Origin: Vulcanimicrobiaceae bacterium
GTDB lineage: Bacteria > Vulcanimicrobiota > Vulcanimicrobiia > Vulcanimicrobiales > Vulcanimicrobiaceae
Direction: 5' to 3'
DNA length: 64,000 nt
NCBI GenBank assembly: GCA_049520515.1
Contig: JBEKPS010000004.1
Location: forward strand, 57,395 to 121,394
In this document: positions 1 to 64,000 of the stretch, in pieces
Position numbering within the stretch: position 1 is the stretch's first letter
Layout: the number at the start of each line of letters is the position of its first letter
Notes under the pieces: model-generated
The model's input: the letters and a program-made list of their open reading frames with translations, nothing else
Databases searched by the model: none
What the model was told of the DNA's origin: nothing
Program-made: the position numbers and the translations under genes

Positions 1-406
1 TGATCGGTGGAATGCGTTTCGCAACGGCTTGCTGGAGCACGAGCTGTTGTTTGAGGATGTCGCGCACGCCGGCCTCGGTCAAGCCCTGTTGCTTGACGAT
101 CATGTCGAACTGTCCGTTCGGAAAGCGCGCCTTCAGCTTGGCCTCTTCAGCATCGATATCCGCGGAACTCGGATTGATATGATTCTCGGTCGCGTACTGA
201 TCGATCAGATCGCTCTGAATCAGCTGGTTGAGCACGCCTTTACCCGCTTGGCTCCCCTCAAGCTTGGTGTCGAACGCACTGTGGCTGATCTGTTGACCGT
301 TAACGGTTACGATCGCGCCGCCACCGCCGCTATTGCTATTACAGGCAGCCAGCGACAAGCTAAACGCGGCGGCCAACGATGCCGCCATCAAACGATTCGA
401 ATTCAA
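1..406 (-). CDS. SurA/PrsA-like peptidyl-prolyl isomerase/chaperone lipoprotein, N-terminal part (3' end outside window)
   Basis: Not in the ORF track because it runs off the window. Manual minus-strand translation from TTG406 gives MNSNRLMAASLAAAFSLSLAAC (lipobox LAAC). It continues NSNSGGGGAIVTVNGQQISHSAFDTKLEG..LIDQYATENHINPSSADIDAEEAKLKARFPNGQFDMIVKQQGLTEAGVRDILKQQLVLQQAV, which is typical of SurA_N/PrsA N-domains. GGAG lies 8 nt upstream of TTG406; ATG388 is an alternative start. Confidence 0.6.
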   Translation of the reverse strand, partial: MNSNRLMAASLAAAFSLSLAACNSNSGGGGAIVTVNGQQISHSAFDTKLEGSQAGKGVLNQLIQSDLIDQYATENHINPSSADIDAEEAKLKARFPNGQFDMIVKQQGLTEAGVRDILKQQLVLQQAVAKRIPPI

Positions 407-442
407 AATCCTTACTCCACGCGGAGATAACAGGCTCCGCAA

Positions 443-475
443 AACCCCCGAACGTTCGTAGGGGTGCCGGGGGTT
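443..475 (-). terminator. Candidate rho-independent terminator after the Gly-rich lipoprotein gene
   Basis: AACCCCCG (443-450) and CGGGGGTT (468-475) form an 8-bp GC-rich stem with a 17-nt loop. On the minus strand the stem is followed by TTTTG. It lies 11 nt downstream of the stop codon at 486-488. Confidence 0.4.
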
Positions 476-485
476 CCTCCCGAGG

Positions 486-1865
486 TTAACGCCGCACGAG
501 CGCCATCGGTGCCGACGTGCCCAAGGCGGCCGGGACGGGGCCGGCTCCCGCAGAGCCGTTTACGATGCCGGCATAATTGAAGACCGGCGTCGGGTCCGAA
601 CCGCCCGGGGTCGCAGGGGTGGCGGGGTCGATGGTCCCCCCGCTCGCCAAGCACTGACCTGCGCCGCTACTCGTCGTCTGGAGACTCCCGGCGTTCACGA
701 AGATTGCCGGACCCGCTGCAGCTCCACCGCCGGCGCCGCTTCCAACATGCGTACTTTTTCCGGCCCCGCCGGTGATCGTCGCGAGCGTACCGCCGTTTGC
801 GCCTACGCTATCGCCTGAGCCGCCGCCGCCACCTGGGCCGCCGGTTCCGCCGCCGGCTCCTCCGCCGCCGCCGGCTCCAAACCCACCGGCACCTCCATAA
901 TTTTCCAAAGCGCCCACTATGGGCGCGCCGCTCCCTCCGCCGCCACCACCGAAACCGCCGGTTCCGCCCGCTCCGGCTTGCGGAGTATTGATGCCGCCAC
1001 CACCACCGCCGCCGCCGCCACCACCGCCGAAGCCGCCATTCGCTCCGTTACCGGTCGGCGCTGTGCCGCCGCTTCCCGCAGTCGGCCCGTAGCCTGACCC
1101 GCCAAAAGCGCCCCCGCCGGTTGTGGCGCTGTTGCCCTGCTGCAGCAGCCCGCCACCGCCGGATCCGCCCAAATCATTCGGGCCGCCAAGTGCGGCGCCG
1201 CCACCGTTGCCACCAAGACCGCCCCCGCCGCCGCCACCACCGTACGAAGGATCACCGGGATTGCCACCGCCGGCTCCAGTTCCGCCGATTGCCTGGCAGT
1301 TGACGAAGAAATCGTTGCTGACGCTGACGCTTGCAGTTGCCTGATTTACGAAGATGCCGGCGCCGAGTCCGGCGCCTCCGCCTCCCCACGGGTAACCGCC
1401 GTCGCCGCCCTTTGCGGTTACGTTTTGGATTTGCAAATTCTTGATGACGATGCTGCCGCTGTCGGCGAAGAACGCGCGGTATTTGCCGGCACCGTCAATC
1501 GTGATTCGGCCGAATGATCCGCCGTCGATCGTAAGGTTGTTCTCGATGATCGGAAGCGGACCGGAGAGCGTGATCGTGCACGCCTTGCTGAAACACAGAG
1601 CCGAATTGTTTATGGCGATTTGTTTGACGTCGAATTGAATCGCCGTATTCGGCTGCGCGTGTGCCATGCCGTATCGCAGATCGCCTTGCACGCCGACACC
1701 GCTGCCTACGCCGAGAAGAACAGAGGTCGGGTTCGAGTCGGTACCGAGCGTGACGGTGTATGTGCTTGTTCCGGTGCTCCCCGGAGATGGCGTGACGGTT
1801 GAAGGCGGCCCGCATCCCGCCAGCATGCAGAAGAACGCAACGACGAAAACCGCGGCGAATCTCAT
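486..1865 (-). CDS. Extremely glycine-rich secreted lipoprotein with beta-helix-like N-terminal region
   Basis: 459-aa ORF. The N-terminus MRFAAVFVVAFFCMLAGC is a lipoprotein signal with lipobox. Beta-helix/Pmp-like repeats follow (ITIDGAGKYRAFFADSGSIVIKNLQIQNVTAKGG; GAGIFVNQ..FFVNC; GPAIFVNAG). About 200 aa are then mostly Gly, including a run of 12 G. The ATG at 1865 overlaps the mfd stop (ATGA). Confidence 0.75.
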   Translation of the reverse strand: MRFAAVFVVAFFCMLAGCGPPSTVTPSPGSTGTSTYTVTLGTDSNPTSVLLGVGSGVGVQGDLRYGMAHAQPNTAIQFDVKQIAINNSALCFSKACTITLSGPLPIIENNLTIDGGSFGRITIDGAGKYRAFFADSGSIVIKNLQIQNVTAKGGDGGYPWGGGGAGLGAGIFVNQATASVSVSNDFFVNCQAIGGTGAGGGNPGDPSYGGGGGGGGLGGNGGGAALGGPNDLGGSGGGGLLQQGNSATTGGGAFGGSGYGPTAGSGGTAPTGNGANGGFGGGGGGGGGGGGINTPQAGAGGTGGFGGGGGGSGAPIVGALENYGGAGGFGAGGGGGAGGGTGGPGGGGGSGDSVGANGGTLATITGGAGKSTHVGSGAGGGAAAGPAIFVNAGSLQTTSSGAGQCLASGGTIDPATPATPGGSDPTPVFNYAGIVNGSAGAGPVPAALGTSAPMALVRR

Positions 1866-4800
1866 ATTGCTTCCACCAGTTGTCGTACGAGTGGAAGCGC
1901 TTGTCTGGGGGTCTCTATACGCGTGGGGAGGTCGACTGAGATCTTTCCATCGCCGAATCGAAAACGATTCTTAGTCAGCGATTGCAAGCGCGGAATGGCG
2001 GTCGGCTCGAGCGCGAATCCGCTACCGACACCGAAGGTTAAACGCCGCTCGTCGATGACGACACGCGTGATGTTCTTGCGCAGCGCGATGGTACGCAGCT
2101 TCGTGATCTCGATAAGATCGTGGAACTCATCCGGGAACGCACCGAACCGGTCGCGCACGCCGGCTGCGACCTCTTCGACCTGCTCTTCGCTGCGCGCTGC
2201 GGCGAGCTGCTGATAGACGGCGATCTTTTGCGACACCTGCGGAATATAGTCTGCGGGAATGAACGCGTTGATCTTGATGTCGATGACGGCCTCGCGCCGC
2301 TGCTCGAGCGTATCTTTCGCGCGGCCGCGCCGTTCGGCGATCGCATCCGCGAGCAAGGCGCAATAGGTATCGAATCCGACCGAGCCGATGAATCCGCTCT
2401 GCGCTTTGCCAAGCAGGTTGCCCGCGCCGCGAATTTCGAGATCGCGCATCGCAATCTGCATGCCGCTGCCGAGATGCGTGAACTCGCGGATTGCTTCGAG
2501 CCGCGCTTTCGCTTCTTCGGTGAGCGCCTTATGTGCTTGATAGAGAAGATACGCGTAGGCTTGTTGATTCGAGCGCCCCACGCGTCCGCGCAGCTGATAC
2601 AGATCCCCAAGTCCGAATTTGTCGGCGTCGCTGATGATGATCGTGTTGACGTTGGGGATGTCCAGGCCGTTCTCGATGATCGTCGTCGAGACGAAGACGT
2701 CGAGCTCGCCGTCGATGAAGCGTTGCATCACGGGCTCGAGTTCGTTCTCGCCCATTTGGCCGTGTCCGATAGCGATGCGCGCTTTGGGAACGAGTTGCTC
2801 GAGCGCTCTGGCAACGCCGTAAATCGTCTCGATTCGATTGTGGACGAAATAGACTTGTCCGCCGCGATCGAGCTCGGCCATGATTGCGTGCTGCACGACC
2901 GAGTCGCTGGACGGAACGACGACCGTCTTGGTGGAGAGCCGGTTGGCAGGCGCGGTTTGAATCAACGAGAGATCGCGCACGCCGAGCAACGACATGTGCA
3001 GCGTGCGCGGAATCGGCGTTGCCGAGAGCGTGAGCACGTCGACGCTGGCACGCAGTTGCTTGAGCCGCTCTTTGTGCATGACGCCGAAGCGCTGTTCTTC
3101 GTCGATCACGAGCAACCCGAGATCTTTGAAAACAACGTCTTTCTGCAACAGCCGGTGCGTGCCGATGACGATGTCGACTTTGCCGTCGGCAACGTCGCGC
3201 AAAATCGCTTGCTGCTCTTTCTTCGTTCGGAAGCGTGAAAGCTCGGCAACCTGCACCGGAAAGCTCGCGAATCGGGCGCTGAAATTGCGATAGTGCTGCG
3301 CGGCCAGAAGTGTGGTCGGAACGAGGATCGCGACCTGCTTCTTTGCGAGTACGGCTTTGAAAGCGCCGCGAATCGCGACTTCTGTTTTGCCGTAACCGAC
3401 GTCGCCGCAGACGAGGCGATCCATCGGCCGTGAGACCGACATGTCGCCTTTGACCTCATTGATCGCTTTGAGCTGATCGGGTGTCTCCGTATACGGAAAG
3501 GCTTCTTCCAGCTCAGATTGCCACGGCGCGTCGGGACCGAATGAATAGCCCGGCGCCGATTCGCGCTCCGCGTAGAGCGCGACGAGTTCGTCGGCGATCT
3601 TTGCAAGCTGCTCGCTCACACGGCCCTTGGCACGCGCCCAGTCGGCGCCGCCCATGCGTGAAAGACGCGGAGCGACGCCTTCAGCGGCGTTGTATTTCGT
3701 CACCAGATGCATCTGGTGCACGGGGACGAGCATGCGGTCGTTGCCCGCATATTGCAGATCGATATAGTCGCCCGTCGTGCCGAGGATCGTTTCGGTGCGC
3801 AAACCGAGATATTGTCCGATGCCGTGTACGGCGTGTACGACGAAATCGCCGACCGAAAGATCGGAAAGCGTAACCGGAACGCCTTCCTTGACGGCACGCA
3901 GCTTGACCCGGCGTTGCGGCTGTCCGTAAATCTCGCGATCGCCAAGCACGTGCAGACGCAGGCCGGGAATCGAGAACCCCGCATCAATCGACCCTTGATC
4001 GACATAAGCGGCGGCGTTGCCGAGCAGCGCGCGCGGCATGCCGCGCTGCGCATCGATGCCGGCGCCTTGCAGCATCTCGTGCAAACGCGAGGCGCCCGTG
4101 ACGGTCAGCCAGACGGTGTCGCCGGCTTCCAGCCATTCGCGCACCGACGTCATGAACACATCGATCCGGCGTTGGAAATGTTCGACCGGTCGCGTCTCGA
4201 GCGCAAAGCGTTCGAGCACGCGCGGCATCCACGATTCGGCTGCATCGCCTTCGATCGCGCCTGCAATCACGAGCGTCGTCGCTTGCGCAAGTTCATCGCG
4301 CAGTGCGGGCAGATTCGGATACGGTGCGATCACTTCGGCGAGCAAGGCTTCACCGACGTCGTCGTCGCGCACGTCGAGCTCGCCCGACTCGACCCCGGCC
4401 AAGAGCACTTCCTGTTCGCGCGAGCGTTCTTGGCTTAAGCTTTCGTCGATCGTCGCGAGCATGTGCGGCTCTTGCAGAACAACGAGTGCGCGTTTGGAGA
4501 GATAGTCGAAGAGCGTCGCGTGTCGATCGTAGGCGAGCGAAAGCCAGGCTTCGGGAACGTCCGCGCCCGAGGCAAGATAGGCACGCACCGCCGAGACGAC
4601 GCCCGGCTCGCCGGAAACGCGTTCGGTGACCCGCTCGCGATAGATGGCTTCGCGCGGGATCTCGCCCCACGGCGCAATTGCGATCTTCGCGAGCGGCTCG
4701 CCGGCATCGCTGCGCTGCGATTGCAGATCGAAGGGCCGAATACTGTCGACATCATCGCCGAAAAACTCGATGCGCACCGCTTTCTCGGCGGTCGCCGCAA

Positions 4801-5353
4801 AGACGTCGATCAGTCCGCCGCGCACGGCGTATTCGCCGGCCGCACCGACGACATCGACGCGATGATACCCGAGGGTGTAGAGCCGCTTCTGCGTCTCTTC
4901 GAAGCCCGCACTTGCACCGCGTTCGATTGAAAAGACGAGACTCTCGAAGATCTCGCGCGGCATCAAATATTGGCGCAGCGCTGCGACCGGCGCAACCACG
5001 ATCATCGAGCGCTGCGCACAAAGATCGGCGAGCAGCGTCATGCGTGCACTGCGTTCCGAGGGGCTCTCGAGCGCACCGATGCTCTCGTCGCGCGGTCGCA
5101 CCAGTGCAACCGGCCCGTTCTCGCCCTCCCCGAGATAGTAGAGCAGATCGGCAAACGTACGTTCTGCGACGTCGGCTGTCGGCACTATGACGAGCATCTG
5201 GTCGCCGAGCGCCTTGAAGACGCCGGAGAGCAAGTACGGCCGTGCGGCCGCGCCCGTTTCGTGCAAAGCGAATGCAGCAGCACCGCCCGATGACCTCAAA
5301 CGGTCGACGAGCGCAGCAAACGAACGATACAGGACAGGGGTGGCTACGGACAC
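1862..5353 (-). CDS. mfd: Transcription-repair coupling factor
   Basis: 1163 aa. Carries a CarD/TRCF RNAP-interaction motif (GDFVVHAVHGIGQY), helicase motifs GDVGYGKTEVA and LLVIDEEQRFG, and a C-terminal TRCF domain. GTG start. Confidence 0.97.
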   Translation of the reverse strand: MSVATPVLYRSFAALVDRLRSSGGAAAFALHETGAAARPYLLSGVFKALGDQMLVIVPTADVAERTFADLLYYLGEGENGPVALVRPRDESIGALESPSERSARMTLLADLCAQRSMIVVAPVAALRQYLMPREIFESLVFSIERGASAGFEETQKRLYTLGYHRVDVVGAAGEYAVRGGLIDVFAATAEKAVRIEFFGDDVDSIRPFDLQSQRSDAGEPLAKIAIAPWGEIPREAIYRERVTERVSGEPGVVSAVRAYLASGADVPEAWLSLAYDRHATLFDYLSKRALVVLQEPHMLATIDESLSQERSREQEVLLAGVESGELDVRDDDVGEALLAEVIAPYPNLPALRDELAQATTLVIAGAIEGDAAESWMPRVLERFALETRPVEHFQRRIDVFMTSVREWLEAGDTVWLTVTGASRLHEMLQGAGIDAQRGMPRALLGNAAAYVDQGSIDAGFSIPGLRLHVLGDREIYGQPQRRVKLRAVKEGVPVTLSDLSVGDFVVHAVHGIGQYLGLRTETILGTTGDYIDLQYAGNDRMLVPVHQMHLVTKYNAAEGVAPRLSRMGGADWARAKGRVSEQLAKIADELVALYAERESAPGYSFGPDAPWQSELEEAFPYTETPDQLKAINEVKGDMSVSRPMDRLVCGDVGYGKTEVAIRGAFKAVLAKKQVAILVPTTLLAAQHYRNFSARFASFPVQVAELSRFRTKKEQQAILRDVADGKVDIVIGTHRLLQKDVVFKDLGLLVIDEEQRFGVMHKERLKQLRASVDVLTLSATPIPRTLHMSLLGVRDLSLIQTAPANRLSTKTVVVPSSDSVVQHAIMAELDRGGQVYFVHNRIETIYGVARALEQLVPKARIAIGHGQMGENELEPVMQRFIDGELDVFVSTTIIENGLDIPNVNTIIISDADKFGLGDLYQLRGRVGRSNQQAYAYLLYQAHKALTEEAKARLEAIREFTHLGSGMQIAMRDLEIRGAGNLLGKAQSGFIGSVGFDTYCALLADAIAERRGRAKDTLEQRREAVIDIKINAFIPADYIPQVSQKIAVYQQLAAARSEEQVEEVAAGVRDRFGAFPDEFHDLIEITKLRTIALRKNITRVVIDERRLTFGVGSGFALEPTAIPRLQSLTKNRFRFGDGKISVDLPTRIETPRQALPLVRQLVEAI

Positions 5354-5389
5354 AGAGTTTCTATGCTAACACATCGCGAAAGACAGAAT

Positions 5390-6394
5390 ATGCGGATCCT
5401 CGTGACCGGGGGCGCCGGCTTCATTGGAAGCGCGCTTATATGGGAGCTGAATCGACGTGGCTTCGACGATATTCTCGTCGCCGACCGCTTGGGCACCGGC
5501 GAGAAATGGCGTCATCTCGTTCCGCTGCGTTTTCGCGACTACCTTGAAGCTGACGACCTAGCGAAGATCGTGAGCGAAACTCCGGAAAAGCTTGACGATG
5601 TCTCCACGATTTTCCATCTCGGTGCATGCTCGTCGACGACGGAAAGCGACGCAAGTTATCTGATTCGCAACAACTTCGCGTATACGAAGATGCTGGCCGA
5701 ATGGGCGGTCGGCAAAGGCCGCCGATTCGTGTATGCAAGTTCCGGCGCAACGTACGGCGCGCGGGAGCACGGCTTGCGCGAAGATCTCGAACCTTCGGAG
5801 CTGCGGCCGCTCAACAAGTACGGATTTTCAAAGCATATCTTCGATGTGTATGCCGCGCGCAGCGGCATCCTCGACCGGATCGTTGGGCTGAAATATTTCA
5901 ACGTTTACGGCCCCAACGAAGATCACAAAGGCGACATGCGCTCGGTCGTTCACAAAGCGTACGAGAGTATCACGCGTGACGGATGGGTAGGGCTCTTCAA
6001 AAGTTATCGTCCCGAAGTTGCGGACGGCGAACAAACGCGTGACTTCATCTACGTCAAGGACGTGGTCGCGATGACCGTGCATCTGGCGAACACGCCGAGC
6101 GCGCGGGGTCTCTTCAATGTAGGCTCAGGCGTGGCGCGAAGCTGGCTGGATCTCGCCCGGGCAGTGTTCACCGCGATGGGACGCAAGCCGGATATCCGAT
6201 TCGTCGAGATGCCTGCAGTGCTACGCGGCCGCTATCAGTACGCGACGCAGGCCTCGATCGAAAAGCTCCGGACGAGCGGCTACGACAGGCCGATCACCGC
6301 GCTCGAGGACGGGATCGCCGATTACGTCAAGGGTTATCTAATACCGGGCCGAGCGCTCGGGGACGAGGTACCGGTGGGGCTACCGCGCGGCTAG
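5390..6394 (+). CDS. hldD: ADP-L-glycero-D-manno-heptose 6-epimerase
   Basis: MRILVTGGAGFIGS..HLGACSSTTE..YASSGATYG..YGFSK..LKYFNVYGPNEDHKGDMRSVV..RDFIYVKDV..LRGRYQYATQA is collinear with E. coli HldD/RfaD as I remember it. I chose ATG5390; the ORF track starts at 5363. Confidence 0.9.
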   Translation: MRILVTGGAGFIGSALIWELNRRGFDDILVADRLGTGEKWRHLVPLRFRDYLEADDLAKIVSETPEKLDDVSTIFHLGACSSTTESDASYLIRNNFAYTKMLAEWAVGKGRRFVYASSGATYGAREHGLREDLEPSELRPLNKYGFSKHIFDVYAARSGILDRIVGLKYFNVYGPNEDHKGDMRSVVHKAYESITRDGWVGLFKSYRPEVADGEQTRDFIYVKDVVAMTVHLANTPSARGLFNVGSGVARSWLDLARAVFTAMGRKPDIRFVEMPAVLRGRYQYATQASIEKLRTSGYDRPITALEDGIADYVKGYLIPGRALGDEVPVGLPRG

Positions 6395-7381
6395 CGGGAC
6401 CTTGTCGCCTTGCATCAGCTGGTCGTAGATCCAGCGATACGTTTTTTCGAGACCCGTTTCGAGCGTGATTTCCGGCTCCCAATCAAAGACTTTTCGGATC
6501 AACGTATTGTCGGAGCTCCGACCGCGAACACCGAGCGGCGCGTCGCGTTTATACCGGCGGTTCAATTTGATGCCGGCGATCTTCTCGACGATGTCGACCA
6601 TCTGATTGATCGTTACCAGCTGCGAGCTACCGATGTTGATCGGTTGCGCGAAGTCGCCCTCGGTCAACATGAGCGTTCCGTCGACGCAGTCGTCGATGTA
6701 CATGAACGTTCGCGTCTGCTCGCCGTCACCCCAAATTTCGATGTCGTGCGCGCCGCTGATCTTGGCTTGTGCAATCTTACGGCAAATAGCCGCCGGGGCT
6801 TTCTCGCGACCGCCGTCCCACGTTCCATGCGGACCGTAGACGTTGTGGTATCGAGCAACGCGCGTCTGCACGCCGAAATCTTCGAGGAAATGTTGGCACA
6901 TGCGTTCTGAGAACAACTTCTCCCAGCCGTAGCCGTTCTCGGGCATGGCCGGATAGGCGTCCTCTTCCTTGAGCGGCGTCACGTCCGGTTGACGCTGTTT
7001 GTCAATGTTGTACACGCATGCAGAAGACGAAAAGAAGTAGCGCTTGTTCCCGGTATCGCGAACCGCGCACAGCAGGTGCGTATTGATGAGCACGGAGACC
7101 ATGCAGTTGGCGCGATGCGCTTCGATATAACCCATCCCGCCCATATCCGCGGCGAGATTGATGACGTAATCCATACCGCGCACGGCTCTACGGCAATCGT
7201 CGGGATTGCGCAAATCGAGGTTGAGATTATCGCACTCGTCGTGCACTTGGTACCATTGATCGAACGGCTTGATATCGACGCAACGTACAAGTGAAAAGCC
7301 GCGCTCGAGCGCGCCGCGCGCCATCCACCCGCCAATGAAGCCACCGCCGCCTGCGATAAGTACCGCTTCGCGCCTTGCCAT
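6380..7381 (-). CDS. GDP-mannose 3,5-epimerase-like NAD-dependent epimerase
   Basis: 333 aa. GGGGFIGG..NLAADMGGMGYIE..SSACVYN..YGWEKL..RYHNVYGPHGTWDGGREKAPAAICRK..IWGDGEQTRTFMYIDDCVDG closely parallels plant/bacterial GME motifs (NLAADMGGMGFIQ, GTWKGGREKAPAAFCRK, recalled from memory). Confidence 0.8.
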   Translation of the reverse strand: MARREAVLIAGGGGFIGGWMARGALERGFSLVRCVDIKPFDQWYQVHDECDNLNLDLRNPDDCRRAVRGMDYVINLAADMGGMGYIEAHRANCMVSVLINTHLLCAVRDTGNKRYFFSSSACVYNIDKQRQPDVTPLKEEDAYPAMPENGYGWEKLFSERMCQHFLEDFGVQTRVARYHNVYGPHGTWDGGREKAPAAICRKIAQAKISGAHDIEIWGDGEQTRTFMYIDDCVDGTLMLTEGDFAQPINIGSSQLVTINQMVDIVEKIAGIKLNRRYKRDAPLGVRGRSSDNTLIRKVFDWEPEITLETGLEKTYRWIYDQLMQGDKVPLAAR

Positions 7382-7432
7382 GGTCGTTTCGAGTTCCCAG
7401 GGCCGTAATCAACACCCTCCGAAAATTGTAAA

Positions 7433-8752
7433 ATGAACGTATCGGTTGTGGGCTTGGGCAAGCTTGGGTTGCCAATGGCTGCCGTCTTCGCGGCAAAGGG
7501 ACATCACGTCGTTGGGCTCGACGTCAACCACGCGTTCGTTGCGAGCTTGGAATCCGGAAAGGCTCCCTTCGATGAGCCGCGGCTGCAAGAGATGTTGGAT
7601 GCGGCGAAAGGCCGGCTCGCGTTCACGACCGACTATCGCCGAATAGTTACCGAGAGCGACGTGACGTTCATCATCGTGCCGACACCGAGCGATGCAAGCG
7701 GCGCGTTTTCCAACGAATATATGCTCGCCGTCGTCGAGCAGCTCGGCGCCGCACTCAAAGAGAAAAGCGAGTATCACGTCGTCGTCGTGACCTCGACGGT
7801 CATGCCCGGCGCAACCGGAAGCGTGATTCGCGAAATGCTCGAGACGACGAGCGGCCGCCGTGCCGGCTCCGGGGTGGGACTTTGCTACAATCCGGAATTC
7901 GTGGCGCTGGGCAGCGTCGTCGGCAATATGCTGCGCCCCGATTTCTTGTTGATCGGTGAAAGCGACGCCAAGGCAGGAGCGCTGGTCGAGTCGGTTTACG
8001 AAACCGTTTGCGAGAATACGCCGGCCGTACGCCGAATGAATTTCGTTAACGCCGAGTTGACGAAGATTTCAGTCAACACCTACGTCACGACGAAGATCTC
8101 GTACGCAAACATGCTCGCCGACATGTGCGATCGGCTACCCGAAGCTGACGTCGACGTCGTCGCCGAGGCGCTTGGTTCCGACACGCGGATCGGCCGGAAA
8201 TATTTGCGCGGTGCAACCGGTTTTGGCGGGCCGTGCTTTCCCCGCGATAACGTCGCCTTTGCGACACTGGCGGCGCGACTCGGAGCGCGCGCCGACATTG
8301 CAGTCGCCACGCACGACATCAACAAATATCAGATCGATCGTCTGGAATCTGCCGTAACGTCGCGTGCCTCGAAGGGCGCCACCGTCGCGGTACTCGGGAT
8401 GGCGTACAAGCCCGACACGCCGGTCATCGAAGAGAGTCAAGGCGTGATGCTTGCACGCCGCCTTGCGGAGCGCGGGTATCGCGTGATCATCCACGATCCG
8501 CTCGCGGGTCCGGCTGCGGCGCGCGCGCTCGGCTCGGATGTGCGGCTTGCTGCGAACGCCGTTGAAGCACTACACGACGCCGAGATCGCTGTTATCACGA
8601 CGCCGTGGAGCGAGTACGCGACGCTTTCGGAGCACATCTCCAAGCCGATCCGCATCATCGACTGCTGGCGCGTGCTCAAACCGCAGCCGGGTTCGCCGCT
8701 CGAAGTTATCTGGCTTGGAGCCGGCCAGGGAGTTTTTAGTACGCGAGCGTGA
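7433..8752 (+). CDS. Nucleotide-sugar dehydrogenase (UDP-glucose/GDP-mannose dehydrogenase family), specificity unknown
   Basis: 439 aa. N-terminal Rossmann motif VVGLGKLGLPMAAVFA, central NPEF, catalytic-Cys motif GFGGPCFPRD, and C-terminal LGMAYKPDT. Confidence 0.85.
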   Translation: MNVSVVGLGKLGLPMAAVFAAKGHHVVGLDVNHAFVASLESGKAPFDEPRLQEMLDAAKGRLAFTTDYRRIVTESDVTFIIVPTPSDASGAFSNEYMLAVVEQLGAALKEKSEYHVVVVTSTVMPGATGSVIREMLETTSGRRAGSGVGLCYNPEFVALGSVVGNMLRPDFLLIGESDAKAGALVESVYETVCENTPAVRRMNFVNAELTKISVNTYVTTKISYANMLADMCDRLPEADVDVVAEALGSDTRIGRKYLRGATGFGGPCFPRDNVAFATLAARLGARADIAVATHDINKYQIDRLESAVTSRASKGATVAVLGMAYKPDTPVIEESQGVMLARRLAERGYRVIIHDPLAGPAAARALGSDVRLAANAVEALHDAEIAVITTPWSEYATLSEHISKPIRIIDCWRVLKPQPGSPLEVIWLGAGQGVFSTRA

Positions 8753-9272
8753 TCGGGATGGTCATGGTCGCTTTTTTTCCGTCGGACGTTAGCGCGTTGA
8801 ACGTCACCTGATACGTCTTCAGGAACCACGGCGGAATAAACGACGGAATGGCTTGAATGCCGGCAAAAAGTCCGTCTTGCGCCTTGGGAATTGAAATGTC
8901 GTGGCCTTCGACCGAGATGACAAGATTCACGACGTTCAACGACGTCGTGATTCGGCACGCGAACTGACCGCCGATGTGCACAATCTTGTCGATGATCTCG
9001 ATGCGCACGATCTGCGGTGCGCCGGCTGATGCGCTCGGATCGGGCGTCGGCTCGACGATGTATTTGTAGGGATTCTCAGACGTCGCCGTCGGCGAAGGCG
9101 CCGGCGATGTCGCGGTTGTTGCGGTGGGCGTGGGCGAGGGCGTTGCGCTTGGCGCAGCGCTCGCACTGACGTCGGGTTGCGGCTCGGGCGCAGGCGTCGA
9201 CATCTGCGCTACTGCTTGCGCGGCGGCGCCGAGCGCGAGTCCGATAGTGAAAACGATCAGGCGAACGATCAC
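8736..9272 (-). CDS. Small secreted protein P1 (signal peptide, P/T/S/A-rich linker, ~90-aa beta-rich domain)
   Basis: I chose GTG9272, which overlaps the upstream stop (GTGA). It gives the signal peptide IVRLIVFTIGLALGAAAQAVAQ; the ORF track starts at 9335. The C-terminal domain is paralogous to the protein at 13996-14580. Confidence 0.6.
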   Translation of the reverse strand: MIVRLIVFTIGLALGAAAQAVAQMSTPAPEPQPDVSASAAPSATPSPTPTATTATSPAPSPTATSENPYKYIVEPTPDPSASAGAPQIVRIEIIDKIVHIGGQFACRITTSLNVVNLVISVEGHDISIPKAQDGLFAGIQAIPSFIPPWFLKTYQVTFNALTSDGKKATMTIPITLAY

Positions 9273-10579
9273 GTAGTTAGTGGTTCCCTCAAATAGCCGG
9301 CAAGCGGGGTCACGAGGGCGATGAGCTCGAGCCACGGAGCTGCCGGCGCGAATCCGTAGGCGTCTGAGAGATAACGCACTGTGCTGCTAAACGTCAGCAG
9401 CACGAGGACCGGACCTTCCCGCCGCTCGAGCGTGAACGCTGCCAAGGGGAGCAGCCACAAGCCGTACCACGGGTAGTCCTGCGGATAGAGCGCCCAGATG
9501 GCGAGCGCGGCCGCAGCAAGTGCGGCGGCGCGTGCGCCTTTCCCAGCATTGTAGAGTGCGCGTGCCACAAGTCCGAGCGCGATGAGTCCGTGTATGCCCA
9601 TCGCAACTGCCGCTTCATCGGCGCCGACGAGATCCGTGGGTGCAGCCGGCCGATAGCCTCCCGCGATATGCGTGGCAATCAATTGTGCAACGACGCTCGC
9701 AGCGATCCCCACACATCCCCATAGCATGAATCGACGGTCGCGCACGGCGTATGCGAGCGCAAACGTCGCTACCGCGCCCGTCGCTTTGAGCAATGCCGAT
9801 GCACCCGCGAGCAATCCCGCCAGCTCGGGTTTGCGAAGTGCTATGAACGCGGCGATCGCGACGACCAGGAAGACGAGTGCGTCGTAGTGTCCATCGGCGA
9901 CGGTCGATATGACGACGGGGTTGAGGCCGATGATTGCGGCCAGCAATCGCCCGCGTTCCGGCACGACATACGCTGCAACGCCGGCGGCCGTAACGAATGC
10001 GATGATCTCGAGAAAACGTAGCGCGAGCAGCGTGCGCGGCAGATCGAAATGCGTAGCCATGACGACGGCGCGCGCAATCGCGATGAAGGCGGGACCGTAG
10101 ATACACGCCGGAAGCCTTGGCCACTCGAATCCGATCGCTTGCGTCCACCGCGCATTGACAAGTTGTTCCGGCGGAAACGTATGATAGAGGTACGGGTTTT
10201 GATGCAGCGCCGACAGTGCTCCGTAGGCGGCGTACGCGTACGCATCGCTCGAAAGGCTGAACCGAAATGCAAAGGCAGCCATGCATGCGAGTGCACTCGC
10301 CCCGAGTATGACGGCGAGCGGCGTTTGGCGGCTGCGCATGACGGCGAACCAATACGCTGCGCCGGCAAGCAGCATCGTTATGGCGTAAATCGCCCACGCA
10401 ACGACTCCCGGCCAGCCCCATGATGTGACGACGGCCATCGGCTGGGAGAGAACGGCGTCCGGCTTATGCAACGCCGGGAACGCAAGATGCGACACGATCG
10501 CACCCAACGCAATCGCGAGTGGAACGAGAATTACGATGATTGCGACTCCCGACCAGCCACGCCGAGTAGCGCGAACCAC
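9269..10579 (-). CDS. Polytopic membrane protein, DUF2029/GT87-like GT-C glycosyltransferase (putative)
   Basis: 436 aa, about 11 hydrophobic segments. An early loop reads SSDAYAYAAYGALSALHQNPYLY, resembling the Asp/Tyr loop of polyprenyl-phosphate-mannose-dependent transferases. The 5' end overlaps the upstream gene by 49 nt, so the start is uncertain. Confidence 0.6.
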   Translation of the reverse strand: MVRATRRGWSGVAIIVILVPLAIALGAIVSHLAFPALHKPDAVLSQPMAVVTSWGWPGVVAWAIYAITMLLAGAAYWFAVMRSRQTPLAVILGASALACMAAFAFRFSLSSDAYAYAAYGALSALHQNPYLYHTFPPEQLVNARWTQAIGFEWPRLPACIYGPAFIAIARAVVMATHFDLPRTLLALRFLEIIAFVTAAGVAAYVVPERGRLLAAIIGLNPVVISTVADGHYDALVFLVVAIAAFIALRKPELAGLLAGASALLKATGAVATFALAYAVRDRRFMLWGCVGIAASVVAQLIATHIAGGYRPAAPTDLVGADEAAVAMGIHGLIALGLVARALYNAGKGARAAALAAAALAIWALYPQDYPWYGLWLLPLAAFTLERREGPVLVLLTFSSTVRYLSDAYGFAPAAPWLELIALVTPLAGYLREPLTT

Positions 10580-11766
10580 ATGATGGCGACTTTCGGATAG
10601 AAGACCAGCAGATCAAAGAATCCGTGAATCGCAAAACCGAGACTTGCAGCGAACGCTGCCAAGCACAGCGGCTTTTGCAACGAGCGCCGGAACGTGGCAG
10701 TTGAAGCCCACACGAGCGCGCAGGTCGCGAACAGCAGCGGGAGACCGCCTTCGGCGAGCGATTGCAAGTACCAGGAGTTTGCGTGCGTGCGAATCCCGGC
10801 ATCGCCCACGCGCGGTAAAAGCAGCTCGAAATTTCCCGCGCCGACGCCGAGCACCGGATGCCTCTCCCACATCGTGTAGGCCGCGCGCCACAGGACGCTG
10901 CGTTTGCTCACGCCGCCGCCGTTGCCGGTTTCACCAAACCACAGAAAACGCGCAAGAATTTCCGGGCTCAGGCCAAGCAGCACGACGACGGCTGCGATGA
11001 TTCCGGCGCCGTAGGCGATTGCCAGCGGCGCGCGACCGCTGCGCTGCGGCGCAAACGCAAGGACCACGCCGACGCTGATTGCCGCGCAAAGCAAACCCGA
11101 GCGTGAAAGCGTCAAGATCAGTGTGGCCGACGCGATAGCGACTGCTAAGAGCGACCCGATCGTCACGCGCTCGAGCGTCCAGATCGACAAGAACGGTAAC
11201 GCTAACCCGAGATATGCAGCCAGCTGATTGGGGCCTTCGATCGGCCCCGCGATGCGTGGAAACACGTGATTCGCAACCAGAATAACGGACGGCGATCCAA
11301 TCCAGAGTTGAACGAGCGCGAGTACGCTGACGAGACTGACCGTGATGATCGTCGCCAAGCACAGGCGGAATCGATCGGGGTCAAGGCCCCACGCAGTCGC
11401 GGCGACCGCGAACACCAGCAGATACTGCACCCACTTGAGCGTCTCACGCAGAACCGGTTCGCGATATTCCGCAACGATAATGGTCAAGAGCGTCACGATG
11501 ACGATCGCAAGAATCGAAAGCAGAATCGCGCGCGGGAGTGCGACGCGCGGGCGGCGCAGGGCGAGGCCGGCAATCGCCGCGACCAGCACGACTTTGTCGA
11601 AGGTAATCGTCGTGTCACCGAGCGCGTGACTGAAGTCGAAGGGTGCCGTTGCGATGAGTGCGACGAACGCGCTCGACGGTCGAGCCCGAGTTGCCAGCAC
11701 AATGACGCCGGCCAGGGCGGCATAAATGGCGACCGATAGCAGATCGACCGGGGGGAAAGCGGCCAT
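10531..11766 (-). CDS. O-antigen ligase/polymerase-like (Wzy_C family) membrane protein
   Basis: I set the start at ATG11766 (MAAFPPVDLLSVAIYAAL). The 163-aa Arg-rich extension in the track overlaps deoA and looks spurious. The protein is polytopic, with LTLSRSGLL.. and WRAAYTMWERHPVLGVGAGNFE typical of the O-antigen ligase family. Confidence 0.7.
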   Translation of the reverse strand: MAAFPPVDLLSVAIYAALAGVIVLATRARPSSAFVALIATAPFDFSHALGDTTITFDKVVLVAAIAGLALRRPRVALPRAILLSILAIVIVTLLTIIVAEYREPVLRETLKWVQYLLVFAVAATAWGLDPDRFRLCLATIITVSLVSVLALVQLWIGSPSVILVANHVFPRIAGPIEGPNQLAAYLGLALPFLSIWTLERVTIGSLLAVAIASATLILTLSRSGLLCAAISVGVVLAFAPQRSGRAPLAIAYGAGIIAAVVVLLGLSPEILARFLWFGETGNGGGVSKRSVLWRAAYTMWERHPVLGVGAGNFELLLPRVGDAGIRTHANSWYLQSLAEGGLPLLFATCALVWASTATFRRSLQKPLCLAAFAASLGFAIHGFFDLLVFYPKVAIMWFALLGVAGRESQSS

Positions 11767-11807
11767 TCGGCGGGCTTCGCGGCGCGCGCTGCGAACACTC
11801 CGCGGCG

Positions 11808-13094
11808 ATGGACGAGGTCCAATTGCGTCGCGCGGTCGCACAAAAACGCGACGGCGAACCGCTCGACGAATCGACGTGGGAATCGATTGTCGCCGCATAT
11901 GCCAAAGGCGAGGTCGATGACGCACCCGTTGCTGCGCTCTTGATGGCGTGCGTTCTTCGCGGCCTCGATCGGATTGAGACCTTCGCGCTAACACGCGCGA
12001 TGATCGCCTCAGGCGAGACGATCGATCTCGGCTTCGATGCGGTCGACAAACACTCGACCGGCGGCGTCGGCGACACGGTCTCGCTTGTGGTCGTACCACT
12101 CGTCGCCGCGTGCGGCGTGCGCGTCGCGAAACTTTCCGGTCACTCGCTCGGACACACCGGCGGTACGCTCGACAAACTCGAAGCGATTCCGGGCGTGCAG
12201 ACGGAGCTTCCGATCGCGCGCTTTCGCGAGATCGTTCGGACGATCGGTTGTGCAATCTCGGCGCAGAGCGCGGAGCTGGTTCCCGCCGACAAGAAACTGT
12301 ACGCCTTGCGCGATCGCACGGCCACGGTCCGCAATAATGGATTGATCGCAGCCTCGATTGTTTCGAAAAAGATTGCGAGCGGCGCGCGCTGGATCGTCTA
12401 CGACGTCAAGTGTGGGCGCGGCTCATTTCTGCGCACGGAGGCCGAAGCGTTCGAGCTGGCGGAAACGATGGTGCGCCTCACGGAAGATTTCGGGCGCAGT
12501 GCCGTCGCGCACGTGACCGATATGGAAGAACCGCTCGGTCCTGCCATCGGCTCGGGCGTCGAAGCGATCGAAGCCCGCGACTTTCTGCGCGGCACGCGGC
12601 GCGATTCACGCCTCGCGGCGGGCGTACTGCACGTCGGCTCGGCCATGCTCGAGCTTGCGGGGGTCGGCAACGCGCAGTCGCGTCTGCAAAGCGCGCTCGA
12701 TGACGGGAGCGCGTACGAGAAGTTCGTCGCAATGATCGAAGCGCAATCCGGCTCGCGGCATCTTCTCGAGGAAATGCGCCCGTTGCCGGCACGCGCCGTC
12801 CTCGCAGTCGATACCGGCTTCGTCCAGGAATTCGATGTCGTCGCGCTTGGCGAGCTCGCGCACGATCTCGAGCGCTCCGAAAGCGCGCTTGCAGGCCTAC
12901 GTCTTAATGTACGGCTCGGCGAGGCGGTTTCCGCCGGCGAGAGCGTCGCAGAGATTTTTGGCGGAGATGAGGCGGCAGATCGTCGCGCGCACTCCGCGAT
13001 TTCGATCGGACCGGATCAGCGGGCTTCGCGCACGCTCACGATCGGGTCGATTCGCTCCAGCTCGCCTTCGCGAATGACGTCAGCGATCAAATAG
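11808..13094 (+). CDS. deoA: Thymidine/pyrimidine-nucleoside phosphorylase
   Basis: 428 aa. Motifs: DKHSTGGVGD, SGHSLGHTGGTLDKLEAIPG, LYALRD. Confidence 0.93.
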   Translation: MDEVQLRRAVAQKRDGEPLDESTWESIVAAYAKGEVDDAPVAALLMACVLRGLDRIETFALTRAMIASGETIDLGFDAVDKHSTGGVGDTVSLVVVPLVAACGVRVAKLSGHSLGHTGGTLDKLEAIPGVQTELPIARFREIVRTIGCAISAQSAELVPADKKLYALRDRTATVRNNGLIAASIVSKKIASGARWIVYDVKCGRGSFLRTEAEAFELAETMVRLTEDFGRSAVAHVTDMEEPLGPAIGSGVEAIEARDFLRGTRRDSRLAAGVLHVGSAMLELAGVGNAQSRLQSALDDGSAYEKFVAMIEAQSGSRHLLEEMRPLPARAVLAVDTGFVQEFDVVALGELAHDLERSESALAGLRLNVRLGEAVSAGESVAEIFGGDEAADRRAHSAISIGPDQRASRTLTIGSIRSSSPSRMTSAIK

Positions 13095-14002
13095 AGCGGA
13101 CGACCTTTTACTTGCTCGTAGATACGGCCGATGTATTCGCCGAGCGTTCCGATCGCAATCAGCTGGACGCCCCCCAGAAAAAGGATTGCGAAGATGGTCG
13201 AGGTGTAACCGGGGTAGTTGTATCCGGTGAACAGCTTGATGAGGATCTCGATGATTGCGACGATGAACGCAGCGATCGAAACGGTGAAGCCCAAATAAGA
13301 AGCAAAGCGCAGCGGAATCTCGCTGAAACTCGTAATCCCGTCGATCGCAAAGCGCAGCATCTTTGTAACCGGATACTTGGTCGTTCCCGAGAAGCGTTCG
13401 TCGCGGTCGTACTCGACGCCGATTTGCGTGAAGCCGACCCAGCTAACCAAGCCGCGCAAGAAGCGATGCCGCTCTCGCGTCTGCTTGAGGGCTTCCACGA
13501 CGCGTCTGCTCATCAACCGGAAGTCTCCGGTGTCGAGGGGGATCGCAACATTCGTCAAGCGCCGAACGATACGATAGAACGCGCGCGCCGTCATCAGCTT
13601 GAACACTCCTTCGCCTTTGCGCGAACGGCGGATGGCGTAGACGACGTCGTAGCCTTCGCGCCAGCGTTCCAGAAACGCGGCGATCAGCTCCGGAGGGTCT
13701 TGCAGGTCGCCGTCCATCAGGATGACCGCGTCGCCGCGAGCCGTATCTATTCCAGCCGTTGCCGCGATCTGATGCCCAAAGTTTCGCGACAGGTTAACGA
13801 CCACGATCTCATGATGGGTAAGCGCCAGATCGCGAAGGCGCAAGAGCGTCGCGTCCCGCGAGCCGTCGTTGACCAAGACGAGCTCATAGCGCGGCGTCCC
13901 CGGGAGAGCGCTCATCACGTCCCGCACGCGCCGCACCAATTCATCGACGTTCCCTTCTTCGTTATAGAGTGGGACGACGACCGAGACCAGCTCCGATGAC
14001 AT
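13016..14002 (-). CDS. GT2 polyprenyl-phosphate glycosyltransferase (GtrB/ArnC type)
   Basis: I set the start at ATG14002 (MSSELVSVVVPLYNEEGNV). Motifs: VNDGSRD, LMDGDLQDPPE, and two C-terminal TM helices ending GEYIGRIYEQVKGRPLY. Confidence 0.9.
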   Translation of the reverse strand: MSSELVSVVVPLYNEEGNVDELVRRVRDVMSALPGTPRYELVLVNDGSRDATLLRLRDLALTHHEIVVVNLSRNFGHQIAATAGIDTARGDAVILMDGDLQDPPELIAAFLERWREGYDVVYAIRRSRKGEGVFKLMTARAFYRIVRRLTNVAIPLDTGDFRLMSRRVVEALKQTRERHRFLRGLVSWVGFTQIGVEYDRDERFSGTTKYPVTKMLRFAIDGITSFSEIPLRFASYLGFTVSIAAFIVAIIEILIKLFTGYNYPGYTSTIFAILFLGGVQLIAIGTLGEYIGRIYEQVKGRPLYLIADVIREGELERIDPIVSVREAR

Positions 14003-14580
14003 ATCCTCGCAGCCTACGCGTGCTTGGCGCAAGCGCCCTCTTGATGCTCTCCGGATGCTGGGCGCATCCGGCATCGACGGCGTCCGGCCCGCAAGCCTCG
14101 CCATCGCCGACTGCAACAGCAACGGCCGCGCCAACACCGACGCAGAAGCCGAGGTCGAGACCCATCTCGACCGCTCCGGTGTTCATCGTTTCGAATCCGA
14201 GTTCGAGTCCGCGTCCTGTTCCAAGCGTTAGTGCGCCACACGATATCGTCAGTGTGGCGCCGGCCGCCAATCCTAAGATCCCTTATCCGGCCCTGAACGC
14301 CCAACCGCGGATCTTGGGAATTAACATCTCGTCCGTTGTCATCCATTCAGGCGATACGGTTCGCGGTAACGTCACGACGACAAGCAACGTCTCGAACGTT
14401 GACGTGCACATCAGCGAATGGGCGATGCCCTTGCCGCATCCGAGGCCGGGCTATTTTGAAGGCTCGGGCGTCATCCCGCAGCTACCGTTTTTTGTGAAAG
14501 GCAACTACACGCTGCAGGTCATCGCGCGTACCGCAGGCGGTCAATCGGTCGAACGCGACATCCCGATATCGGTTCGCTAA
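13996..14580 (+). CDS. Small secreted lipoprotein P2 (paralogue of P1)
   Basis: ATG13996 gives MTYPRSLRVLGASALLMLSGC (lipobox LSGC). A P/S/T/A-rich linker follows, then a C-terminal ~90-aa domain that aligns with the protein at 8736-9272. The track start GTG13969 is possible. Confidence 0.65.
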   Translation: MTYPRSLRVLGASALLMLSGCWAHPASTASGPQASPSPTATATAAPTPTQKPRSRPISTAPVFIVSNPSSSPRPVPSVSAPHDIVSVAPAANPKIPYPALNAQPRILGINISSVVIHSGDTVRGNVTTTSNVSNVDVHISEWAMPLPHPRPGYFEGSGVIPQLPFFVKGNYTLQVIARTAGGQSVERDIPISVR

Positions 14581-15497
14581 CGCGAGCGTGTTCTGCTCGT
14601 CGGACCTGGTGCCGGCGTGCGATTCGGGAACGGCGTGGGATAACCAAACGGCTTTGGGTTGAAAGGGCTCGGCGTTGCCCCCGGGACGAGGGCTTGCCCA
14701 CCGCTGGCCGGATTGTAGTCGGCCCAGTTGTAGACGATAGCGTCACGGACTTGCGTGTCCGGTTCCCCGAGCTCGGTCGCGCCCAGGAAGAAATGATGCG
14801 GCGCTTCGTCGATGCCGGTGCGTCCGCGCTCTGCTGATTGCCACGAGCCACGCGTGAACTTGTAGTAGAATTCGGTTCCCGTTCTTAACGGTAACGTGAC
14901 GGCGTAATGAAGCGCGTCAAAGCGTTCCATGCGCGTTGCCTGCGGATTCCAGCCGGCGACGTCGGTCGTCATGTAAATGGAATCCGACATCGGCGTCGTG
15001 GGCGGAACTTGCACGACGAAGCGCACTTGCACGATCTTGCCGGTCAATGGGATGCGGCTTGTGTTCCCGGCAACTGTGCGCGGACGATTCGGGTCGAGAT
15101 CGGGGTTTGCAACTGCGGGTGAGAGTGCGACGGCATATTTGCGGACGTCCGCATACGACGAGCCGGGAGGAAGCGGATGCTTCGAGATTGCGAGCTCGAC
15201 GATCTTGCCGCCATCGAACGTGGCTTGCGCGAACATACGCGTCGTCGGCGCTTGTGTCGCCGGTTGGTTCGTGTCGTAATTTATGATCTTGGCATCCGGT
15301 GCGATCGGGAAGGCGTCACCCGTTGTGAAGAAGACGAATCCGTGCTGCATGTCGAGCAGCATTCCGGTAAACTTCATCAGACCGGCGGTGGGCGCCGCGG
15401 TTGTGGGCGCGCCCGTCGGCGGCGCTGTGTAGAGCGGCGCGGGCGTTGCGGCGCCGATCAACGCGATTGCGGCAGTGGCAATAAGAAGATGTCTCAT
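14577..15497 (-). CDS. Secreted protein with CBM20/CBM48-like carbohydrate-binding module
   Basis: ATG15497 (MRHLLIATAAIALIGA signal) overlaps the upstream stop (ATGA). VQVRFVVQV..IYMTTDVAGWNP..RMERFDALHYAVTLPLRTGTEFYYKFTRGSWQSAE fits the starch/glycogen-binding-module pattern by eye. Confidence 0.55.
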   Translation of the reverse strand: MRHLLIATAAIALIGAATPAPLYTAPPTGAPTTAAPTAGLMKFTGMLLDMQHGFVFFTTGDAFPIAPDAKIINYDTNQPATQAPTTRMFAQATFDGGKIVELAISKHPLPPGSSYADVRKYAVALSPAVANPDLDPNRPRTVAGNTSRIPLTGKIVQVRFVVQVPPTTPMSDSIYMTTDVAGWNPQATRMERFDALHYAVTLPLRTGTEFYYKFTRGSWQSAERGRTGIDEAPHHFFLGATELGEPDTQVRDAIVYNWADYNPASGGQALVPGATPSPFNPKPFGYPTPFPNRTPAPGPTSRTRSR

Positions 15498-17272
15498 GGT
15501 CCGAATTGCACCGTCCATTGGCTCCAGCCCATATTGCCGAAGTTGAAGAAGTACGACTTGCCGACCGAGAGGCTCAAGATCGGGCTGATCCGGAACTGGG
15601 TTCGCATCGCGATCGAATATGGTGCTTGTCCATAGTAATATGGGATCGGCACGGGATAATCGTCATGCTTGTCGGCTTGAACTGTGAACGAAAAATATGA
15701 CGTCGGAATGAATGTGTACGCGTACTGGAGATCGCGCAGCGTCGAGAAACCTCGAAAAGACGCGTAGCCCGGATAAACCATGTTGTTGAATGGATTGTCG
15801 ATCACGGTTGGCGGATAGAAGACGCCCTGTAACCCACCGAGATAGTCGCCTTGATTTGAGACGATGTACGACAAATACATCGATCCCTTGTGGCCCTGCA
15901 TCTTACTGAGCGTGCTCGTCAGTGTGCCCGCGTCTTGGAACCGCGGAAAACCTTGCACGAAGGTGCGTTGTCGATCGTACGTCTCGCTGTAGTAGACGGA
16001 TTGATCGAAGGCTGCATGCGGGGTCAGCCGAATCGGATTCGACCACACGGTGAAGCCGAGGAAGTTTTGCCAGTACGACGTGTATGGCGTCCCGTTGAAG
16101 CTTCCAAGCCCGTAACCCTCATGCGCAGTGAGGATGCCGCCGCGAAACTTGAAGTTGATCGGAACGTACTTACTCACGGCTTGATTCGAGCCGACCCACG
16201 ACAACTCTGCGTTGGTTGGGTGATTGGGAATCCACGCGCCGTCCGTCGGGTTGCCGTAAAATCCTTGCGTCGGTCGCGGCAGCAGCGTGTCCTGGTATTG
16301 ATTGGCCAGGATTTGCAAGAACGAGTTCTGGAAGCCGTAGGTGAGCTGCTCCGTCTCGAGTGCGCCCTCGGAAAGCGGCTGCGAGAATCCCGATTGATAC
16401 GTAAACATCTGATCGAAATCGGTAATCTGAAAGCGTTGATTCTCGGTCTTGACCGAGGCGAGAAGATTATACTGTTTATTCGGCCGCGTCAGCGGGCTTA
16501 TCGAAAAGACTGCGTATGAGTTCTGTGTCGCCAGGTTTTCTTCGATGGCCAGATATTGATGGTTGGTCGAATCGTAGCGCCCGTAAAGCGTCGTCGTCGC
16601 ATTCTTACTGCCCATAAACGGGTAGCCGACGGCGCCCGTCGCACCGGCGAGCGAATTCTGCATGAAATACGGGTTGGCGGAGAAATTGAAATAGTACTCG
16701 GGCGTTGGCGCGTAGGCTCCGAGCACGTAAACGCTTGCCGGCCGAAATGAGACACCGGTCTTCGGATAGATGTGTGCTTCTTTGGCGAGGACGAGCGGAT
16801 GATCGACGCCGGTATTCGGAAAATCAAACGTGTCGCCGGGCATCTCTCTGCCCGGTGCGGGCTTGGTGTAGTTTTCGTCTAAGAACGTCCAGCGATCCGG
16901 TTCGGTCGTGATCGGCAAGAAGTACGCACGCTTGTAGTCCAGGAATTCAGAGAAGGCGGCACCGTCGTACCTGAGCGCGCCGTGTACGAAGTGCACGGCG
17001 CCTGCGATCAAGAAGCGATTTTGCTTCAGATCCATTGCAAACGAGTTTCCGGTGATCGTCGTACCGTCGCTCAGCTGCACGCGGACATTGTCATCGGCGG
17101 TGATGACGTACTTGTTGTTGTAAAACCCGATACGATCGGCATGCAGAACGATGGAGTCGATCTGGGCCGATGCTCGAATCGGTATAACCGCTGCGGTAAG
17201 AAACACCGCGGCTGCGGCGAGAAGACTCAGGACACGCACGTTATTTTCCGTGTTCCTAGCTCTGAGAGGCAT
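15494..17272 (-). CDS. LptD/OstA-like outer-membrane protein (putative)
   Basis: I set the start at ATG17272 (MPLRARNTENNVRVLSLLAAAAVFLTAAVIPIRASAQ signal). The OstA-like N-domain reads LHADRIGFYNNKYVITADDNVRVQLSDGTTITGNSFAMDLKQNRFLIAGAVHF. About 480 aa rich in Tyr/Gly/Asn follow, consistent with beta-strands. The function call is tentative. Confidence 0.55.
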   Translation of the reverse strand: MPLRARNTENNVRVLSLLAAAAVFLTAAVIPIRASAQIDSIVLHADRIGFYNNKYVITADDNVRVQLSDGTTITGNSFAMDLKQNRFLIAGAVHFVHGALRYDGAAFSEFLDYKRAYFLPITTEPDRWTFLDENYTKPAPGREMPGDTFDFPNTGVDHPLVLAKEAHIYPKTGVSFRPASVYVLGAYAPTPEYYFNFSANPYFMQNSLAGATGAVGYPFMGSKNATTTLYGRYDSTNHQYLAIEENLATQNSYAVFSISPLTRPNKQYNLLASVKTENQRFQITDFDQMFTYQSGFSQPLSEGALETEQLTYGFQNSFLQILANQYQDTLLPRPTQGFYGNPTDGAWIPNHPTNAELSWVGSNQAVSKYVPINFKFRGGILTAHEGYGLGSFNGTPYTSYWQNFLGFTVWSNPIRLTPHAAFDQSVYYSETYDRQRTFVQGFPRFQDAGTLTSTLSKMQGHKGSMYLSYIVSNQGDYLGGLQGVFYPPTVIDNPFNNMVYPGYASFRGFSTLRDLQYAYTFIPTSYFSFTVQADKHDDYPVPIPYYYGQAPYSIAMRTQFRISPILSLSVGKSYFFNFGNMGWSQWTVQFGP

Positions 17273-17302
17273 CGCCTCCGTAGCTCGGGAAATTGCGACG
17301 GC

Positions 17303-18448
17303 ATGTCGCGTTTGGTGACCCTTGTCATCGACTCGGGAGGTATCGGCGCTCTGCCGGATGCTGCGTCGTACGGTGATTCCAACACGGCGAACACAATCGG
17401 TAACGTCGCGTCTCACGTTGGAGGATTGCGCCTCCCGACATTGGAGCGTTTGGGTCTCGGCGATCTGACGAACATTCGCGGTGTTGATGCCGTTTCTCAC
17501 CCCGAGGCGGCGGTCGCTCGACTTCGTGAACGCTCCCGCGGCAAAGATACGATCACCGGTCATTGGGAAATGGCCGGAATCATTACGGAAGTTCCATTCC
17601 CAACGTATCCCGATGGCTTCCCTCCAGATGTCATCGAAGAATTCACCGCGATTACCGGCAAGCAGCCACTTGGAAACAAGCCGGCCTCAGGAACAGAAAT
17701 TATTGCGGAGCTCGGTGACGAGCACGTTGCGAGCGGACGTCCGATCTTGTACACGTCTGCCGACTCCGTGTTTCAAGTCGCCGCACATGAAGAAGTTGTG
17801 CCGCTTGCCGTTTTGTATGACTGGTGCGAACGCGCTCGCGCAATGCTCTTACCGCCGAATAACGTCAACCGCGTTATCGCGCGCCCTTTCGTAGGTACCA
17901 GCGGGAAATATGCCCGCACGCCAAATCGTCGCGACTATGCAATCGAGCCTCCGCCGAGCGTCTTAGACGATCTTGCAGGCGCCGGCATTCCCGTTCACGC
18001 GGTCGGAAAGATCTGCGATATCTATACCGGTCACGGAATCACAAGCTCCGTGCGCGTCGTTGATAACGATGATGCGATGAATCAAACAGAACGGCTGTTG
18101 CGCGATCTCGAGCACGGCCTCGTGTTCACAAACTTGAACGACTTCGACAGCAAGTACGGACACCGGCGTGACGTTCGCGGATATGCGAGCGCCCTCGAGC
18201 AGCTCGACGTGCGTTTGGCAGAATTATTACCGCATCTTCGGCCCGGTGACGGGTTGGTCATCACGGCCGATCATGGTTGCGATCCAACCGCGCCTGGAAC
18301 GGACCACACGCGTGAGTATGTACCGTACATCGAACTGGGTACCGCAGCCGGCGGTGACCTTGGGACGATCGAGGGCCTGGATCAGATTGGGAAGCGATTA
18401 ACGTCGCTCTTTCTCTCGAAGAAGGTCGCCGGGAGCAGCAGAAGGTAA
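17303..18448 (+). CDS. deoB: Phosphopentomutase
   Basis: I set the start at ATG17303 (MSRLVTLVIDSGGIGALPDA). Motifs: GKDTITGHWEMAG, LYTSADSVFQVAAHEE, FTNLNDFDSKYGHRRD, ITADHGCDPT. Confidence 0.92.
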   Translation: MSRLVTLVIDSGGIGALPDAASYGDSNTANTIGNVASHVGGLRLPTLERLGLGDLTNIRGVDAVSHPEAAVARLRERSRGKDTITGHWEMAGIITEVPFPTYPDGFPPDVIEEFTAITGKQPLGNKPASGTEIIAELGDEHVASGRPILYTSADSVFQVAAHEEVVPLAVLYDWCERARAMLLPPNNVNRVIARPFVGTSGKYARTPNRRDYAIEPPPSVLDDLAGAGIPVHAVGKICDIYTGHGITSSVRVVDNDDAMNQTERLLRDLEHGLVFTNLNDFDSKYGHRRDVRGYASALEQLDVRLAELLPHLRPGDGLVITADHGCDPTAPGTDHTREYVPYIELGTAAGGDLGTIEGLDQIGKRLTSLFLSKKVAGSSRR

Positions 18449-18462
18449 CGCCTCGTACGGCC

Positions 18463-19128
18463 GTGATCGAAAGTCTACCAGCGCCCCCTATCCACCAAGA
18501 GCTCTCGAAAAGCCGGCCCGTCCCGCATTGGTGGTGGGGCCTAAAACGTGTAACCGATATCGTCGTGGCGTTGACGGCGTTAATTGTGACGTTGCCGATT
18601 TCAATCGTTGCAGCCGTTGCAATCGTTCTCGTTTCTCCCGGCTCGCCGCTATTTTTACAGACGCGAGTCGGGCGTGACGGGCGCATGTTTCGCATGTTGA
18701 AGTTTCGCACGATGGATGCCGGCGCGCACCTGCTTCACGACGATATGCGTCCGCTGAACGAAGTCGACGGCCCCGTGCTGAAGATTCGTAACGACCCGCG
18801 CTTGCACGCGCTCGGTGCGATTCTGCGGCGCACGAGTATCGACGAGCTGCCGAATTTCGTGAACGTCTTGCTGGGAGAGATGAGCGTCGTCGGACCGCGC
18901 CCGCCTCTACCATCCGAGGTCGAGCACTACGACGCCCGAGCCCTGCGGCGTCTCACCGTGAAGCCCGGCGTGACGTGCCTGTGGCAGATCAACGGCCGCT
19001 CGACGGTGAGCTTCGATCGGTGGATGGAACTCGACAATCTGTACATCGATACGTGGACGCCAGTCGATGATTTGAAGATCATCATCGGAACGATCCCGGC
19101 GGTCGTTCGAGGCAACGGAGCGCACTAA
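18463..19128 (+). CDS. Polyprenyl-phosphate sugar-phosphate transferase (bacterial sugar transferase, WbaP/EpsL type)
   Basis: 221 aa. One N-terminal TM, then [55 protein letters not shown] start. Confidence 0.92.
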
Positions 19129-19147
19129 ACCGAAGCTCTAGGCCTCC

Positions 19148-20764
19148 ATGAAGCCTCGCCTTCGGGTCGTTCCCGGCGCGCTGCCGACGCATCACGCGCT
19201 CGCGCGTTCGACCTTTCTCGTGATGGCGGCGACTCTCGGCTCTGCGCTCTTGGGTTTCGGGCGCGAGGTCGTCAATGCGCATTATTTCGGGACGCATTGG
19301 GAGCTAGATACCTTCCTTGCAACGGCGACGATTCCAACCATCATTTTCGGACTCTTCAACGGCGCACTCGTAAGCGCGCTGGTCCCTACGTTTTCGGATT
19401 ACCTGGCGACCGGGCGCGACGAAGAGGCAAAGCGCCTCGCCAGTACGATCGTCAACGGACTTGTGATTCTTCTCAGCGTGGCGGCTGTCTTGGGCTGGTT
19501 CCTAGCGCCGTACTATGTTCCGCTTATCGCGCACGGCTTTCCGGCTCCGCAAATGGGCGTTGCGATTCGCATGGCGCGCTGGCTGATGCCGAGTATCATC
19601 GTGACGTCGTTGGCCGGCGTGGTCGCTGCCATGTTGAACGCGTACCAACGCTTCTTAGTGCCGGCGCTTCAAGGCATCGCAATCAATATCGCGACGATGA
19701 CGACGACGATCATCCTCTTTCATCGCATCGGAATCTACGCGTTGGTGCTCGGCACGACGTTCGGTCTGGCAGCGCAACTCCTGGTGCAGCTCCCGTCCTT
19801 CCTTAGACTTCGCTGCTATCGGTTCGTTTTGGATCTAAAGCACCCGGGGCTGGCGCGTATGAATGCGATGCTGGGTCCAATCGTAATAGGCTCGGCGGCC
19901 GGGCAGCTTTCTCTATTCTTCGATCGCTTCTTCGCATCGACGCTTCCACCGGGCTACATGTCGGCAATGAATTATTCGGTGAAACTCGTCTCGTTTCCGC
20001 AGCAGATCTTCGCCGCCGCGATCGCGACCGTACTGTTTCCGTTGCTGGCTTCTCAATTCGCGGGTTCGAATCGGCCGGGGATGCGGCAATCCGTCGTCAC
20101 GGGTTTGCGCCTCGTCAATTTCATCATGATACCGGCGATGTTTGGCTTAGTGGTACTTGCCCATCCCATTACACAGGTATTATTCGAACGCGGCGAATTT
20201 CGAGCTACCTCCACGAGTGTTGTCGCCGGATTGATCCCGTGGGCGGCGTTTGGTGTAATCGCAATCGCAGCCAACATCGTGCTGACGCGTTGCTGCTTCG
20301 CGTGTAAGCAAGCTCGCTCGGCCGTCGGCATATCCGTCTTCTCCGTGTTGCTGAACGTGGCGCTTTCAATTCTTTGGTTGCCATCACTCGGAGCTCGCGG
20401 ATTGCTCCTGGCCAATACCGTGAGCGAGATCGTTGGAACGTTGTTGCTTGCGGGGGTCGTTTGGCGTTTGTTGCATGGGTTCGACGCGGGCGCAATCCTT
20501 CGTTCACTTGGAGGGACGTTGATTGCCGCATCCGTGATGGTCGCGCAACTCTGGTTTATTTTGAACCTCACGGCCAAACCCGACGCATTCTACCAGCGTG
20601 CGCTGTTATTGGCGTGGGAGATCGCGCTCGGGGCGCTCGTCTTCGTGGTGGTATCGCGGCTCCTGCGTGTCGAGGAACTCAATTTGGTTGTTCGACTGAT
20701 TCTTCAAAAATTCGAGCGGCATCTACCCAGCGCGCCTGAAAACCGCGACGTGCCTGTTGGGTGA
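19148..20764 (+). CDS. murJ: MurJ/MviN-family lipid-linked glycan flippase
   Basis: 538 aa, polytopic. FGREVVNAHYFGTHWELDTFLATATIPTIIFGLFNGALVSALVPTFS is typical of MurJ N-termini. Confidence 0.85.
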   Translation: MKPRLRVVPGALPTHHALARSTFLVMAATLGSALLGFGREVVNAHYFGTHWELDTFLATATIPTIIFGLFNGALVSALVPTFSDYLATGRDEEAKRLASTIVNGLVILLSVAAVLGWFLAPYYVPLIAHGFPAPQMGVAIRMARWLMPSIIVTSLAGVVAAMLNAYQRFLVPALQGIAINIATMTTTIILFHRIGIYALVLGTTFGLAAQLLVQLPSFLRLRCYRFVLDLKHPGLARMNAMLGPIVIGSAAGQLSLFFDRFFASTLPPGYMSAMNYSVKLVSFPQQIFAAAIATVLFPLLASQFAGSNRPGMRQSVVTGLRLVNFIMIPAMFGLVVLAHPITQVLFERGEFRATSTSVVAGLIPWAAFGVIAIAANIVLTRCCFACKQARSAVGISVFSVLLNVALSILWLPSLGARGLLLANTVSEIVGTLLLAGVVWRLLHGFDAGAILRSLGGTLIAASVMVAQLWFILNLTAKPDAFYQRALLLAWEIALGALVFVVVSRLLRVEELNLVVRLILQKFERHLPSAPENRDVPVG

Positions 20765-21638
20765 CATTCTCGATCACCCACTCGTCATCGGTTCGGAAGG
20801 ACAGCTAGGGGCGGAGCTCATGCGGGTGCTCGAGGACCGCAACCTCGTCGGCCTAGGTCATTCTCAGCTGGAGATCGCGGATTTTGCGGCTGTCGATGCA
20901 GCGATTGCGAAGATACAACCCACGATCGTCATAAATACCGCCGCATTTCACAACGTCGAAGAGTGCGAGAAAGACCCGCTTCGGGCACTAACCGTTAACA
21001 CCGCCGCCGTCGATAACCTAGCGCGGTGCGCGGCGCGTATCGGTGCGGCCTTTGCCACGATAAGTACTGACTACGTTTTCGACGGAGAGCAATCCGAGCC
21101 GTACGCTGAGGACGATGTTCCGAATCCAATAAACGCCTACGGCGTGTCGAAGTATGCCGGCGAGATCTGCACTCGGAATAGGGACTCGCGCCATTTCGTG
21201 TTTCGCAGCAGTGGACTGTTTGGCACGCAGCGGCTCAAGCAAAAGGAGAAGTTCGTCGAGCGCATTCTACGTCAAGGCGAGCGAGGAGAAAGTCCGCGCG
21301 TCGTCGCGGACGTCATATTTTCTCCGTCGTACGCGCCGGACGTCGCTCGGCTCATGCGTGCTCTGATCGAGCGCGAGGCATTCGGAATCGTTCATATCAC
21401 GAACGCGGGCGCGTGCAGCTGGTTCGAATTTGCGAGCGAAGCACTCTCGCTCGCAGGCCTTGATGTGAAGGTTGAGCCGACCAGATATCGAGACGTCCAA
21501 ACTCAGACGAACCGGCCGGCTTACAGCGCACTCGGGCACAAGGTCCTTGGGGAGTTGGGACTCAGTGTTCCGCCCTGGCGCGATGGCCTGCGGCGCTATC
21601 TTGAGTCGGTTACGACCGCGGCGCGTTCGCTAAAATAA
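20757..21638 (+). CDS. rmlD: dTDP-4-dehydrorhamnose reductase family
   Basis: 293 aa. GSEGQLG, INTAAFHNVEECEKDP, ISTDYVFDG, PINAYGVSKYAGE, NRPAYSAL match the RmlD pattern. No rmlA, rmlB or rmlC in the window. Confidence 0.85.
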   Translation: MGDILDHPLVIGSEGQLGAELMRVLEDRNLVGLGHSQLEIADFAAVDAAIAKIQPTIVINTAAFHNVEECEKDPLRALTVNTAAVDNLARCAARIGAAFATISTDYVFDGEQSEPYAEDDVPNPINAYGVSKYAGEICTRNRDSRHFVFRSSGLFGTQRLKQKEKFVERILRQGERGESPRVVADVIFSPSYAPDVARLMRALIEREAFGIVHITNAGACSWFEFASEALSLAGLDVKVEPTRYRDVQTQTNRPAYSALGHKVLGELGLSVPPWRDGLRRYLESVTTAARSLK

Positions 21639-22588
21639 CGAATCGTACGCTCGAGGCCCTCAGCTAGGCCGATTTTCGGCTCCCATCCCAGCAGCTCGCG
21701 TGCGCGAGTGATGTCGGGACACCGGCGACCGGGATCGTCGACGGGCAGCGCTTCCTGAGTCGTTTGCAAGGGGACGCCGACAACGTCGCTCACGATCCGC
21801 GCGAATTCGGCGATCGCGTGCTCTTCCGGATTCCCGAGATTCACGACGATCCCGCGCGTGCCGTCGCTTGCGGCGCAGCGCACGATGCCCTCGACCAGAT
21901 CGTCGACAAAACAGAATGACCGCGTCTGCTTTCCATTGCCGAATATCGTGAGGGGCCTTCCCTTGAGAGCTTGCGTAATGAAGTTCGGCACAACGCGGCC
22001 GTCCGATAATCGCATCCGTGGCCCGTACGTGTTGAATATCCGAACGATGCGAGCGTCGACGCCGTGTTTCGTAAGATACGAATACGTTAGGGCTTCTCCG
22101 AAGCGCTTGGACTCGTCGTAACACGCACGGGGCCCAAACGAATTGACGTTTCCCCAGTAGGTTTCACGTTGCGGGTGCTCGAGCGGATCGCCGTAGCATT
22201 CGGACGTCGATGCGAAGAGAAAGCGCGCGTTCCATCGCCGCGCGGCCTCGAGCGCGTGCTGCGTTCCGGAAGAATTGACAGCCATTGTCTCGAGCGGATG
22301 CTCAGCGTAATCGACAGGACTGGCCGGGGAGGCAAAGTGCAAGATGAGATCGGGAGCGCTCCCGCGCGAGCGGACGCGGGCCTCGATTGCGTCCCACGGC
22401 TGCGAGACATCGAAACTCAAGAATGAGAATCGGTCGTTCGACGAGGCCTCTCGCAGGTTCTGAGCAGATCCGGTTATGTAATTGTCGAGGCCCGTGACCA
22501 GCGCTGTGGAGTTATTGAGATAGTGATCGACAAGATGAGACCCAAGAAATCCGCCCGCGCCCGTGATGAGAACATTACCGGCTGCCAA
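21596..22588 (-). CDS. UDP-glucuronate decarboxylase (UDP-xylose synthase)
   Basis: 330 aa. ITGAGGFLGSHL, FASPASPVDY, STSECYGDPLEHPQRETYWGNVN, YDESKRFGE, RIFNTYGPRM..GRVVPNFI, GNGKQTRSFCFVDDLV. Confidence 0.9.
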   Translation of the reverse strand: MAAGNVLITGAGGFLGSHLVDHYLNNSTALVTGLDNYITGSAQNLREASSNDRFSFLSFDVSQPWDAIEARVRSRGSAPDLILHFASPASPVDYAEHPLETMAVNSSGTQHALEAARRWNARFLFASTSECYGDPLEHPQRETYWGNVNSFGPRACYDESKRFGEALTYSYLTKHGVDARIVRIFNTYGPRMRLSDGRVVPNFITQALKGRPLTIFGNGKQTRSFCFVDDLVEGIVRCAASDGTRGIVVNLGNPEEHAIAEFARIVSDVVGVPLQTTQEALPVDDPGRRCPDITRARELLGWEPKIGLAEGLERTIRYFSERAAVVTDSR

Positions 22589-23918
22589 GTCGGCTCTTCG
22601 TTGGGAATCTCACGGCGCGGCCGACACCGAGATAGGTGAATCCGAGCTCGGCGAGTCGCGCCGGGTCGTAAATATTGCGGCCATCGAAGATGACGTTGCC
22701 GCGCATCGCGCGCAAGACTTTCTCGAAGTCGATCTGCTTGTATTCGTTCCAGTCGGTGGCAACGCACACCGCGTCTGCCCCAACGACCGCCTCGTAGAGG
22801 TCGTCTGAGAACCGGACGCTGTTGCCGAGCCGCTCCCTCGCCGGGCCCTTGGCCACGGGATCGTGCGCGACGACGGTAGCATGTTCTGACAGAAAGCGCT
22901 GAATCAGCGCGATTGACGGTGACTCGCGCACATCGTCCGTATTCGCTTTGAAGGCGAGCCCTAAAACGGCTAAGGTCTTACCGCGAAGACCTTCCAGCGT
23001 TTCCGAAAGCCGGGTCGCCGCTCGTTCGATCTGAGAAGCGTTTATCTCGAGAATCGATTCCAACAACGGCGTGTGCACGCCGGCGTCGCGCGCCAGTCTG
23101 CTGAGCGCTGTCACATCTTTCGGAAGGCAAGAACCTCCGAATCCAAGACCCGCGCTGAGAAACATGGTGCCGATGCGATGATCGCTCCCGACGCCTCGCG
23201 CTACGTCTTTAACATCGACCGACATACGCTCGCAGATCGCCGCAATCTCGTTGATGAGCGAGATCCGAGCAGCAAGGAGCGTATTCGCCGCGTACTTGAT
23301 CAGCTCTGCCGTTCGAATATCGGTAACGATGATCGGTGCTTCGAGCGGTGCGTAGAGCTCCTCCATCGTCGAACGCGCATTATCATTCGTAACGCCGAGC
23401 ACGACTCGATCGGGTTTCATGAAGTCGGTGATTGCCGAACCTTCTCTTAGAAATTCGGGATTCGAGACAACGGCGATATCGAAGTCGCTAACGCGATGCT
23501 CTTTGATGATGGCCGCAACGAGATCGCCCGTTTCGATCGGGACCGTCGACTTGTTGACGATGATTTTCGGCCCGTCGAGCGATCGCGCGATTTCGAGAGC
23601 GGCTTCGCGAACGTCTTGAATGTCGGCGTGACCGTCGTGCCGCATCGGCGTCCCTACGGCGATAAAGACGATCTCGGCGTTCTGAACTCCGTCTGCGATC
23701 GATTCACCAAAAGATAAGCGGCCGTGGCTCTGATTGTGCGACAACAGCTCCGAAAGACCCGGCTCGTAAAACGGAACCTCACCGCGCTCTAGTGCCTCGA
23801 GGCGGCCACGATTCTTCTCGACGCAAACGACGCGATTTCCAAGTTCTGCGAGGCATGCGGCGGTGACAAGGCCGACGTAACCGGCGCCAATTATGCAAAT
23901 TCTGCGCACCAGGACCAT
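22575..23918 (-). CDS. ugd: UDP-glucose 6-dehydrogenase
   Basis: I set the start at ATG23918 (MVLVRRICIIGAGYVGLVTAACLAELGN). Motifs: NPEFLREGSA, GFGGSCLPKDV, LGLAFKANTDDVRESP. Its stop overlaps the UXS start by 14 nt. Confidence 0.92.
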   Translation of the reverse strand: MVLVRRICIIGAGYVGLVTAACLAELGNRVVCVEKNRGRLEALERGEVPFYEPGLSELLSHNQSHGRLSFGESIADGVQNAEIVFIAVGTPMRHDGHADIQDVREAALEIARSLDGPKIIVNKSTVPIETGDLVAAIIKEHRVSDFDIAVVSNPEFLREGSAITDFMKPDRVVLGVTNDNARSTMEELYAPLEAPIIVTDIRTAELIKYAANTLLAARISLINEIAAICERMSVDVKDVARGVGSDHRIGTMFLSAGLGFGGSCLPKDVTALSRLARDAGVHTPLLESILEINASQIERAATRLSETLEGLRGKTLAVLGLAFKANTDDVRESPSIALIQRFLSEHATVVAHDPVAKGPARERLGNSVRFSDDLYEAVVGADAVCVATDWNEYKQIDFEKVLRAMRGNVIFDGRNIYDPARLAELGFTYLGVGRAVRFPTKSRLGSR

Positions 23919-23954
23919 CTTTTCGCGTGTTCTACAGAAGGACTCCTTTGCCCG

Positions 23955-25259
23955 ATGAAACACACCTGCCGCAGATTGATTAGGCGATTTCTGCGCAGTG
24001 ATTTCGCGCGACACGGTGCGATCGTTTTCGCTTCGTCGATGACGGTCAACGCCCTCAACTACATTCTTCATGTGATGTTGACCCGGCGTCTTGGTGTCGA
24101 CAGCTATGGCGAGCTTTACGCGCTGCTGGCCGCCCTTATGCTATTTTCGGTCCCGACCAGTGTTTTTACGATGATCGTCGTGCGTTATGCCGCCGAATTC
24201 CACGCGCTCGGCGATACGGCTAAACTGGGCGCCTTGTCACGTTGGCTATTACGCCGTACCGTTCTCGTCGCGCTCGCACTGATCGGCCTGGGTGTATTGC
24301 TGCAGGCACCGGTGAGTGCGTATTTGCGTCTTCACGACTCGCGCTCGGTTCTGTTTACGGCGCTCGTTCTCGCGTTCAGCGTCATCGGACCGGTCATTAG
24401 AGGCATACTACAGGGCATCCAAGCGTTTCGACAGTTCGCTCTCTCCACGCTTATCGAGGGGTTTGGGCGCGTCATTCTCGGGGTCGGGTTTGTTTACGCG
24501 GGCTTCGGCGTGAACGGCGCACTTTTCGGACAAGCGTGTGCGATTCTCTTGGCTCTCGGATATACGTGGCTTGCGATCCGCCGAAATGTTCCGAGTACGG
24601 GCGAAGCACTTCACACTGACTTGCGGCGTCTTGCGCAAACGACGACGGGCGTCACCACGGCAATGCTGGCGCTTAGCGTTCTGAACTCGGCCGATCTACT
24701 ATTAGTGAAACACTACTTCTCACCGTTCGAGGCTGGCCTCTATAGCGCCGTGTCGCTCGTCGGCAAGGTCATGCTGTTCGTCGTCGGCTTCGTTCCGACG
24801 ATCGTCCTTCCTAAGGCGACGGCTCGCATGACACGCGGAGAGTCGCCGGTCGGCGTCCTTGCGCAGGCCGCGGCGGCAGTCGCGGTGTTGTGCTGCGGTG
24901 GACTCGCCGTACTGTATTTCGAGCCGACCGTTGTCGTGAGAATTATGTCCGGCAGAGAGTTCCTGGAAGCTGCACCCTACGTATTCCTATACGGTGTCGC
25001 AATGGCCACTCTCGGCGCTTTGACTGTCGTCGTGAATTATAAGATCGGTTTGCACCGTTTTGATTTCTTGGCGCCCGTCGTATTGATAGCAATTCTCGAG
25101 CCGCTTATCATCTCGATCGTTCACACCACCCTGTGGGATGTCGTGAGAATCGTGACCATCGGAAACATAGCGGCGCTCTGCACGAGCCTCTACCGCCTCA
25201 ATGCCTTTGCGGCAGTGCGCCTGCCGCGCGGTACGCAGCAGCCATCCGCTCTAGTGTAG
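23955..25259 (+). CDS. Wzx-like oligosaccharide flippase (MOP superfamily)
   Basis: 434 aa, about 12 hydrophobic segments. The N-terminus FASSMTVNALNYILHVMLTRRLGVDSYGELYAL is typical of the polysaccharide-biosynthesis-protein family. Confidence 0.75.
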   Translation: MKHTCRRLIRRFLRSDFARHGAIVFASSMTVNALNYILHVMLTRRLGVDSYGELYALLAALMLFSVPTSVFTMIVVRYAAEFHALGDTAKLGALSRWLLRRTVLVALALIGLGVLLQAPVSAYLRLHDSRSVLFTALVLAFSVIGPVIRGILQGIQAFRQFALSTLIEGFGRVILGVGFVYAGFGVNGALFGQACAILLALGYTWLAIRRNVPSTGEALHTDLRRLAQTTTGVTTAMLALSVLNSADLLLVKHYFSPFEAGLYSAVSLVGKVMLFVVGFVPTIVLPKATARMTRGESPVGVLAQAAAAVAVLCCGGLAVLYFEPTVVVRIMSGREFLEAAPYVFLYGVAMATLGALTVVVNYKIGLHRFDFLAPVVLIAILEPLIISIVHTTLWDVVRIVTIGNIAALCTSLYRLNAFAAVRLPRGTQQPSALV

Positions 25260-26190
25260 CCTCGAGCGGCCTTGCAGCAAAATCGAGTTCGCGCCGTGCC
25301 TTCTCACTCGTGTACCACATGCGTAGCGACGCGATCTTAGCGTGATCGCGGGTTAATCGCGGCTCGCGGCCATTCATGGCTGCGCGCACCTCGAATGCTT
25401 GTGCCGCGACGAAGAGCGCCGCGCTCGGAAGTGTGCGCCCTCGGTAATCCGTTCCCGCTACTTTTGCTTGTCGCCCAAAGAGATCGGCGTACGTGACGTT
25501 TTCACCGGTAAGGAGATAGCGCTCCCCGTCCTTCCCGCGTTGCAATGCCGACGCGATACCGGCGGCGACGTCATCAACGTCGACGACCGAAAGACCGCCA
25601 CTTGGATGACCGGGGACGCGGTGATGCGCAATCTCCAACATCGTGTGCCCGAACGTATGCGTCAGCGAACGCGGGCCGTAGACGACGCCCGGGTTCACAA
25701 TGACGACGCGAACGCCGTAGCGGCGCGCGTCCGTTGCTTCCTCTTCGGCAAGTCGCTTGCTCTCGTTGTAGACGAGCTTCAAGGGAATGAAGTTATTCGT
25801 AGCAGTCTCGTCAATGGGTGTCTGGCTCGGACTGTATCCGACGGCTGCAATCGACGAAACGTGGAGCAAAACGGAGACTCCGGCCGTCTTTGCGGCTTCG
25901 GCGACGATCCGCGTTCCCGTGACATTAGTACGCATTATCTGGTCGCGCCGGCGCTGCCAATGACTGAGGTCCGCGGCAAGGTGTATGATCGCATCGACGC
26001 CTGATGCTGCCTGCACCATTACGAGCGGGTCGGTTATGTCCCCGACCACATACTCGGACACGGATGCTCTTGCAGACTCAAGGTTGCTTGTGGGACGATG
26101 TAAGATGCGAATGCGATGACTGTGCAGTGCTAAGGTGTCGACAACCGCCTTACCCAGGAATCCCGTCGCTCCGGTGACCAATACATGCAC
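25198..26190 (-). CDS. NAD-dependent sugar epimerase/dehydratase/reductase (extended SDR)
   Basis: 330 aa. VTGATGFLG Rossmann motif and YNESK catalytic motif. Specificity unknown. Confidence 0.8.
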   Translation of the reverse strand: MHVLVTGATGFLGKAVVDTLALHSHRIRILHRPTSNLESARASVSEYVVGDITDPLVMVQAASGVDAIIHLAADLSHWQRRRDQIMRTNVTGTRIVAEAAKTAGVSVLLHVSSIAAVGYSPSQTPIDETATNNFIPLKLVYNESKRLAEEEATDARRYGVRVVIVNPGVVYGPRSLTHTFGHTMLEIAHHRVPGHPSGGLSVVDVDDVAAGIASALQRGKDGERYLLTGENVTYADLFGRQAKVAGTDYRGRTLPSAALFVAAQAFEVRAAMNGREPRLTRDHAKIASLRMWYTSEKARRELDFAARPLEATLERMAAAYRAAGALPQRH

Positions 26191-26242
26191 GCCCGCCCCG
26201 TTGCGGCCTAACTTTGCGTAGCTCCTCTCGGGTTGCTAATTA

Positions 26243-27052
26243 GTGCTAGCAGGCAAAATCAGCGTCGTGATGCCCGCATACAACGAAGCGGTGCACATCG
26301 TACCGAATCTCCTTGAGACGGTAAAAACGCTATCGGAAGCCGGTTACGACTTCGAAGTGATTGTCGTCGACGACGGAAGCGCCGACGGTACCCATTTGGA
26401 AGCCGCAAAGCTGCTCTCGTCGCATCCGGAGCTCATTCGGGTGATTCACTATGCGAAGAATCAGGGCAAAGGCAACGCGCTCATGTGCGGCGCGTGGTTC
26501 GCGCGCGGCGCGTACGTCGTCTTTCTCGATGCGGATATGGATCTGCATCCGGACCAATTGCCGACCCTGATTGAGCAGATGGAGACGCAAGAGGCCGACG
26601 TCGTCATCGGCAGCAAGCGGCACAAGCTTTCCAAAGTCAACTATCCGTTGCATCGCCGGCTGTACAGTGTCGTGTACTACTCGCTGATACGTATCATGTT
26701 CGGACTCCCGGTCAAGGATACGCAGACGGGCCTCAAGGTCTTCAAGAGATCCGTTATCGAGGATGTCTTTCCGCGCATTCTTGTCAAGCGCTTCGCTTTC
26801 GATATCGAGGTCCTAGCGAATGCGCATAGGCTCGGATATAAGATCGTCGATGCTCCGATTACGATGTTCTTTCGGCGCAAATTTGGGCGCTTGCATTATC
26901 GCGACGTCCGCGCGATCTTAACTGACACGCTCGCGATCTTTTATCGCATGCATATCCTCCGATACTACGATCGGCCGGTGCAGTGTCAGTGGAATCAGCT
27001 GCCGGCCGCAGTGAGTGCGCGCGAAGTCGAAAGGCTCGATGCCGTCATCTGA
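26243..27052 (+). CDS. GT2 polyprenyl-phosphate hexosyltransferase (DPM1/ALG5-like)
   Basis: 269 aa. ISVVMPAYNE, VIVVDDGSADGT, FLDADMD, VKDTQTGLKVF, FAFDIEVL. GTG start. Confidence 0.85.
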   Translation: MLAGKISVVMPAYNEAVHIVPNLLETVKTLSEAGYDFEVIVVDDGSADGTHLEAAKLLSSHPELIRVIHYAKNQGKGNALMCGAWFARGAYVVFLDADMDLHPDQLPTLIEQMETQEADVVIGSKRHKLSKVNYPLHRRLYSVVYYSLIRIMFGLPVKDTQTGLKVFKRSVIEDVFPRILVKRFAFDIEVLANAHRLGYKIVDAPITMFFRRKFGRLHYRDVRAILTDTLAIFYRMHILRYYDRPVQCQWNQLPAAVSAREVERLDAVI

Positions 27053-28016
27053 TCCCAAAATAAGCGTACTGATTCCGCTCAAGCGTCTAAACGACTACGT
27101 TCGCGAATCTCTGGAGCACCTAGCGCAGCAAACGTACACGAATTTCGATGTGTACGTCGTGACGGATGATCCGGAAGCGTGCGACGTTCCGGCTGGACTG
27201 GACGTGAAGTTTCGCTCGTCGGGCGCCGTACCACCGAACATCAAACGCATGAACGCGGCCCGCGAGAGTGACGCCGCAATTGTCGCGCTACTCGACGATG
27301 ATGCATTCCCCGTTCCCGAATGGTTGCAGTCTGCAGCTCGCCACTTCGATGATCCCACGATTCTCGCCGTCGGCGGGCCGGGGATCACACCGCCGCATGA
27401 TTCGGCTTCACAGCAGGCCAGCGGCGCCGTTTACGCCAGCCCGCTCGTCTCAGCCGGATACGTGTATCGCTATCTTCGGTCAGCCGCGCGCGACGTGGAC
27501 GACTATCCGTCATGCAATCTCGTCGTGCGTCGCGAGCCGTTCCTCAAGTACGTTCCTGAATGTTTGCGCTATTGGCCCGGGGAGGACACGAAGCTGTGTC
27601 TGCTGTTGACGCGTGGCGGCCGAGGCCGAATTCTTTACGACCCCGCAATCGCAGTCTACCATCACCGGCGCAAATTGTTTTGGGGACATTTCCGCCAGGT
27701 TTGGAATTATGCCGTCCATCGCGGGTTTTTCGCCAAGCGCTATCCGGGCACGTCACTGCGGCCGCAGTACTTCATTCCCTCGCTCTTTGTTCTTGGCAAC
27801 GTTGCGGCGCTTGCTCTGGTCGTCGCCGACCGAATCCGCACGGCGGCGTTTCTCGCAGCTGGGGTGTATGCATTATGTGTGATCCTGGCCGCAATCGCTG
27901 GGCGACGAACGCATACTGCGAGCCCGCCTATTGTCGCAGTCGGAATCTATTTGACGCATCTGACCTACGGAACGGGCTTCATGTTCGGCCTATTGCGCCC
28001 GGAGCTTGACCATTAA
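27039..28016 (+). CDS. GT2 glycosyltransferase with C-terminal transmembrane segments
   Basis: ISVLIPLKR..QQTYTNFDVYVV, LLDDDAFP, WPGEDTKLC, then 3-4 hydrophobic helices. I chose ATG27039; the track starts at GTG27015. Confidence 0.8.
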   Translation: MPSSDPKISVLIPLKRLNDYVRESLEHLAQQTYTNFDVYVVTDDPEACDVPAGLDVKFRSSGAVPPNIKRMNAARESDAAIVALLDDDAFPVPEWLQSAARHFDDPTILAVGGPGITPPHDSASQQASGAVYASPLVSAGYVYRYLRSAARDVDDYPSCNLVVRREPFLKYVPECLRYWPGEDTKLCLLLTRGGRGRILYDPAIAVYHHRRKLFWGHFRQVWNYAVHRGFFAKRYPGTSLRPQYFIPSLFVLGNVAALALVVADRIRTAAFLAAGVYALCVILAAIAGRRTHTASPPIVAVGIYLTHLTYGTGFMFGLLRPELDH

Positions 28017-28070
28017 GTCCGCGAGAGGAAAGCAGGCTTCAACCCGACGGTTTGGGGAAAACTGTGCCGG

Positions 28071-29543
28071 ATGAAGATTGCCGTTTCGTATCCCCCGCTG
28101 GAGAGCGAATTGGGCGTAGCCCTGCTCTCGCAAAACCGGCAGTTTCAGTGGTTTAACAACCCGACGTTCATCTATCCGATGGTGCCGGCGTCGGCTGCTA
28201 CGGTATTGCAGTCGATGGGCCACGAAGTCGTATGGGATGACGCGATCGCCGAGCAACGTTCCGAGGCTGAATGGCTCAAGTGGTTCGAGGGCGCGAATCT
28301 CGATTTGATCGCCTTCGAGAGCAAGACGCCCACGATCAAGAAACATTGGCGACTTATCTCTGAGATGAAACGGCGAAGCCCGAAGACGATCGTCGTTCTC
28401 ATGGGTGATCACGTTACCGGCTTCCCTGAGGAATCGCTCGAGCAGTCACCCGTCGATTACGTTCTCACCGGCGGTGATTTTGATTTTAGCTTGCGCGACC
28501 TCGTCAATCATCTCGACAGGAGTGCGCCGATTGGGCCCGGGACGTACTCGTGGTCTGATGGAAAGATCGCGAACAGCGGAAATTTTTCGCTGGTCAACGA
28601 TCTCAACGAGCTGCCGATCATCGATCGCGATCTCACAAAGTGGAAACTCTACGCGTATAAGAACGGCAATTTCAAATACTTGCCGGGAACGTACACGATG
28701 GTCGGACGCGATTGCTGGTGGGGACACTGCACGTTCTGTTCGTGGACCGTAATGTTTCCGGGACAAAAGTTCCGGACGCGCACACCCGAGTCACTGCTCG
28801 AAGAAGTCGACATGCTGGTGAATAAGTATGGCGTTCGCGAGATTTTCGACGATACCGGGACGTTACCGGTCGGCGCGTGGCTGCACGAGTTCGCCGAAGG
28901 TTTGATCAAGCGCGGCCTGCACAAGAAAGTGCGTTTCGGCCACAACATGCGCTTCAATTATCTGACTAAAGAAGACTACCAGCTCATGGGTAAGGCCGGA
29001 TTCCGGTTCATCTTGTACGGACTCGAGTCCGCGAACCAGACAACGCTCAAGCGTCTGGCCAAGAACATGAAAACCGACACGATCGCACAAGAGCTACGCT
29101 GGGCCAAGAATGCCGGCCTCGCGCCGCACCTCACGACGATGATCGGTTATCCCTGGGAAAGCAAAGAAGAAGCCCGCAACACGATCGAGTTCACGAAGAA
29201 GATGTTCAGGACTGGCTGCGTCGACACGCTGCAGGCAACCGTGATCATGCCCTACGCCGGCACGCCCCTATATAAGGAAGCGGAGCATAACGGCTGGCTG
29301 CTCACCAAGGACTGGGACGACTACGACATGCGCAAGCCGATCCTGCAGAGCCCGCTGACGGCGGAAGACACCTTGACGCTGACTCAGGATCTCTATCGCG
29401 CCTTCATCAGCCCGCAGTTCATCTTCAATAAACTCATCAACATTCGCAGCTGGGAAGACGTGCATTTCATCGGGCGAGGCGTGAAGTACGTCCTTGGACA
29501 CTTGACCGATTTCAGTGTGCGTCAGGTGAAACCCGCCGCATAG
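28071..29543 (+). CDS. B12-binding-domain radical SAM enzyme
   Basis: 490 aa. N-terminal Rossmann-like cobalamin-binding-type domain (LDLIAFESKTPTIK..TIVVLMGDHVTGFPE..DYVLTGGDFDF). The cluster motif GRDCWWGHCTFCSW reads as Cx4Cx2C. Later motifs include FDDTGT and FILYGLESANQ. Confidence 0.85.
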   Translation: MKIAVSYPPLESELGVALLSQNRQFQWFNNPTFIYPMVPASAATVLQSMGHEVVWDDAIAEQRSEAEWLKWFEGANLDLIAFESKTPTIKKHWRLISEMKRRSPKTIVVLMGDHVTGFPEESLEQSPVDYVLTGGDFDFSLRDLVNHLDRSAPIGPGTYSWSDGKIANSGNFSLVNDLNELPIIDRDLTKWKLYAYKNGNFKYLPGTYTMVGRDCWWGHCTFCSWTVMFPGQKFRTRTPESLLEEVDMLVNKYGVREIFDDTGTLPVGAWLHEFAEGLIKRGLHKKVRFGHNMRFNYLTKEDYQLMGKAGFRFILYGLESANQTTLKRLAKNMKTDTIAQELRWAKNAGLAPHLTTMIGYPWESKEEARNTIEFTKKMFRTGCVDTLQATVIMPYAGTPLYKEAEHNGWLLTKDWDDYDMRKPILQSPLTAEDTLTLTQDLYRAFISPQFIFNKLINIRSWEDVHFIGRGVKYVLGHLTDFSVRQVKPAA

Positions 29544-29563
29544 AGACGCACTCACAACCCAAT

Positions 29564-30364
29564 GTGACCGTAACTACGCGCTCGTCGGCGGAATGGCCGG
29601 CGGAGATGGCTCGCGCTTTTGTCCCTTCGGTCGCCCTTTGGCGAACGATTGAGGCTCGAGCGGTCGAAGCAGCCTTTGCGAAATATCAGTTTCAAAGGCC
29701 GATCTTAGACCTCGGCTGCGGTGAAGGCAAGTTTGCTGCGATTGTATTTCCGCGAAACGGTATCGACGTCGGCTTGGATCTCGACGACGATATGATTCGC
29801 GATGCCCTTTCTACCGGGACATATGCGAGTGCGGTGCGTGGTGATGGCAGGCGCTTTCCGTTTGCGGATTGCTCGTTTGCGACCGTCTTCTCGAATTCGG
29901 TCATCGAACACATCGACGAACTCGATCCCGTATTGCGCGAGGTCGCGCGCGTCCTGAAGCCCGGCGGGCGATTTGTGGCTACTGTTCCCGTGCCCGGGTT
30001 CAAAGACGGCCTTTTCGTTAAGCGAAAGTTAGACTCCATGGGTCTTCGGCGCGCCGGCGCTCTCTACGGCGAAGCAATCAATGCAAAACTCCATCATGTC
30101 AACTTGCTCGAACAGGACTCCTGGCGCTTGCGGCTGCGATCGTGCGGACTCGAACTCGTCGACGGCGTACCGTACCTCGGTGAACGAGCCGTCGCCGCGT
30201 GGGATCGCCTGAGTATCGAGTACTTCATCCGAAGCCGCCTCAAGCTTCCCGTACCGTCCCGATCGGATGTCGTGCGATCTGCAATCGAGTCGCCTGGTAA
30301 CGCCCCATACGGTGCTTTGCTTGTTGTCGCAGAAAAACCCGACAAGGACGCGAGTCCAGCATGA
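29564..30364 (+). CDS. Class I SAM-dependent methyltransferase
   Basis: 266 aa. ILDLGCGEGK (motif I), FSNSVIEHIDE, LKPGGRFVATVP. Confidence 0.85.
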   Translation: MTVTTRSSAEWPAEMARAFVPSVALWRTIEARAVEAAFAKYQFQRPILDLGCGEGKFAAIVFPRNGIDVGLDLDDDMIRDALSTGTYASAVRGDGRRFPFADCSFATVFSNSVIEHIDELDPVLREVARVLKPGGRFVATVPVPGFKDGLFVKRKLDSMGLRRAGALYGEAINAKLHHVNLLEQDSWRLRLRSCGLELVDGVPYLGERAVAAWDRLSIEYFIRSRLKLPVPSRSDVVRSAIESPGNAPYGALLVVAEKPDKDASPA

Positions 30365-31101
30365 AGGACTCGTCGCGGACGACGACCGCAACCGATGTGC
30401 GTCAGCCGGAAAATCAATATGGAGCGGTCGAGGAAGATGACGATGTACGCGAGCGCTACCAACTTACGGCCAGCGTGTTGCTTCCGTATCTACACTCGGG
30501 AATGCGCGTGCTCGAGATGGGGTGCTATCGGGGCGGGCTACGTCAGTTCTTTCCGCGAGATCTGGACTACCATGGAGTTGATTTCGATCAAGCTGCGTTG
30601 CAAACGGCCGAGGCGCGAGGCATCGTTCCGCATGTTATGGATGCCGACCGCGGATTTCCGGAGGGTTTGCCGTCCGAATCGTTCGACGCGGTCATCGCAT
30701 GCGAAGTGCTCGAACATCTCGTGAATCCGCGCGCCATTCTTCGAGACCTGGTGCAACGGTGCAAGAGTGGAGGGCGCGTCCTCATCAGTCTTCCAAACGA
30801 AAATACGTTGTATCATCGGTTGATGTCGCTTTCGGGCCTCGGCGTCGACTCTTGCGCTTTTGAGCTGTATAAGCACCTTCACTTGCCGACCATCGCGCAG
30901 AGCCGAGCATTCATCGCCGGGGAGGTGAAGATCCTGACCGAGAAATCCTACGTTCTTCCGTCCGTGAAAAATACGCGGCTTGAGGGCGCCGGTGCAGTCA
31001 TGAGAATTATTCCTCGGCGTGGCTGGCAAGTGTTGGCCGATGTTATGCCCGGTTTGTTTGCTCGGGGAAGAATCTACTTGGGCACCCCGGCGAATCGCTA
31101 G
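30361..31101 (+). CDS. Class I SAM-dependent methyltransferase
   Basis: 246 aa. VLEMGCYRGG, VIACEVLEHLVNP, CKSGGRVLISLPNE. The ATG overlaps the previous stop (ATGA). Confidence 0.85.
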   Translation: MKDSSRTTTATDVRQPENQYGAVEEDDDVRERYQLTASVLLPYLHSGMRVLEMGCYRGGLRQFFPRDLDYHGVDFDQAALQTAEARGIVPHVMDADRGFPEGLPSESFDAVIACEVLEHLVNPRAILRDLVQRCKSGGRVLISLPNENTLYHRLMSLSGLGVDSCAFELYKHLHLPTIAQSRAFIAGEVKILTEKSYVLPSVKNTRLEGAGAVMRIIPRRGWQVLADVMPGLFARGRIYLGTPANR

Positions 31102-31111
31102 GAACCGTCTC

Positions 31112-32122
31112 GTGTCACCTCCGGAAATTTCCGTCTTCTTACCCTCCGTTCGGCGACCGTCGACGTTGAAGGACGCACTCGACGCGCTCGTTGCGCAAAC
31201 GTTCCGTGATTTCGAAGTGCTTATGGTATTCAATTTCGCGGAAACCGAGACGAAAGCAGTAGTAGATCAATACGAGAGCCAGCTGCGCATGCAAAGAATT
31301 CACGCTACTGGAGGTCTCGTAGAGGCCGCGAACCTGGCGGTAAAGGCGGCTAACGGTGAGATATTCATTCGAACCGATGACGACGCCGTCGGTTCCCCGC
31401 ATTGGCTCGAAGGCATACACGAGACATTTGCATCCAGCGCGGACATCGGTGGCGTTACGGGGCCGACAACGATTCCTCAAGCGAACCTTGACGGGCGCGA
31501 CCTAACGCTGCTGTATCAACGGATGGATAACGGTTCGCTACCTTGGCGCCTCATGGGGAAACTCTATAAAGGCTGGATTCTGGAAGGAAAGGGTAACGAA
31601 GTTTCTCGCTTCCTCGATTCCGGCGCGTTTACGCTCGGGTCGAATTTCGTTGCTGCGCGTTCGTTGCCGGGCCCACTCGAAGTCGACCATATGGAAGCGT
31701 GCAACTGGGCAGCGAGAACCGTTCTGCTTCGAAGAATCGGCGGTTTCGATCCCGCCTACCTCGAGCTCGGCGAGTACCACGAACCTGACGCCTCGTTCAA
31801 GATACGCAAACTCGGCTATAAGGTCGTCTTCAATCCGAAGGCTGCAATCGAACATCGGCCGTCGATCCTAGGCATATTCAAGGCTCGGCCGAAGGCGTTT
31901 ACAAGAAGTCAGAACTTTTTGTTATTTTATTTCCGGCACATTCGCCCGCGCCGTCCTCAGGGCTGGCTGCGCTTTCTCGTTTACCTCGGCATGATGAACG
32001 GCTACTGGTGCTACAAGGCATTTTGCACTCGAGATTATCGGCCGGTGCTGGGCGTTCTGGGTACAGTTGTCGGTGCGATCCGGTATGCGCCGGAGCTCTT
32101 CCGGCCGCGATCAGCTTCATAA
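31112..32122 (+). CDS. GT2 glycosyltransferase
   Basis: I chose GTG31112 (VSPPEISVFLPSVRRPSTLKDALDALVAQTFRDFEVLMV). DxD-type motif RTDDDAV. The track start at 31019 overlaps the preceding gene. Confidence 0.8.
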   Translation: MSPPEISVFLPSVRRPSTLKDALDALVAQTFRDFEVLMVFNFAETETKAVVDQYESQLRMQRIHATGGLVEAANLAVKAANGEIFIRTDDDAVGSPHWLEGIHETFASSADIGGVTGPTTIPQANLDGRDLTLLYQRMDNGSLPWRLMGKLYKGWILEGKGNEVSRFLDSGAFTLGSNFVAARSLPGPLEVDHMEACNWAARTVLLRRIGGFDPAYLELGEYHEPDASFKIRKLGYKVVFNPKAAIEHRPSILGIFKARPKAFTRSQNFLLFYFRHIRPRRPQGWLRFLVYLGMMNGYWCYKAFCTRDYRPVLGVLGTVVGAIRYAPELFRPRSAS

Positions 32123-33334
32123 GTGCTCGCACAAAGAGTCGACGTAAGGGAAGGCAACGATCCTAAGATCCGGATCGGAATGGTAACAACGTTGCAGCCG
32201 GAGTCGCACGTCGCGCGTTTCTTGCTTGCCGAGCTTCAAAAAATCGAACCGGTGGCAATCCTATGCGAGCAAGACGCTCGTAATGCCGAAGCCCCTTTCG
32301 AAGACGTCTATCAGTTGTGGACGGTTGGGTCGCAGTTCAGAGCTGCAATCCTCAAAACGGTGCGTGCGCTCGGCATTCGAGTGCTGCATATCCACCACGA
32401 ATTCAATATGTACGGTAAACTCGGTTTACTCGAATTTCCGCGGCTGTTGGGCGATCTCAAGAAGTTAGGCGTTAGAACGCTGGTTACGGTTCACGGCGTC
32501 ATTCCTCCAGACGTGATCGACGATGCGTTCGCCACGACGTTTGGAGTGCCCAAGTTTCCATTGTCGTCGCACGTCTATCGCGGCGTCTTCGGCAAGTTCT
32601 ATCGGGTCTTGGCGAAATCTGCGGATGCCATTCACGTGCACTCCGAACGCTCCAAGCGTGATCTCGTCGATTATTATGGTGCGCGACCCGATCATGTCCA
32701 CGTGATTCCCGTTGGGATCCCGTTTTCAGAACCCAGCTCGGAATTGCCGCTCGCGCCCTGGGTGCCGTTCGTCAACGAATCGACACTGTTGTTCTTCGGC
32801 TACGTCCTGCCGCGCAAGGGCCTCGAAGTCCTCATCCAAGCATTTGCTCGCGTGCGTCAGGTCGTCCCCGAAGCGCGCCTCATCATCGCGGGCGGCGAGC
32901 TTCCCGCACATCAGCAATATGCGCAGTCGCTTCGCGATTTGGTTTCTCGATCGGGTCTGAGCGACAGCATCGTCTTCACCGGATTTATCAGCCACACGGA
33001 GATGCGCTGGCTGTATCGAGAGGCGGCCGCCGTCGTATTGCCGTACACGATTTCCGTGTCGAGCAGCCTTCCGTTGTCCTTCGCAGTTGAGGCTCGAACG
33101 CCGGTCATAGCGTCCGACTTCGAACAGTTTAGCGAGATTTTGAGAGAGTATCGTTTCGGCAGTCTCGTCAAGGCCGGCGATGCCACGGCCCTTGGCGACG
33201 CATGCATCAAGATGTTGACGGATGGCGAGTTCAGAGAATCGTGCGCAGCAGAAGCCGAGCGCTGCGCGAACGATCTATCTTGGGCAAACGCGGCAGTTCG
33301 TGCACACGCTCTCTACGAGAATCTTGCCTCATGA
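32123..33334 (+). CDS. GT4 (GT-B fold) glycosyltransferase
   Basis: 403 aa. FFGYVLPRKGLEVLIQAF, LIIAGG, VVLPY..S.SSSLPLSFAVE resemble the Glycos_transf_1 C-domain pattern. Confidence 0.85.
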   Translation: MLAQRVDVREGNDPKIRIGMVTTLQPESHVARFLLAELQKIEPVAILCEQDARNAEAPFEDVYQLWTVGSQFRAAILKTVRALGIRVLHIHHEFNMYGKLGLLEFPRLLGDLKKLGVRTLVTVHGVIPPDVIDDAFATTFGVPKFPLSSHVYRGVFGKFYRVLAKSADAIHVHSERSKRDLVDYYGARPDHVHVIPVGIPFSEPSSELPLAPWVPFVNESTLLFFGYVLPRKGLEVLIQAFARVRQVVPEARLIIAGGELPAHQQYAQSLRDLVSRSGLSDSIVFTGFISHTEMRWLYREAAAVVLPYTISVSSSLPLSFAVEARTPVIASDFEQFSEILREYRFGSLVKAGDATALGDACIKMLTDGEFRESCAAEAERCANDLSWANAAVRAHALYENLAS

Positions 33335-34413
33335 ATGTCGTGCCCGGGCGAGTTTCAGTCATCATCGTAAACTACAACGCTGTGAGCTATGCTCAAGCGT
33401 GCCTGCGCGCGGTCTTGGCTAATGAGTATCGCGATTACGAGATCATCGTCATCGATAATGGTTCGAAAGACGGAAGCGTGGAAGCCCTCACGAGCGAATT
33501 CGGCAACGCCGGAGTTCGCGTGATTGCACTCGGCGAAAATCTCGGGCCCTCCGCCGCTCGCAACCTTGCTGCGCGCGAAGCCACGGGCGAGTACTTTGCG
33601 TTTCTCGATAACGATACCGAACCGAAGCCGGATTGGATAACCCGCGCCGTTGAAAGGTTCCAAAGTGAACCAGACGTTGCGGCCATCCAATGCAAGCTGC
33701 TGCTGTTACGTCAACCCGACTGCTTTGACTACGTCGGTGACTACCTGGGTTCGTTCGGCTTTCTCATTCAACCGGTGCATGGAGGAGACAAGGACGTCGG
33801 TCAGGCCGAATCGTCTTACGAGATTCTCAGTGCAAAGTCTGCGGGAATGTTCGTCCGATCCGATGCTTTTCGCCACGTTGACGGATTCGATGACGATTAC
33901 TTCATCTACGTAGAGGAGACGGACCTCGGCCTAAAGCTTTGGCTTGCTGGGTACCGCTCCGTCTACGAACCCCGCTCAGTTGTATTGCACGCGTTTGGTA
34001 CGAGCGCTATATCCTCACCCGACCAGCATCATTATCGCGCGAGATTTCACGGGACAAAGAACTACGTCCTAACGCTGGTGAAGAATCTCGAAACGTCGAC
34101 GCTCGTTCGAATTTTGCCGATGCACGTGGCACTTTGGCTAGGCTTTGCCGGACTCAACATGGCGAAGGGACGGGTGCGCAGCGGGTTCTGGATATTGTCT
34201 GGTTTGTGGTGGAACGTTGTGAACTTACCGCGGACCCTTGCCAAGCGAAGAGCCGTTCAAGCGAAACGAAAGTGGAGCGATTCGGTGATACTCGCACGAG
34301 TGGGCCGGCGCGACAGCCTGCGCAGCCTCTACGCGAAGGCTACAGGCGTACGAGCCATCGGAAATTATCGCCCGGGAAATTTAGGCGTTTCGGCCGGGCA
34401 GAATAAGCCCTGA
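33331..34413 (+). CDS. GT2 glycosyltransferase (rhamnosyltransferase-like)
   Basis: ATG33331 overlaps the previous stop (ATGA). VSVIIVNYNAVSY..YEIIVIDNGSKDGS, FLDNDTEP, DDDYFIYVEETDLGLK. Confidence 0.85.
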   Translation: MNVVPGRVSVIIVNYNAVSYAQACLRAVLANEYRDYEIIVIDNGSKDGSVEALTSEFGNAGVRVIALGENLGPSAARNLAAREATGEYFAFLDNDTEPKPDWITRAVERFQSEPDVAAIQCKLLLLRQPDCFDYVGDYLGSFGFLIQPVHGGDKDVGQAESSYEILSAKSAGMFVRSDAFRHVDGFDDDYFIYVEETDLGLKLWLAGYRSVYEPRSVVLHAFGTSAISSPDQHHYRARFHGTKNYVLTLVKNLETSTLVRILPMHVALWLGFAGLNMAKGRVRSGFWILSGLWWNVVNLPRTLAKRRAVQAKRKWSDSVILARVGRRDSLRSLYAKATGVRAIGNYRPGNLGVSAGQNKP

Positions 34414-37400
34414 ACAACGAGCAGCCAGAGTAGACCATAGGCCCACAGGCTAGCGATCATACTGTCGCTCTCGGGTTTAGCGTCGCAATAGACTGCGGAA
34501 GCGACGAGCATCGCCATCGCACTGCAGACCAGCAAAAATGGTGGGACAACCTGTTCGCTGGAAGGCTGTTCCGGTTTGGCTCCCCGACTCGTCCGAACGA
34601 GAACGATGCTGAATGCGAGTGCGGCCACAGCGATAACAGCTCCGATGAGAAATAGAATGGCCGGCGCGTAGACAAACCATACAGTGGACCGTTCAGAAGC
34701 CGTATCGATAACGAACGCCGATGACCCGCGCAGGATGGCTTCCGTGGGGCCCGTCGCCGCTCCGGGACCTTCAAAGCGGGCGACGATGTGGCCGGGCAAC
34801 ATGATCCAACGCTTAACGTCATTCACGTTGATACCGAGCGCGCACCGTCGACAATTGCGCAGATCGACACGGAATATCCAGGGCAGTGGATGCGTGAAGC
34901 TCGCGATATCCGCGGAGCTTACCTCGGGGGCGGCGTTACTCGATCGCGTAAACAGCACGCCGTTTGGGCCCAGCTCCTCGAGGCGCACATCGCGCAAGCT
35001 TACGTCTCCGGCTGCATACGTCGAGACTTTAAAGCTCATGATCCCGCTGCTCGTTGCGTCGGGGAAAACGTCAAAGATGGAACGGTGCCACGCCCCGTCA
35101 CTGGACATGGTTTCCAGGACTGCTTGTCCACCGTCGAGTCGTACGCTAAGCGCCCCCGTTACTTTCGTCCGATAATTGAGACTCAATCTGTAAGCGGTGC
35201 CAACCGACAACAGGGCTGTCGTTGTCCAGTTAACCGTGCCGGTGAAGTTTACTTGTCCTCGTCCGCTCGTGTATCGCGCCGCGAGTGGATCGGTTGGATC
35301 GCTCCAATTATTGATTTGAACGGGATAGCCTATATTTGTCGCATCGAGTACGGGATAACCAGCACCAAGTTGCGCGCGAACGAGTGCGCGAACGTCCTTC
35401 ATCTTCGGCGATAACGTTCGAACAGGCCGCAATTGAATTGAACCATAGGTAACCGAAGCGCCGATCAGGCCGGCTTTCGGCTTCAACAAGCCATACGATG
35501 TATCGCGGGACCCGTCAGAAACACGTAGAGCATCGTTCACCAACGTATCGAATTGCGTGAGGTTCGGTATTACTGTCTGCGAGTTTGCGACGAGCGATAT
35601 GCGGAGCGGAGACTTTCCCGTGCAAATTCGCTGCACGTGTGGGGTCAAATCTACGGCACCGGCGTACCATTCGGTCGGATACGCCACGGCTATGGCGTGG
35701 GCGCGTCCGCATTTATCGAATCGTACGTAGCGTGTTTGCGGATTCGAGACGAGCAAATCCAACTCGCCGCGTAGTTGCGTGCTTCCAATTGGCTCAGCGA
35801 CTGCCGTCAGCGGCGGCAAGACGTTCGACTGATCGACCGGGCTCAGGAGCATACGGTTCGGAAAATCGTCCAGTCGAAAGTTAACGTTCGGACTGAGGTC
35901 AAGCGAGCCCACAATTGTGTGGAGCGATCGTTGCAAAGCATCGGTGCTCATCGCAATTGGATTCTGAAGCGAATGTACGATGCTACCGGGTTGAGCGATC
36001 AGCTCGTACAAATCGAGCTGAGCCGAACTGTAGACCGGCCGAGCGTGGTCGTGCACTAGCGCTCCTAGCGCCAGAGGAGGCGTCACGCCGTTCTTCACGT
36101 CGCGGTGAACAACGACGTAGCGAACGTTCAACCATCGCAAAGCGCGTTCAAGACGTGTTTCCGGAGCGTCTTGCAATCCGTTCGCGACATCGGTGAAATC
36201 CGTAATCGGGTTGCGCGCAAATCCGAGCAGCGGGTCCTGGCCTACGTATCCCCACGTAAAGAGCGGATAGGGAGGAGCGCCGGAATTGAAGATAACCGTC
36301 CGCTCTGTTGGCGGCGCGCGTCTGAGAATCCGAGCGACATCACTGTATGACACCGGGACGTTCGTGAGAAATGCCGCTCCGCCGGCCTCGGAGGGATTCC
36401 GCAACATCGATCCCGCGAAGGCCGGCCAAGGATAGACGCATGTCGCGAGAATCCCGATCACGACACAAGCTATCGCAGACAGCCACCTCAGCCGAAGCCC
36501 GTTCGCTAGCCAGCTTGCGAGCGAAGCGAGTGACATTCCAAAGAGCGTTGAGATCGCGAGAATGCCGAGCGGCATCCACTTATCCCACGGTGACCGGAAG
36601 ATGGTGAAACCCGGAACGTGGTCGATGAGCGCCGCATAGATGAATCCGAGCGGCGCGTGCGTACCCTTCGCCAAAAAATCGGTCACAAGGAATGTTACGA
36701 GCAACATCGCGCCAAGCCGAGGTCGAAGGCGTCCAAAGCACAACACCGCGATGAGCAGCGGCAAATATCCGAAGATGTCTGCGTTGAGGCTCGTGTACCA
36801 ACTCGCATGCGGAATGTCGAGTCCGCCGGTGGTCCCGTCGAACTTGAAAAGTCGAGCGAAGCTCGAACGCTGGCTCATCCATTCGAGCCAGGCCGTAACG
36901 CTGAAGTTTGTGACGGTACGTAACCCTGTCGAGATGATCGTTGGGAGCGTCAATAACCACCACGCGCAGCCGAGCAGGCCGAGGATTGTACCGAAGATGG
37001 CAGTCTTTATGATTCGGCCTTGCGCGCGGCCCTCGACGATAAACCACATTGCAGCGATGGGTATGACGAGCAGGAGCACGCCGAAACGGGCGACGTTGGT
37101 TGCTGAACCGCCATCGATGATGATCGCGATGGCAACGATTCCAATTCCGGTAAGCGCCCGGCGTTGAGCCCCGATGCACACGCCGTACGCCACCCACGGA
37201 AGCGCGGCATAGCTGAGCATGAGATCGAAGATAGGGCCGCTGTAAGCCCAAACAACGTACGCGTTGACACCGTAAACGAGGGCGGCGAAGAACGAACCTA
37301 TCTCGGCTTGTTCTTCAGTCACACGGTCTTGCAGTACGGCTCGAACAAGTGTGTATTCGCCAAGAAACGTCAGGAAAAACATCGCCGCAAAAACAATACG

Positions 37401-37718
37401 CTCGATCGCGGGCGGCGAAAGACCGAAGGCTTGTAACGCGGAGGCTGTAGTCAGCAGCGGGAAAAGTGCTCCGAGCCACAGCGCTCCGTTATATCCTAAT
37501 CCGGTGTAGTTATGGTAAATGCCGGCGAGGTCGAGCAGATACGATGTCGGATCTGCCCAGACCGCGCTTGCATCGCCTCCGATCAGTACTCGCGACGTTC
37601 CGAAGTTCGCAATTACAATCCAGAATGAGAGCGCTGCGAATAGGCTAATAATCAGTGCGCGAGAAGGGAAGCGGCTGCCGCTAGAGGCAGTACGCAGGCT
37701 GAAATGCTCAGCCGTCAA
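34365..37718 (-). CDS. Giant GT-C-like membrane glycosyltransferase, AftD/DUF3367-like (paralogue 1)
   Basis: 1117 aa. Roughly a dozen N-terminal hydrophobic segments. The first loop reads IGGDASAVWADPTSYLLDL..GLGYNG; other motifs are PGFTIFRSPWDKW and LNVRYVVVHRD. About 550 aa of non-membrane region follow, then C-terminal TM helices. TTG start. Confidence 0.75.
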   Translation of the reverse strand: MTAEHFSLRTASSGSRFPSRALIISLFAALSFWIVIANFGTSRVLIGGDASAVWADPTSYLLDLAGIYHNYTGLGYNGALWLGALFPLLTTASALQAFGLSPPAIERIVFAAMFFLTFLGEYTLVRAVLQDRVTEEQAEIGSFFAALVYGVNAYVVWAYSGPIFDLMLSYAALPWVAYGVCIGAQRRALTGIGIVAIAIIIDGGSATNVARFGVLLLVIPIAAMWFIVEGRAQGRIIKTAIFGTILGLLGCAWWLLTLPTIISTGLRTVTNFSVTAWLEWMSQRSSFARLFKFDGTTGGLDIPHASWYTSLNADIFGYLPLLIAVLCFGRLRPRLGAMLLVTFLVTDFLAKGTHAPLGFIYAALIDHVPGFTIFRSPWDKWMPLGILAISTLFGMSLASLASWLANGLRLRWLSAIACVVIGILATCVYPWPAFAGSMLRNPSEAGGAAFLTNVPVSYSDVARILRRAPPTERTVIFNSGAPPYPLFTWGYVGQDPLLGFARNPITDFTDVANGLQDAPETRLERALRWLNVRYVVVHRDVKNGVTPPLALGALVHDHARPVYSSAQLDLYELIAQPGSIVHSLQNPIAMSTDALQRSLHTIVGSLDLSPNVNFRLDDFPNRMLLSPVDQSNVLPPLTAVAEPIGSTQLRGELDLLVSNPQTRYVRFDKCGRAHAIAVAYPTEWYAGAVDLTPHVQRICTGKSPLRISLVANSQTVIPNLTQFDTLVNDALRVSDGSRDTSYGLLKPKAGLIGASVTYGSIQLRPVRTLSPKMKDVRALVRAQLGAGYPVLDATNIGYPVQINNWSDPTDPLAARYTSGRGQVNFTGTVNWTTTALLSVGTAYRLSLNYRTKVTGALSVRLDGGQAVLETMSSDGAWHRSIFDVFPDATSSGIMSFKVSTYAAGDVSLRDVRLEELGPNGVLFTRSSNAAPEVSSADIASFTHPLPWIFRVDLRNCRRCALGINVNDVKRWIMLPGHIVARFEGPGAATGPTEAILRGSSAFVIDTASERSTVWFVYAPAILFLIGAVIAVAALAFSIVLVRTSRGAKPEQPSSEQVVPPFLLVCSAMAMLVASAVYCDAKPESDSMIASLWAYGLLWLLVVQGLFCPAETPKFPGR

Positions 37719-38552
37719 GACGTGCTTCCATCGCTATCATGCGATCGGTTATCCGAGGCACAACGAGCGCGCCTGGACCTGTGGTATCGTCGTTCGCGCG
37801 ACATCTTGGCTCGCTTCGCGGACCTGCAGGCAGAACCCGCGCTTCAATATTCACTTTATGATTCGTACCAGGAGTTCAAGAAACTCGAGACCCTCATCAA
37901 ATGGGCTCGAGATCTGACGTCGCGATCGGGAAAACGGATTCGTGTTCTGGATATGGCGAGCAGCATTGGAAATATTTCCGTGCCTCTGGCCAAGATTGGC
38001 TGCGAAGTCCATGCGGTCGAGGTGAACAAGGAAAGCATTGCTTGTTTGCGGGCCTTGTCGCCCGATGTCATCATCCACGAGACGTCGCTGCTTAATTTGC
38101 AACGAGCCGATCTGGGCGCAGACTTCGATCTTATCATCGCCGCGGACGTGCTTGAACATCTCGCCAAACCACAAGACGTCATTCAAGATGCCTACGACCT
38201 TCTAAATAACGGCGGGACGTTTGCTGTCGCGATCCCAAACGGCTACGGCCCGTTTGAACTCTTGCTCGATATTCCAGTGACGACCGTGAAACGGTTGCTA
38301 AGACGCATAGACAATGAATATGATTTTCACGTCCAGTTCTTTACGCTCGAACGTTTCCGAAGACTAACCTCGGCCTTTGAGATGACATCGGTCGAGAACT
38401 TTTCGTTTTTGGGTTTTTATCCACAAATCAACGGCTCCCGCTTAGCGAAACTCGATTTCGAGTTTAGCCTCCGGCTCCCCCACGCGGTCGCTTCGCGGTG
38501 GCTCATCCGGTTGGAAAAGTTACAGTCAGCTGGTGCACTGCGGAATGGATGA
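37704..38552 (+). CDS. Class I SAM-dependent methyltransferase
   Basis: 282 aa. IRVLDMASSIGN, IIAADVLEHLAKP, LNNGGTFAVAIPNGYGPFE. ATG37704 would overlap the divergent TTG37718 start; GTG37722 is an alternative. Confidence 0.8.
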   Translation: MLSRQDVLPSLSCDRLSEAQRARLDLWYRRSRDILARFADLQAEPALQYSLYDSYQEFKKLETLIKWARDLTSRSGKRIRVLDMASSIGNISVPLAKIGCEVHAVEVNKESIACLRALSPDVIIHETSLLNLQRADLGADFDLIIAADVLEHLAKPQDVIQDAYDLLNNGGTFAVAIPNGYGPFELLLDIPVTTVKRLLRRIDNEYDFHVQFFTLERFRRLTSAFEMTSVENFSFLGFYPQINGSRLAKLDFEFSLRLPHAVASRWLIRLEKLQSAGALRNG

Positions 38553-41500
38553 TGCTTTCGCTAAGCTCAAGCTTTGGTCGATTGCAACTATCGGTTTCCT
38601 TGCCGCCGGACTGGTCTCGACGTTTCAACTCTGGCAACAAGGCGGAGTAGTCGGCCACAACTGGGATTGGCCCGTAAATTTCGATCCGGGTGGAGCGCGC
38701 GTGCTCGCGCACGCCGCACTGAGTACGTGGTGGTCCCTGGAGTTGGGGTTGACGAGCTTGGGTGCCTCAATTGCGCCCTTCGCTTACCTCTCGGCACTTT
38801 TTGCAGATCACGCCGGCTTCTACTCGCACCTGCTCTTGATCGTTCTACCGACGCTCGGTGCGCTCGCGGCGATGGCGCTCTGCGGCGAAGTTCTCGCCGC
38901 GATGGAGCTGCAGGCTCCGCTGGCCGCGTGGATAGGCGGGCTCGCATTCGGTTACTCGCCGTTGTTTTTCAACGAAATGCACGGGGGAGCGCTGACACAA
39001 GTTCTCGCCCACGCGTCGTTGGCATTGGTCATTGCCTTAGTAGTAAGATTCCGAACGCGCGGTGATTGGCCGGCGCTGCTCATCGCCGCCATTTGTTCGC
39101 CGCTCGTCGCGTTATCAGTGACTGATTTTGCGCTGATGTACGGTATTGCGGCAATCCTCTTGTTTGGGAATATTCGAGCGTTCGGGGTGTTCGCCGCGGC
39201 GGTCTTAGGACTCAATCTCTATTGGTTGCTTCCGTTCATCTATAACATCCCGATGGTTTTGCGCGCACCAAGCTATGCCGCTACCGTTGGAAATCTGAGC
39301 ACTGGAGTACCACAACCCTGGCAGCTCTTCACGCTCAGCGGATACTTCTTTTCATTCTTTGATAACGCTCAGCCGAATCTGGTAGCGATATCCGGAATCG
39401 CAGCACTTGTGCTCGTATTCGGCTCAATCTGGCTTACGATTCAGTCGGGGGTCGCCCGCAGACTGGCCCCGTTTTGGGTTATGTTTTTCCTCGGAATCGG
39501 CAGTGCGAGTGTCGCCGCGGGTCCTCTCGCCCAGTTAATGCTCTGGATATATGGTCATGTGCCTGGCGTCAACGCTCTGTTCCGCTCACCGCAGCATTTG
39601 TTGATCGTTCCGGCGATAAGCGGTGCGGTCATTATCGGGTGTGGTTCAGCCTGCGCGCTGCGGCGATGGGGAGAGCGAGTCGTCATCGTCATTCCTCTCC
39701 TGGGCATCGCCCTCGCGGCGCGGCTTCCATATTTTACGGGAGACATGTCCTCAAAGTATTTGACTGCGCTTTACCCGGGGCACGGGTTTAGCACGTTTAC
39801 TCCATCTCCCGGCTATCTGCAGGCCTTGCAACAGCTCGAGAATCTTCCGCCTTCCGAACGTTACAAGAGACCGCTATTCGTGCCGCCGACCCTTTCGCCG
39901 CTGTATAAGCGAACGAGGCTGCAATCAGCCGCCCAAGGCGGGGATCCATCAATGCCGTTCCTGCGCGACGAGAGCGGTTCCATCGCCGGGCTTTCACAAG
40001 CGCTCACGCCGGATGGGGCGATTATCGAGGACGGTTTCTTTAGCCGTTTCCCCGAATCGTTAGAGACGGGCTTGTCTGGGGTTCTCGACATCTCCCACGT
40101 CGTGCTTCGCTACGATATTCTCGCGAATTGGGAGCCTTTTGCGCAGGACCCACTCATTACATTAAAGACCCAAGATGTTCTCGATAGAGACCCGCGCCGC
40201 TGGAAGCGCGTTCTCGATGAGGATTTCGTCCGTCTTTACAAGGGCAACGCACCGCCGCACGTGTTTCTCTCCGGCAGACTTCTGCAAGCAACAGCGGACC
40301 CATCCGACTTTGCAGATGTCGAGCTTGCCAACTCTACATCCGCAATTGCGCTCAGCGGCGCGTCACCGTCTCTACGTTTCAGCCGGAGCGACTATTCGTT
40401 CGAGCCGCTTTGCGATTGGCAAATAGAGCGAAGCGCAGCAGATCAGCCCTTTGACATCGTAACGCGACGCCGAACAGTTGTGATTGATACTCCAGGCGAC
40501 TATATCGTCGCGGTCAAGTGGAATGGGATCGGACAGATTGCCGTGCCTCAACTGCAAATTGACGGTCGCATCGCATCAAGCTCGGGTGCGGTTACGCTGC
40601 CCCGCCGCGATATGCGGAATGCGGATTTGGCGCGCTTGTCGAGAGACTGGGCCAAGGGTCCTAGATTGAACTACCACACGATCGCAGACGGTGTGAACAC
40701 CGGCGGTCTTTTATGGGAACCGCAAATCGCGCCCGCGACCGGTGCCGTAGTGTTCACGTCACAGCTGCCCGATGGCAGGCTCATCTACGTTGGGCCCGAC
40801 GACCGAGCCTATGTTGGAACTGCAAAGGACTTTTATGGAAATTTCGGATCAGAAGGCGCGCGTATAAATCCGCTGAGCACAGCCATCCCGGTTACATGGA
40901 GCTCACTGTTCTTCCGTACGCGGACCGATTCGATCGATGTCGCGCGACGCGCGGGCGCACGCTGGGCGAGGTATGCCATCGTTCCCCTCTCAAGAGGGAA
41001 ACACGTCCTCGAATGGTCATCGACCGATGGCGTTCGAGCCTTTGCGGTCATTCCGCACGATTCGATCCCGGAAATCGCCGACTACGATTATCCCGACGCA
41101 TCCGTGATCGGTATTCGTGGTCCGGAACAGGACGAGAGCGTTTTGCGAACGTTCAATCTCGCAGCACCCAGGCGTCTCAACGTTTCCGCGGTCGTATTCA
41201 AGCCGGCTGGGACTGTGGCTCAAATTCTCATTGATGGAAAGACCTACGCGCTAGGCCTGAAAGACCGGACGTATAGCAAATACGCCCGAACGGTCTCGGT
41301 GAGCATCGACCTGCGCGCCGGCGACCACACATTGAGATTTCCAACCGACGGATCCGTCGAGCGCGTTTTCCTCATTCGGGATCGCTTGCCGGCGGATAAC
41401 ATCGAGGCGCTATCCTTAAAGAAGTGGAAGATGTTTTTGTGGGTCGTAGACGTCCCGGCTCGCACTAAGCCGGTCGTACTGGGATTCCTCGAGTCTTACA

Positions 41501-41712
41501 ACAACGGATGGATACTGCGCGAGATTCCCAATGCTCGGCACATCGTGCTCGACGGCTACGCCAACGGCTGGATCTTGCCCGCAGGGCCCGAGCAGCAGAT
41601 TACGATCTTCTATAAGGGACAAGTCTGGGTGTGGATCGGTGAAGTCGCCAGCACAATCGCTCTTCTAATCGTCTTGGCCGGAATTCTTTTGAAACGCCGA
41701 GCTCGCACATGA
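38545..41712 (+). CDS. Giant GT-C-like membrane glycosyltransferase, AftD/YfhO-like (paralogue 2)
   Basis: About 1055 aa from ATG38545 (track start GTG38533). The start overlaps the preceding methyltransferase stop. First loop GHNWDWPV; further motifs SPLFFNEMHGGAL, PGVNALFRSPQHL, LDISHVVLRYD. C-terminal LDGYANGWIL..ITIFY is followed by a single TM anchor. Confidence 0.75.
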   Translation: MDDAFAKLKLWSIATIGFLAAGLVSTFQLWQQGGVVGHNWDWPVNFDPGGARVLAHAALSTWWSLELGLTSLGASIAPFAYLSALFADHAGFYSHLLLIVLPTLGALAAMALCGEVLAAMELQAPLAAWIGGLAFGYSPLFFNEMHGGALTQVLAHASLALVIALVVRFRTRGDWPALLIAAICSPLVALSVTDFALMYGIAAILLFGNIRAFGVFAAAVLGLNLYWLLPFIYNIPMVLRAPSYAATVGNLSTGVPQPWQLFTLSGYFFSFFDNAQPNLVAISGIAALVLVFGSIWLTIQSGVARRLAPFWVMFFLGIGSASVAAGPLAQLMLWIYGHVPGVNALFRSPQHLLIVPAISGAVIIGCGSACALRRWGERVVIVIPLLGIALAARLPYFTGDMSSKYLTALYPGHGFSTFTPSPGYLQALQQLENLPPSERYKRPLFVPPTLSPLYKRTRLQSAAQGGDPSMPFLRDESGSIAGLSQALTPDGAIIEDGFFSRFPESLETGLSGVLDISHVVLRYDILANWEPFAQDPLITLKTQDVLDRDPRRWKRVLDEDFVRLYKGNAPPHVFLSGRLLQATADPSDFADVELANSTSAIALSGASPSLRFSRSDYSFEPLCDWQIERSAADQPFDIVTRRRTVVIDTPGDYIVAVKWNGIGQIAVPQLQIDGRIASSSGAVTLPRRDMRNADLARLSRDWAKGPRLNYHTIADGVNTGGLLWEPQIAPATGAVVFTSQLPDGRLIYVGPDDRAYVGTAKDFYGNFGSEGARINPLSTAIPVTWSSLFFRTRTDSIDVARRAGARWARYAIVPLSRGKHVLEWSSTDGVRAFAVIPHDSIPEIADYDYPDASVIGIRGPEQDESVLRTFNLAAPRRLNVSAVVFKPAGTVAQILIDGKTYALGLKDRTYSKYARTVSVSIDLRAGDHTLRFPTDGSVERVFLIRDRLPADNIEALSLKKWKMFLWVVDVPARTKPVVLGFLESYNNGWILREIPNARHIVLDGYANGWILPAGPEQQITIFYKGQVWVWIGEVASTIALLIVLAGILLKRRART

Positions 41713-42047
41713 GATCATTTCTATTGGCGATCGTTCTTGCCGTGGGCGCGTTCGAAGTTGGGCACATCCCTGATCTCCATTGGCTCGCGATTGTGCTTTA
41801 TTGTTGCTGCATCGTCGTTGTTCTCGGCACCGCCATTTCACCTGGAGGCTTAAGGGCGACGCTCAGGATCGATATCGATCGCAAAATTGAAGTTCTCATC
41901 GTTGGGTTTCTTCTTGCGGTGACGTCGTTTGAGCTCCGTCCCGCACCTGACGCGCGTTGGATCGGCAACATTGCGTTTTGGGTGACCGTCTGTGCCGTCG
42001 TCGCCGGCATCTTTACCAATCGTGACGAACCGAGCGACGTCCGTTGA
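41709..42047 (+). CDS. Small 4-TM membrane protein with internal two-hairpin duplication
   Basis: 112 aa. The ATG overlaps the upstream stop (ATGA), and its own stop overlaps the next start (TTGA). The halves LLAIVLAVGAFEVGHIPDLHWLAIVLY.. and IVGFLLAVTSFELRPAPDARWIGNIAFW.. align (LAV, FE, PD, W conserved). Confidence 0.6.
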   Translation: MRSFLLAIVLAVGAFEVGHIPDLHWLAIVLYCCCIVVVLGTAISPGGLRATLRIDIDRKIEVLIVGFLLAVTSFELRPAPDARWIGNIAFWVTVCAVVAGIFTNRDEPSDVR

Positions 42048-42784
42048 AGAAGCAGCTCAACGAGATTTGGCGGGATGTCTGGCAAGCAGTCGCGATCGAC
42101 GATCTCGAGGTTGGTGAAGGTTGCAGCGATCCTTGGACTCAGATCCATACGCCGATCGTAAACCGATGGCTCGCTACACTGCCGCCCGGCCCTATCTGCG
42201 AAATGGGTTGCGGCCTTGGGCAATGGACGCGCTATTATGCTCGAGTCGGCCGCGAAGCCGTCGGGATCGATCTCGTGAGCGATGCCGTTGAAAAAGCGAG
42301 CAAAAAAGCCTCGGATTTAGGGCTTTCAAAGGCGCGATACGTCGTCGCAGATGCTCGCAAGATGCCCTTCGAGGACCGCACATTTGCCGGCGTGAGCAGC
42401 TTCGGTGTGGTCGAACATTTTTGGGATGCGGACACGCAAAGCTTGATCGACGAAACATTTCGCATTCTTTTGCCGGGAGGACGACTTCTGCTCACAACGC
42501 CCAACGTGTGGAGCATGCATAGCTTGACGCGTCCGATTCTTCAAGCACTCGGAAAATGGAATCTGGGTCTCGAGCGTTCGTTCAGCCCGAGCCGGCTTGC
42601 GTCATATTGTTCACGCGCCGGGTTCGCGATCGTTGAAAAAGGCGTGCTCGTTTCAGGGACGCTCTTCGGCGCAGTCTTGACCGAGCGAATTCCCGGGCTC
42701 GACGCGCTAAGCCGATGGATCGAACGGCGACAATCGCTGCTCGGTTTCGTCAGCTACGTAATTGCCGAGCGCCCACGAGTTTGA
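42044..42784 (+). CDS. Class I SAM-dependent methyltransferase
   Basis: 246 aa. ICEMGCGLGQW, VSSFGVVEHFWD, LLPGGRLLLTTPN. TTG start. Confidence 0.85.
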   Translation: MKKQLNEIWRDVWQAVAIDDLEVGEGCSDPWTQIHTPIVNRWLATLPPGPICEMGCGLGQWTRYYARVGREAVGIDLVSDAVEKASKKASDLGLSKARYVVADARKMPFEDRTFAGVSSFGVVEHFWDADTQSLIDETFRILLPGGRLLLTTPNVWSMHSLTRPILQALGKWNLGLERSFSPSRLASYCSRAGFAIVEKGVLVSGTLFGAVLTERIPGLDALSRWIERRQSLLGFVSYVIAERPRV

Positions 42785-44996
42785 CGACGACGACTACGAG
42801 CCAAAGCCAGCCTAAGATTTCAGCACAAAACTGCAGCAGCGCAGGTAAGTAGAGAATCGTTATCCGGCGTTCTTTTTGAGCGGCCGAGACCAACCATCCG
42901 TTTGCGACACCGTCAATGCGGACGTGTGGAAGAGAGTTGAGCCCGTCAAGAGCAAGCCATCTCGGTGCGAACGCGACATTCAATCGAAGCGCGCCGGTGG
43001 CATTTGCGGGCAACGTTGCCGTCATCAACCACGAAAGGACCGTGTGTCCGACAGCCCGAGGTGGACTGAGGTCGTTTTCCGTCCTTACCTTTATATCGGG
43101 GGGCTCGCCTTGGGCGATCAGTAGGCAGGTTCCATGGCAGCGTACTCCTGTCGTCGACCGCGGCAACGTAATCCATCGAAGCGAGGGAGTGTCGTGCGCC
43201 AAGACCGTCCCGTTCTCGTCCGTCAAGCTACCGCGCACGTTAGCCAAGAGCTGCTCGCGAGCATCAACGGGGAAAAGCTGCTGCGACGCCGTCGCGACCC
43301 CTCCAAAGCCTTGCGATAGCTCTGGATGGCTCGCGAAGAGAAGCCGAGCGTCGACCCAGCCGAGCGAAAAGTCTGCGTTGTCGATCGACGAATGTAAGAC
43401 ATGAAAGTCGACTGACGTTGATGAGGGCAAGTCGGCGAAAAAGATCGCGTTGTCCCATGGCTGGGGTGGAATGTCGACCGTCTGCGGCGCACCCCAAAAC
43501 GTAATCTCCGGTAGCGCGGAAAGTGCTGTTATCGTCGCCTGCTGCGTGGCGTTCGCGCTCGTGCTCATTCGTGCGACCGGAAACGTATGCGCAAGCGTCG
43601 CGTCGTCGGTTGAGAGCCAGGGCCGTGAAACGACGGTCGAGACGCTGAGGCTTTGAAGTGGGCGTGCGTCGCCATTTGCGAGCCAATCGCCGAACGCAAA
43701 CGTGGAAGGATAGTCCGGAAGATAAGCATTCAACGGCGTAACGTTATCCGAGCGGATGAAAAGGTCGGGATCGGAGCCCGAACCCTTCCCACGCGCGCTG
43801 AATGGCTGAAATGGCGGCAGAAGAGCAAATCGCGTGTCGGGCGGCGCGTTGAACTCAACCTTTGGCAGCGACGCGACATCGAACCAATAACGCGAGGGTG
43901 CCCCGGCTATCCACGCGATCGCGAAGAGCGGTGCCAGCACAACGACAATGGTACTGGAAATCGGCACGTTCTTCACTGCTCTTGCAGCGAGAACGAGATA
44001 CGCGACGAGAACAAAGGCAACGAGGTCATAAAGCTCGCGAAAAAGTGCGACTCCTCTAACGTGATCGAGCAGAAAACTGTACAGCGGCGCGGTTGGCCCA
44101 CTCAGTCCGCTGATAAACAGAAGTAGGATCGCCGTGATAATCGGAATTCCGAGGTAGATTTTTCGTCCGTAAATACCGGCGAGGGCTACCAGGACGAAGA
44201 GGCCGACGAGGTATGACGCAAATGCCGGCATGCTGTCTGCATATCCGAAGGCATAACCGCCCAACAGCACGGCCTTCCAAAATGGAACCGACTGCGAAAT
44301 CTGCCACACCCGCAGTAACGGAATTTGGCTGAGCGCGAACTGCGAAAACAGGATGCCGATGATCGTAGGCAGCGCAACAATGAGCGTCGATGCATAGGGG
44401 GCGATGCTGCGGACTCGGCGAGCATAGAACGCGAGCAGTACGGTATCCAAGACGAAGAACTGCGTCTGTACGTAGGCGGCGATCATCGCGAGCGAAAGCG
44501 CAAAAGGCCTAGGCGTTTCTCTTCGCAGCTCTGCAGTTAGGTGAAGCGTTGCACCCAAAGATAAGAGCATCGGAAGATGACCGGCCACGAGCTCGTTAAA
44601 AGTCCATGGATTGAAGATCGCAATCAAGGCGAACGCCGTTTGAACGACGGGAGAGGCCGCGTCGGCGATTCGTGCTGCTCCCGTTCCGATGACGACAGCG
44701 ATGCAAAAGAGGAACAGCATAAGCGACCAGTGTGCGCCAAAAATGTAATTCAAGACGCCCGTCAGGGGATCGAGGTCGCAGCCGGTGAGAAACGCATAAG
44801 GTCGGCCGAAGCCGAGCGGTGACCAGCCGGAAATGCTCTCGGCAATGTGCGACGTGATGTCTTCGTTTCCGATTGGCCACGACCAGTCGTGACGCAGACC
44901 CGGTACCGATGTCTGCCATAGGGCTGCGACCGCGAACGCGGCACACGCCAACAGCAGAATGATGAATGCTCCGCGCCTAGCGGCTAACGTTTGCAA
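42750..44996 (-). CDS. GT-C-like membrane glycosyltransferase (paralogue 3)
   Basis: 748 aa. First loop RHDWSWPI; further motifs NPWTFNELVAGHL and RGVALFRELYDL. C-terminal IDGVANGWLV..ITILY is followed by a TM anchor. TTG start. Confidence 0.75.
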   Translation of the reverse strand: MQTLAARRGAFIILLLACAAFAVAALWQTSVPGLRHDWSWPIGNEDITSHIAESISGWSPLGFGRPYAFLTGCDLDPLTGVLNYIFGAHWSLMLFLFCIAVVIGTGAARIADAASPVVQTAFALIAIFNPWTFNELVAGHLPMLLSLGATLHLTAELRRETPRPFALSLAMIAAYVQTQFFVLDTVLLAFYARRVRSIAPYASTLIVALPTIIGILFSQFALSQIPLLRVWQISQSVPFWKAVLLGGYAFGYADSMPAFASYLVGLFVLVALAGIYGRKIYLGIPIITAILLLFISGLSGPTAPLYSFLLDHVRGVALFRELYDLVAFVLVAYLVLAARAVKNVPISSTIVVVLAPLFAIAWIAGAPSRYWFDVASLPKVEFNAPPDTRFALLPPFQPFSARGKGSGSDPDLFIRSDNVTPLNAYLPDYPSTFAFGDWLANGDARPLQSLSVSTVVSRPWLSTDDATLAHTFPVARMSTSANATQQATITALSALPEITFWGAPQTVDIPPQPWDNAIFFADLPSSTSVDFHVLHSSIDNADFSLGWVDARLLFASHPELSQGFGGVATASQQLFPVDAREQLLANVRGSLTDENGTVLAHDTPSLRWITLPRSTTGVRCHGTCLLIAQGEPPDIKVRTENDLSPPRAVGHTVLSWLMTATLPANATGALRLNVAFAPRWLALDGLNSLPHVRIDGVANGWLVSAAQKERRITILYLPALLQFCAEILGWLWLVVVVVKLVGARQLRS

Positions 44997-45036
44997 TATC
45001 GCGTATAGTCTTTCATGAGGAGTCGAGGCGTACTTC

Positions 45037-45912
45037 GTGGTAGCGCACGATTATGCGCCATACTGCCGTGTTTTTCCGCTGACACTCCTCGTCGCTGTCG
45101 CAGTCGGCTTACTGCTGGGCGCAGCTTTCGTGGTGCAGTTTGCTTCGGACGGATTGTTCCAAACCGGATCGGTGGCTCATTCCGTTCCGAGAACTGTCTC
45201 ACAGCGAACGGCGCTGAGCATGTATCAATGGGTTAGCGAGTCGCCGGTTGCGCCCGCATTCGTTCGGGCGATCGTTGCACGAGCCGACATCGACGAGGGT
45301 AGTTTGAATACGGCGGAACGTTTGACCGCCTCGCTTCCGCCTGGTCCACAGCGCGCCGACCTCGAGGGAGATTTGCTGGCCCGAGATGGAAATCTGCGGC
45401 TCGCAGTGTCGCGCTTTATGGACGCCGGAGACACGGCGCGCGTTGACGCATATGTCGACAATCTCGTCGCTGCGGGAAGTTTTGAAGCAGCAGTGACGAT
45501 GCAGCGACTCTTGGTCGATCGGCTGCGGCAATTGCGCGACCAAGGACGTCTCGCGCAGGCAGAATGGCGTTTGGCGCAGATCGAGTCCGCGACGGGCGAC
45601 CACATTGCCGCGGGCCGTGACTACGACGCAGCGCTTAGGCTTATTCCGCTTTCCGAAACGTATCTTCTCGGAGCAGCAAACGAAGCGCTTCAATTCGGTA
45701 GCCTGCATGAGGCCGGTGAATATTTCGATTCGGTCGTTCGGCTCGATCCCGCGAGCCTTGACGGCCACATCGGAGTCGGTCGCGTCGCTGCGCGACAGGG
45801 CGACCTGGTGCGTGCGCGAGGGGAGGCCGAATTTGTACGCGCGCACGTTCCCACTTACCCCGATCTTCAGACGCTCGAGGATGAGATTGCGCGTGCGAAG
45901 ACTACGCGCTGA
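45037..45912 (+). CDS. Membrane-anchored TPR-like repeat protein
   Basis: 291 aa. N-terminal TM (FPLTLLVAVAVGLLLGAAFVV), then helical repeats with TPR-like A/L/Y/G spacing (e.g. AGRDYDAALRLIP, EAGEYFDSVVRLDP). GTG start. Confidence 0.6.
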   Translation: MVAHDYAPYCRVFPLTLLVAVAVGLLLGAAFVVQFASDGLFQTGSVAHSVPRTVSQRTALSMYQWVSESPVAPAFVRAIVARADIDEGSLNTAERLTASLPPGPQRADLEGDLLARDGNLRLAVSRFMDAGDTARVDAYVDNLVAAGSFEAAVTMQRLLVDRLRQLRDQGRLAQAEWRLAQIESATGDHIAAGRDYDAALRLIPLSETYLLGAANEALQFGSLHEAGEYFDSVVRLDPASLDGHIGVGRVAARQGDLVRARGEAEFVRAHVPTYPDLQTLEDEIARAKTTR

Positions 45913-46444
45913 AAATCCTGTCGAACGTTAGCGTGAGATTAGGTAGCGTCGCCGCGGGCATGTCGGATTCGAAGGTGGCAATCTCTTCATAGCAGTCACC
46001 TGCTGGATGACTGCAGCGCTCGATCGTGTTTTCGTCTGGATCGACGATCCAATATTCGGGTACGCCGAATCGCGCGTAGATGTCGCGTTTACGTCCGCGA
46101 TCGACGCCCTTCGTGCCGGGTGAGAGAACCTCCACAATCAAACTCGGGATGCCGATCACAGCTTTGTCACCCAGCGTGTCCTGTCGATCAGGAGCGATGA
46201 AGATGACATCCGGCTCGACGACGTTCTGTGCACTCAAGACAGTGTCGAGCGGAGCGACATATACGTGGCCGCCCTTTCGTCGTGCATGGGTGCTGAGAGC
46301 GATTGCAATGGCGAGCACGAGGCCCTGATGGCGCCGCGTCGGCGAGGGAGTCATGTAGAGCTCGCCGCCGAGAATCTCGCGGCGGAGGTTGTCGTCGGGG
46401 AAGGACTCGAGGTCCTCGTAGACCAGCGGTGCTTGAGTTGCCAT
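45902..46444 (-). CDS. Uma2-family (DUF820) putative restriction-endonuclease-like protein
   Basis: I set the start at ATG46444 (MATQAPLVYEDLESFPDD). ELYMTPSPTRRHQ, PDVIFI, LIVEVLSP, KRDIYARFGVPEYWIVDP match the Uma2 pattern. The track's longer ORF overlaps the neighbouring gene. Confidence 0.85.
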   Translation of the reverse strand: MATQAPLVYEDLESFPDDNLRREILGGELYMTPSPTRRHQGLVLAIAIALSTHARRKGGHVYVAPLDTVLSAQNVVEPDVIFIAPDRQDTLGDKAVIGIPSLIVEVLSPGTKGVDRGRKRDIYARFGVPEYWIVDPDENTIERCSHPAGDCYEEIATFESDMPAATLPNLTLTFDRIFSA

Positions 46445-46496
46445 TGCGTGCTCCACACACAACCCTATCACGACGCCTGCTCCGGCGGAAAGGCCC

Positions 46497-48134
46497 TTAG
46501 CGGGGCGAGACCGCGATAACGTCGGCGTCTTCGAAGAGCACGCGCCCGCAGCCGCGTGCATCTTGTGCACGCTCGTCGCCTTTTGCGACGACGATCCACG
46601 CCTTTTCGATCTGCGCCCCTTCGCAGTCGATTCCGTCGGCATCGATGATTCGGACCGCTGGTGCGAGCATGAGAAGTGTGCCGGCGCGCAGGTTGACGCT
46701 TTCGGCGTCGTGCGGATGCGCGCGAAACCAAGCGTAGACTGAATGCGAATCACCGTAGAACGACACGACGTTTGCGGACGCGACGCCGCTTCCGTAGAGG
46801 AAGAGCGCTAATGACGCAACGCTCGCGAGCGGAGCGGACACGCGTCGCAACTGCGGTGAGAATGCCAGGCACGCTGCAATCCCCGCGATGCATGCGAAAC
46901 TGACTGCGGCGAGTATGGTTGGATCGTGGTTGAGGATATAGAGCAATCGAGCAAATCCTGCAACCGCGCTCAGGATCGAAAGCGCGATGACGACGATCGG
47001 AATTCGACGCGCGATCGGTGCGACGCAAAGAACGCCGAGTACGAGCGCGGGCAAATCAAAACGCAACGACCAACCGAACGCGAGTTGCGGCAGGTTGTTG
47101 CCGTAACCGAACGGGCTTAGCAAGAAGAAAACGATCGAAACGATGCCGATGAACGCGAGGCGGCGCACCTCGCCGGGCATAAAAAGCGCGAAAAGCGGTG
47201 CCAGAAAGAAAACAACCATCGCCGGTCCGCGCGCGCCGACCGCCAAAGCGAGTACGGCCAAAGAGCTCGGTAGGTTGCCGAGGATCGTCGTTGACCACGC
47301 CCCGCTAGAGTACGTCGATTCCACCGAGTTGATCGCATGAGGTGCAAGCAGCGCATCGTGCAGCGACCAAAGCAAGATCGGAACCAAGCCGACGAGTAGC
47401 CGCGGGCGGCTCATGCACACGGTTGCGAGCAGCGCATACGCCCATCCGTACGGTTTCATCAGCGAGAGCGCGACGATTGGGATGATTCCCGTCCAATCCG
47501 GCGTCCGCAGCATCCAGAGCGCCTCGAGAAACCACGCGGCAAGTATGAGATCGTTGCGCTGATCGTATGTTTGAAACGCGACGGTACTTATCGTGATGAA
47601 GGCGGCGCTGAGCGCGACCGCGGCCGGAGCGGGGACATCGAGCGTGCGTAACCAGAGGACGAGCCGTGTGCTCAACATGACGGCTGCTAATAACGACACC
47701 GCACCGGTGATCCAAAGTCCGCCCGCGGCAACGACGCCGGAAATGCTCAGCTCAGAGCCCGGCGGATACCACCAGTAGCGCATCCACGTCGGATCGAGCG
47801 AATGCGCTTGAACCCACGCGAGGGCGTTCGGCAAATGATACGCGAGCGAGTCGCCGTCCGTCGGCGCCCGTGGAATGTACGGTGACGCCACGATCAGCGT
47901 CACGGCTGCGGCTAAGCCTTCCCAGGGATCGAATGCGGTCGTCGTGCCGCGCGCGATGTACGCGCGCAATCCACACACGATTGTCGCGGCGAGAAACACG
48001 CCGACCAGCGTGAGCACATGCAGCGTCGCAAGCACCAGCGGAATCGCAAGAAGAAGAACGAGCATGTTCCGCAAGCGAGACGGAACGTCGATTCGCTCCT
48101 CGCGCGATAGCAGCGGCGCCGCATACCACAGCAT
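46497..48134 (-). CDS. Polytopic membrane protein, PMT/ArnT-like GT-C glycosyltransferase (putative)
   Basis: 545 aa, 12 or more hydrophobic segments. An early loop reads PRAPTDGDSLAYHLPNALAW, resembling the acidic-loop motif of ArnT/PMT enzymes. Short soluble C-terminus. Confidence 0.6.
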   Translation of the reverse strand: MLWYAAPLLSREERIDVPSRLRNMLVLLLAIPLVLATLHVLTLVGVFLAATIVCGLRAYIARGTTTAFDPWEGLAAAVTLIVASPYIPRAPTDGDSLAYHLPNALAWVQAHSLDPTWMRYWWYPPGSELSISGVVAAGGLWITGAVSLLAAVMLSTRLVLWLRTLDVPAPAAVALSAAFITISTVAFQTYDQRNDLILAAWFLEALWMLRTPDWTGIIPIVALSLMKPYGWAYALLATVCMSRPRLLVGLVPILLWSLHDALLAPHAINSVESTYSSGAWSTTILGNLPSSLAVLALAVGARGPAMVVFFLAPLFALFMPGEVRRLAFIGIVSIVFFLLSPFGYGNNLPQLAFGWSLRFDLPALVLGVLCVAPIARRIPIVVIALSILSAVAGFARLLYILNHDPTILAAVSFACIAGIAACLAFSPQLRRVSAPLASVASLALFLYGSGVASANVVSFYGDSHSVYAWFRAHPHDAESVNLRAGTLLMLAPAVRIIDADGIDCEGAQIEKAWIVVAKGDERAQDARGCGRVLFEDADVIAVSPR

Positions 48135-48177
48135 CGCGAGCCATACGAGCGCGACGAGGGTCTGCGCGATCGTCAGA

Positions 48178-48405
48178 TTACTTGTGAAAGAGGACGGCCA
48201 GCATTAAACTGACCCAAGTTCCAAGCATGAGGCCAATGAGCCATGTGAACCTAGATTCTAGGACCTGATCGATGCGGCCGAGGCGCGTGTCGAAACGGAC
48301 CTCCATACCATCGAGGCGCCGATCGATGCTACCCAAACGCTCCACGACCTGATCGAGCACACCCTCAAGGTGCGCCATCCGAACCTCGATCGGTTGCGCG
48401 CTCAT
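48178..48405 (-). CDS. Small tail-anchored coiled-coil protein
   Basis: 75 aa. Heptad-like N-terminal region (LEGVLDQVVERLGSIDRRLDGMEVRFDTRLGRIDQVL) and a C-terminal TM (WLIGLMLGTWVSLMLAVLF). Confidence 0.5.
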   Translation of the reverse strand: MSAQPIEVRMAHLEGVLDQVVERLGSIDRRLDGMEVRFDTRLGRIDQVLESRFTWLIGLMLGTWVSLMLAVLFHK

Positions 48406-48471
48406 CTCCGTGTTTTCCTCAAAGCGGACCCTCCGCGCCTCTATTCACGCGGCGAAGAGGCCACGCAAGGC

Positions 48472-48912
48472 CTAGAACGTTTTTACTTTTGAAAGACCTG
48501 ACGAACGGAACAGCGTTTCGAGCTTGGGGACGTTGTCTTGCTTGCCGGCGAAATAGGCGACGACGCTGCGCCCGGCAGAGAGCGCCTCGAGATAATTTTC
48601 AATCTCGTCGTCGGGAATCTCGAAATCGTCGAGCCGATCCCACAATTCTTCATTACGAAAGTACGAACTGTGGCCGGGAAGCTCGTAGTCGGATTTTCCA
48701 CCCGAAATGCCCGGAACGCCCGTGCCTTGACCGCCGCCGAGCATCAAGCGCGTGTCGATGCGCTGATCGCTCTCAACATCCGTGAGGTTCTTGTCGCTGT
48801 CGTCGGGATTGACGAGCTGAATCGGATCGAGCGGAAACCCCGCATCTTGCAGAGCTTTTTCCAAGCCTTTGATGTCGGAAGTTTGCGAGATACCGGTCAC
48901 GGTCAAACCCAA
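48472..48912 (-). CDS. Hypothetical protein with two YflT/general-stress-like beta-alpha-beta modules
   Basis: I shortened the track's 371-aa ORF, whose Arg-rich 5' part overlaps the upstream gene. TTG48912 is preceded by GGAGGA 7 nt upstream. LTVTGISQTSDIKGLEKALQDAGF and SVVAYFAGKQDNVPKLETLFRSSGL resemble each other. The start is uncertain. Confidence 0.45.
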   Translation of the reverse strand: MGLTVTGISQTSDIKGLEKALQDAGFPLDPIQLVNPDDSDKNLTDVESDQRIDTRLMLGGGQGTGVPGISGGKSDYELPGHSSYFRNEELWDRLDDFEIPDDEIENYLEALSAGRSVVAYFAGKQDNVPKLETLFRSSGLSKVKTF

Positions 48913-48974
48913 GAGAACATCCTCCGAAATGCGCGGCGCGTCGGCCTCGCTTCGCTGGGGACCCGAGGCGCCCT

Positions 48975-49820
48975 TTAGCGCGACATCGGCGGCCCAGTAA
49001 TGGGCCGGCGCACGCCGGCCATCGCCGACGGCACGAATCCGAGAATCGCAGCGCCGAGGCCGACGAGTATCATCAATGCCGTCACGAGCCAGCCGACGCC
49101 GGGAACGATTTCCGCGGCGCTGACGACGACGAGTCCTAGCAGCAGCGCAGCAAGCGGTGAAGGCGTCGTATTCGGACGGATCAGCTCCGAGAGCCGCCGG
49201 CCGACGAGCAACGCAATTGCGGCTTGGCCGATCCACACGCCCGCGAAGATCGCCGCGATCTCGATGACGATCAGCGGAATTCCAACGATCGAAAGAATCA
49301 ATAAAATCCCAAGCGGCACCACCGCGACGCATGCGAGCAGCCCGATCATTGCGGCGAGGCCTGGTTGCGTCTCGACGCGACCGAGCGCCATGCGCACGCG
49401 CATCGGGAAGAGCAAGAACATCAGAAAGACGATGAAGTTCGCGGCCAGCGTCAGCGAGAGTTGCTTCGATTCGCCCGCAAACGGAATATCGTCGAACGCA
49501 TTCCCAATCCATGGAACGAAGCTGCCGACCGACGCTGTTTGCAGGCAATTCACTTCGCCTTCGACGACGCCGTTCGAGGTGTCGCAACTGCCGGCGAAAA
49601 CGTTGAGGTCGCCGTCGACGCGACCTTCGATCGTCGCGTTCCCGAAGAAGACGTTCAGATCGCCGGTGACGACTTCACCGGGCTCGATCGTGACGTTGCG
49701 AAACATGTAGTTCGCGCCGTGATGGAACCAGTGATGGTGCGTCGGTGCGGTCCACGCACGATGCGAGAGCGAGATTACGGCGACGATCGCAATAAGCGCA
49801 ACGATACCCGAGCGTCGCAT
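48975..49820 (-). CDS. Membrane protein with bactofilin-like beta-helix repeats
   Basis: 281 aa. Signal/TM, then NVTIEPGEVVTGDLNVFFGNATIEGRVDGDLNVFAGS..VVEGEVN (polymer-forming cytoskeletal-type repeats by eye), then about 5 TM helices. The ATG overlaps the anti-sigma stop (TGATG). Confidence 0.6.
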   Translation of the reverse strand: MRRSGIVALIAIVAVISLSHRAWTAPTHHHWFHHGANYMFRNVTIEPGEVVTGDLNVFFGNATIEGRVDGDLNVFAGSCDTSNGVVEGEVNCLQTASVGSFVPWIGNAFDDIPFAGESKQLSLTLAANFIVFLMFLLFPMRVRMALGRVETQPGLAAMIGLLACVAVVPLGILLILSIVGIPLIVIEIAAIFAGVWIGQAAIALLVGRRLSELIRPNTTPSPLAALLLGLVVVSAAEIVPGVGWLVTALMILVGLGAAILGFVPSAMAGVRRPITGPPMSR

Positions 49821-50359
49821 CAGGCCGACTCACTGCGCGCGAGACGCGAGATGACGCGCGGCGCAAAGAATGCCAGCGCGATCAACAGCACGTCGACACC
49901 GAGTACGAGGGCGACGATGCTCGCAATTCCTGTCGAGCCGATTCCGGCTGCGACGGCGCGACCGACGTCGTAGAATGCACGCGAGCTGTGATCGAGCAGA
50001 CCGAGTGCGAGCGAAAACACTCCGTGCGCGTCGGGACGACCGATTGCAAACCACGTTCCGATCCCAAGCCACGATGCTAACAGATAGAATCCGGCCGCCG
50101 ACCATAGCGGGAGGCGCGGCGCAGCCGGTTTCGGCGGCGGCAGCGTGCGAATCTCGGCCATCGTCTTCTGCGTGAAGTTCGGAGCCGGCTCGAGCAGACG
50201 CGGCGTGAGCAGCAACGCGTCGATGACGCGCAGCTCTTCGAGCACTGAGGTGCAGCGCGCGCACTGTGCGAGATGTGTCTCGACGTTATGGCGCTGCAGC
50301 ACGCTGAGCGTGCCGTCGAGCAAACCGTCAAAAAGATTCTCAGACGCGGTGCAATGCAT
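49820..50359 (-). CDS. Anti-sigma factor (zf-HC2 type)
   Basis: 179 aa. The N-terminal H-x3-C-x2-C motif (HLAQCARC) is typical of zf-HC2 anti-sigma domains. TM segments follow. Located directly downstream of the ECF sigma gene. Confidence 0.8.
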   Translation of the reverse strand: MHCTASENLFDGLLDGTLSVLQRHNVETHLAQCARCTSVLEELRVIDALLLTPRLLEPAPNFTQKTMAEIRTLPPPKPAAPRLPLWSAAGFYLLASWLGIGTWFAIGRPDAHGVFSLALGLLDHSSRAFYDVGRAVAAGIGSTGIASIVALVLGVDVLLIALAFFAPRVISRLARSESA

Positions 50360-50960
50360 ACTTCATACTCAAGGCGCGAAAGCTGCTGGCTTCCGTCTCC
50401 GTCTGGCGGAGTTTGTGGGCGAGTGCGAGCTTACCGCGGTGAATCAATGTCTTGACGTTGCCAAGCGAGAGCCCCATCGTCTGCGCGATCGTCTGATAAT
50501 CCATGTTGTCGTAGTAGCGCAAGGCGAGGACGGTGCGCGTGCGTTCGGGCAGCTGCGCGAGTGCGGCGCGAACTTCGGCCTCGGCTTCCGAGCGGAGAAC
50601 GCCGCCGGCTGGATCGGCTTCTATTGAGAGATCGGGAAGCGTGTTTTCGAGTGTCTGTTCTTCGGCGAGCTCTTGTGTCGCCGGACGGCGCTGGGCTTTC
50701 CCGAGATGCGTGCGCACGACGTTGCGCGCGATGTGATAGATCCACGTCGAAAACTTTCCGAGCTGTGGGTTGAACGTGCCGAGGTGCGCGTAGGCGCGCA
50801 TGAACGTTTCCTGCGAGAGATCGGCGACGTCCGATTGGGAGCGGACGCTCGCGCCGATGAAATTAGCGATCCCGCGTTTGTACCGCTCAACCAGAACGGC
50901 GAATTGTTCGTGGTCTCCGGCAAGGACGTTTCGGACGAGGGCTTCATCGCGCGGTCCCAT
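50340..50960 (-). CDS. ECF-family RNA polymerase sigma factor
   Basis: I set the start at ATG50960 (MGPRDEALVRNVLAGDHEQFAVLVERY). Region 2 reads DLSQETFMRAY..FSTWIYHIARN; region 4 reads ALRYYDNMDYQTIAQTMGLSLGNVKTLIHRGK. Confidence 0.9.
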   Translation of the reverse strand: MGPRDEALVRNVLAGDHEQFAVLVERYKRGIANFIGASVRSQSDVADLSQETFMRAYAHLGTFNPQLGKFSTWIYHIARNVVRTHLGKAQRRPATQELAEEQTLENTLPDLSIEADPAGGVLRSEAEAEVRAALAQLPERTRTVLALRYYDNMDYQTIAQTMGLSLGNVKTLIHRGKLALAHKLRQTETEASSFRALSMKYALHRV

Positions 50961-51005
50961 GGCTTTCACCGGGAGATACTGCCGGAAGAGGGCAAGGTTT
51001 CGCGG

Positions 51006-52481
51006 ATGCAGCTCGAGCTCGATTGGGACGCCGTCGCGGAGTGCCGTGACCTGGCGGGGCGGATCGTTGACCCGGTGGCCGCGTTCATCGGGGCTCATTC
51101 GACCGTCTCCGTTGAGCGGGCGATCGCTCGCTTACTCGGCGCGGCGGGTGCGGGCGAAGATGGAGTCCCCGTTGCCAACACCGTCGTCGACGCGCTCGGC
51201 CCGCGGCTACCGCACGGAGTGGCGAGTGCGATGGCTGCGGATCTGGGCCGGTCCGAGATCGAGCGGCGCGCGCACGCGGGGCTCGCCAAGATCGAAGCTC
51301 GGCGTCGCGAACGCGACGCGTTCCTCGAGCGATTGCCGCAAGGCGTGCCGCCGCTGCTCTACGTTATCGTGGCCAGCGGCAACATCTATGAAGACCGCAT
51401 CGCAGCGGTCGCGGCAGCGGAGGCCGGCGCGCAGATCATCGCGGTGATCCGCTCGACGGGGCAGTCGTTGCTTGATTTCGTTCCGGAAGGCGCAACGACC
51501 GAAGGCTTCGGCGGCACGTACGCAACGCAAGAAAATTTTCGCATCATGCGTGAGGCGCTCGATGAAGGCGGGGAACGGCTCGGGCGTTACGTGATGCTCA
51601 CGAACTACGCGAGCGGATTGTGCATGCCCGAGATTGCGGCGCTTGCGGCACTCGAGCGCCTCGACATGCTGCTCAACGATTCGATGTACGGGATTCTCTT
51701 CCGCGACATCAACATGCGGCGCACGTTCGTGGATCAACATTTCTCGCGAATGCTCAATGCGCACGCCGGGATCATCATCAACACCGGCGAGGACAACTAC
51801 CTCACGACGGCGGATGCCGTGGAACAAGCTCCGTCGGTCTTGGCGTCGCAGTTCATCAACGAAGAGTTCGCGCATCGGGCCGGCATGCCGGACAAGCAGC
51901 TCGGCCTTGGCGACGCATTCGAGATCGATCCGGATTTGGAGGACGGGTTTCTTTTCCAGCTCGCCCAAGCGCAGTTGACGCGCCAGATCTTCCCGGACGC
52001 GCCGCTGAAATACATGCCGCCCACCAAGCACATGACCGGAGATGTCTTCAAAGGTCACCTGATGGACGGGATGTTCGATCTCGCGTCGGTGATGACGCAT
52101 CAGACGATTCATCTGTGCGGAATGCTGACGGAAGCGATACACACGCCGTTGCTCGGCGATCGTGCGCTCTCTATTGAAGGCGCTCGTTACGTGATGGGCA
52201 CGGCGCGCCATCTCGGTGATGAGCTCGAGATCAAGCCCGGCGGCGTGATCGAGCATCGCGCGCGTCACGTGCTCGACTCCGCGCGCACGCGCTTGCGTGA
52301 GGTCGCCGAAATCGGACTCGAAGCCGCAATCCAAGCTCGCGTTTTCGCCGACGTCTCACGCACGCCAACCGGCGGCCGCGGCTACGAGGGCGTCTTCGAA
52401 AAAGCTGATGATTATTGGAATCCGTTTGAAGAAGCGCTTCTGCGTAGAATGGGCCCCTTAATAGACGCACATTCTGCGTAG
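51006..52481 (+). CDS. kamD: D-lysine 5,6-aminomutase alpha subunit
   Basis: I set the start at ATG51006 (MQLELDWDAV..HSTVSVERAIARLLG). LLYVIVASGNIYEDRIAAVAAAEAGAQIIAVIRSTGQSLLDFVPEGATTEGFGGTYATQENFRIMREALD, GEDNYLTTADA and LKYMPPTKHMTGD are collinear with clostridial KamD as I remember it. Confidence 0.9.
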   Translation: MQLELDWDAVAECRDLAGRIVDPVAAFIGAHSTVSVERAIARLLGAAGAGEDGVPVANTVVDALGPRLPHGVASAMAADLGRSEIERRAHAGLAKIEARRRERDAFLERLPQGVPPLLYVIVASGNIYEDRIAAVAAAEAGAQIIAVIRSTGQSLLDFVPEGATTEGFGGTYATQENFRIMREALDEGGERLGRYVMLTNYASGLCMPEIAALAALERLDMLLNDSMYGILFRDINMRRTFVDQHFSRMLNAHAGIIINTGEDNYLTTADAVEQAPSVLASQFINEEFAHRAGMPDKQLGLGDAFEIDPDLEDGFLFQLAQAQLTRQIFPDAPLKYMPPTKHMTGDVFKGHLMDGMFDLASVMTHQTIHLCGMLTEAIHTPLLGDRALSIEGARYVMGTARHLGDELEIKPGGVIEHRARHVLDSARTRLREVAEIGLEAAIQARVFADVSRTPTGGRGYEGVFEKADDYWNPFEEALLRRMGPLIDAHSA

Positions 52482-52484
52482 AAT
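52438..52484. repeat. Perfect 13-bp direct repeat TTCTGCGTAGAAT (52438-52450 and 52472-52484)
   Basis: Read directly from the sequence. The second copy contains the kamD stop codon. The two copies are in different reading frames (offset 34 nt). Confidence 0.9.
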
Positions 52485-52509
52485 AATTGGCATCCGCGGA
52501 GAATAGTGG

Positions 52510-52537
52510 TATAATATACGCAAATCATGCGTATATT
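52510..52537 (+). promoter_or_regulatory. Candidate -10 box plus 10-bp inverted-repeat operator overlapping the fic start codon
   Basis: TATAAT at 52510-52515. AATATACGCA (52513-52522) and TGCGTATATT (52528-52537) are perfect reverse complements with a 5-nt spacer. The fic ATG is at 52527. This is an AT-rich patch in a GC-rich genome. Confidence 0.3.
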
Positions 52538-53639
52538 GCCGCCGCGTTATATTCACGAGCGCCCAGAATGGCCGCATTTCCGCCTGGATTCAGAACGGCT
52601 GGCTGGGCACCTAGCAAGCGTCCGGCATTTGCAAGGACGCTTGCTTGGTCGAATGACGGGGCTTGGCTTCACTCTCCAAGCTGAGGCTACCGTCCAAAGC
52701 CTAACCGAGGAGGTGCTCAAATCCAGCGAGATCGAGGGCGAGAAGCTTAACAGGGATCAGGTGCGATCGTCCATTGCGCGGCGTCTCGGCGTGGACATCG
52801 GCGCCTTGACTCCGGCCGACCGAAACGTCGAGGGTGTCGTTGAGATGATGCTCGACGCTACGCAGCGGTATGGCGAGCCCCTGACGGAGGCGCGGCTATA
52901 TGGCTGGCATGCGGCCTTGTTCCCTACCGGATACAGCGGGATGCACAAGATAACGGTAGGCGCATGGCGCACAGATGCGGCTGGTCCAATGCGAGTGGTA
53001 TCCGGACCATTTGGCGCAGAACGGGTCCACTACGAGGCGCCTTCTGCGGACCGCATCGATGAGGAGATGCGCTCCTTTTTGCGATGGCTCAATGGCAGCG
53101 CCGATATGGATCTCGTTCTGAAGGCCGGCGTTGCTCATCTATGGTTCGTGACAATTCATCCATTTGAAGACGGCAACGGGCGAATTGCGCGCGCGATCGC
53201 GGATCTTTTGCTGGCTAGATCGGAGCAAATTTCACAGCGATTTTATAGCATGTCAGCGCAAATACGTAAGGAACGTGACGAGTACTATAACCTACTTGAA
53301 GCAACGCAAAAGGGTGATCTTGATATCACGTCCTGGCTCAATTGGTTCCTTGACTGCCTCGGACGCGCATTCGAAGGAGCAGAGGCAGAACTGAAAGACG
53401 TTCTGTCAAAGGCGCGTTTTTGGGAAGCTCACCGCGACGCATCGTTAAACGAACGGCAACGAACCATGGTTAACAAGTTACTCGACGGATTCCAGGGTAA
53501 ACTGACATCCACGAAATGGGCGAAAATTACGAAATCCTCTCACGACACCGCGCTGCGAGACATTGAAGCGCTCGTGGCAAAGGGAATTCTTAAGAAAGAT
53601 CCAGGAGGCGGTAGAAGCACGAGCTATTCGCTGTGCTAG
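52527..53639 (+). CDS. Fic-family protein (DUF4172-type N-terminus, intramolecular inhibitory helix, C-terminal wHTH-like region)
   Basis: 370 aa. Fic active-site motif HPFEDGNGRIAR. N-terminal [S/T]xxxE[G/N] inhibitory motif SSEIEG. Visibly lower GC than its neighbours. Confidence 0.93.
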   Translation: MRILPPRYIHERPEWPHFRLDSERLAGHLASVRHLQGRLLGRMTGLGFTLQAEATVQSLTEEVLKSSEIEGEKLNRDQVRSSIARRLGVDIGALTPADRNVEGVVEMMLDATQRYGEPLTEARLYGWHAALFPTGYSGMHKITVGAWRTDAAGPMRVVSGPFGAERVHYEAPSADRIDEEMRSFLRWLNGSADMDLVLKAGVAHLWFVTIHPFEDGNGRIARAIADLLLARSEQISQRFYSMSAQIRKERDEYYNLLEATQKGDLDITSWLNWFLDCLGRAFEGAEAELKDVLSKARFWEAHRDASLNERQRTMVNKLLDGFQGKLTSTKWAKITKSSHDTALRDIEALVAKGILKKDPGGGRSTSYSLC

Positions 53640-54361
53640 TCAGACCTTACGGCGACACAAAAGATGACGGCGTAGTACAGCTGTCGTTCACGTTGCCGCT
53701 CGAATGGAGTGAGGCGGCCGATGAAGCGGCGCGACGGCTTGTCGCGCAGATGGGCTTCACGGATGTTGCGGTAGCAGAAGGCCGCGAGATCGCGCGCGGA
53801 TTTTCGTTCTTCGTCGTGTACGCGCGCACCAAAGTCTCAGTTGAAGTCGACAACATCGCGGCTGCAATTCCCCACGAACGGCCGCTTGCAATGGAAGAAG
53901 TCGATGGACTCTTGCGCGAGCGCTTCGGGCGCAAAGTTCGCGTCGCCGGCGCGTGCATCGGTACCGATGCGCACACGGTCGGGATCGACGCAATCCTTAA
54001 CATGAAGGGCTGGAAAGGCGACTACGGCCTCGAGCGTTATGCGATGTTCGACACCCTGAATTTGGGCGCGCAGGTTGCGGTCGAGGATCTGGTGAGCATT
54101 GCGCGCGAGCGCGATCTCGACGTCATACTCGCCTCGCAAGTCGTCACGCAAAAAGGGAGCGACGTCCTCAATTTCACGGCGCTTGCCGAACGGCTCGAAG
54201 AAGCGGGTTTGCGCGATCGCATTCTGCTCTTGTGCGGTGGCCCGCGCGTGACGAATCTGCTCGCGGCAGAGCTCGGTTACGACGCCGGCTTCGGCCGCGG
54301 CACGCTGCCCAGCGAAGTGGCGACGTTCATTGCTCGCCGCTTGATCGAGCGCGCCGCGTGA
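53633..54361 (+). CDS. kamE: D-lysine 5,6-aminomutase beta (B12-binding) subunit
   Basis: 242 aa. RPYGDTKDDGVVQLSFTLP, B12-binding DxHxxG motif GTDAHTVGIDAILNMKG, LLCGGPRV..ELGYDAGFG. The GTG start lies 4 nt before the fic stop. Confidence 0.9.
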   Translation: MLVRPYGDTKDDGVVQLSFTLPLEWSEAADEAARRLVAQMGFTDVAVAEGREIARGFSFFVVYARTKVSVEVDNIAAAIPHERPLAMEEVDGLLRERFGRKVRVAGACIGTDAHTVGIDAILNMKGWKGDYGLERYAMFDTLNLGAQVAVEDLVSIARERDLDVILASQVVTQKGSDVLNFTALAERLEEAGLRDRILLLCGGPRVTNLLAAELGYDAGFGRGTLPSEVATFIARRLIERAA

Positions 54362-55563
54362 TCGCGCTGCTCGCGTTCTTGCTCGCCACGCTTCCGTGGA
54401 CGCCCGCGCAGGTCAGCAAGCTGCATGCGGACGTCGATCGCATGTTGATGTCGGCCAAGACGCTGCGCGGCGCGCACGTCGGCTTTCTCGCGGTCGACAC
54501 GCGCAGCGGTCGCGTGCTCTACGAGCACAAAGCCGACGACGCGTTTATGCCGGCCAGCACGCTCAAAGTGATCACGGGCTCGACCGCGTTGGCGACGCTC
54601 GGACCGAACTTCGCGTTCACGACGCAAGTTGCGACGCTCACCGACGGGACGACGACGAAGCTCGTGCTCATCGGCGGCGGCGATGCGCTGTTGAATGCCA
54701 ACGATCTCGACGACGCGGCCGCGGCCGTCGCTGCAGCAAACGTTGGGCCAATTTCCGAAATTGACGCCGACACGAGCCGTTTCGATCAAGAGCGCTACGG
54801 TTACGGCTGGACGCTCGACGACATCGGTGAAGCGTACGCCCCGGCGATAACGGCGCTCTGTTATCAAGACAATGTTGTTGGCCACGAACCGCGCGCCGAT
54901 CCCGAGCACGTTGCGCTTGCGATACTGGCACGCGATCTGCGCACGCGCGGCGTCTCGTTGCCCGACGTGATTCCGAGCGACGTTTTTGTGCGGCCTCCGG
55001 AGAGCGCGTATCACGTCCTATGGACGCACCAATCGAAACCGCTCGCGCAATACCTGGCATCGATGTGGTATCCGAGCGACAACCTCATCGCCGAGATGCT
55101 GATCAAGTCGATCGCCGTTGCAACGCATGGTACGCCCGGCACTGCCGGCAACGGCGCCGCGCGCGAAGAGCGTTGGCTGCGTTCGATCGGCATCGATCCC
55201 GCGCGCAACACGGCAATCTTCGATGGCTCCGGCGTCTCGATCTACGATCGGCTCTCGCCGCGCACGCTCGTGCGCGTCTTTCAAATCGATTGGCGCAGCG
55301 CCAATCGCGAAGCGATTCTGGCTGCGTTGCCGCTTGCCGGCGTGCGCGGAACGATTCGCAACTCATTCGCAGGGACGCCCGCACGTGGCCGCACCTACGC
55401 AAAGGACGGCAATCGTCTCTTCGCAAGCTCGCTCTCAGGCTATCTGATGCCGCTGCACCACGGTACGATTACCTTTGCATTCATGGTCGACGATTGGACC
55501 GGCGACGACGACGATCTCGACCGTTTCGAAGGCAAGCTGCTCTCGCGTTTCGTCACCAAGTAG
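54358..55563 (+). CDS. dacB: D-alanyl-D-alanine carboxypeptidase/endopeptidase (PBP4, peptidase S13)
   Basis: I chose GTG54358, which overlaps the kamE stop (GTGA) and gives the signal-like VIALLAFLLATLPWTPAQ. Motifs: FMPASTLKV (SxxK), DGSGVS, LSGYL. Confidence 0.8.
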   Translation: MIALLAFLLATLPWTPAQVSKLHADVDRMLMSAKTLRGAHVGFLAVDTRSGRVLYEHKADDAFMPASTLKVITGSTALATLGPNFAFTTQVATLTDGTTTKLVLIGGGDALLNANDLDDAAAAVAAANVGPISEIDADTSRFDQERYGYGWTLDDIGEAYAPAITALCYQDNVVGHEPRADPEHVALAILARDLRTRGVSLPDVIPSDVFVRPPESAYHVLWTHQSKPLAQYLASMWYPSDNLIAEMLIKSIAVATHGTPGTAGNGAAREERWLRSIGIDPARNTAIFDGSGVSIYDRLSPRTLVRVFQIDWRSANREAILAALPLAGVRGTIRNSFAGTPARGRTYAKDGNRLFASSLSGYLMPLHHGTITFAFMVDDWTGDDDDLDRFEGKLLSRFVTK

Positions 55564-56366
55564 ATGCCGGGCGAACGTTTTGAACGCGAGATTCGCGAGC
55601 AGCCCGCCGTGTGGCGCCGGATTGCCGAATCCTCAAAGGCGCAAGAGCTAGCGCGCGCGATCGGCAACGGCCCCGTGTGTCTGGTCGGAAGCGGCAGCTC
55701 GCTCTTCGTCGCGCAGCTCGGTGCGCTCGCGTTGCGCCGGCGTGGGATCGTGGCAAGCGCGCTGGCAGCGACGGAAGCGCGCTTCGATCGAGAAACGTAT
55801 CGCAACGGCTGCGTGATCGCGCTTTCGCAAAGCGGACGCTCGAGCGATGTGCTCGCTGCGCTGCGGCGACGCTGTGCGAAACTGCGGACGACGTTTCGAG
55901 CTGGTTCGCGAGCGACGGTTGGCGCGAAGCGGACGAATCGGCGCAGTCTCTGGCGCGCTCTCGTGCGGTGGCGATTGTCGGTGCCGGTTACAGCGTTCCG
56001 ATTGCTTACGAGCTGGCGCTGAAGATGAAGGAAGCCAGCTACGTGCACGCCGAGGGATTTCCGGCGGGTGAGTTCCGTCACGGCAGCTCCGCTATTCTTG
56101 ACAAATCCAGCACCCTGATCGGAATCCTCGACGAAACCTCGCGCGACATTGTCGAGCGTCCGATGCGCGAGGCCGAAGCCGCCGGAGCGCTGCGCTTCGT
56201 GATCGGCGCGAAGCTCGGCGAGCTTCCGCTGCTGGGTCCGCAGACCGGCGAAGCGTTCAACACGCTCGCGTGGCTGGTCACCGGACAGGCGCTGGCGCTC
56301 TTCACCGGGCGTGCCGCTGGTGTTGACAGCGACGCCCCACGCGGGCTGACCAAATTCCTCGCGTGA
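55564..56366 (+). pseudogene. SIS-domain sugar isomerase/aminotransferase-like gene, frameshifted and apparently internally shortened
   Basis: Frame 1 (55564-~55865) reads MPGERFEREIREQPAVW..VCLVGSGSSLFVAQ..IALSQSGRSSDVLAAL and then degenerates. A second frame continues TLCETADDVSSWFAS..AVAIVGAGYSVPIAYELALKMKEASYVHAEGFPAGEFRHGS.. to a stop at 56366. The total of ~267 codons compares with ~340 expected for two-SIS proteins. Confidence 0.5.
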
Positions 56367-56409
56367 GCGGCGCAGGGCTGAGTGCCGTGCCTTCCAGAAT
56401 CGCACGGTA

Positions 56410-57087
56410 ATGCCACTTCCCGAGCTGCTGGCGTGGTTTACCGGCAAAGAGGTTAACCGCCGGAAATTTCCGCGTAAGAAAAAGGGCTATCGCGCGACCT
56501 ATACGATGGACGGCGGGCAGACGATGCATCCTGCGATCGGCATCGACATTAGCGGCGGCGGAATGTGCTTCCTGACGCAAACCGACGTCGAGCAGCCGGA
56601 ATTCGAAGTGCGCGCGACGCTCGATCAACGCACCGTGCGCATGCGCGTCAGGCCGGTTTGGAAAGACAAGGTCACACACGCGGGCAAAGCGGTGACGCGC
56701 TTCGGCGTTCGTTACTCTGGAATTCCAGCCGACGATTGGGACGCGGTGATGCGCTACTCGACGGACAAACCCGCCGAGGACGTCAACAAGGCGCAAGAAG
56801 AGCTCGTCGCGGTCAAGATGACCGAGGACGACGCGCAGCGTCTGATTCCGTTGGTACTGCAGCGCAAACTACTCGACATGCTCGTGTCGCGCAACCGGCT
56901 CGCGAAGCCCGACGGTAAGTCGACGCCGCTCGTGCAGTTCTTTTACTCGGGCCTCGTTCGTTATCAGAACAAGCCGATGCATCGCTTGACGATCCAATCG
57001 AAGATCGTCCGCGACGACGGGACCGACATGTACGAGACGCGGTTTCTGTTCGATGAGACCGGCGAAAACGTCTTGATGATGAATTGA
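56410..57087 (+). CDS. PilZ-domain (c-di-GMP-binding) protein with uncharacterised C-terminal domain
   Basis: 225 aa. RxxxR motif (RKFPR) and D-x-S-x-x-G motif (DISGGG) with the spacing typical of PilZ domains. Confidence 0.8.
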
Positions 57088-58061
57088 TGCCGAAGACCGC
57101 TCTCATCACCGGCATCACCGGCCAGGACGGATCGTACCTGGCCGAATTTCTGTTAGAGCAAGGCTATCGTGTCATCGGCATGACGCGCCGCTCGAGCACC
57201 GATGTGCACGAACGGATCGAGCACATCGTCGATCGCATCGAGATCGTCTCGGGCGATCTACTCGATCAAAGCTCGATTACGTCAATCGTTGCGGCGACGC
57301 GTCCCGACGATATCTACAACCTCGCGGCGCAGTCGTTCGTCCCGACTTCGTGGACGCAGCCCGTGCTCACCGGCGAGTTCACGGCGCTGGGCGTCACGCG
57401 TGTCCTCGAAGCAATTCGCTCGGTCGATACGAAGATTCGCTTCTATCAGGCTTCGAGCTCCGAGATGTTCGGCAAAGTCCGCGAGGTTCCGCAAACCGAG
57501 GACACGCCGTTCTATCCGCGCAGCCCGTACGGCGTCGCTAAAGTGTACGGGCACTACATCACGGTCAACTATCGCGAGAGCTACGACATCTTCGCAGTGA
57601 GCGGGATATGCTTCAATCATGAATCGCCACGGCGTGGGCGTGAGTTCGTCACGCGCAAGATCAGCGACGGAGTTGCGCGCATCAAGCTTGGTCTCGCGAA
57701 GGAATTGCGGCTTGGGAATCTCGACGCAAAGCGCGACTGGGGCTATGCACTTGATTACGTGCGCGGGATGTGGATGATGCTCCAGCACAATACGCCGGAA
57801 GACTTCGTGCTTGCCACGGGCCGGACGCACACGGTCAAAGAGTTCGTGCGCCTGGCGTTCGAGTGCGTCGATCTGAATTGGGAGAAGTACGTCGTTGTCG
57901 ATCCGCGCTTCTATCGCCCCGCCGAGGTCGACATGTTGGTCGGAGATCCAGCGAAGGCAAAGCGTCTGCTCGGATGGGAGCCTGAAGTTTCGTTCGAGCA
58001 GCTTGCCGAGATGATGGTTCGCGCGGATGTTGAGCGTTTGCGTCCGCTGGCAACGGTCTGA
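57087..58061 (+). CDS. gmd: GDP-mannose 4,6-dehydratase
   Basis: [70 protein letters not shown]57087 overlaps the PilZ stop (TGATG); TTG57084 is an alternative. Confidence 0.95.
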
Positions 58062-58106
58062 TGATGACCGCTGTCCCTCGACTTCGCTCGGGATGACAAG
58101 CGAAAG

Positions 58107-59027
58107 ATGCAAATACTTGTAACGGGCGGGAGTGGTTTTGTCGGGCGGCGATTGGTTGCTGCGTTACGCGAACGCGGCGATGACGTCGTTTCGGCCGCGC
58201 CCTCGCAAGGCGACGATCAACATCTTCCGCTCGATCTAACCGATTCCGATAACGTTCGCGCCGTCGTCGAGATGGTGCAGCCTGATGTCGTCTACCATCT
58301 CGCCGCGCAGTCGTTCGTTCCGGCCTCGATCGAAGATCCGCTCACGACGTATCGTGTGAACGTCGACGGTACCGCGTTTCTGCTCGAGGCGTTACGAGAG
58401 CTCAAACCACGGCTGCTGTTCGTGAGCTCCGCTGAAGTCTACGGACGCCGGCCGCAAGAGGATATGCCGCTGCGCGAAACGCTGCCGCCGCGCCCAGCCA
58501 ATCCGTATGCTGCATCGAAGGCGGCGGGAGAAGCGCTCGTGCTCGGTTGGCATCACGCCTACGGCATTGATGCGGTTATCTCGCGCGCCTTCAATCACAT
58601 CGGCGCGGGACAAGATCATCGATTTGCGGTGCCCGCCTTCGCGCAGCGCTTGGCGCGCATCGCGGGCGGTCAAGAAGGCGTGCTCAACGTCGGCAACGTC
58701 GAGAGCGAGCGCGATTTTCTCGACGTGCGCGACGTCGTCGCCGCGTACATCGCGCTTGCGGATCGCGGCGTGGGCGGTGAGATCTACAACGTGTGCAGTG
58801 GACAGGCCGTCAAGATGCGCGAGGTGTTGCGCCGGCTCGTCAACATTGCCGGTGTTCCGGTTGAGATCCGCGAGGATCCCGAGCTGATGCGTGCGAGCGG
58901 CGAAGTGTTGCGTTCGGTCGGTGATCCCAGCAAACTCAAGCGCACGACCGGATGGTCGCCGCGCATCAGCCTTGCGGATTCGCTACGCGAAGTCTACGAG
59001 GAAGCGCGCGCCGAAGTCCCCGCGTAA
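58107..59027 (+). CDS. rmd: GDP-4-dehydro-6-deoxy-D-mannose reductase-like (GDP-D-rhamnose-forming)
   Basis: 306 aa. [61 protein letters not shown] and YNVCSG are collinear with Pseudomonas Rmd as I remember it. It does not look like the Fcl/WcaG N-terminus. Confidence 0.75.
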   Translation: MQILVTGGSGFVGRRLVAALRERGDDVVSAAPSQGDDQHLPLDLTDSDNVRAVVEMVQPDVVYHLAAQSFVPASIEDPLTTYRVNVDGTAFLLEALRELKPRLLFVSSAEVYGRRPQEDMPLRETLPPRPANPYAASKAAGEALVLGWHHAYGIDAVISRAFNHIGAGQDHRFAVPAFAQRLARIAGGQEGVLNVGNVESERDFLDVRDVVAAYIALADRGVGGEIYNVCSGQAVKMREVLRRLVNIAGVPVEIREDPELMRASGEVLRSVGDPSKLKRTTGWSPRISLADSLREVYEEARAEVPA

Positions 59028-59611
59028 TGGGCGTTCGTGCCATCGTCTTCAAGAATCGCGGCGCGTTGCTCGCGATTCCGGCACTGATTCTGGTGATTTT
59101 CGGAAAGCCGGGCGGAGCATCGATCTTCTCGGGCTTAGGGCTCGCATTCTTAGGTGAAGCGATTCGCTGCTGGGCGGTTGGCTATTCAGGTACGACGACA
59201 CGCGCCGACCACGTCGTCGCGCCGCAGCTCGTCACTGCCGGCCCGTACGCCTACATGCGCAACCCGTTGTACGTAGGAAACTTTATCACCGCGCTGGGCT
59301 TTGCGCTTGCGTTCACAGGGAACAATCCGCCCACCGAACGATTGATACTCATAGGAGCTAGCTTGGCCGTTATGCTTGCCGTCTACGCGACGATCGTGCC
59401 GCACGAAGAGAGCTTTCTCCGCGCGACCTTCGGCGCGAGCTACGATGAGTATATGTTGCGCGTCCCGCGCGTGTGGCCGCGTCAGCCGAAGCTCTCGGCT
59501 GCGCAGCTTGGAACGTACGATGCAAGCGTGATCGGACGGGCTGAAACACGCACGTTCGTATTCTTCAGCCTCATGCTGGTAGTTCTCGCGCTCAAGGCCT
59601 TCGTGCTTTGA
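59027..59611 (+). CDS. ICMT/PEMT-family membrane methyltransferase
   Basis: ATG59027 overlaps the rmd stop (TAATG). 4-5 TM segments. LVTAGPYAYMRNPLYVGNF is typical of the isoprenylcysteine carboxyl methyltransferase-like family. Confidence 0.8.
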   Translation: MGVRAIVFKNRGALLAIPALILVIFGKPGGASIFSGLGLAFLGEAIRCWAVGYSGTTTRADHVVAPQLVTAGPYAYMRNPLYVGNFITALGFALAFTGNNPPTERLILIGASLAVMLAVYATIVPHEESFLRATFGASYDEYMLRVPRVWPRQPKLSAAQLGTYDASVIGRAETRTFVFFSLMLVVLALKAFVL

Positions 59612-60483
59612 CGCTGCGTGTAGCGTTCTTCGCGACCATGCTGATCGCGGCGATCGAATGCGCCGGCGGCTTTGTCGCGCATTCGCTCGCGTTGCTTACG
59701 GATAGCGCGCACGTCTTCTTGGATGCGGTTGCACTCTTGATCGCGCTCGCGGCGATGCACCTCGCCTCTCGCCCCGCGACGCGGCGGCAGACCTTTGGGT
59801 TCGGACGCACTGAGATTCTCGCAGCCTTGCTCAACGGTGGCCTGCTGTTCGCGGTCACCGCGTTCATCGTTGTCGAAGCGGTGCGGCGTTTCATCCATCC
59901 AGTCGCGCCTGACGGCCCATTGATGGCGGCGTTCGCGGCGTTTGCGCTCGTCGTGAACGGGGCGCTCAGCGTCCTGCTCGCGCGCAAGACGCACGAGAGT
60001 CTCAACATGCGCGCGGCGCTGATGCATGTGATTAGCGACGCGCTTTCGTCGCTTGGCGTCATTGTCGGTGCGCTCGTCATTTGGCGATTCGGCTGGGTGT
60101 GGATCGATCCGCTGCTCTCGATTGCAATTGCAGCGGTGATCGTGGTCGGCGTCGTGCGTATCATCCTCGAAGCCAGCGACGTGTTGCTCGAAAGCGTCCC
60201 GGCGCACGTCAACGTCGAGCGCGTCCAAGAACGCATTCGCCTCGTCGAAGGCATCGTCGGCGTACACGATCTGCACGTCTGGACGCTGGGGACCGGTAAC
60301 TACGCCCTTTCCGCGCACGTCTTATTGCCCGATCGCAGCATCAGCGATGCGACCCACATCTTGCAAAGCGTCGACCGTGCGATGCGCGATGAATTCGCGA
60401 TCTCGCACGTCACCGTGCAGTTCGAGTGTCAATCGTGCGCGGCCGACGAGCGGATCGTCTGCACCCAGCTGCAGCCAAAATAA
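59608..60483 (+). CDS. Cation diffusion facilitator (CzcD/ZitB-type) metal efflux transporter
   Basis: 291 aa. HSLALLTDSAHVFLDAV, FGFGRTEILAAL, HVISDALSSLGV, and a C-terminal cytoplasmic domain with HDLHVW. The TTG start overlaps the previous stop (TTGA). Confidence 0.92.
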   Translation: MTLRVAFFATMLIAAIECAGGFVAHSLALLTDSAHVFLDAVALLIALAAMHLASRPATRRQTFGFGRTEILAALLNGGLLFAVTAFIVVEAVRRFIHPVAPDGPLMAAFAAFALVVNGALSVLLARKTHESLNMRAALMHVISDALSSLGVIVGALVIWRFGWVWIDPLLSIAIAAVIVVGVVRIILEASDVLLESVPAHVNVERVQERIRLVEGIVGVHDLHVWTLGTGNYALSAHVLLPDRSISDATHILQSVDRAMRDEFAISHVTVQFECQSCAADERIVCTQLQPK

Positions 60484-60505
60484 TCGCTCCGGTGTCATCG
60501 GGAGC

Positions 60506-61858
60506 ATGAATGGAAAAGCCGTAGTCCTTGCCGCAACGCGCACGCCGTTCGGTCGCCTGGGTGGTGCCCTTTCGTCGCTTGCCGCGACCACGCTTGGAGC
60601 CGAAGCGATCCGCGGGGCGCTCGAGCGGGCCAAAGTCGATCGCGCCGACGTCGACCACGTCATCATGGGACAGGTCTTGCAAGGCGGGGCCGGGCAAGCG
60701 CCCGCGCGTCAAGCTTCCTATAAAGCGGGGCTTGCCAAGACCGTGACGAGCGAGACCCTGAACAAGGTCTGCGCCTCCGGCATGCTCGCCGTCGCGGCCG
60801 CCGCCCGGTTGATCGATAGCGGCGACTACCGCCTGATCGTCGCCGGCGGGATGGAATCGATGTCGAATGCGCCCTACGCGCTTCCCGGTGCGCGCAGCGG
60901 CTATCGCTTCGGCGACGGCAAGCTCGTCGATCTCATGATCCACGATGGCCTCTGGGACTTTTTCTTCGATGTGACGATGGCGTCGCAAGGCGCGAAGGTC
61001 GCAGCCGAGCTTGGCCTCACGCGCGAGATGCAAGATGAATTCGCGTACCAGAGCCACCTGCGCGCAACACAGGCGCAGGCAGCCGGACACTTCGCCGCCG
61101 AGATCGTGCCGATCCGCGTGGCGACAAAGCAGAAGGGCAAGATCGTCGTCGAGCAGGTACCAACGCGCGTTCCGGCTCGCGTTCCGGTAATGGCGGGCGG
61201 GAACGGCAGCTCGAATGTGTGGTCGCACGTGCCGCCCGATACGATGGTCCCCGATCCGCAAAAATATTCGCCGTATCTCGATGCGCACGCGCATGGTGAG
61301 ATTCCGTCGACGCTCGTCGATCGCGATGAAGCAGTGCGCACCGACGCCAGCATGGCCGCGATGGCAAAGCTCCCCCCGATCGACAAAGATGGAAGCGTGA
61401 CTGCGGGCAACGCGCCCGGCGTCAACGACGGCGCGGCTGCGCTCGTGCTCGCCGATCCGGCGTACGCGAAGAGTCATTTCGGCGCAGAAGTGCTTGCCAC
61501 GATCGTCGATCACGCGACGGCCGCGTGGGATCCGCCGTATCTTGCGCTCACGCCCGCGATGGCGATCCAAAAATTGCTCGACCAACAAGGTCTCTCGCGT
61601 AACGACATCGCGGTCTGGGAGATCAACGAAGCATTCTCCGCCGTCGTGCTCAGCTCGTCACAGCGCTTGGGCCTCGGTTCGGACAAAGTGAATCTGCAAG
61701 GCGGCGCGGTTGCGATGGGTCATCCGATCGGCGCATCCGGTGCGCGCATCGTCGGAACAGTCATTCACCAATTGCGGCGGCGCGGCGGCGGACTCGGAAT
61801 CGCTGCGATCTGCAGCGGCGGCGGCCAAGGCGACGCAATCCTAATTCGGGTAGACTAA
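60506..61858 (+). CDS. Acetyl-CoA C-acetyltransferase (thiolase II) with a ~53-aa insertion
   Basis: I chose ATG60506 (MNGKAVVLAATRTPFG), preceded by GGGAG. Motifs: NKVCASGM (active-site Cys), GGMESMS, VTAGNAPGVNDGAAA, NEAFSA, GGAVAMGHPIGASGAR, CSGGGQG. The track start at 60347 is a spurious extension. Confidence 0.92.
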   Translation: MNGKAVVLAATRTPFGRLGGALSSLAATTLGAEAIRGALERAKVDRADVDHVIMGQVLQGGAGQAPARQASYKAGLAKTVTSETLNKVCASGMLAVAAAARLIDSGDYRLIVAGGMESMSNAPYALPGARSGYRFGDGKLVDLMIHDGLWDFFFDVTMASQGAKVAAELGLTREMQDEFAYQSHLRATQAQAAGHFAAEIVPIRVATKQKGKIVVEQVPTRVPARVPVMAGGNGSSNVWSHVPPDTMVPDPQKYSPYLDAHAHGEIPSTLVDRDEAVRTDASMAAMAKLPPIDKDGSVTAGNAPGVNDGAAALVLADPAYAKSHFGAEVLATIVDHATAAWDPPYLALTPAMAIQKLLDQQGLSRNDIAVWEINEAFSAVVLSSSQRLGLGSDKVNLQGGAVAMGHPIGASGARIVGTVIHQLRRRGGGLGIAAICSGGGQGDAILIRVD

Positions 61859-61861
61859 CCT

Positions 61862-62098
61862 CAGCGGCACGCTTCGCGGGCCGAGCCGCCACAGCACAAG
61901 CATTTGTGACTTGCTCTCCATCGTATCGGAGCGCTACGCTCAGGATGACGCGGTTACGATGACAAAAAGTAGGGAGATCGCGCTCTCTCTAGCGTACCTT
62001 GGGCATATCGTGAGCAAGCAACAAATGCAACTGCTGTGGAGGGCTCGGCCCGACAATCGCGCCGCTGCTGATGGCACGGCCCGCGAAGCGAGCCGCTG
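61862..62098. repeat. ~237-nt imperfect long inverted repeat (rod-like hairpin) filling the thiolase-hbd intergenic region
   Basis: Three nested arm pairs. (1) CAGCGGCACGCTTCGCGGGCCG (61862-61883) pairs with 62077-62098, 21 of 22 positions. (2) 61878-61896 pairs with 62032-62051, 10+8 bp with one bulge. (3) 61900-61916 pairs with 62012-62028, 15 of 17. Confidence 0.7.
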
Positions 62099-62104
62099 AA
62101 TATT

Positions 62105-62980
62105 ATGCGAATCTTAGTTATAGGCGCGGGGCAGATGGGTTCCGGGATTGCGCAAGTCTGCGCGCAAGCCGGACACGAAGTGCTGCTCAACGATCGCGAA
62201 GAGAAATTCGTCGAGCACGGCATTCGCTCGATCGAGAAGAATCTGGATCGCGCGGTTGAGAAAGGCCGGATGACGGCCGAAGAGCGCGGACGCGTTCTCT
62301 CGCATATCGATCCGCGACTGCACTTCACGAACCTCGATGTCGCAATCGCGATCGAAGCCGCTACCGAAAACCTCCATCTCAAGCTCGAGATTTTCCGCAA
62401 GCTGAACGAATCGACGGCGCCCGAGACAATCCTCGCGAGCAACACGTCGTCGATCTCGATCACGAAGCTGGCCGCCGTCTGCGACAATCCGGGACGCGTG
62501 ATCGGCATGCACTTCATGAATCCCGTTCCGGTCATGAAGCTCGTCGAAGTCATTCGCGCGATTCAAACGACGGATGCGACCGCGAAATTCGTCCACGATC
62601 TGGCGGCTCAACTCGGCAAGACGACCGCAGAGTCGCGCGACATGCCCGGCTTCATTGCAAATCGCATTTTGATGCCGCTGATCAATGAAGCGGTCTTTGC
62701 GCTATTCCAAGGCGTCGGTACGCCCGATGCAATCGATACGGTCGCAAAGCTCGGTCTCAATCATCCGATGGGGCCGCTCGAGCTCGCCGATTTGATTGGT
62801 CTGGATACGTGCCTCGCCATTATGGAAGTCTTGTACGACGGACTGGGCGATCAGAAGTACAATCCGTGCGCGCTGCTGCGGCAATACGTCGATGCGGGCT
62901 GGTACGGCCGCAAGACGGGCCGCGGTTTCTACACGTACGAGAACGGCCGCAAGGTCAGCGCTGAGGCGGTACCCGCATAG
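62105..62980 (+). CDS. hbd: 3-hydroxybutyryl-CoA dehydrogenase
   Basis: 291 aa. MRILVIGAGQMGSGIAQV, EAATENLHLK, ASNTSSISIT, GMHFMNPVPVMKLVE, PGFIANRILMP, GPLELADLIGLD. Confidence 0.93.
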   Translation: MRILVIGAGQMGSGIAQVCAQAGHEVLLNDREEKFVEHGIRSIEKNLDRAVEKGRMTAEERGRVLSHIDPRLHFTNLDVAIAIEAATENLHLKLEIFRKLNESTAPETILASNTSSISITKLAAVCDNPGRVIGMHFMNPVPVMKLVEVIRAIQTTDATAKFVHDLAAQLGKTTAESRDMPGFIANRILMPLINEAVFALFQGVGTPDAIDTVAKLGLNHPMGPLELADLIGLDTCLAIMEVLYDGLGDQKYNPCALLRQYVDAGWYGRKTGRGFYTYENGRKVSAEAVPA

Positions 62981-64000
62981 CACAATTCGAGCTCACCGAC
63001 GACCAGCGTGCGATCCAGCAGCTGGCCGCAGAGTTTGCAAAGCGTGAGATCGCGCCGCACATTGCGGAATGGGATCGCTCGCAGACCTTTCCGCGCGCGC
63101 TGTTTACGAAAATGACGGAAGCCGGGCTGATGGGCATCATCATTCCGGAAGAATACGGCGGCGTCGGTGCGGACTACGTGAGCTATGCGTTGGCCGTCGA
63201 GCAGATCGCGAAGGTCGACGCCGGTTCAGCCGTGACGCTTTCCGTGCACGCGATGATTTGTTCGGCGATTCTTCGCCTCGGCACGGATGCACAGAAGAAG
63301 AAATATTTACCGATGCTCGCGAGCGGCGATGCAATCGCCGCGTTTGCGCTCACCGAGCCTGAGGCCGGCTCCGATGCCGCGGCGTTGCGCGCGACTGCGC
63401 GGCGCGAGGGCGACAGTTTCGTTTTGAACGGCCGCAAGCAGTGGTGCTCGAACGGCGGCGAGTCCGCCGTCATCATGGGCATGTTTCGCACCGGCGGCGC
63501 AGGCGTGCGCGGCATCTCGGCCTTTTTGATCGATCATCCCTCGAAGGGAATGGTGATCGAGAACCTCTCGAACAAGCTCGGCATTCACACCAGCAACACA
63601 TGCGACATCGCCTTCGACGACGTGCACGTTCCCGCGAGTGCGCTACTCGCCGCCGAAGGCGAAGGCTTACGCAGCGCGCTAAGCACGTTGACGTCGGGAC
63701 GCATCGGGATCGCGTCGCAAGCCTGCGGCATTCTCGGCGCATGTCTCGACGCATCGATTCAGTTTGCGAAAGATCGTGAGGCTTTCGGCAAACCGATCGC
63801 AGCGTTCGAAGCGATCTCGTTCAAGATCGCGCGCATGGCTGCGGATCTCAACGCTGCACAGCTGTCCACATATCGCGCGGCCGCGCTATGCGATGCGGGC
63901 AAACCCTTCGCGGTCGAAGCCAGTATGGCGAAACTCTTCGCCTCGACGAAAGCGCGCGAACATGCATCCGAAGCCGTGCAAATACACGGCGGCTACGGAT
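62977..64000 (+). CDS. Acyl-CoA (butyryl-CoA-type) dehydrogenase, 3' end outside the window, start codon unclear
   Basis: Not in the ORF track. Manual translation gives ..AQFELTDDQRAIQQLAAEFAKREIAPHIAEWDRSQTFP..GGVGADYVSYALAVEQIAK..FALTEPEAGSDAA..WCSNGG..GRIGIASQACG..REAFGKPI..QIHGGYG. There is no ATG/GTG/TTG between the in-frame stop at 62962-62964 and the conserved N-terminus. ATA62977 is listed only as a placeholder start. Confidence 0.85.
   Translation, partial: MAQFELTDDQRAIQQLAAEFAKREIAPHIAEWDRSQTFPRALFTKMTEAGLMGIIIPEEYGGVGADYVSYALAVEQIAKVDAGSAVTLSVHAMICSAILRLGTDAQKKKYLPMLASGDAIAAFALTEPEAGSDAAALRATARREGDSFVLNGRKQWCSNGGESAVIMGMFRTGGAGVRGISAFLIDHPSKGMVIENLSNKLGIHTSNTCDIAFDDVHVPASALLAAEGEGLRSALSTLTSGRIGIASQACGILGACLDASIQFAKDREAFGKPIAAFEAISFKIARMAADLNAAQLSTYRAAALCDAGKPFAVEASMAKLFASTKAREHASEAVQIHGGYG

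Follow-up and report, generated by a model that had tools for sequence, protein, structure and literature searches.

The region analysed here is a genuine locus for a cell-envelope glycan in an uncultured Eremiobacterota bacterium that is diderm and makes LPS. All of its components are of known kinds, and sequence comparison indicates that sister species exchange its central 25 kb as one unit. The exchangeable part, called the type B cassette, occupies 25.1 kb (20765-45889) of the window, i.e. the whole 64-kb stretch of DNA that was analysed, and runs from the gene for RmlD through that for a TPR protein.

Extent and exchange of the cassette

In blastn comparisons with three same-genus genomes (G001, G003, and G006), homology ends exactly at 20764 and is back at 45890-45908, which defines the limits of the cassette. 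The genes from RmlD to M748 have no orthologues in these three genomes, the best matches being at paralogue level (<=55% identity), and a different, type A cassette common to all three lies at the same site. Contig L031 (ENA), from a further close lineage, also carries the type B cassette. Conserved genes flank the cassette: a sugar-phosphate transferase (PGT) and MurJ on its left side, and on its right side a Uma2-family gene followed by an ArnT-like GT-C. The first-pass annotation had described a horizontally exchanged island at 18463-48134 and had proposed comparison with the closest relatives to set its edges; this comparison, the sharp breakpoints, the lack of orthologues, and the alternative type A cassette uphold the exchange between lineages, but the boundaries were wrong, as PGT, MurJ, and the ArnT-like M545 are conserved flank genes. 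Its remark that the edges carry no integrase, transposase, or tRNA holds, with no tRNA gene found within the 64-kb window and no integrase or transposase domain.

The base composition was also said to be lower. GC content is 57.7% over 18463-48134, compared with 60.1% for the genome and 60.7% and 61.3% for the flanks, and 57.35% in the cassette itself (z = -2.16), a value matched or undercut by 6.4% of equal-sized genome windows. The dip is real (57.4% versus 60.1%, z = -2.2) but small, the contrast amounting to 3-4 points rather than 10 or more, and the 43-57% GC quoted for individual lines at 31-40 kb represents the lower half of a noisy distribution (60-nt lines, mean 56.5%, SD 5.6, range 40-73). 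For codon usage, also suggested as a check, GC3 is 64.8% in the cassette versus 70.5% in the flanks, and the codon-adaptation index is ~0.60 versus 0.65-0.68. Type A cassettes are equally GC-poor, so the low GC belongs to the locus as such and does not prove recent import.

Conserved flanking genes

The left flank ends with PGT (18463-19128, plus strand), a small polyprenyl-phosphate glycosyl-1-phosphate transferase of the WbaP/EpsZ catalytic-domain type (PF02397, 6.6e-58; TIGR03025, 252 bits), which shows 74% identity in same-genus genomes and, at 42 of the 80 loci compared from the phylum as a whole, 58-77% identity (median 63%), and with MurJ (19148-20764, plus strand; PF03023, 265 bits), which is 83% identical in relatives. 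Since no other MurJ in the genome reaches the threshold, this one is probably the housekeeping lipid II flippase. Further upstream lie three genes on the minus strand, encoding a GtrB orthologue (polyprenyl-phosphate glucosyltransferase, 13016-14137; 1e-103 to Synechocystis GtrB 5EKP over residues 51-354) with two C-terminal TM helices, a Wzy_C-family (O-antigen polymerase/ligase) membrane protein (10531-11802; PF04932, 62.6 bits), which is the O-antigen-ligase-like gene that had been noticed 8 kb upstream, and a GT87-like polytopic protein with 9 TM helices (9269-10579; PF09594 at a sub-threshold 18.7 bits), a possible fifth GT-C. On the right, homology to the relatives resumes with the Uma2-family (PD-(D/E)XK-like) gene (45902-46753, minus strand; PF05685, 7.5e-30), followed by M545 (46497-48134, minus strand).

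Gene content of the cassette

Boundaries aside, the gene content listed in the first-pass annotation was borne out, by structure models and profile comparison in the case of the GT-Cs and by HMM searches otherwise. Nucleotide-sugar supply is represented by RmlD (dTDP-4-dehydrorhamnose reductase, 20757-21638, plus strand; TIGR01214, 261 bits, cut-off 224), with RmlC genes located elsewhere in the genome (C5 and C16), and, on the minus strand, by UXS (UDP-glucuronate decarboxylase, i.e. UDP-xylose synthase, 21596-22588; 6e-92 to the human UXS1 structures 4GLL and 2B69) and Ugd (UDP-glucose 6-dehydrogenase, 22575-24071; all three UDPG_MGDP_dh domains). The Wzx-like MOP-family flippase (23955-25259, plus strand; ~10 TM helices by hydropathy) is barely above the cut-off (PF01943 Polysacc_synt, 28.9 versus 28.2 bits), and homologues 33-46% identical occupy the same locus in other Eremiobacterota. 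Next to it is an HpnA-like SDR of the nucleotide-sugar epimerase/reductase type (25198-26190, minus strand). The soluble GT2a (26243-27052, plus strand) is a DPM1/PpgS/ArnC-like polyprenyl-phosphate sugar synthase, whose best PDB matches are DPMS (5MLZ, 4e-19) and then ArnC and GtrB, and whose NCBIfam matches include ArnC, PgfS, PpgS, and AglJ; it is a putative donor maker for the GT-Cs.

The genes that follow on the plus strand encode GT2b (27015-28016; PF00535, 4e-11), which has two C-terminal TM helices (residues 253-295) and is 63% identical to a gene adjoining the radical SAM gene on L115, and a class B B12-binding radical SAM enzyme (28071-29543; PF04055 and PF02310), a candidate C-methylase or rearranging enzyme with a 78% identical counterpart on L115. 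The SDR, GT2, radical SAM, and methyltransferase genes of this part of the cassette are similar, though below threshold, to lipid-modifying hpn genes. Two class I SAM methyltransferases (MT1, 29564-30364, and MT2, 30361-31101; Methyltransf_11/23/25) and three Leloir glycosyltransferases recognized by Pfam come next, all on the plus strand: GT2c (31019-32122), GT4 (32123-33334), and GT2d (33202-34413), which have no TM helices by hydropathy and are thus not synthases. Two further class I methyltransferases (Pfam), also on the plus strand, are MT3 (37704-38552), which overlaps the start of M1059 with its 3' end and is 83% identical on L031 with gene order kept, and MT4 (42044-42784). Between a GT-C gene and MT4 lies 4TM112 (41709-42047, plus strand), a 112-aa four-TM protein that had no family match even at E 10, flippase families included, and that is retained in this position on L031 (45% identity); it is a candidate lipid-linked-sugar flippase. 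The last cassette gene encodes a membrane-anchored TPR protein (45037-45912, plus strand) with weak TPR matches under the cut-offs, which is 60% identical on L031 and has a 37% identical homologue at the same position in type A.

None of the four GT-C proteins matched Pfam or NCBIfam over threshold, and structure models together with profile comparison confirm their predicted assignment, M1117, M1059, and M748 as AftD-like and the flanking M545 as ArnT-like. M1117 (34365-37718, minus strand, 1117 aa) matches PF11847 at a sub-threshold 22.3 bits, whereas 32 of 44 homologues match this family (best 6e-33). M1059 (38533-41712, plus strand) has no Pfam match and only six homologues among 5.8 billion proteins; in hhalign its family profile aligned with that of the AftD-like family with a probability of 100% (E 7e-49). 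Besides ~10 TM helices, M748 (42750-44996, minus strand) has a periplasmic domain rich in beta structure and a TM helix at its C terminus; its AF2 model (pLDDT 89.4) has AftD (6W98/6WBY) as best Foldseek match (E 6e-10, TMq 0.55), and its family aligned with the AftD-like family with a probability of 99.4%. An acidic residue after TM1 is conserved in all three families, as a near-invariant D49 in M1117, an invariant HNWDW motif in M1059, and a near-invariant RHDW motif in M748. For M545 (AF2 model pLDDT 91.5), the best PDB match was ArnT (5F15, E 4e-6), followed by ALG12, ALG9, STT3, and AftB; G94 and D95 are invariant, and identity is 82% in G001, 61% in G006, and 49% in G003.

In 55 of 80 loci across the phylum, GT2a has an M748-family GT-C nearby, and it is 52-60% identical where the common MurJ-GT2a-M748 arrangement occurs. 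Genes there are usually ordered Metalloenzyme-PGT-MurJ-GT2a-GT9-AftD-like-x-M748-like, and in other genera a GT9 heptosyltransferase-family gene forms part of the orthologous locus. Next to PGT-MurJ, a DPM1-like GT2 paired with AftD-like GT-Cs is a conserved feature of the phylum and no novelty of one strain.

Polymerization and export

HMM searches agreed with the earlier reading that the island lacks genes for Wzy, Wzz, OPX, an ABC transporter, or a synthase, and each of its polytopic proteins is a MOP flippase or a GT-C, leaving no hidden Wzy. The wider search for distant homologues, also suggested earlier, found Wzz, GNVR, and Poly_export (PF02706, PF13807, and PF02563) to be absent genome-wide but two Wzy_C genes to exist outside the cassette, the flanking one and a WaaL-like one within the lpx/lpt cluster on C8 (BamA-LpxC-FabZ-LpxA-LpxB-Wzy_C-LptC-LptF/G, with FabZ identified by eye). 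An OPX protein is not required for an LPS-linked glycan. Since the lipid A, Lpt, and BamA machinery is complete (LpxA/B/C, LptC/F/G, and BamA) and Wzy_C genes are present, the missing export machinery is accounted for and is not the anomaly it had seemed. The cultured member of the phylum is a Gram-negative bacterium whose outer membrane is covered with LPS (PMC9758169).

A proposed route of glycan assembly and its alternatives

We consider it about an even chance that the GT-Cs act in the periplasm to extend or branch a primer flipped by the Wzx-like protein, the product most likely being an LPS-attached O-antigen-like chain, as suggested by the LPS machinery and by the GT9 gene at the locus in other genera. 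The components are those described above, and the order in which they would act is what we infer. Undecaprenyl phosphate would be primed by the conserved PGT, and a short lipid-linked oligosaccharide would be built by four Leloir transferases (three GT2 and one GT4) from UDP-GlcA and UDP-Xyl (Ugd and UXS) and dTDP-Rha (RmlD), its sugars being modified by the four class I methyltransferases and the B12-radical-SAM enzyme, before the Wzx-like MOP protein would flip it. In parallel, the DPM1/PpgS-like GT2 and the flanking GtrB orthologue would place single sugars on polyprenyl phosphate, and these donors may be flipped by the 112-aa four-TM protein. Because the cassette lacks a Wzy of its own, we propose that the three AftD-like GT-Cs and the ArnT-like GT-C would extend and/or branch the chain in the periplasm. 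The product would then be joined to lipid A-core by a Wzy_C-family ligase and exported via Lpt, so that Wzz and OPX would not be needed. Periplasmic glycosylation by a polyprenyl-phosphate glycosyltransferase, a flippase, and a GT-C has precedent (PMC11127046). The first-pass annotation had likewise suggested polymerization by GT-Cs fed by polyprenyl-phosphate sugars; GT2a, the GtrB orthologue, and the four GT-Cs are real, but sequence alone cannot separate polymerizing from decorating enzymes.

Points against the proposed route are the narrow margin of the Wzx assignment, the lack of any flippase-family match for the four-TM protein, the likeness of part of the cassette to hpn genes, and the conserved Wzy_C 8 kb upstream, which could polymerize the flipped unit. 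In a classical Wzx/Wzy O-antigen or EPS pathway, a less probable but serious alternative, this protein would polymerize and the four GT-Cs would add side-chain sugars afterwards, as Gtr-type or GT136-type three-component systems. PGT, Wzx, and the four Leloir transferases do resemble a repeat-unit assembly line, the second Wzy_C in the lpx/lpt cluster could act as ligase, and all characterized GT-Cs of Gram-negative O-antigen loci are decorating enzymes (PMC11127046). However, the upstream Wzy_C is 64-66% identical in all three relatives, whose cassette is wholly different, and 37-41% identical across the phylum, whereas Wzy enzymes are usually repeat-unit specific and borne on the cassette. 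Type A carries its own Wzy_C gene adjoining MurJ, whereas type B has three AftD-like GT-Cs instead, which fits a Wzy-independent design. The genome-wide absence of a Wzz-type regulator also argues against a classical pathway, and three AftD-like enzymes of giant size, whose periplasmic domains are large, would be many for mere decoration.

It is unlikely that the product is not linked to LPS but is a secreted EPS, a lipoglycan in free form, or a glycan attached to peptidoglycan or to protein (S-layer or O-mannosylation-like). ArnT/PMT/AftD-type GT-Cs also act on proteins, teichoic acids, and lipoglycans, and MurJ adjoins the locus; against this stand the complete gene set for lipid A, Lpt, and BamA, which has a WaaL-like gene in its midst, the lack of an OPX in the genome for EPS export, and the GT9 gene inside the orthologous locus elsewhere. 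Very improbable is a mosaic of unrelated pathways, in which the block of SDR, GT2a, GT2b, radical SAM enzyme, and two methyltransferases would have a membrane lipid (hopanoid or polyprenol head group) as its substrate and not a polysaccharide. In its favour, the genome is that of a hopanoid maker (squalene-hopene cyclase, 448 bits), the best NCBIfam matches of the SDR and the radical SAM enzyme are HpnA (TIGR03466, 258 bits) and HpnJ (165 bits), and a Ugd-UXS-GT2b-radical SAM block moves together beside IS66 copies on another contig. However, the HpnA and HpnJ matches are far under the cut-offs (368 and 577 bits), shc on C3 has a separate HpnA-like paralogue (29% identical to the SDR) as its neighbour, and on L115 an M1059-like GT-C and a methyltransferase again accompany the block, which points to a glycan role.

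Relation to known systems

Among the closest counterparts of the proposed assembly by GT-Cs are three-component systems of periplasmic glycosylation, namely GtrA/GtrB/Gtr* (Shigella and Salmonella), ArnC/ArnEF/ArnT, and the Citrobacter GT136 pentofuranose system (PMC11127046). Shared features are a polyprenyl-phosphate sugar synthase (GT2a and the GtrB orthologue), a small multi-TM protein adjoining a GT-C gene, GT-Cs with beta-rich periplasmic domains, and a position within or adjoining an O-antigen-type locus of a diderm. The present locus differs in its number of GT-Cs, which is four or possibly five instead of one and includes three giant AftD-like proteins; in a small TM protein that matches neither GtrA nor SMR/MATE flippases; in a cassette without the Wzy or ABC transporter that would make a backbone to decorate; and in methyltransferase genes interleaved and overlapping with GT-C genes.

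In mycobacterial arabinogalactan/LAM synthesis, a WecA-made primer is elongated by cytoplasmic glycosyltransferases and then by the AftA-D/Emb GT-Cs, which use decaprenyl-phosphate sugars, PpgS acting with Rv3779. The resemblance lies in AftD itself, which is the best structural match of M748 and the Pfam family of M1117 relatives, in a soluble PpgS/DPM1-like donor synthase, and in the lipid-linked primer made inside the cell and the chain built outside by GT-Cs that we propose. Sequence identity to AftD is nevertheless ~10-11%, with the PF11847 gathering threshold unmet by M1117, M1059, and M748; the host is a diderm with LPS and not a mycolate monoderm, flipping is assigned to a MOP (Wzx) type protein and not to an ABC transporter, and UbiA-type DPPR synthase and DprE1/E2 are lacking, so that no arabinofuranose route is evident.

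With enterobacterial rfb-type Wzx/Wzy O-antigen clusters, the locus shares the replacement of a whole cassette with sharp breakpoints in conserved flank genes, a cassette GC below the genome mean, the set of PGT, Wzx, nucleotide-sugar genes, and Leloir glycosyltransferases, and the lack of an integrase or tRNA; it differs in that the cassette has neither Wzy nor Wzz, the genome lacks Wzz, and GT-Cs and methyltransferases abound in the cassette.

Cassette exchange between conserved flanks

Both flanks of the window are common to three genomes of the same genus (G001, G003, and G006), with protein identities of 46-97%. The shared left flank runs from mfd through, among others, a Wzy_C gene, deoA, a GtrB-like gene, and a metalloenzyme gene to the priming transferase (PGT, 18463-19128) and MurJ, and the shared right flank includes Uma2, the ArnT-like GT-C protein M545 (GT-C names give lengths in aa), a sigma factor gene, kamD, and kamE. 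Nucleotide homology ends exactly at 20764, the MurJ stop, and restarts at 45890-45908, where the TPR and Uma2 genes end convergently, in each of the three comparisons. Between these breakpoints, the relatives carry another cassette, here called type A, which spans ~38-41 kb (~46 kb in G006), shows 35-93% shared identity among the three genomes, and contains two Wzx-like genes, PMT_2-like GT-Cs, and its own Wzy_C directly adjoining MurJ. The cassette of the window (type B, 20765-45889) is absent from these relatives and has neither the two-Wzx-like set nor the PMT_2-like GT-Cs nor a Wzy_C of its own. The first-pass annotation had proposed a horizontally exchanged glycan island at 18463-48134; the exchange is borne out by the replacement of the cassette in relatives, but the limits are not, since the genes for PGT, MurJ, and M545 lie in the flanks shared with the relatives. 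On these alignments, the island is a replaceable 25.1-kb cassette, apparently swapped by homologous recombination in the flanking genes that the genomes share, with no integrase or tRNA. As had been noted from the sequence, mobility genes are lacking: HMM searches of the island region found no integrase or transposase domain, and the window contains no tRNA.

Type B is not confined to the host, since a metagenome contig from a close lineage (L031, from ENA) carries the same order, M545-TPR-M748-MT-4TM-M1059-MT-M1117, where M748, M1059, and M1117 are AftD-like GT-Cs, MT a class I methyltransferase, and 4TM a small four-TM protein. The flank proteins of this contig are 78-98% identical to those of the window, and the GT-Cs are more diverged (66-84%). 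Among seven genomes of the genus, only the host has an M748-family gene. A divergent gene pair for a GME-like epimerase and a UDP-Glc/GDP-Man dehydrogenase-like protein lies in the left flank of the window (6380-8752) and, at 68-84% identity, inside the type A cassette in G001, G003, and G006, so that the pair was relocated when the cassette changed. In the right flank, a Fic/DOC gene (DUF4172 plus Fic; 52527-53639; GC 55.5%, GC3 59%) is inserted between kamD and kamE, the lysine 5,6-aminomutase genes; it is present in the host and G001 and absent in G003, G006, and L031. The longest kamD ORF (50673-52481) overlaps the opposite-strand sigma factor gene (50340-51098), and, since the Lys-AminoMut_A domain begins only at residue 193 of that ORF, translation of kamD probably starts near 51.1-51.2 kb.

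Composition

The lower GC content reported for the island is real but modest (57.7% for 18463-48134, with flanks of 60.7% and 61.3%), whereas the 43-57% quoted from individual 60-base lines is a sampling effect, such lines scattering with an SD of ~6 points about a mean of 56.5%. The cassette itself has a GC content of 57.35% versus a mean of 60.2% for equal-sized windows (z = -2.16), and 6.4% of equal-sized genome windows are as low or lower. Its GC3 is 64.8% versus 70.5% in the flanks and its codon-adaptation index ~0.60 versus 0.65-0.68, the 31-45 kb half being the most atypical. Type A cassettes in the sister genomes have a GC content of 56.8-57.2% versus 61-62% outside; because they are just as low, the dip is less likely to stem solely from recent acquisition from a donor of low GC. 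Far larger low-GC tracts occur elsewhere in the genome, at 170000-275000 of contig C4 and 85000-152000 of contig C2 (down to 54-56% in 30-kb windows).

Gene content of the island

HMM searches recovered all of the gene classes previously listed for the island. These are the PGT at 18463 (PF02397, 6.6e-58), MurJ at 19148, RmlD at 20757 (exceeding its equivalog cut-off), UXS at 21596 (6e-92 versus human UXS1), Ugd at 22575, a Wzx-like MOP flippase at 23955 (PF01943, 28.9 bits versus a cut-off of 28.2), an HpnA-like SDR at 25198, GT2 enzymes at 26243, 27015, 31019, and 33202, a GT4 enzyme at 32123, a B12-binding radical SAM enzyme at 28071, four class I methyltransferases, and a weakly matching TPR protein at 45037. 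The SAM-dependent modifying enzymes number five in all, and nucleotide-sugar enzymes are present for UDP-GlcA, UDP-Xyl, and dTDP-Rha. Two polyprenyl-phosphate sugar synthases are predicted, namely the GT2 enzyme at 26243-27052 (GT2a), which is PpgS-like and matches the solved structures of DPMS (4e-19), ArnC (1e-15), and GtrB (1e-10), and the product of the 13016 gene, a GtrB orthologue (1e-103). The neighboring GT2b (27015-28016) matched no PDB sequence, so that a GtrB-like donor-synthase role for it is without support. The 4TM protein (41709-42047; 112 aa, four TM helices) has the size, topology, and position of a small flippase of the GtrA, ArnE/F, or MATE type and matched no family even at an E value of 10.

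The genome has no other true MurJ, and this one is 83% conserved in relatives; a role as a glycan flippase specific to the island was rejected on these grounds. As the sole MurJ, it presumably flips lipid II. The cassette SDR and the B12-binding radical SAM enzyme (HpnJ-like), at 25198-29543, score below threshold for their hopanoid families. A true hpn operon is unlikely, as neither score comes near its cut-off and the squalene-hopene cyclase gene elsewhere has an HpnA-like gene of its own beside it (C3:188581-191532); no further HpnJ-like gene was found in the host genome by tblastn.

Polymerase and export functions

The earlier observation that the island lacks a Wzy polymerase, a synthase, and an ABC transporter agrees with HMM, TM-helix, and fold/profile evidence. 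Neither Wzy_C nor any other polymerase family was found in 18463-48134, and the polytopic island proteins are all either MOP flippases or GT-Cs; a Wzy hidden among the unannotated polytopic proteins was ruled out by fold and profile evidence, as was a Wzy-like nature of M545 (blastp E value of 0.14 to the Wzy_C region) by its fold match to ArnT. A GT2 synthase was rejected, the island GT2 proteins having 0-2 TM helices, and no island ORF contains an ABC domain. Across the host genome (3.36 Mb, 17 contigs, 60.1% GC, 95%-complete), chain-length regulators and OPX proteins are missing but Wzy_C is not. Wzz (PF02706), GNVR (PF13807), and Poly_export (Wza/OPX, PF02563) gave no match anywhere in the genome, with responses in the control genomes, whereas two Wzy_C genes lie outside the island, one at 10531-11802 and one on contig C8. 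The lack of OPX is not anomalous, because LPS-linked glycans leave by Lpt.

AftD-like and ArnT-like GT-C proteins

None of the four large polytopic proteins exceeded a threshold in Pfam or NCBIfam; structure models and profile comparison nonetheless confirm that four GT-C proteins are present, three AftD-like (M1117, M1059, and M748) and one ArnT-like (M545). By hydropathy, each of the AftD-like proteins has 10-12 TM helices and one more at the C terminus. The M748 model (34 homologues, pLDDT 89.4) consists of a helical bundle (residues 1-355) and a β-rich domain (370-700), and in Foldseek its fold matched mycobacterial AftD (6W98/6WBY) with an E value of 6e-10, a probability of 1.0, and a TMq of 0.54-0.56. 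The M545 model (25 homologues, pLDDT 91.5) matched ArnT best (5F15; E value 4e-6, TM 0.49), followed by ALG12, ALG9, STT3, and AftB. The AftD-like assignment rests on the AftD fold match of M748, to which M1117 and M1059 are tied by hhalign. A search of 1.84 billion representatives gave 862 relatives of M1117, and 32 of the 44 sampled matched PF11847 (GT-C_AftD); against the AftD-like profile of these relatives, the M1059 family aligned with a probability of 100% (E value 7e-49) and the M748 family with 99.4% (4e-21). M1117 itself scores 22.3 bits for PF11847 (gathering cut-off 26) and M1059 and M748 have no match, so the proteins are classed as AftD-like and not as PF11847 members. Searches of PDB sequences with M1117 and M1059 (phmmer) and with the A2 profile gave nothing meaningful, and an MmpA match of M748 (30 bits versus an NCBIfam cut-off of 210) was dismissed as noise or general GT-C likeness. 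The M748 and M545 families align with an hhalign probability of 1%, so the ArnT-like and AftD-like proteins are not close relatives. The M1059, M748, and M545 families are three GT-C subfamilies missed by current domain libraries.

All three AftD-like families keep an acidic residue just past TM1 (as placed by hydropathy and the M748 model), in the first extracytoplasmic loop: Asp-49 is near-invariant in M1117, H38-N39-W40-D41-W42 is invariant in M1059, and R20-H21-D22-W23 is at least 90% conserved in M748. In M545, G94-D95 is invariant. M748-family genes with in-frame stops in genomes of two other genera (G015:C1:1608697-1610949 and G020:C1:595056-597234; one TGA and one TAA that splits the gene) suggest occasional pseudogenization. 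G003 has two M545-like copies on its contig C1, around 3000109-3001764 and 2960820-2962294, of which one adjoins MurJ and the other, apparently in three fragments, occupies the usual right-flank position.

Distribution across the phylum

A scan of species-representative genomes gave 136 M748-family loci, nearly all in Eremiobacterota. In 22-kb loci, the commonest order, found in most, is Metalloenzyme-PGT-MurJ-GT2a-...-M748-like-...-sigma, in which GT2a is 52-60% and the M748-like protein ~33% identical to its counterpart in the window. Because M748-family members are in general only ~33% identical to one another, the latter value is no sign of foreignness, and it is as expected if the enzymes track a variable glycan. 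In a representative locus (L048), the intervening genes encode a GT9 heptosyltransferase-family protein, a 1357-aa protein matching PF11847 (5e-13), and an unassigned product, followed by DegT, GFO, GT2, and ATP-grasp genes. A DPM1/PpgS-like GT2 was co-localized with the M748-family GT-C in 55 of 80 loci, from which we infer that the AftD-like GT-Cs would use polyprenyl-phosphate-linked donors. Judging by gene order, AftD-like GT-Cs accompany a DPM1-like GT2 beside MurJ and PGT throughout the phylum, and this arrangement is ancestral.

Host envelope and LPS machinery

The window corresponds to C4:57395-121394 of the host genome. Homologues of its proteins carry the names Vulcanimicrobiaceae, Candidatus Tyrphobacter, Cybelea, and Eremiobacteraeota, which places the host in Eremiobacterota (WPS-2), a phylum that abounds in soils, peat, and polar deserts. 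The host genome encodes LpxC, in a cluster (C8:72000-90000) that comprises BamA, two Skp-like proteins, LpxC, FabZ, LpxA, LpxB, and, after further genes, a 395-aa Wzy_C protein, LptC, and LptF/G; FabZ, the Skp-like proteins, and an SLH-like or porin-like protein of 940 aa encoded downstream were assigned by eye only. This predicted gene content marks the host as a diderm with synthesis and export of LPS, and the one phylum member in culture is Gram-negative and has LPS covering its outer membrane (PMC9758169). The Wzy_C protein within this lpxC-lpxA-lpxB-lptC-lptFG cluster is the probable WaaL and the best candidate for it, whereas the one at 10531-11802 is 64-66% conserved in relatives irrespective of cassette type.

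Discussion

A priming PGT, four Leloir glycosyltransferases, a MOP flippase, and four GT-Cs are at hand, with genes for LPS ligation and export elsewhere in the genome. The reading that we favor, at about even odds, is a hybrid in which a flipped primer oligosaccharide is extended or branched by GT-Cs and ligated to LPS. Cytoplasmic assembly would yield a short Und-PP-linked oligosaccharide, which would be flipped; the GT-Cs would then lengthen and/or branch it from polyprenyl-phosphate sugars, perhaps flipped by 4TM, and a Wzy_C-family ligase would transfer the product to lipid A-core. A classical arrangement, in which the upstream Wzy_C polymerizes and the GT-Cs merely decorate, is possible although we regard it as rather doubtful. 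That conserved Wzy_C is the best argument against a Wzy-independent design, whereas the best argument for one is that type A has its own Wzy_C and type B has none but three AftD-like GT-Cs. Unlikely, at somewhere near one chance in five, is a reading in which sister species would alternate, at one site, between two ways to build the same class of LPS-linked glycan, type A with its own Wzy_C polymerase and type B GT-C-polymerized and independent of Wzy, Wzz, and OPX. In the periplasm, the three AftD-like GT-Cs of type B, fed by a DPM1/PpgS-like synthase, would polymerize a chain that contains xylose or rhamnose and is heavily methylated, which, if true, would amount to a "fourth route" in a diderm in the style of mycobacterial arabinan. 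We consider a product not linked to LPS improbable, and modification of a lipid by a sub-block of the cassette very improbable indeed.

Every part is of a known kind, and what is new is the combination within a diderm phylum, the three GT-C subfamilies that domain libraries do not recognize, and the occurrence of Wzy-containing and Wzy-less alternatives at one site. The closest systems are three-component periplasmic glycosylation (Gtr, Arn, and GT136; PMC11127046), mycobacterial arabinan and LAM assembly, and O-antigen loci exchanged as cassettes. Three-component systems share with the locus a synthase of the GtrB/ArnC/DPM1/PpgS type; with the Wzx/Wzy pathway, the locus shares the PGT/PNPT initiating enzyme and Wzx but has neither a cassette-borne Wzy nor a Wzz/PCP. 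The locus offers a natural and testable comparison between GT-Cs as backbone builders and as mere decorators in a Gram-negative envelope, whole cassettes being swapped between sister species, one form with a Wzy-type gene and the other without.

With mobile genomic islands, the cassette shares atypical composition and absence from relatives but not an integrase, transposase, or tRNA. A related module lies next to IS66 copies on a contig of another genome (L115; GCA_021782295.1, JAJXVC010000003.1, 1-21288; genome GC 55.6%), in the order GT2-Ugd fusion, UXS, GT2b (63% identity), B12-binding radical SAM enzyme (78%), GT2, aldo-keto reductase, GMC oxidoreductase, GT2, a 1456-aa M1059-like GT-C (45%), methyltransferase, and acetyltransferase, with repeated IS66 elements immediately after; modules may be transferred by means of this IS66-linked stretch.

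Follow-up and report, generated by a model that had tools for sequence, protein, structure and literature searches.

The DNA analyzed here, a window of 64,000 nucleotides, comes from an uncultured soil bacterium of the Eremiobacterota and carries a sugar-polymer gene cluster, within which three very large membrane protein genes, termed A, B and C, are located (Table 1). Their strands alternate, and two methyltransferase genes and the gene for a small membrane protein are located between them; altogether the window encodes four methyltransferases and one B12 radical-SAM enzyme. All three ORFs were found where the original prediction had placed them, with some variation in the assigned ends: the NCBI annotation lets protein B start at the ATG at 38545 (1055 aa), which is also the start of the original prediction, and the JGI annotation gives protein C 733 aa. 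The same prediction described A, B and C as tandem paralogues. Paralogy was confirmed by profile comparisons, but given the alternating strands and the interleaved genes "tandem" is a loose term, and the three genes are not tandem duplicates.

Table 1. Genes of the sugar-polymer cluster and the evidence for their assignment (positions are those of the window).
Feature	Positions	Strand	Evidence and remarks
Wzy_C-family membrane protein (O-antigen ligase/polymerase family)	10531-12255	minus	PF04932, E 4.8e-17, above gathering threshold
Full-length GtrB/ArnC/PgfS-type polyprenyl-phosphate glycosyltransferase	13016-14137	minus	NCBIfam
Bac_transf phosphoglycosyl transferase	18463-19128	plus	Pfam
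MurJ	19148-20764	plus	Pfam; passes TIGR01695 cut-off
RmlD	20757-21638	plus	Pfam
Epimerase/dehydratase	21596-22588	minus	Pfam
UDP-glucose dehydrogenase	22575-24071	minus	Pfam
Wzx-like flippase	23955-25259	plus	Pfam
Short GT2 (269 aa), PpgS/ArnC/AglJ/Dol-P-hexose type	26243-27052	plus	NCBIfam
GT2	27015-28016	plus	Pfam, NCBIfam
HpnJ-like B12 radical SAM enzyme	28071-29543	plus	Pfam, NCBIfam
Methyltransferase	29564-30364	plus	Pfam, NCBIfam
Methyltransferase	30361-31101	plus	Pfam, NCBIfam
GT2	31019-32122	plus	Pfam, NCBIfam
GT4	32123-33334	plus	Pfam, NCBIfam
GT2	33202-34413	plus	Pfam, NCBIfam
Protein A	34365-37718	minus	1117 aa; ORF list and translation; NCBI annotation also 1117 aa
Class I SAM methyltransferase	37704-38552	plus	Pfam Methyltransf_11/12/23/25; overlaps starts of A and B
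Protein B	38533-41712	plus	1059 aa from GTG start; ORF list
112-aa protein, four TM helices, internal 2+2 repeat	41709-42047	plus	Translation
Class I SAM methyltransferase	42044-42784	plus	Pfam Methyltransf_25/11/23
Protein C	42750-44996	minus	748 aa; ORF list
TPR-repeat protein adjoining C	45037-45912	plus	Weak TPR Pfam matches

The predicted layout is seen in each of the three proteins: the N-terminal block is polytopic, a large soluble region follows, and the C-terminus is anchored in the membrane. Hydropathy places the hydrophobic segments of protein A at residues 21-428, followed by three at 1021-1109, which gives about 11 N-terminal TM helices, a soluble region of ~590 residues and three C-terminal TM helices. 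Proteins B and C end in a single TM helix (1035-1053 and 712-741, respectively), preceded by segments at ~100-401 in B, to which the predicted model adds TM1 as helix 4-35, and at 9-364 in C. Between the N-terminal block and the anchor lie 350-600 non-membrane residues, and the periplasmic part of C comprises only ~350 residues in the predicted model. The basic residues found ahead of TM1 are consistent with an N-in topology.

Pairwise identity among A, B and C is at most 25%, and BLASTP E-values are weak (2e-5 for B-C, 0.018 for A-B and 0.008 over 29 residues for A-C), as would be expected if the proteins were unrelated and their likeness reflected hydrophobic composition and chance motifs. 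Chance was controlled by comparing Smith-Waterman scores with those of 100 shuffles, either global or in 20-residue blocks. The B-C pair stood above the shuffled sequences with z = 17 (global) and z = 11 (block), and the A-B pair with z = 6.4 and z = 5.5, so that the signal persists in block shuffles that keep the hydrophobic layout. The A-C pair, with z = 2.5, is inseparable from chance by pairwise alignment, yet this gap is closed by profiles. Profile-profile comparison with hhalign covered all three pairs at probabilities of 95-98%, i.e., 98.3 for C-B (E 2.5e-14), 97.6 for B-A (E 4e-12, 423 columns) and 94.8 for C-A (E 5e-8, C-terminal region only), and a single HMM built from 46 diverse B-type relatives scored B with 568, A with 84 (83.9) and C with 53 bits. 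Since, in addition, B and C independently retrieved the same PDB entry, the reading of A, B and C as unrelated proteins is refuted, and we regard it as wholly improbable. The three proteins are distantly related to each other and to AftD, an enzyme of the mycobacterial cell wall.

AftD (Rv0236c; M. abscessus AftD, PDB 6W98, 6WBX, 6WBY; PF11847, formerly DUF3367) is the closest known system. Protein A matches PF11847 (GT-C_AftD) with E 3.7e-5 and 22.3 bits, under the gathering threshold of 26, and aligns with a Pfam-positive AftD-like protein at an hhalign probability of 95.7, while the Pfam scan gave no match whatever for B and C. The B-family profile matches the AftD C-terminus at E 0.014, as its single PDB match; searched against the PDB, the profile of the 46 diverse B-type relatives found only AftD (E 1.5e-5, in three collinear pieces), and the B-type family aligns with the Pfam-positive AftD-like family of Eremiobacterota over 540 columns (hhalign probability 99.8, E 5.6e-30). 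The structural models lead to the same protein. With the AlphaFold model of C (pLDDT 90.7, pTM 0.92), the top Foldseek match in the PDB was M. abscessus AftD (6w98, E 4e-9, query-length-normalised TM-score 0.55), followed by ArnT with a far worse alignment (E 0.015). The model of B, of high confidence for the TM region and the C-terminus but with pLDDT below 50 at residues 584-894, also retrieved 6w98 first (E 1.4e-11), and after it STT3, AglB, PglB, ALG12, ALG9, Pmt4, ArnT and PimE. Identity to AftD within these structural alignments is at most 14%. The GT-C fold is thus seen in the models of B and C, and A is tied in through profiles only. Because none of the three reaches the Pfam AftD threshold, they are regarded as sister families and not as AftD members; as far as the fold is concerned, their place in the AftD branch of the GT-C (GT-C_A) membrane glycosyltransferase superfamily, as members that separated long ago, is well supported. 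The likeness to YfhO that had also been proposed found no support, since A, B and C have no Pfam match to YfhO (PF09586), PMT_2 or DUF2029 at E<=1 and PF09586 is matched by none of 37 C-type or 46 B-type relatives. What the three proteins have in common with YfhO and with ArnT/PMT_2-type enzymes is the general GT-C layout.

With AftD the three proteins share the order of parts, i.e., an ~11-TM GT-C module, a large periplasmic region, a beta-sandwich whose last strand carries "NGW", and a TM helix, and the motifs "(I/V)xY(L/V)V(L/V)RxD" and "NG(W/Y)xxGW" are aligned collinearly. They differ from it at the C-terminus, where AftD has TM12 and the acyl-carrier-protein-binding bundle TM13-16, in contrast to one helix in B and C and three in A. 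The combination of the AftD C-terminal membrane domain with three periplasmic CBMs is found in none of A, B and C, and C is without most of the three-CBM superstructure. Moreover, AftD is actinobacterial, whereas the host phylum is diderm and LPS-bearing; for Vulcanimicrobiaceae an outer membrane covered by LPS was described (PMC9758169).

The motifs listed in the original prediction proved invariant, or almost so, in family alignments of homologues. The first-loop motif G41 H42 N43 W44 D45 W46 is invariant across the B family, D45 being retained in 46/46 diverse B-type relatives, and its counterpart R35 H36 D37 W38 is at least 90% conserved across the C family (37 sequences); the A family, of only 3 sequences, has GGD (G47 G48 D49) at this place, with D49 invariant. 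The arginine of the "FR(S/E)P" motif (R375 in A, R351 in B, R320 in C) is invariant in 42/42 sequences of the merged alignment, and the "VVxRxD" and "NGW" motifs are likewise conserved. The aspartates were placed after TM1 by hydropathy (A, B and C) and by the models (B and C), so the acidic residue of the first extracytoplasmic loop (EL1) by which GT-C enzymes are recognized is present as D49 in A, D45 in B and D37 in C. That the EL1 aspartate and the arginine have stayed invariant among such distant sequences points to a conserved active site. None of the three outcomes that would have refuted the original prediction was observed, namely a lack of any GT-C match, pairwise similarity at the level of shuffled sequences for all pairs, or loss of the motifs in homologues.

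In AftD, residues K39, D41, E251, K361 and D474 are essential by experiment (10.1101/2019.12.22.885152). Plausible counterparts were found only for the EL1 aspartate and for the basic residue near 351-375, and the EL1 alignment is ambiguous; compared with AftD-like proteins, "NWDW" of B is inserted, and K361 and D474 gave no residue-by-residue alignment. Comparison of the B-type family profile with AftD revealed no conservation of an E251 equivalent in B or C. The missing E251 counterpart speaks for a reading in which at least one paralogue is an inactive GT-C-fold scaffold or carrier in envelope assembly that organises methyltransferases or transporters, as was analogously proposed for MmpA and for the corynebacterial TmaT-AftD interaction. 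MmpA (NCgl2761 / Rv0226c; NCBIfam NF053599) is an AftD N-terminal homologue that is needed for trehalose-lipid transport and has no recognised catalytic motif, and its transferase activity was not demonstrated (PMC8698533); for C. glutamicum AftD a protein-interaction role in mycolate transport was reported (bioRxiv 10.64898/2026.07.31.741767). MmpA is the only NCBIfam match of C (E 2e-7) and resembles it as a compact protein in which ~11 TM helices are combined with a single periplasmic domain, and the corynebacterial locus likewise mixes a methyltransferase with AftD-like proteins, the MmpA gene lying near a methyltransferase gene and AftD (PMC8698533). The match of C covers residues 80-218 only and reaches 30 bits, the cut-off being 210, and MmpA is implicated in transport of trehalose mycolate, a lipid not expected outside Mycobacteriales. 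Inactivity is at odds with the invariant aspartate and arginine in each family, with the co-occurrence of lipid-sugar synthases and A/B/C-type genes, with a GT2 to GT-C fusion in one family member (P0077) and with the CBM_4_9 carbohydrate-binding modules of 3/46 B-type relatives, and we consider the scaffold reading unlikely.

The A-, B- and C-type proteins belong to large sister families without annotation. A search with the B-type profile retrieves 6,106 clusters (50% identity), and the C-type was found in 116 genomes or related genomic loci, nearly all from Eremiobacterota. There, the usual neighbours of the C-type gene are an AftD-like gene that is Pfam-positive and a gene for a PpgS-like polyprenyl-phosphate sugar synthase, the orthologue of the short GT2 of the window, which adjoins it in 59/80 related loci. 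In one such locus (L030) the synthase has PpgS as its best NCBIfam match and the AftD-like neighbour scores 48.4 bits on PF11847, above the threshold of 26. A sister contig (L081) keeps the order A, methyltransferase, B, small membrane protein, methyltransferase, C and TPR gene, at 65-72% protein identity; its copy of the 112-aa protein is 45% identical, and no copy was found in 80 other related loci. An independent array of three giants, along with a similar GT2 synthase, is present in L085, and both L083 and L085 again combine AftD-superfamily giants with a B12 radical SAM enzyme, GT2s and a methyltransferase.

The donors of GT-C enzymes are linked to lipid phosphate and are used on the extracytoplasmic side of the membrane (10.1101/2019.12.22.885152), and in the window these enzymes share one locus with GT2 polyprenyl-phosphate sugar synthases. 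The short PpgS-like GT2 (ArnC 7-215/316, PpgS 3-198/226) is a candidate for the synthase that makes the GT-C donor. A second candidate donor synthase is the full-length GtrB/ArnC/PgfS-type protein, which matches PgfS with 289 bits over 3-304/308 and ArnC with 197 bits over 6-314/316; both scores are under the equivalog cut-offs, thus its type is assigned and its sugar is not. No component of the decaprenyl-phospho-arabinose pathway (UbiA-type, DprE1/E2) was found among the ORFs covered by the Pfam scans, all of which lie within the first 52 kb of the window. The presence of two monophosphate-type synthases, one of them co-occurring with the C-type gene across genomes, argues against at least one of A, B and C being an en-bloc transferase, either a protein-glycosylating oligosaccharyltransferase or a polymerase/ligase-like enzyme, that uses a polyprenyl-diphosphate-linked oligosaccharide instead of monophosphate single sugars. 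Such an enzyme would accord with the matches of B to yeast/human STT3, AglB and PglB (E 6e-4 to 6e-3, probability 1.00), with the Und-PP-linked units made by the locus (phosphoglycosyl transferase, Wzx) and with the single Wzy_C-family protein, which would otherwise have to act as polymerase and ligase both. Yet AftD leads the other structural matches by seven orders of magnitude, sequence-level links lead to AftD only, and inspection of the A, B and C translations by eye revealed no oligosaccharyltransferase "WWDxG"-type motif. En-bloc transfer is therefore given a small probability.

Periplasmic glycosylation by three-component systems is known (PMC11127046), examples being GtrA/GtrB/Gtr* of Shigella and Salmonella and ORF12/14/15 of Citrobacter youngae (GT136; PMC11127046). 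The locus resembles them in having GT-C enzymes with a carbohydrate-binding periplasmic domain, GT2 synthases, candidate flippases and a Wzx/Wzy-type setting, but Gtr* and GT136 are compact, whereas A, B and C are AftD-like, of 750-1100 aa, and three in one locus. Among the flippase candidates, the 112-aa protein has no Pfam or NCBIfam match, and thus none to the GtrA, SMR or MATE families, and its role as a flippase for lipid-linked sugars is purely hypothetical; the others are the MurJ-like and Wzx-like MOP proteins, of which MurJ, with a score above the equivalog cut-off, may do no more than flip lipid II as a housekeeping protein. The view that the locus does not represent a textbook O-antigen or EPS pathway needs to be divided. 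Textbook parts are present (phosphoglycosyl transferase, Wzx, Wzy_C), accompanied by GtrB/ArnC-type lipid-sugar synthases, and what stands is that the GT-Cs are unusual for a Gram-negative-type lineage in how large and how numerous they are and in their affinity to AftD. Periplasmic modification by GT-C enzymes is a known add-on.

While the fold of A, B and C is well supported, their chemistry is inferred: the three enzymes probably act outside the cytoplasm and attach sugars to a polysaccharide of the cell surface. A lipid-linked glycan would be built, and O/C-methylated, in the cytoplasm by enzymes of the same ~40-kb locus (phosphoglycosyl transferase, GT2s, GT4, four SAM methyltransferases, B12 radical-SAM enzyme) and flipped to the periplasmic side by Wzx. 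Polyprenyl phosphate would be charged with monosaccharides by the GtrB/ArnC-type and PpgS-type GT2s, and the donors moved outward by a flippase, at a guess the 112-aa protein or a MOP-family protein. All three GT-Cs share one plan, with a probably cytoplasmic N-terminus, ~11 TM helices that carry two invariant residues, i.e., the aspartate of the first periplasmic loop and the arginine just ahead of the last helix pair, and, after the TM block, a large periplasmic alpha/beta and beta-sandwich region, from which the conserved "NG(Y/V)ANGW" strand runs into the C-terminal anchor helix (three such helices in A). Each would take a sugar from polyprenyl-phosphate-sugar and attach it to the glycan, either during its growth or after completion, at an acceptor site chosen by its own periplasmic domain, so that three enzymes would give three different linkages or branches; they may elongate or branch one polymer, as originally proposed. 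It is accordingly put forward as reasonably likely that A, B and C glycosylate a methylated surface glycan in the periplasm and depend on lipid-phosphate sugars for this. The three large GT-Cs add a new branch to an enzyme class already known and do not make up a new kind of system; in this reading C is the phylum-wide core enzyme, and A and B, which are rarer, are accessory paralogues of a variable cassette.

The ORF listing of the window bore out the positions of three putative giant GT-C membrane glycosyltransferases, termed A, B and C, in this metagenome-assembled genome of Vulcanimicrobiaceae (Eremiobacterota). Their predicted layout was likewise confirmed by a Kyte-Doolittle scan and by structure models of B and C: about eleven helices occupy the N-terminal 365–430 residues, a soluble region of 350–600 residues lies in mid-protein, and the C-terminal anchor consists of three helices in A and of one each in B and C. 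In each of the three proteins TM1 is preceded by basic residues, which is consistent with a cytoplasmic N-terminus and hence with a first loop and a large domain located outside.

The genes belong to one large glycan locus spanning ~5 to 46 kb of the window (Table), which also encodes epimerases, two UDP-glucose dehydrogenases, a Wzy_C protein and, according to Pfam, a Bac_transf phosphoglycosyl transferase, MurJ, RmlD and a Wzx-like flippase. The PpgS/ArnC-like GT2 is followed, in order, by a GT2, an HpnJ-like B12 radical-SAM enzyme, two methyltransferases (MTs), a GT2, a GT4 and a GT2, and then by A, an MT, B, a 112-aa protein, an MT, C and a TPR protein. NCBIfam placed the four MTs only in generic class I, with no link to MtrP or a sugar O-methyltransferase family. 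The GT2 adjoining A was rejected as a donor synthase, being MftF/rhamnosyltransferase-like and not ArnC/GtrB-like. The 112-aa protein has four TM helices with a clear internal 2+2 repeat (GAFEVGHIPDLHW / TSFELRPAPDARW) and matched no family; its gene ends overlap B and the following MT gene, and a copy with 45% identity occupies the same spot in the sister contig L081, where the sigma/anti-sigma pair and the aminomutase gene found downstream of the locus are also syntenic.

Table. Features in, beside and downstream of the glycan locus
Feature	Position	Strand	Remarks
ORF	9269-10579	-	436 aa; in or beside locus; no Pfam or NCBIfam match
GtrB/ArnC/PgfS-type polyprenyl-phosphate glycosyltransferase	13016-14137		full-length
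ORF	14577-15518	-	313 aa; in or beside locus; no Pfam or NCBIfam match
ORF	15494-17563	-	689 aa; in or beside locus; no Pfam or NCBIfam match
Apparent conserved frame	19148-27052 and 42750-44996
PpgS/ArnC-like GT2	26243-27052		short
B12 radical-SAM enzyme	28071-29543	+	best match HpnJ, E 2e-48, below cut-off
GT2	33202-34413		adjoins A
A	34365-37718	-	1117 aa; hypothetical protein ABSE64_07465
MT	37704
B	38533-41712	+	1059 aa, GTG start; 1055 aa from ATG 38545 (NCBI record); hypothetical ABSE64_07475
112-aa protein	41709-42047	+
MT	42044
C	42750-44996	-	748 aa
Uma2-family endonuclease	45902-46753	-	downstream
ORF	46497-48134	-	545 aa; in or beside locus; no Pfam match
ECF sigma/anti-sigma (zf-HC2) pair	49820-51098	-	downstream
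Lysine 5,6-aminomutase alpha subunit	50673-52481	+	downstream

The original prediction described A, B and C as three tandem paralogues. BLASTP aligned B with C (24% identity, 368 residues, E 2e-5) and A with B (25% identity, 358 residues, E 0.018), and found just a 29-residue patch between A and C. When Smith-Waterman scores were compared with 100 shuffles, either global or in 20-residue blocks that preserve the hydrophobic layout, the similarity stood out for B-C (z = 17 and 11, respectively) and A-B (z = 6.4 and 5.5), but reached just z = 2.5 for A-C. At the sequence level the relatedness is settled by family alignments (A1, C family, n=37; A2, B family, n=6; A3, A family, n=3), which hhalign matched for C-B across the membrane module (probability 98.3%, E 2.5e-14), for B-A over 423 columns (97.6%, E 4e-12) and for C-A over the C-terminal sandwich and anchor (94.8%, E 5e-8). 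Furthermore, a single HMM built from 46 diverse relatives of B (B-type) scored B with 568, A with 84 and C with 53 bits. The shuffle controls, hhalign and this shared HMM exclude chance resemblance. The predicted motifs proved to be genuine family signatures kept in homologues, since GHNWDW is invariant across the B family and GGD across the A family (n=3), RHDW is at least 90% conserved across the C family, and all 42 merged sequences keep the arginine of 'FR(S/E)P'. By their family alignments and conserved motifs A, B and C are thus true but ancient paralogues; the 'tandem' part of the claim, if taken as recent duplication, did not hold, given that age, the alternating strands and the two MT genes and small membrane-protein gene interleaved between the giants. 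Mapping of AftD D41 onto B D45 was rejected, since conflicting alignments of this loop leave the correspondence unproven.

As to the wider affinity, Pfam gave a sub-threshold match of A to PF11847 (GT-C_AftD; E 3.7e-5, 22.3 bits vs a threshold of 26) and no match of B or C to any GT-C family, the sole line for B being a spurious, sub-threshold tify-domain match. YfhO, PMT_2 and DUF2029 matched none of the three in Pfam, so that of the families initially proposed AftD was reached by A alone, below threshold, and YfhO membership has no support at all. The GT-C fold itself is established for B and C by structural comparison. The AlphaFold model of C (pLDDT 90.7, pTM 0.92) found the three M. abscessus AftD entries as its best PDB matches (E 4e-9, probability 1.0; query-normalised TM-score 0.55), with ArnT ranking after them. 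The model of B, confident in the membrane module and C-terminal sandwich and not in residues 584-894, also matched AftD best (E 1.4e-11), followed by STT3, AglB, PglB, ALG12, ALG9, Pmt4, ArnT and PimE. These secondary matches of B to oligosaccharyltransferases are the sole hint of en-bloc transfer from diphosphate-linked donors, which we regard as quite unlikely; A, B and C are co-localised with two types of polyprenyl-phosphate sugar synthase.

Single-sequence searches were nearly blind to these relationships. In NCBIfam nothing was found for A or B, phmmer of A vs PDB returned noise alone, and phmmer of the Pfam-positive AftD-like protein of a related locus (L030) vs PDB returned nothing; the C-family profile gave just spurious phycocyanin matches in PDB (E at least 0.04). 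C had one NCBIfam match, MmpA, for which a resemblance to the first 668 residues of AftD has been reported (PMC8698533). A non-catalytic, MmpA-like scaffold role appears improbable; in the A, B and C families both a first-loop aspartate and an arginine are invariant. In PDB, AftD was the sole match of the B-family profile, at the C-terminal 'NGW' strand and anchor (E 0.014), and of the 46-sequence B-type profile (E 1.5e-5), there in three collinear pieces: the membrane module, '(I/V)xY(L/V)V(L/V)RxD' (AftD 'ISYLVVRND') and the C-terminal motif. Weak PF11847 matches occurred in 5 of the 46 B-type relatives, and no other GT family appeared among them.

Relatives of C (C-type) were found at 116 genomic loci that belong, with few exceptions, to Eremiobacterota/Vulcanimicrobiota MAGs, and at most of these loci a ~1,300-aa ORF lies directly upstream on the same strand. 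In L030 this ORF exceeds the Pfam threshold for PF11847 (48.4 bits). A profile of 14 such neighbours matched AftD in PDB (E 3e-8), the B-type family over 540 columns (hhalign probability 99.8%, E 5.6e-30) and the C family over its C-terminal 104 columns. This profile ties A, B and C firmly to the AftD superfamily, yet as separate branches. Membership in the broad sense is established, whereas strict AftD membership fails because A, B and C score below Pfam's threshold, lack the TM13-16 bundle and triple-CBM superstructure of AftD, and do not allow all of its essential residues to be matched.

The B family is much larger than a word-indexed search indicates: that search, which found 6 matches for B and 3 for A, badly under-counts it, as an exhaustive profile search retrieved 6,106 cluster representatives (clustering at 50% identity) at E<=1e-3, of which 1,968 reach E<=1e-10. 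Their N-terminal ~600 residues are conserved, the remainder is variable, and some members bear CBM_4_9 modules. In one metagenomic relative (P0077, 1127 aa) an N-terminal GT2 is naturally fused to a B-type GT-C module at residues 321-914, the GT2 part sharing 31% identity with the PpgS-like GT2 of the window (145 residues, E 1e-8).

The triplet with its MTs is conserved in L081, where the order A-MT-B-small-MT-C-TPR is kept at 65-72% protein identity. Among 80 related loci (L001-L080, Eremiobacterota) the MT at 42044 recurs in 5, and the MT at 37704, the 112-aa protein, the radical-SAM enzyme and the TPR protein in none. C-type genes are accompanied there by MurJ (48/80), a PpgS-like GT2 (59/80), GT9 (49/80), a Pfam-positive AftD-like gene (58/80) and DegT (59/80). 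On these counts a conserved frame seems to be formed by MurJ, the PpgS-like GT2 and C, with A, B and the tailoring genes as an apparently variable insert. Between the frame genes most genomes carry GT9, the AftD-like gene and DegT, and the window instead carries Rml/epimerase genes, Wzx, GT2/GT4, MTs, A and B, which resembles a serotype-like variable cassette. On independent contigs GT2s, a B12 radical-SAM enzyme and an MT again stand beside AftD-superfamily giants. The radical-SAM gene recurs in three otherwise different loci (the window, L083:3720-5213 and L085:3223-4746), which hints at an unusual sugar modification, e.g., C-methylation or ring chemistry. An independent three-giant array lies at L085:6405-19421, with two tandem A-type genes (1199 and 1190 aa), one C/B-like gene (1010 aa) and two PF04185 phosphoesterase genes between the giants.

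A, B and C probably function in the manner of AftD/Emb-type and Gtr-type periplasmic transferases. Each would take a monosaccharide from polyprenyl phosphate on the periplasmic face and pass it on to a glycan that has been flipped and partly methylated, the acceptor site being chosen by the enzyme's own periplasmic domain and the donor supplied by a flippase, for which the 4-TM protein is one candidate; we consider this scheme fairly likely. A broader and rather unlikely reading is a phylum-wide periplasmic glycan assembly around AftD-superfamily enzymes, producing a branched, heavily methylated polymer. Its core would comprise MurJ, the PpgS-like synthase, the AftD-like protein and the C-type GT-C, flanking a hypervariable cassette, in the window A, B, four MTs, the HpnJ-like enzyme and the novel candidate flippase. 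The polymer would be built largely outside the cytoplasm, as a Gram-negative version of mycobacterial arabinan-style extracytoplasmic polymerisation, and the B-type clade, which has >6,000 clusters at 50% identity and lacks a Pfam model, would count as a new family of glycosyltransferases.

To our knowledge, AftD-type enzymes have been studied almost solely as mycobacterial cell-wall builders, with drug-target relatives there. Eremiobacterota are LPS-bearing diderms. In the cultured relative Vulcanimicrobium alpinus, LPS covers the outer membrane (PMC9758169). What is new is not a principle but a set of unannotated AftD sister families, arrayed as three enzymes in one locus of a diderm phylum. 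The AftD superfamily extends well past Pfam's current model, with a B-type branch of thousands of unannotated metagenomic clusters and a C-type branch conserved throughout a phylum that has hardly been cultured. The results are useful for annotation and for the envelope biology of Eremiobacterota: they supply seed alignments for new family models, and the candidate catalytic residues, donor synthases and conserved neighbourhood give handles on the envelope glycans of this phylum. If the three enzymes do form distinct linkages from lipid-linked donors, the locus would offer a compact, natural example of how several enzymes tailor a glycan in the periplasm of a diderm.

Follow-up and report, generated by a model that had tools for sequence, protein, structure and literature searches.

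Examination of the open reading frames in the 64,000-nucleotide stretch of DNA analysed here (the window) reveals that, as the sequence-only reading had stated, the genes for the two subunits of lysine 5,6-aminomutase are separated by a gene encoding a 370-residue Fic protein. The order on the forward strand is kamD (51006-52481; alpha subunit, 491 aa), fic (52527-53639) and kamE (53633-54361; beta subunit, 242 aa). The start codon of kamE and the stop codon of fic share the 7-nt sequence GTGCTAG (53633-53639), and the stop codon of kamE is in turn overlapped by 4 nt by the start of the next gene in the string, which encodes an S13 D-Ala-D-Ala carboxypeptidase (54358-55563; Pfam Peptidase_S13 and the L001 gene calls). 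The surroundings are made up of housekeeping genes and are not a defence island; neighbours conserved in relatives include rml/GDP-sugar, PilZ, PEMT and CDF genes. The junctions are identical in three more independent assemblies (L085-L087), bringing the number to four, which rules out an assembly artefact as the origin of the layout.

KamD matches the Pfam domain Lys-AminoMut_A (PF09043) with 731 bits and the PDB chains 8t0v_A and 1xrs_A with an E-value of 1e-176, with 9q1a also among the PDB KamDE matches; the alignment to the PDB KamD chain from residue 4 backs the ATG at 51006. KamE contains OAM_dimer (PF16554) and B12-binding (PF02310) domains and aligns with 1xrs_B (E 7e-74) over a region spanning DAHTVG...NMK. 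The TIM-barrel domain is found in the alpha subunit, and the dimerisation and Rossmann-type B12-binding domains in the beta subunit. The B12 motif DAHTVG (nt 53966-53983) conforms to DxHxxG, and the alignment of GTDAHTVGIDAILNMK with GTDAHTVGIDAIMNMK of 1xrs_B residues 129-144 shows that the PLP-binding lysine of the NMK motif (Lys144 of C. sticklandii KamE) is also kept. Between the window and its sister species dN/dS is 0.084 for kamD and 0.052 for kamE, and both enzyme genes are intact. No kamA, kdd, kce or kal was called in the annotated parts of the window (about 1-18750 and 42530-63640).

The Fic protein comprises DUF4172 (E 2.3e-32) and Fic (E 1.9e-17) domains with no other Pfam domain. 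Its active-site motif HPFEDGNGRIAR (aa 211-222, nt 53157-53192) fits the pattern HxFx(D/E)GN(G/K)RxxR and is identical in the sister species, while an N-terminal SSEIEG (aa 66-71, nt 52722-52739; SNEIEG in the sister species) aligns with the TSAIEG of Coxiella CbFic2 and represents the inhibitory motif of class II Fic proteins. The alignment to CbFic2 (PDB 8cil_A, E 5e-107) runs over residues 8-369 and covers the CbFic2 HTH region (aa 304-362), and the protein accordingly appears to combine an N-terminal DUF4172 with a C-terminal wHTH. CbFic2 (Coxiella burnetii CBU_0822, PDB 8CIL) belongs to the class II Fic (de)AMPylases and is controlled by DNA binding; it is studied as a candidate effector that targets host histone H3 and is not known to have a specific DNA site (PMC10628234). 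The window protein shares its domain order, namely DUF4172 with the (S/T)xxxE(G/N) helix, the Fic motif and the C-terminal wHTH; unlike CbFic2, it comes from a free-living soil/peat bacterium, and the promoter of its gene contains two specific palindromes. The PADLOC SoFic profile (PDLC03963) is matched nearly end to end (E 1.3e-48; Fic residues 20-367 against positions 20-349 of 361), and the two belong to the same domain family and can both be stand-alone mobile genes, whereas similarity to the SoFic structures is low and partial (E 4e-9). Sofic is both toxic and defensive, and EcSofic is followed by the antitoxin gene AS1 (PMC12249575). The window fic differs in lying outside defence islands and in having no AS1-like small gene directly 3' of it; the next gene is kamE, which leaves no space for a small ORF because it overlaps the fic stop. 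A search of a phage collection for a fic homologue found none. From its motifs the protein is predicted to be a class II AMP-transferase of the CbFic2/SoFic type that carries out AMPylation. It would probably be an auto-inhibited enzyme of an accessory toxin or defence-type gene rather than a dedicated partner of the aminomutase.

A promoter scan identified a predicted sigma-70-type promoter on the forward strand (TTGGCA-17 nt-TATAAT, 52487-52515, with an extended -10 TG at 52507-52508), which has 11 of 12 consensus matches plus the TG and is the sole strong site in 50300-55700. The sister species keeps both the -10 TATAAT and the TGn, and transcripts are predicted to begin a few nucleotides 5' of the fic ATG and to be near-leaderless. 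A palindrome search and comparison with L082 revealed two putative operators: a distal one, ACGCAcattcTGCGT (52465-52479), whose last base, T 52479, is also the first of the kamD stop TAG (52479-52481), and a proximal one, ACGCAaatcaTGCGT (52518-52532), which is placed between the -10 box and fic codon 2 and contains the fic ATG. These are the only two ACGCA-N5-TGCGT sites in 64 kb, against 0.15 expected; in L082 the half-sites are conserved and the spacers differ. The same two-palindrome architecture is seen 5' of the stand-alone homologues L088/L091/L094 and L099, one such homologue being 52% identical with identical half-sites, and so the operator architecture predates the insertion. The element TTCTGCGTAGAAT also occurs twice on the forward strand in the fic regulatory region (52438-52450 and 52472-52484), and a similar TGCGTAGATAAT is present in L099. 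It was considered as a target-site duplication and rejected, since the pair is kept as TGCGTAGAATAA in L082 (family D6), 728 bp away from kamD.

A model for such a regulatory region is CccR of Yersinia pseudotuberculosis, which is described as a Fic-wHTH toxin that represses itself through palindromes in its own promoter (PMC10628234). The resemblance of the window protein, a DUF4172 and wHTH Fic with palindromes in its own promoter, is by description and not by alignment, and its DNA binding is suggested by the conserved palindromes. We infer that a promoter and two palindromic operators arrived as part of the insert, and that through these operators Fic may repress its own promoter as CccR does. 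A rival reading would be that Fic has been domesticated as a regulator, the palindrome-bound protein mainly gating transcription from kamD into kamE and beyond (as a roadblock and local promoter), with the insertion recruited so that KamE and the S13 peptidase could be uncoupled from KamD or tuned against it. A distal operator whose last base opens the kamD stop codon, a promoter that faces kamE, the kamE and S13 genes following with overlapping stop and start codons, and the precedent of CccR for palindrome binding at a promoter are all consistent with this. However, we regard it as unlikely: an operator architecture common to the stand-alone homologues is older than the insertion, and the full conservation of the catalytic and inhibitory motifs suggests that enzyme activity is what selection maintains.

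We consider it probable that fic is instead an autonomous and horizontally mobile gene for a class II Fic protein that was inserted at the kamD/kamE junction in a small Eremiobacterota clade, where it has been tolerated and maintained. Horizontal arrival between the subunit genes had been proposed by the sequence-only reading, together with a comparison of orthologous kamDE loci, and is upheld by the absence of fic at other loci, its deviant composition, and its plasmid and stand-alone homologues. The 80 other kamDE loci compared (about 47 from Eremiobacterota and 33 from other phyla) all lack fic, which occurs at the same site, in the same synteny and with 84% identity, in just one sister species (L082/L083). 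The known fic-bearing species number two, and the comparison yielded no empty site from a close relative. The lower GC content of fic, originally counted by hand, holds in per-gene GC, GC3 and codon fit: GC and GC3 are 0.555 and 0.590 for fic, 0.629 and 0.754 for kamD, and 0.619 and 0.716 for kamE, with GC ranging from 0.50 to 0.63 among 240-nt segments of fic (the last being 153 nt). It has the lowest GC3 and codon-fit index among 21 neighbouring genes, and the low GC3 is shared by both species (0.59 in the window and 0.64 in L082, versus 0.72-0.78 in flanking genes). Stand-alone homologues with 77-80% identity are found in unrelated contexts, and others with about 70% identity on 458 plasmid records, mostly alphaproteobacterial.

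The approximate boundaries of the inserted unit are given by a blastn block in which window positions 52435-53634 match L082 positions 5910-7108 with 81.9% identity, encompassing the regulatory region and the fic ORF as far as the conserved ...RSTSYSL end. In the window this unit is flanked directly by kamD and kamE, and in L082 by repeat blocks of 728 bp and about 435 bp; either form, the compact one or the repeat-padded one, may be ancestral. The homology of kamD to its L082 counterpart ends at 52433, immediately before that of the fic unit begins at 52435, and kamD codons 477-491 with the stop (52434-52481) are supplied by the left end of the unit. The insertion would date from an ancestor shared by at least two species of Baltobacteraceae (Eremiobacterota) and have been placed exactly at the overlap of the kamD stop and kamE start. 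As a result, the last 15 codons of kamD lie within the insert, and its reading frame closes where the distal operator ends. Between the window and the sister species, dS for fic (0.81) is like that of its neighbours (0.70-0.76), and its dN/dS is low (0.107), which indicates an old insertion that has been passed on vertically and is maintained by selection. The idea of a recent insertion is thus contradicted by the co-divergence of the sister species.

The 3' junction can be understood by comparison with kamE in relatives. The GTG at 53633-53635, overlapping the fic TAG at 53637-53639, is the only available start, a longer N-terminus being excluded by an in-frame TAG at 53612-53614, and these codons read as previously claimed. 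The resulting KamE was said to lack about 20 residues. This is true relative to the clostridial protein, KamE residue 3 aligning to residue 22 of 1xrs_B, but not relative to members of the same phylum: among 44 relatives from Eremiobacterota, the stretch of KamE that precedes (L/I)VKPYGDT is 2-7 residues long, and nearly always 2-4, and the M-L-V-R-P-Y-G-D-T of the window has the same length as the M-N-V-R-P-Y-G-D-T of the sister species. Most of these relatives have a 4-nt overlap between the end of kamD and the beginning of kamE (ATGA/GTGA). The claim that fic replaced the 5' end of kamE can accordingly be set aside, since the short N-terminus and the overlap with an upstream stop are native. 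The lack of a Shine-Dalgarno sequence before kamE is likewise real, the nearest GGAGG (53604-53608) being 24 nt before the GTG, but says nothing in itself because such a sequence was found in only 4 of 40 genes here. A scenario of recent selfish insertion or assembly chimerism, with a truncated KamE N-terminus, an orphaned start and a decaying aminomutase, could draw on the lower GC of fic, the 20 residues missing relative to clostridial KamE and a GTG start without a Shine-Dalgarno sequence. We consider it very improbable in view of the identical junctions in four assemblies, the co-diverged sister species, kamD/kamE dN/dS values of 0.05-0.08 with intact B12 and PLP motifs, and the fact that short N-termini, GTG starts and missing Shine-Dalgarno sequences are all native to the clade.

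The GTGCTAG overlap is real and of the kind expected of a translationally coupled gene pair. The claim that KamE synthesis obligatorily depends on fic translation is weakened by the sister species, where repeat arrays separate the two genes and kamE begins at an ATG of its own, 407 nt downstream of fic; the fic-kamE coupling is not conserved. A local hairpin covers the kamE GTG, its fold being no better than that of shuffled sequences (z = -1.17). We infer that ribosomes ending at the fic stop go on to translate kamE in this species, a termination-reinitiation that would be the arrangement it natively has with kamD, and that it would be transcribed both from the fic promoter and by read-through out of kamD. 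The likeness to the native Eremiobacterota kamD-kamE coupling lies in a kamE start on the upstream stop, a weak or missing Shine-Dalgarno sequence and a short N-terminus; the differences are that the upstream ORF is fic and that the overlap is 7 nt (GTGCTAG) rather than 4 nt. On the reading of a mobile gene tolerated at the junction, the kamE start codon would now be paired with the fic stop where it was once paired with that of kamD, and fic would be a passenger that took over a native translational coupling.

Lysine 5,6-aminomutase undergoes suicide inactivation, and its reactivation requires ATP. The clostridial glutamate mutase genes mutS-mutL-mutE would provide a precedent for an accessory gene between those for the B12-binding and catalytic subunits, MutL/GlmL being a chaperone or reactivase that is dedicated to its enzyme and conserved together with it. 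Given this chemistry and this layout, Fic might AMPylate KamD, KamE or a reactivation factor, its position ensuring co-expression with the target, as in the earlier suggestion of post-translational control of the aminomutase; the fact that two species have kept fic here under purifying selection, and the physical coupling of fic to kamE in the window, would agree. A role specific to this locus would also be compatible with the long retention at one site and the persistently low GC3. Nevertheless, this functional coupling seems to us quite improbable. While fic likewise stands between the subunit genes of a B12-dependent mutase, it is, unlike mutL, a mobile gene of promiscuous habit whose association with kamDE is confined to one small clade, the other kamDE pairs compared (about 47 from Eremiobacterota and 33 from other phyla) being without it. 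No kam genes occur near its closest relatives (72-80% identity) or the plasmid copies, it retains the promoter/operator unit typical of stand-alone homologues, and its overlap with kamE is lost in the sister species. The Pfam domains, DUF4172 and Fic only, include nothing reactivase-like, and homology to reactivases or chaperones of the MutL/GlmL or MeaB type was not detected, all PDB matches being to Fic proteins. Finally, an unrelated module occupies the same slot elsewhere.

This module, a Schlafen-like ATPase (SLFN_AlbA_2/HATPase_c_4) paired with a ParA-like ATPase, is present at the kamD/kamE junction in at least two other, non-sister Eremiobacterota lineages. Its occurrence makes a slot that is permissive for insertions a better explanation than a function specific to the aminomutase. 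We tentatively raise the possibility, which we consider rather unlikely, that the overlap of the kamD stop and kamE start in Eremiobacterota is a recurrent landing pad for unrelated mobile accessory or defence-type modules, which integrate seamlessly as passengers of a conserved enzyme operon. As in variable accessory and defence hotspots, different mobile modules would lie between the same two conserved genes according to lineage; here, however, the site is a single stop/start overlap within an enzyme operon, and the passengers are joined by overlapping stop and start codons without an integrase or tRNA. If true, this would be an intra-operon hotspot, with insertion or excision via a duplicated stop-start junction, a mechanism not known to have been described before. 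Such a duplication, of 12 bp, is observed in L012 and L102, where it restores the stop/start overlap.

The window lies on a 417-kb contig of an Eremiobacterota (WPS-2/Vulcanimicrobiota, Baltobacteraceae-like) MAG. Its examination confirms the three-gene layout described by the sequence-only reading, the open reading frames and Pfam matches agreeing with that description. The kamD gene (51006-52481, + strand; Pfam Lys-AminoMut_A, 731 bits), coding for the alpha subunit of lysine 5,6-aminomutase, is followed by fic (52527-53639, +), coding for a 370-aa protein with DUF4172 and Fic domains, and by kamE (53633-54361, +), coding for the beta subunit with OAM_dimer and B12-binding domains. Alignment of KamE against 1xrs_B indicates that the DAHTVG motif and the PLP-lysine motif NMK are kept. 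The Fic motif HPFEDGNGRIAR (aa 211-222) and the inhibitory SSEIEG motif (aa 66-71) were located in the fic product. The fic/kamE junction can likewise be read directly as claimed: the kamE start GTG at 53633 overlaps the fic stop TAG (53637-53639), an in-frame TAG lies at 53612-53614, and the GGAGG at 53604-53608 is distant from the start. A small hairpin spans the kamE GTG, but its fold is not statistically significant (z = -1.17). No terminators were found between kamD, fic and kamE, the hits being at background level, and Rfam returned no matches in window positions 50000-64000. Solved KamD chains align from ATG 51006 onward, which supports this codon as the kamD start; the public gene call of 565 aa starts 222 nt farther upstream (window 50784-51005) and overlaps a divergent ECF sigma-factor gene.

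The closest solved relative of the fic product is Coxiella CbFic2 (8CIL; E 5e-107, residues 8-369), a class II Fic protein with DUF4172, an N-terminal inhibitory helix and a C-terminal wHTH domain, whose balance of AMPylase and deAMPylase activities is set by DNA-induced dimerisation (PMC10628234). The window protein is also recognised by the SoFic defence model of PADLOC (E 1.3e-48); Sofic is reported to be a toxic, abortive-infection-type AMPylase (PMC12249575). The family is large, with more than 8000 database proteins matching at E < 1e-30. Relatives 77-80% identical are encoded by stand-alone genes beside IS fragments or other toxin-like genes, and copies about 70% identical occur on 458 plasmid records, mainly alphaproteobacterial; a search of a phage collection yielded no Fic homologue. 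These contexts indicate that the family is highly mobile, and none of them, stand-alone or plasmid-borne, includes kam genes. The Fic protein belongs to a known, widespread family, and it is its genomic context that is unusual and apparently undescribed; no paper linking Fic with kamD/kamE was found in the literature.

A KamD scan using one genome per GTDB species recovered 80 loci, about 47 of them from Eremiobacterota, and no Fic gene lies close to kamD in any of these. The lower GC earlier noted for fic holds, with a GC of 0.555, a GC3 of 0.590 versus 0.72-0.75 for kamD and kamE, and the lowest codon-fit index among 21 neighbouring genes. The absence from 80 of 80 loci, the deviant composition and the mobile family together support the proposal that fic is a horizontally acquired insertion.

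The same comparison refutes the companion proposal that fic replaced the 5' end of kamE. Most Eremiobacterota relatives have a 4-nt overlap between the kamD stop and the kamE start, which is ATG, GTG or occasionally TTG, and in their KamE nearly always only 2-4 residues precede the (L/I)VKPYGDT motif. Extensions of 7-21 further N-terminal residues are found in Firmicutes, Bacteroidota, Fusobacteria and similar groups. The kamD/kamE overlap and the short N-terminus are the native layout of Eremiobacterota, which differs from the clostridial one. The window KamE begins M-L-V-R-P-Y-G-D-T and that of a sister species M-N-V-R-P-Y-G-D-T, an N-terminus of the same length, which together with the N-termini of the relatives rules out truncation by fic. 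Because the relatives carry so few residues before the motif, the short N-terminus of the window KamE is native to the phylum. The coupling of kamE by overlap to the upstream reading frame is native too, with fic now standing in the place of kamD.

It had also been stated that kamE has no Shine-Dalgarno (SD) sequence at normal distance. This is true, but it carries no weight as proof of obligatory coupling, since an SD-like motif lies 4-12 nt upstream of only 4 of 40 called genes (window ~1-18750 and 42530-63640). For most of its genes this Eremiobacterota genome seems to rely on initiation that is independent of an SD. SD-like motifs in the kamE loci of Eremiobacterota are weak and present in about half of them. 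In Eremiobacterota, kamDE forms a conserved isolated pair amid cell-envelope and nucleotide-sugar genes, its neighbours (window 50340-55563; positions 3000-12500 of another kamDE locus, L013) being ECF sigma/anti-sigma, rhamnose/GDP-sugar, PilZ, PEMT and CDF genes. In the window's lineage the gene for an S13 D-Ala-D-Ala carboxypeptidase overlaps the kamE stop; the gene calls for the annotated stretches of the window (~1-18750 and 42530-63640) include no kamA, kdd, kce or kal.

The nearest distinct Fic (P0002, 84% identity) is encoded in the sister species, represented by the Baltobacteraceae MAG GCA_036489885.1 and a JGI assembly (loci L082/L083), within the same synteny as in the window: sigma, anti-sigma, kamD, fic, kamE, S13 peptidase, SIS, PilZ and sugar epimerases. 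Three other assemblies, from other samples, carry identical junctions around a fic of 99% identity, and these, along with the synteny in the sister species, rule out an assembly chimera. Nei-Gojobori estimates between the window and L082 gave a dS of 0.70 for kamD, 0.81 for fic, 0.76 for kamE and 0.75 for the S13 peptidase gene, with dN/dS of 0.084, 0.107, 0.052 and 0.102, respectively. Since the values for fic resemble those of its neighbours, it has co-diverged with them under purifying selection, and the insertion is older than the split of the two species rather than recent. In L082, fic retains both Fic motifs and a lower GC3 (0.64 versus 0.73-0.78); its kamE has its own ATG, 407 nt past the fic stop, which suggests that stop/start coupling can be lost later.

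A blastn comparison of the window with L082 resolves three blocks, namely kamD to 52433, the fic unit (52435-53634) and kamE from 53645, which adjoin in the window; in L082, 728 bp of further DNA precede the fic unit and ~435 bp follow it. From 52434 on, the window kamD is encoded by the insert, which supplies its last 15 codons and the stop. At the other end, the conserved core of Fic terminates in ...RSTSYSL in all homologues, followed by a variable tail of 4-16 residues, which in the window consists of one Cys ahead of the stop. The extra DNA in L082 (5182-5909 and 7109-7545) consists of REP/MITE-like repeats on both sides of fic, including 30-nt tandem units with the core CTACGCTCGGGATGAC (noted also as CTACGCTC(A/G)GGATGAC), and 75-nt and 250-nt repeats occurring on either side of the gene. 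Of these repeat blocks, the window has copies only of the REP core and a neighbouring 70-nt piece, in intergenic DNA at 61934-62071 and 58082-58097; because these recur there, the padding is probably dispersed repeat DNA rather than duplicated native spacer. On this comparison of two fic-bearing species, either the compact or the padded state may be ancestral. REP-derived peptides (e.g. ...SAQDDK...) also form the KamD C-terminal tails at four other loci (L021, L023, L028 and L043).

Upstream of fic is a sigma-70-like promoter (52487-52515, +; TTGGCA-17 nt-TATAAT with an extended -10 TG), the only strong site of this type within 5.4 kb in a promoter scan. Its -10 box is 11 nt from the fic ATG, implying a near-leaderless mRNA. 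Two ACGCA-N5-TGCGT palindromes, the only ones in 64 kb against 0.15 expected, accompany it: the last base of the distal copy (52465-52479) is the T of the kamD stop codon, and the fic ATG falls within the proximal copy (52518-52532). A 13-bp direct repeat, TTCTGCGTAGAAT, is present at 52438-52450 and 52472-52484. We rejected it as a target-site duplication, as both copies are kept inside the L082 fic unit, 728 bp from kamD, and similar motifs are present in the unit of a distant Fic locus (L099). L082 (5910-6010) keeps the promoter, palindrome and direct-repeat elements, the half-sites being identical and the spacers different. Stand-alone homologues in unrelated contexts (L088, L091 and L094) have a like layout with co-varying half-sites, CCGCA-N5-TGCGG, and L099 (330-440), coding for a 52%-identical Fic of a low-GC organism, has the same TACGCA-N5-TGCGTA sites. 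The regulatory layout is conserved in this Fic subfamily: the TATAAT box is accompanied by two palindromes, a proximal one located between that box and the start codon and a distal one ~53 bp upstream. A metagenome scan with the operator/start pattern returned only the known contig, L099 and two irrelevant matches, and no new kamD-fic-kamE species.

This conservation supports a function for the upstream elements, and the fic unit is predicted to be a self-contained transcription unit. Given that CccR, a Fic-wHTH protein, is described as repressing its own promoter through palindromes (PMC10628234), we infer that the C-terminal wHTH of the window Fic autorepresses the fic promoter, presumably via both palindromes; the co-variation of half-sites (ACGCA/TGCGT versus CCGCA/TGCGG) also suggests autoregulation by this domain. 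The protein itself would be an auto-inhibited AMP-transferase of toxin or defence type, translated off a near-leaderless transcript. In this species, ribosomes ending at the fic TAG could restart at the kamE GTG 4 nt upstream, mirroring the native restart after kamD, and the kamD and fic promoters may both transcribe kamE and then the S13 gene. The insertion would thereby hijack the stop/start coupling already used by kamD/kamE. The idea that KamE synthesis depends on fic translation is plausible for this species alone: the overlap is present in the window, but the sister kamE lies 407 nt away with its own ATG.

The kamD|kamE junction is occupied by a second, unrelated module in other Eremiobacterota. 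At L012 (6453-8656) and L016 (1688-3745), genes for a SLFN_AlbA_2/HATPase_c_4 protein and a ParA-like AAA_31 ATPase lie between kamD and kamE, with all three junctions being ATGA overlaps. An equivalent module with 85% aa identity holds the same position at L102 (826-3029), and one only 55-63% identical does so at L104 (5001-7191), where the synteny is window-like (sigma-kamD...kamE-S13). The module has a GC3 of 0.62-0.65 against 0.85-0.90 in the flanks, and a neighbour-joining tree of KamD does not place the two lineages that carry it as sisters, their nearest relatives being without it. A 12-bp repeat, (C)GTTACGCGC(A/G)TGA (also given as TTACGCGC(A/G)TGA), flanks it in L012 (6442-6456 and 8642-8656) and L102 (~815-829 and ~3015-3029), duplicating the kamD-stop/kamE-start overlap; hence the ParA-like protein ends in ...LRA*, like KamD (...EEALRA*). 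This repeat could mark the insertion mechanism or permit precise excision.

These modules argue against a Fic-specific link to the aminomutase, and post-translational control of the enzyme by Fic, which had been offered as a functional coupling, finds no support. That Fic controls a B12 enzyme was a tempting over-interpretation; the placement clearly exemplifies, in nature, how a self-regulated toxin/defence-type gene can be long resident in an enzyme operon without damaging it. The junction tolerates unrelated mobile modules and perhaps attracts them; that different modules repeatedly and seamlessly use a single stop/start overlap is the most interesting aspect that remains. Accessory genes may thus find permissive, and perhaps preferred, sites in the stop-start overlaps of conserved operons, which bears on the spread of defence genes in uncultured phyla and on operon annotation in MAGs. 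The SLFN/ParA-like pair is also found as a stand-alone, 4-nt-overlapping unit in Oscillatoria (L105) and a Chloroflexi MAG (L106). In the latter (3533-6177), the module and a HicB/HicA pair are embedded in a row of housekeeping genes on one strand (prfA, prmC and sua5, then glycosyltransferases), possibly another case of accessory modules placed inside an operon-like array.
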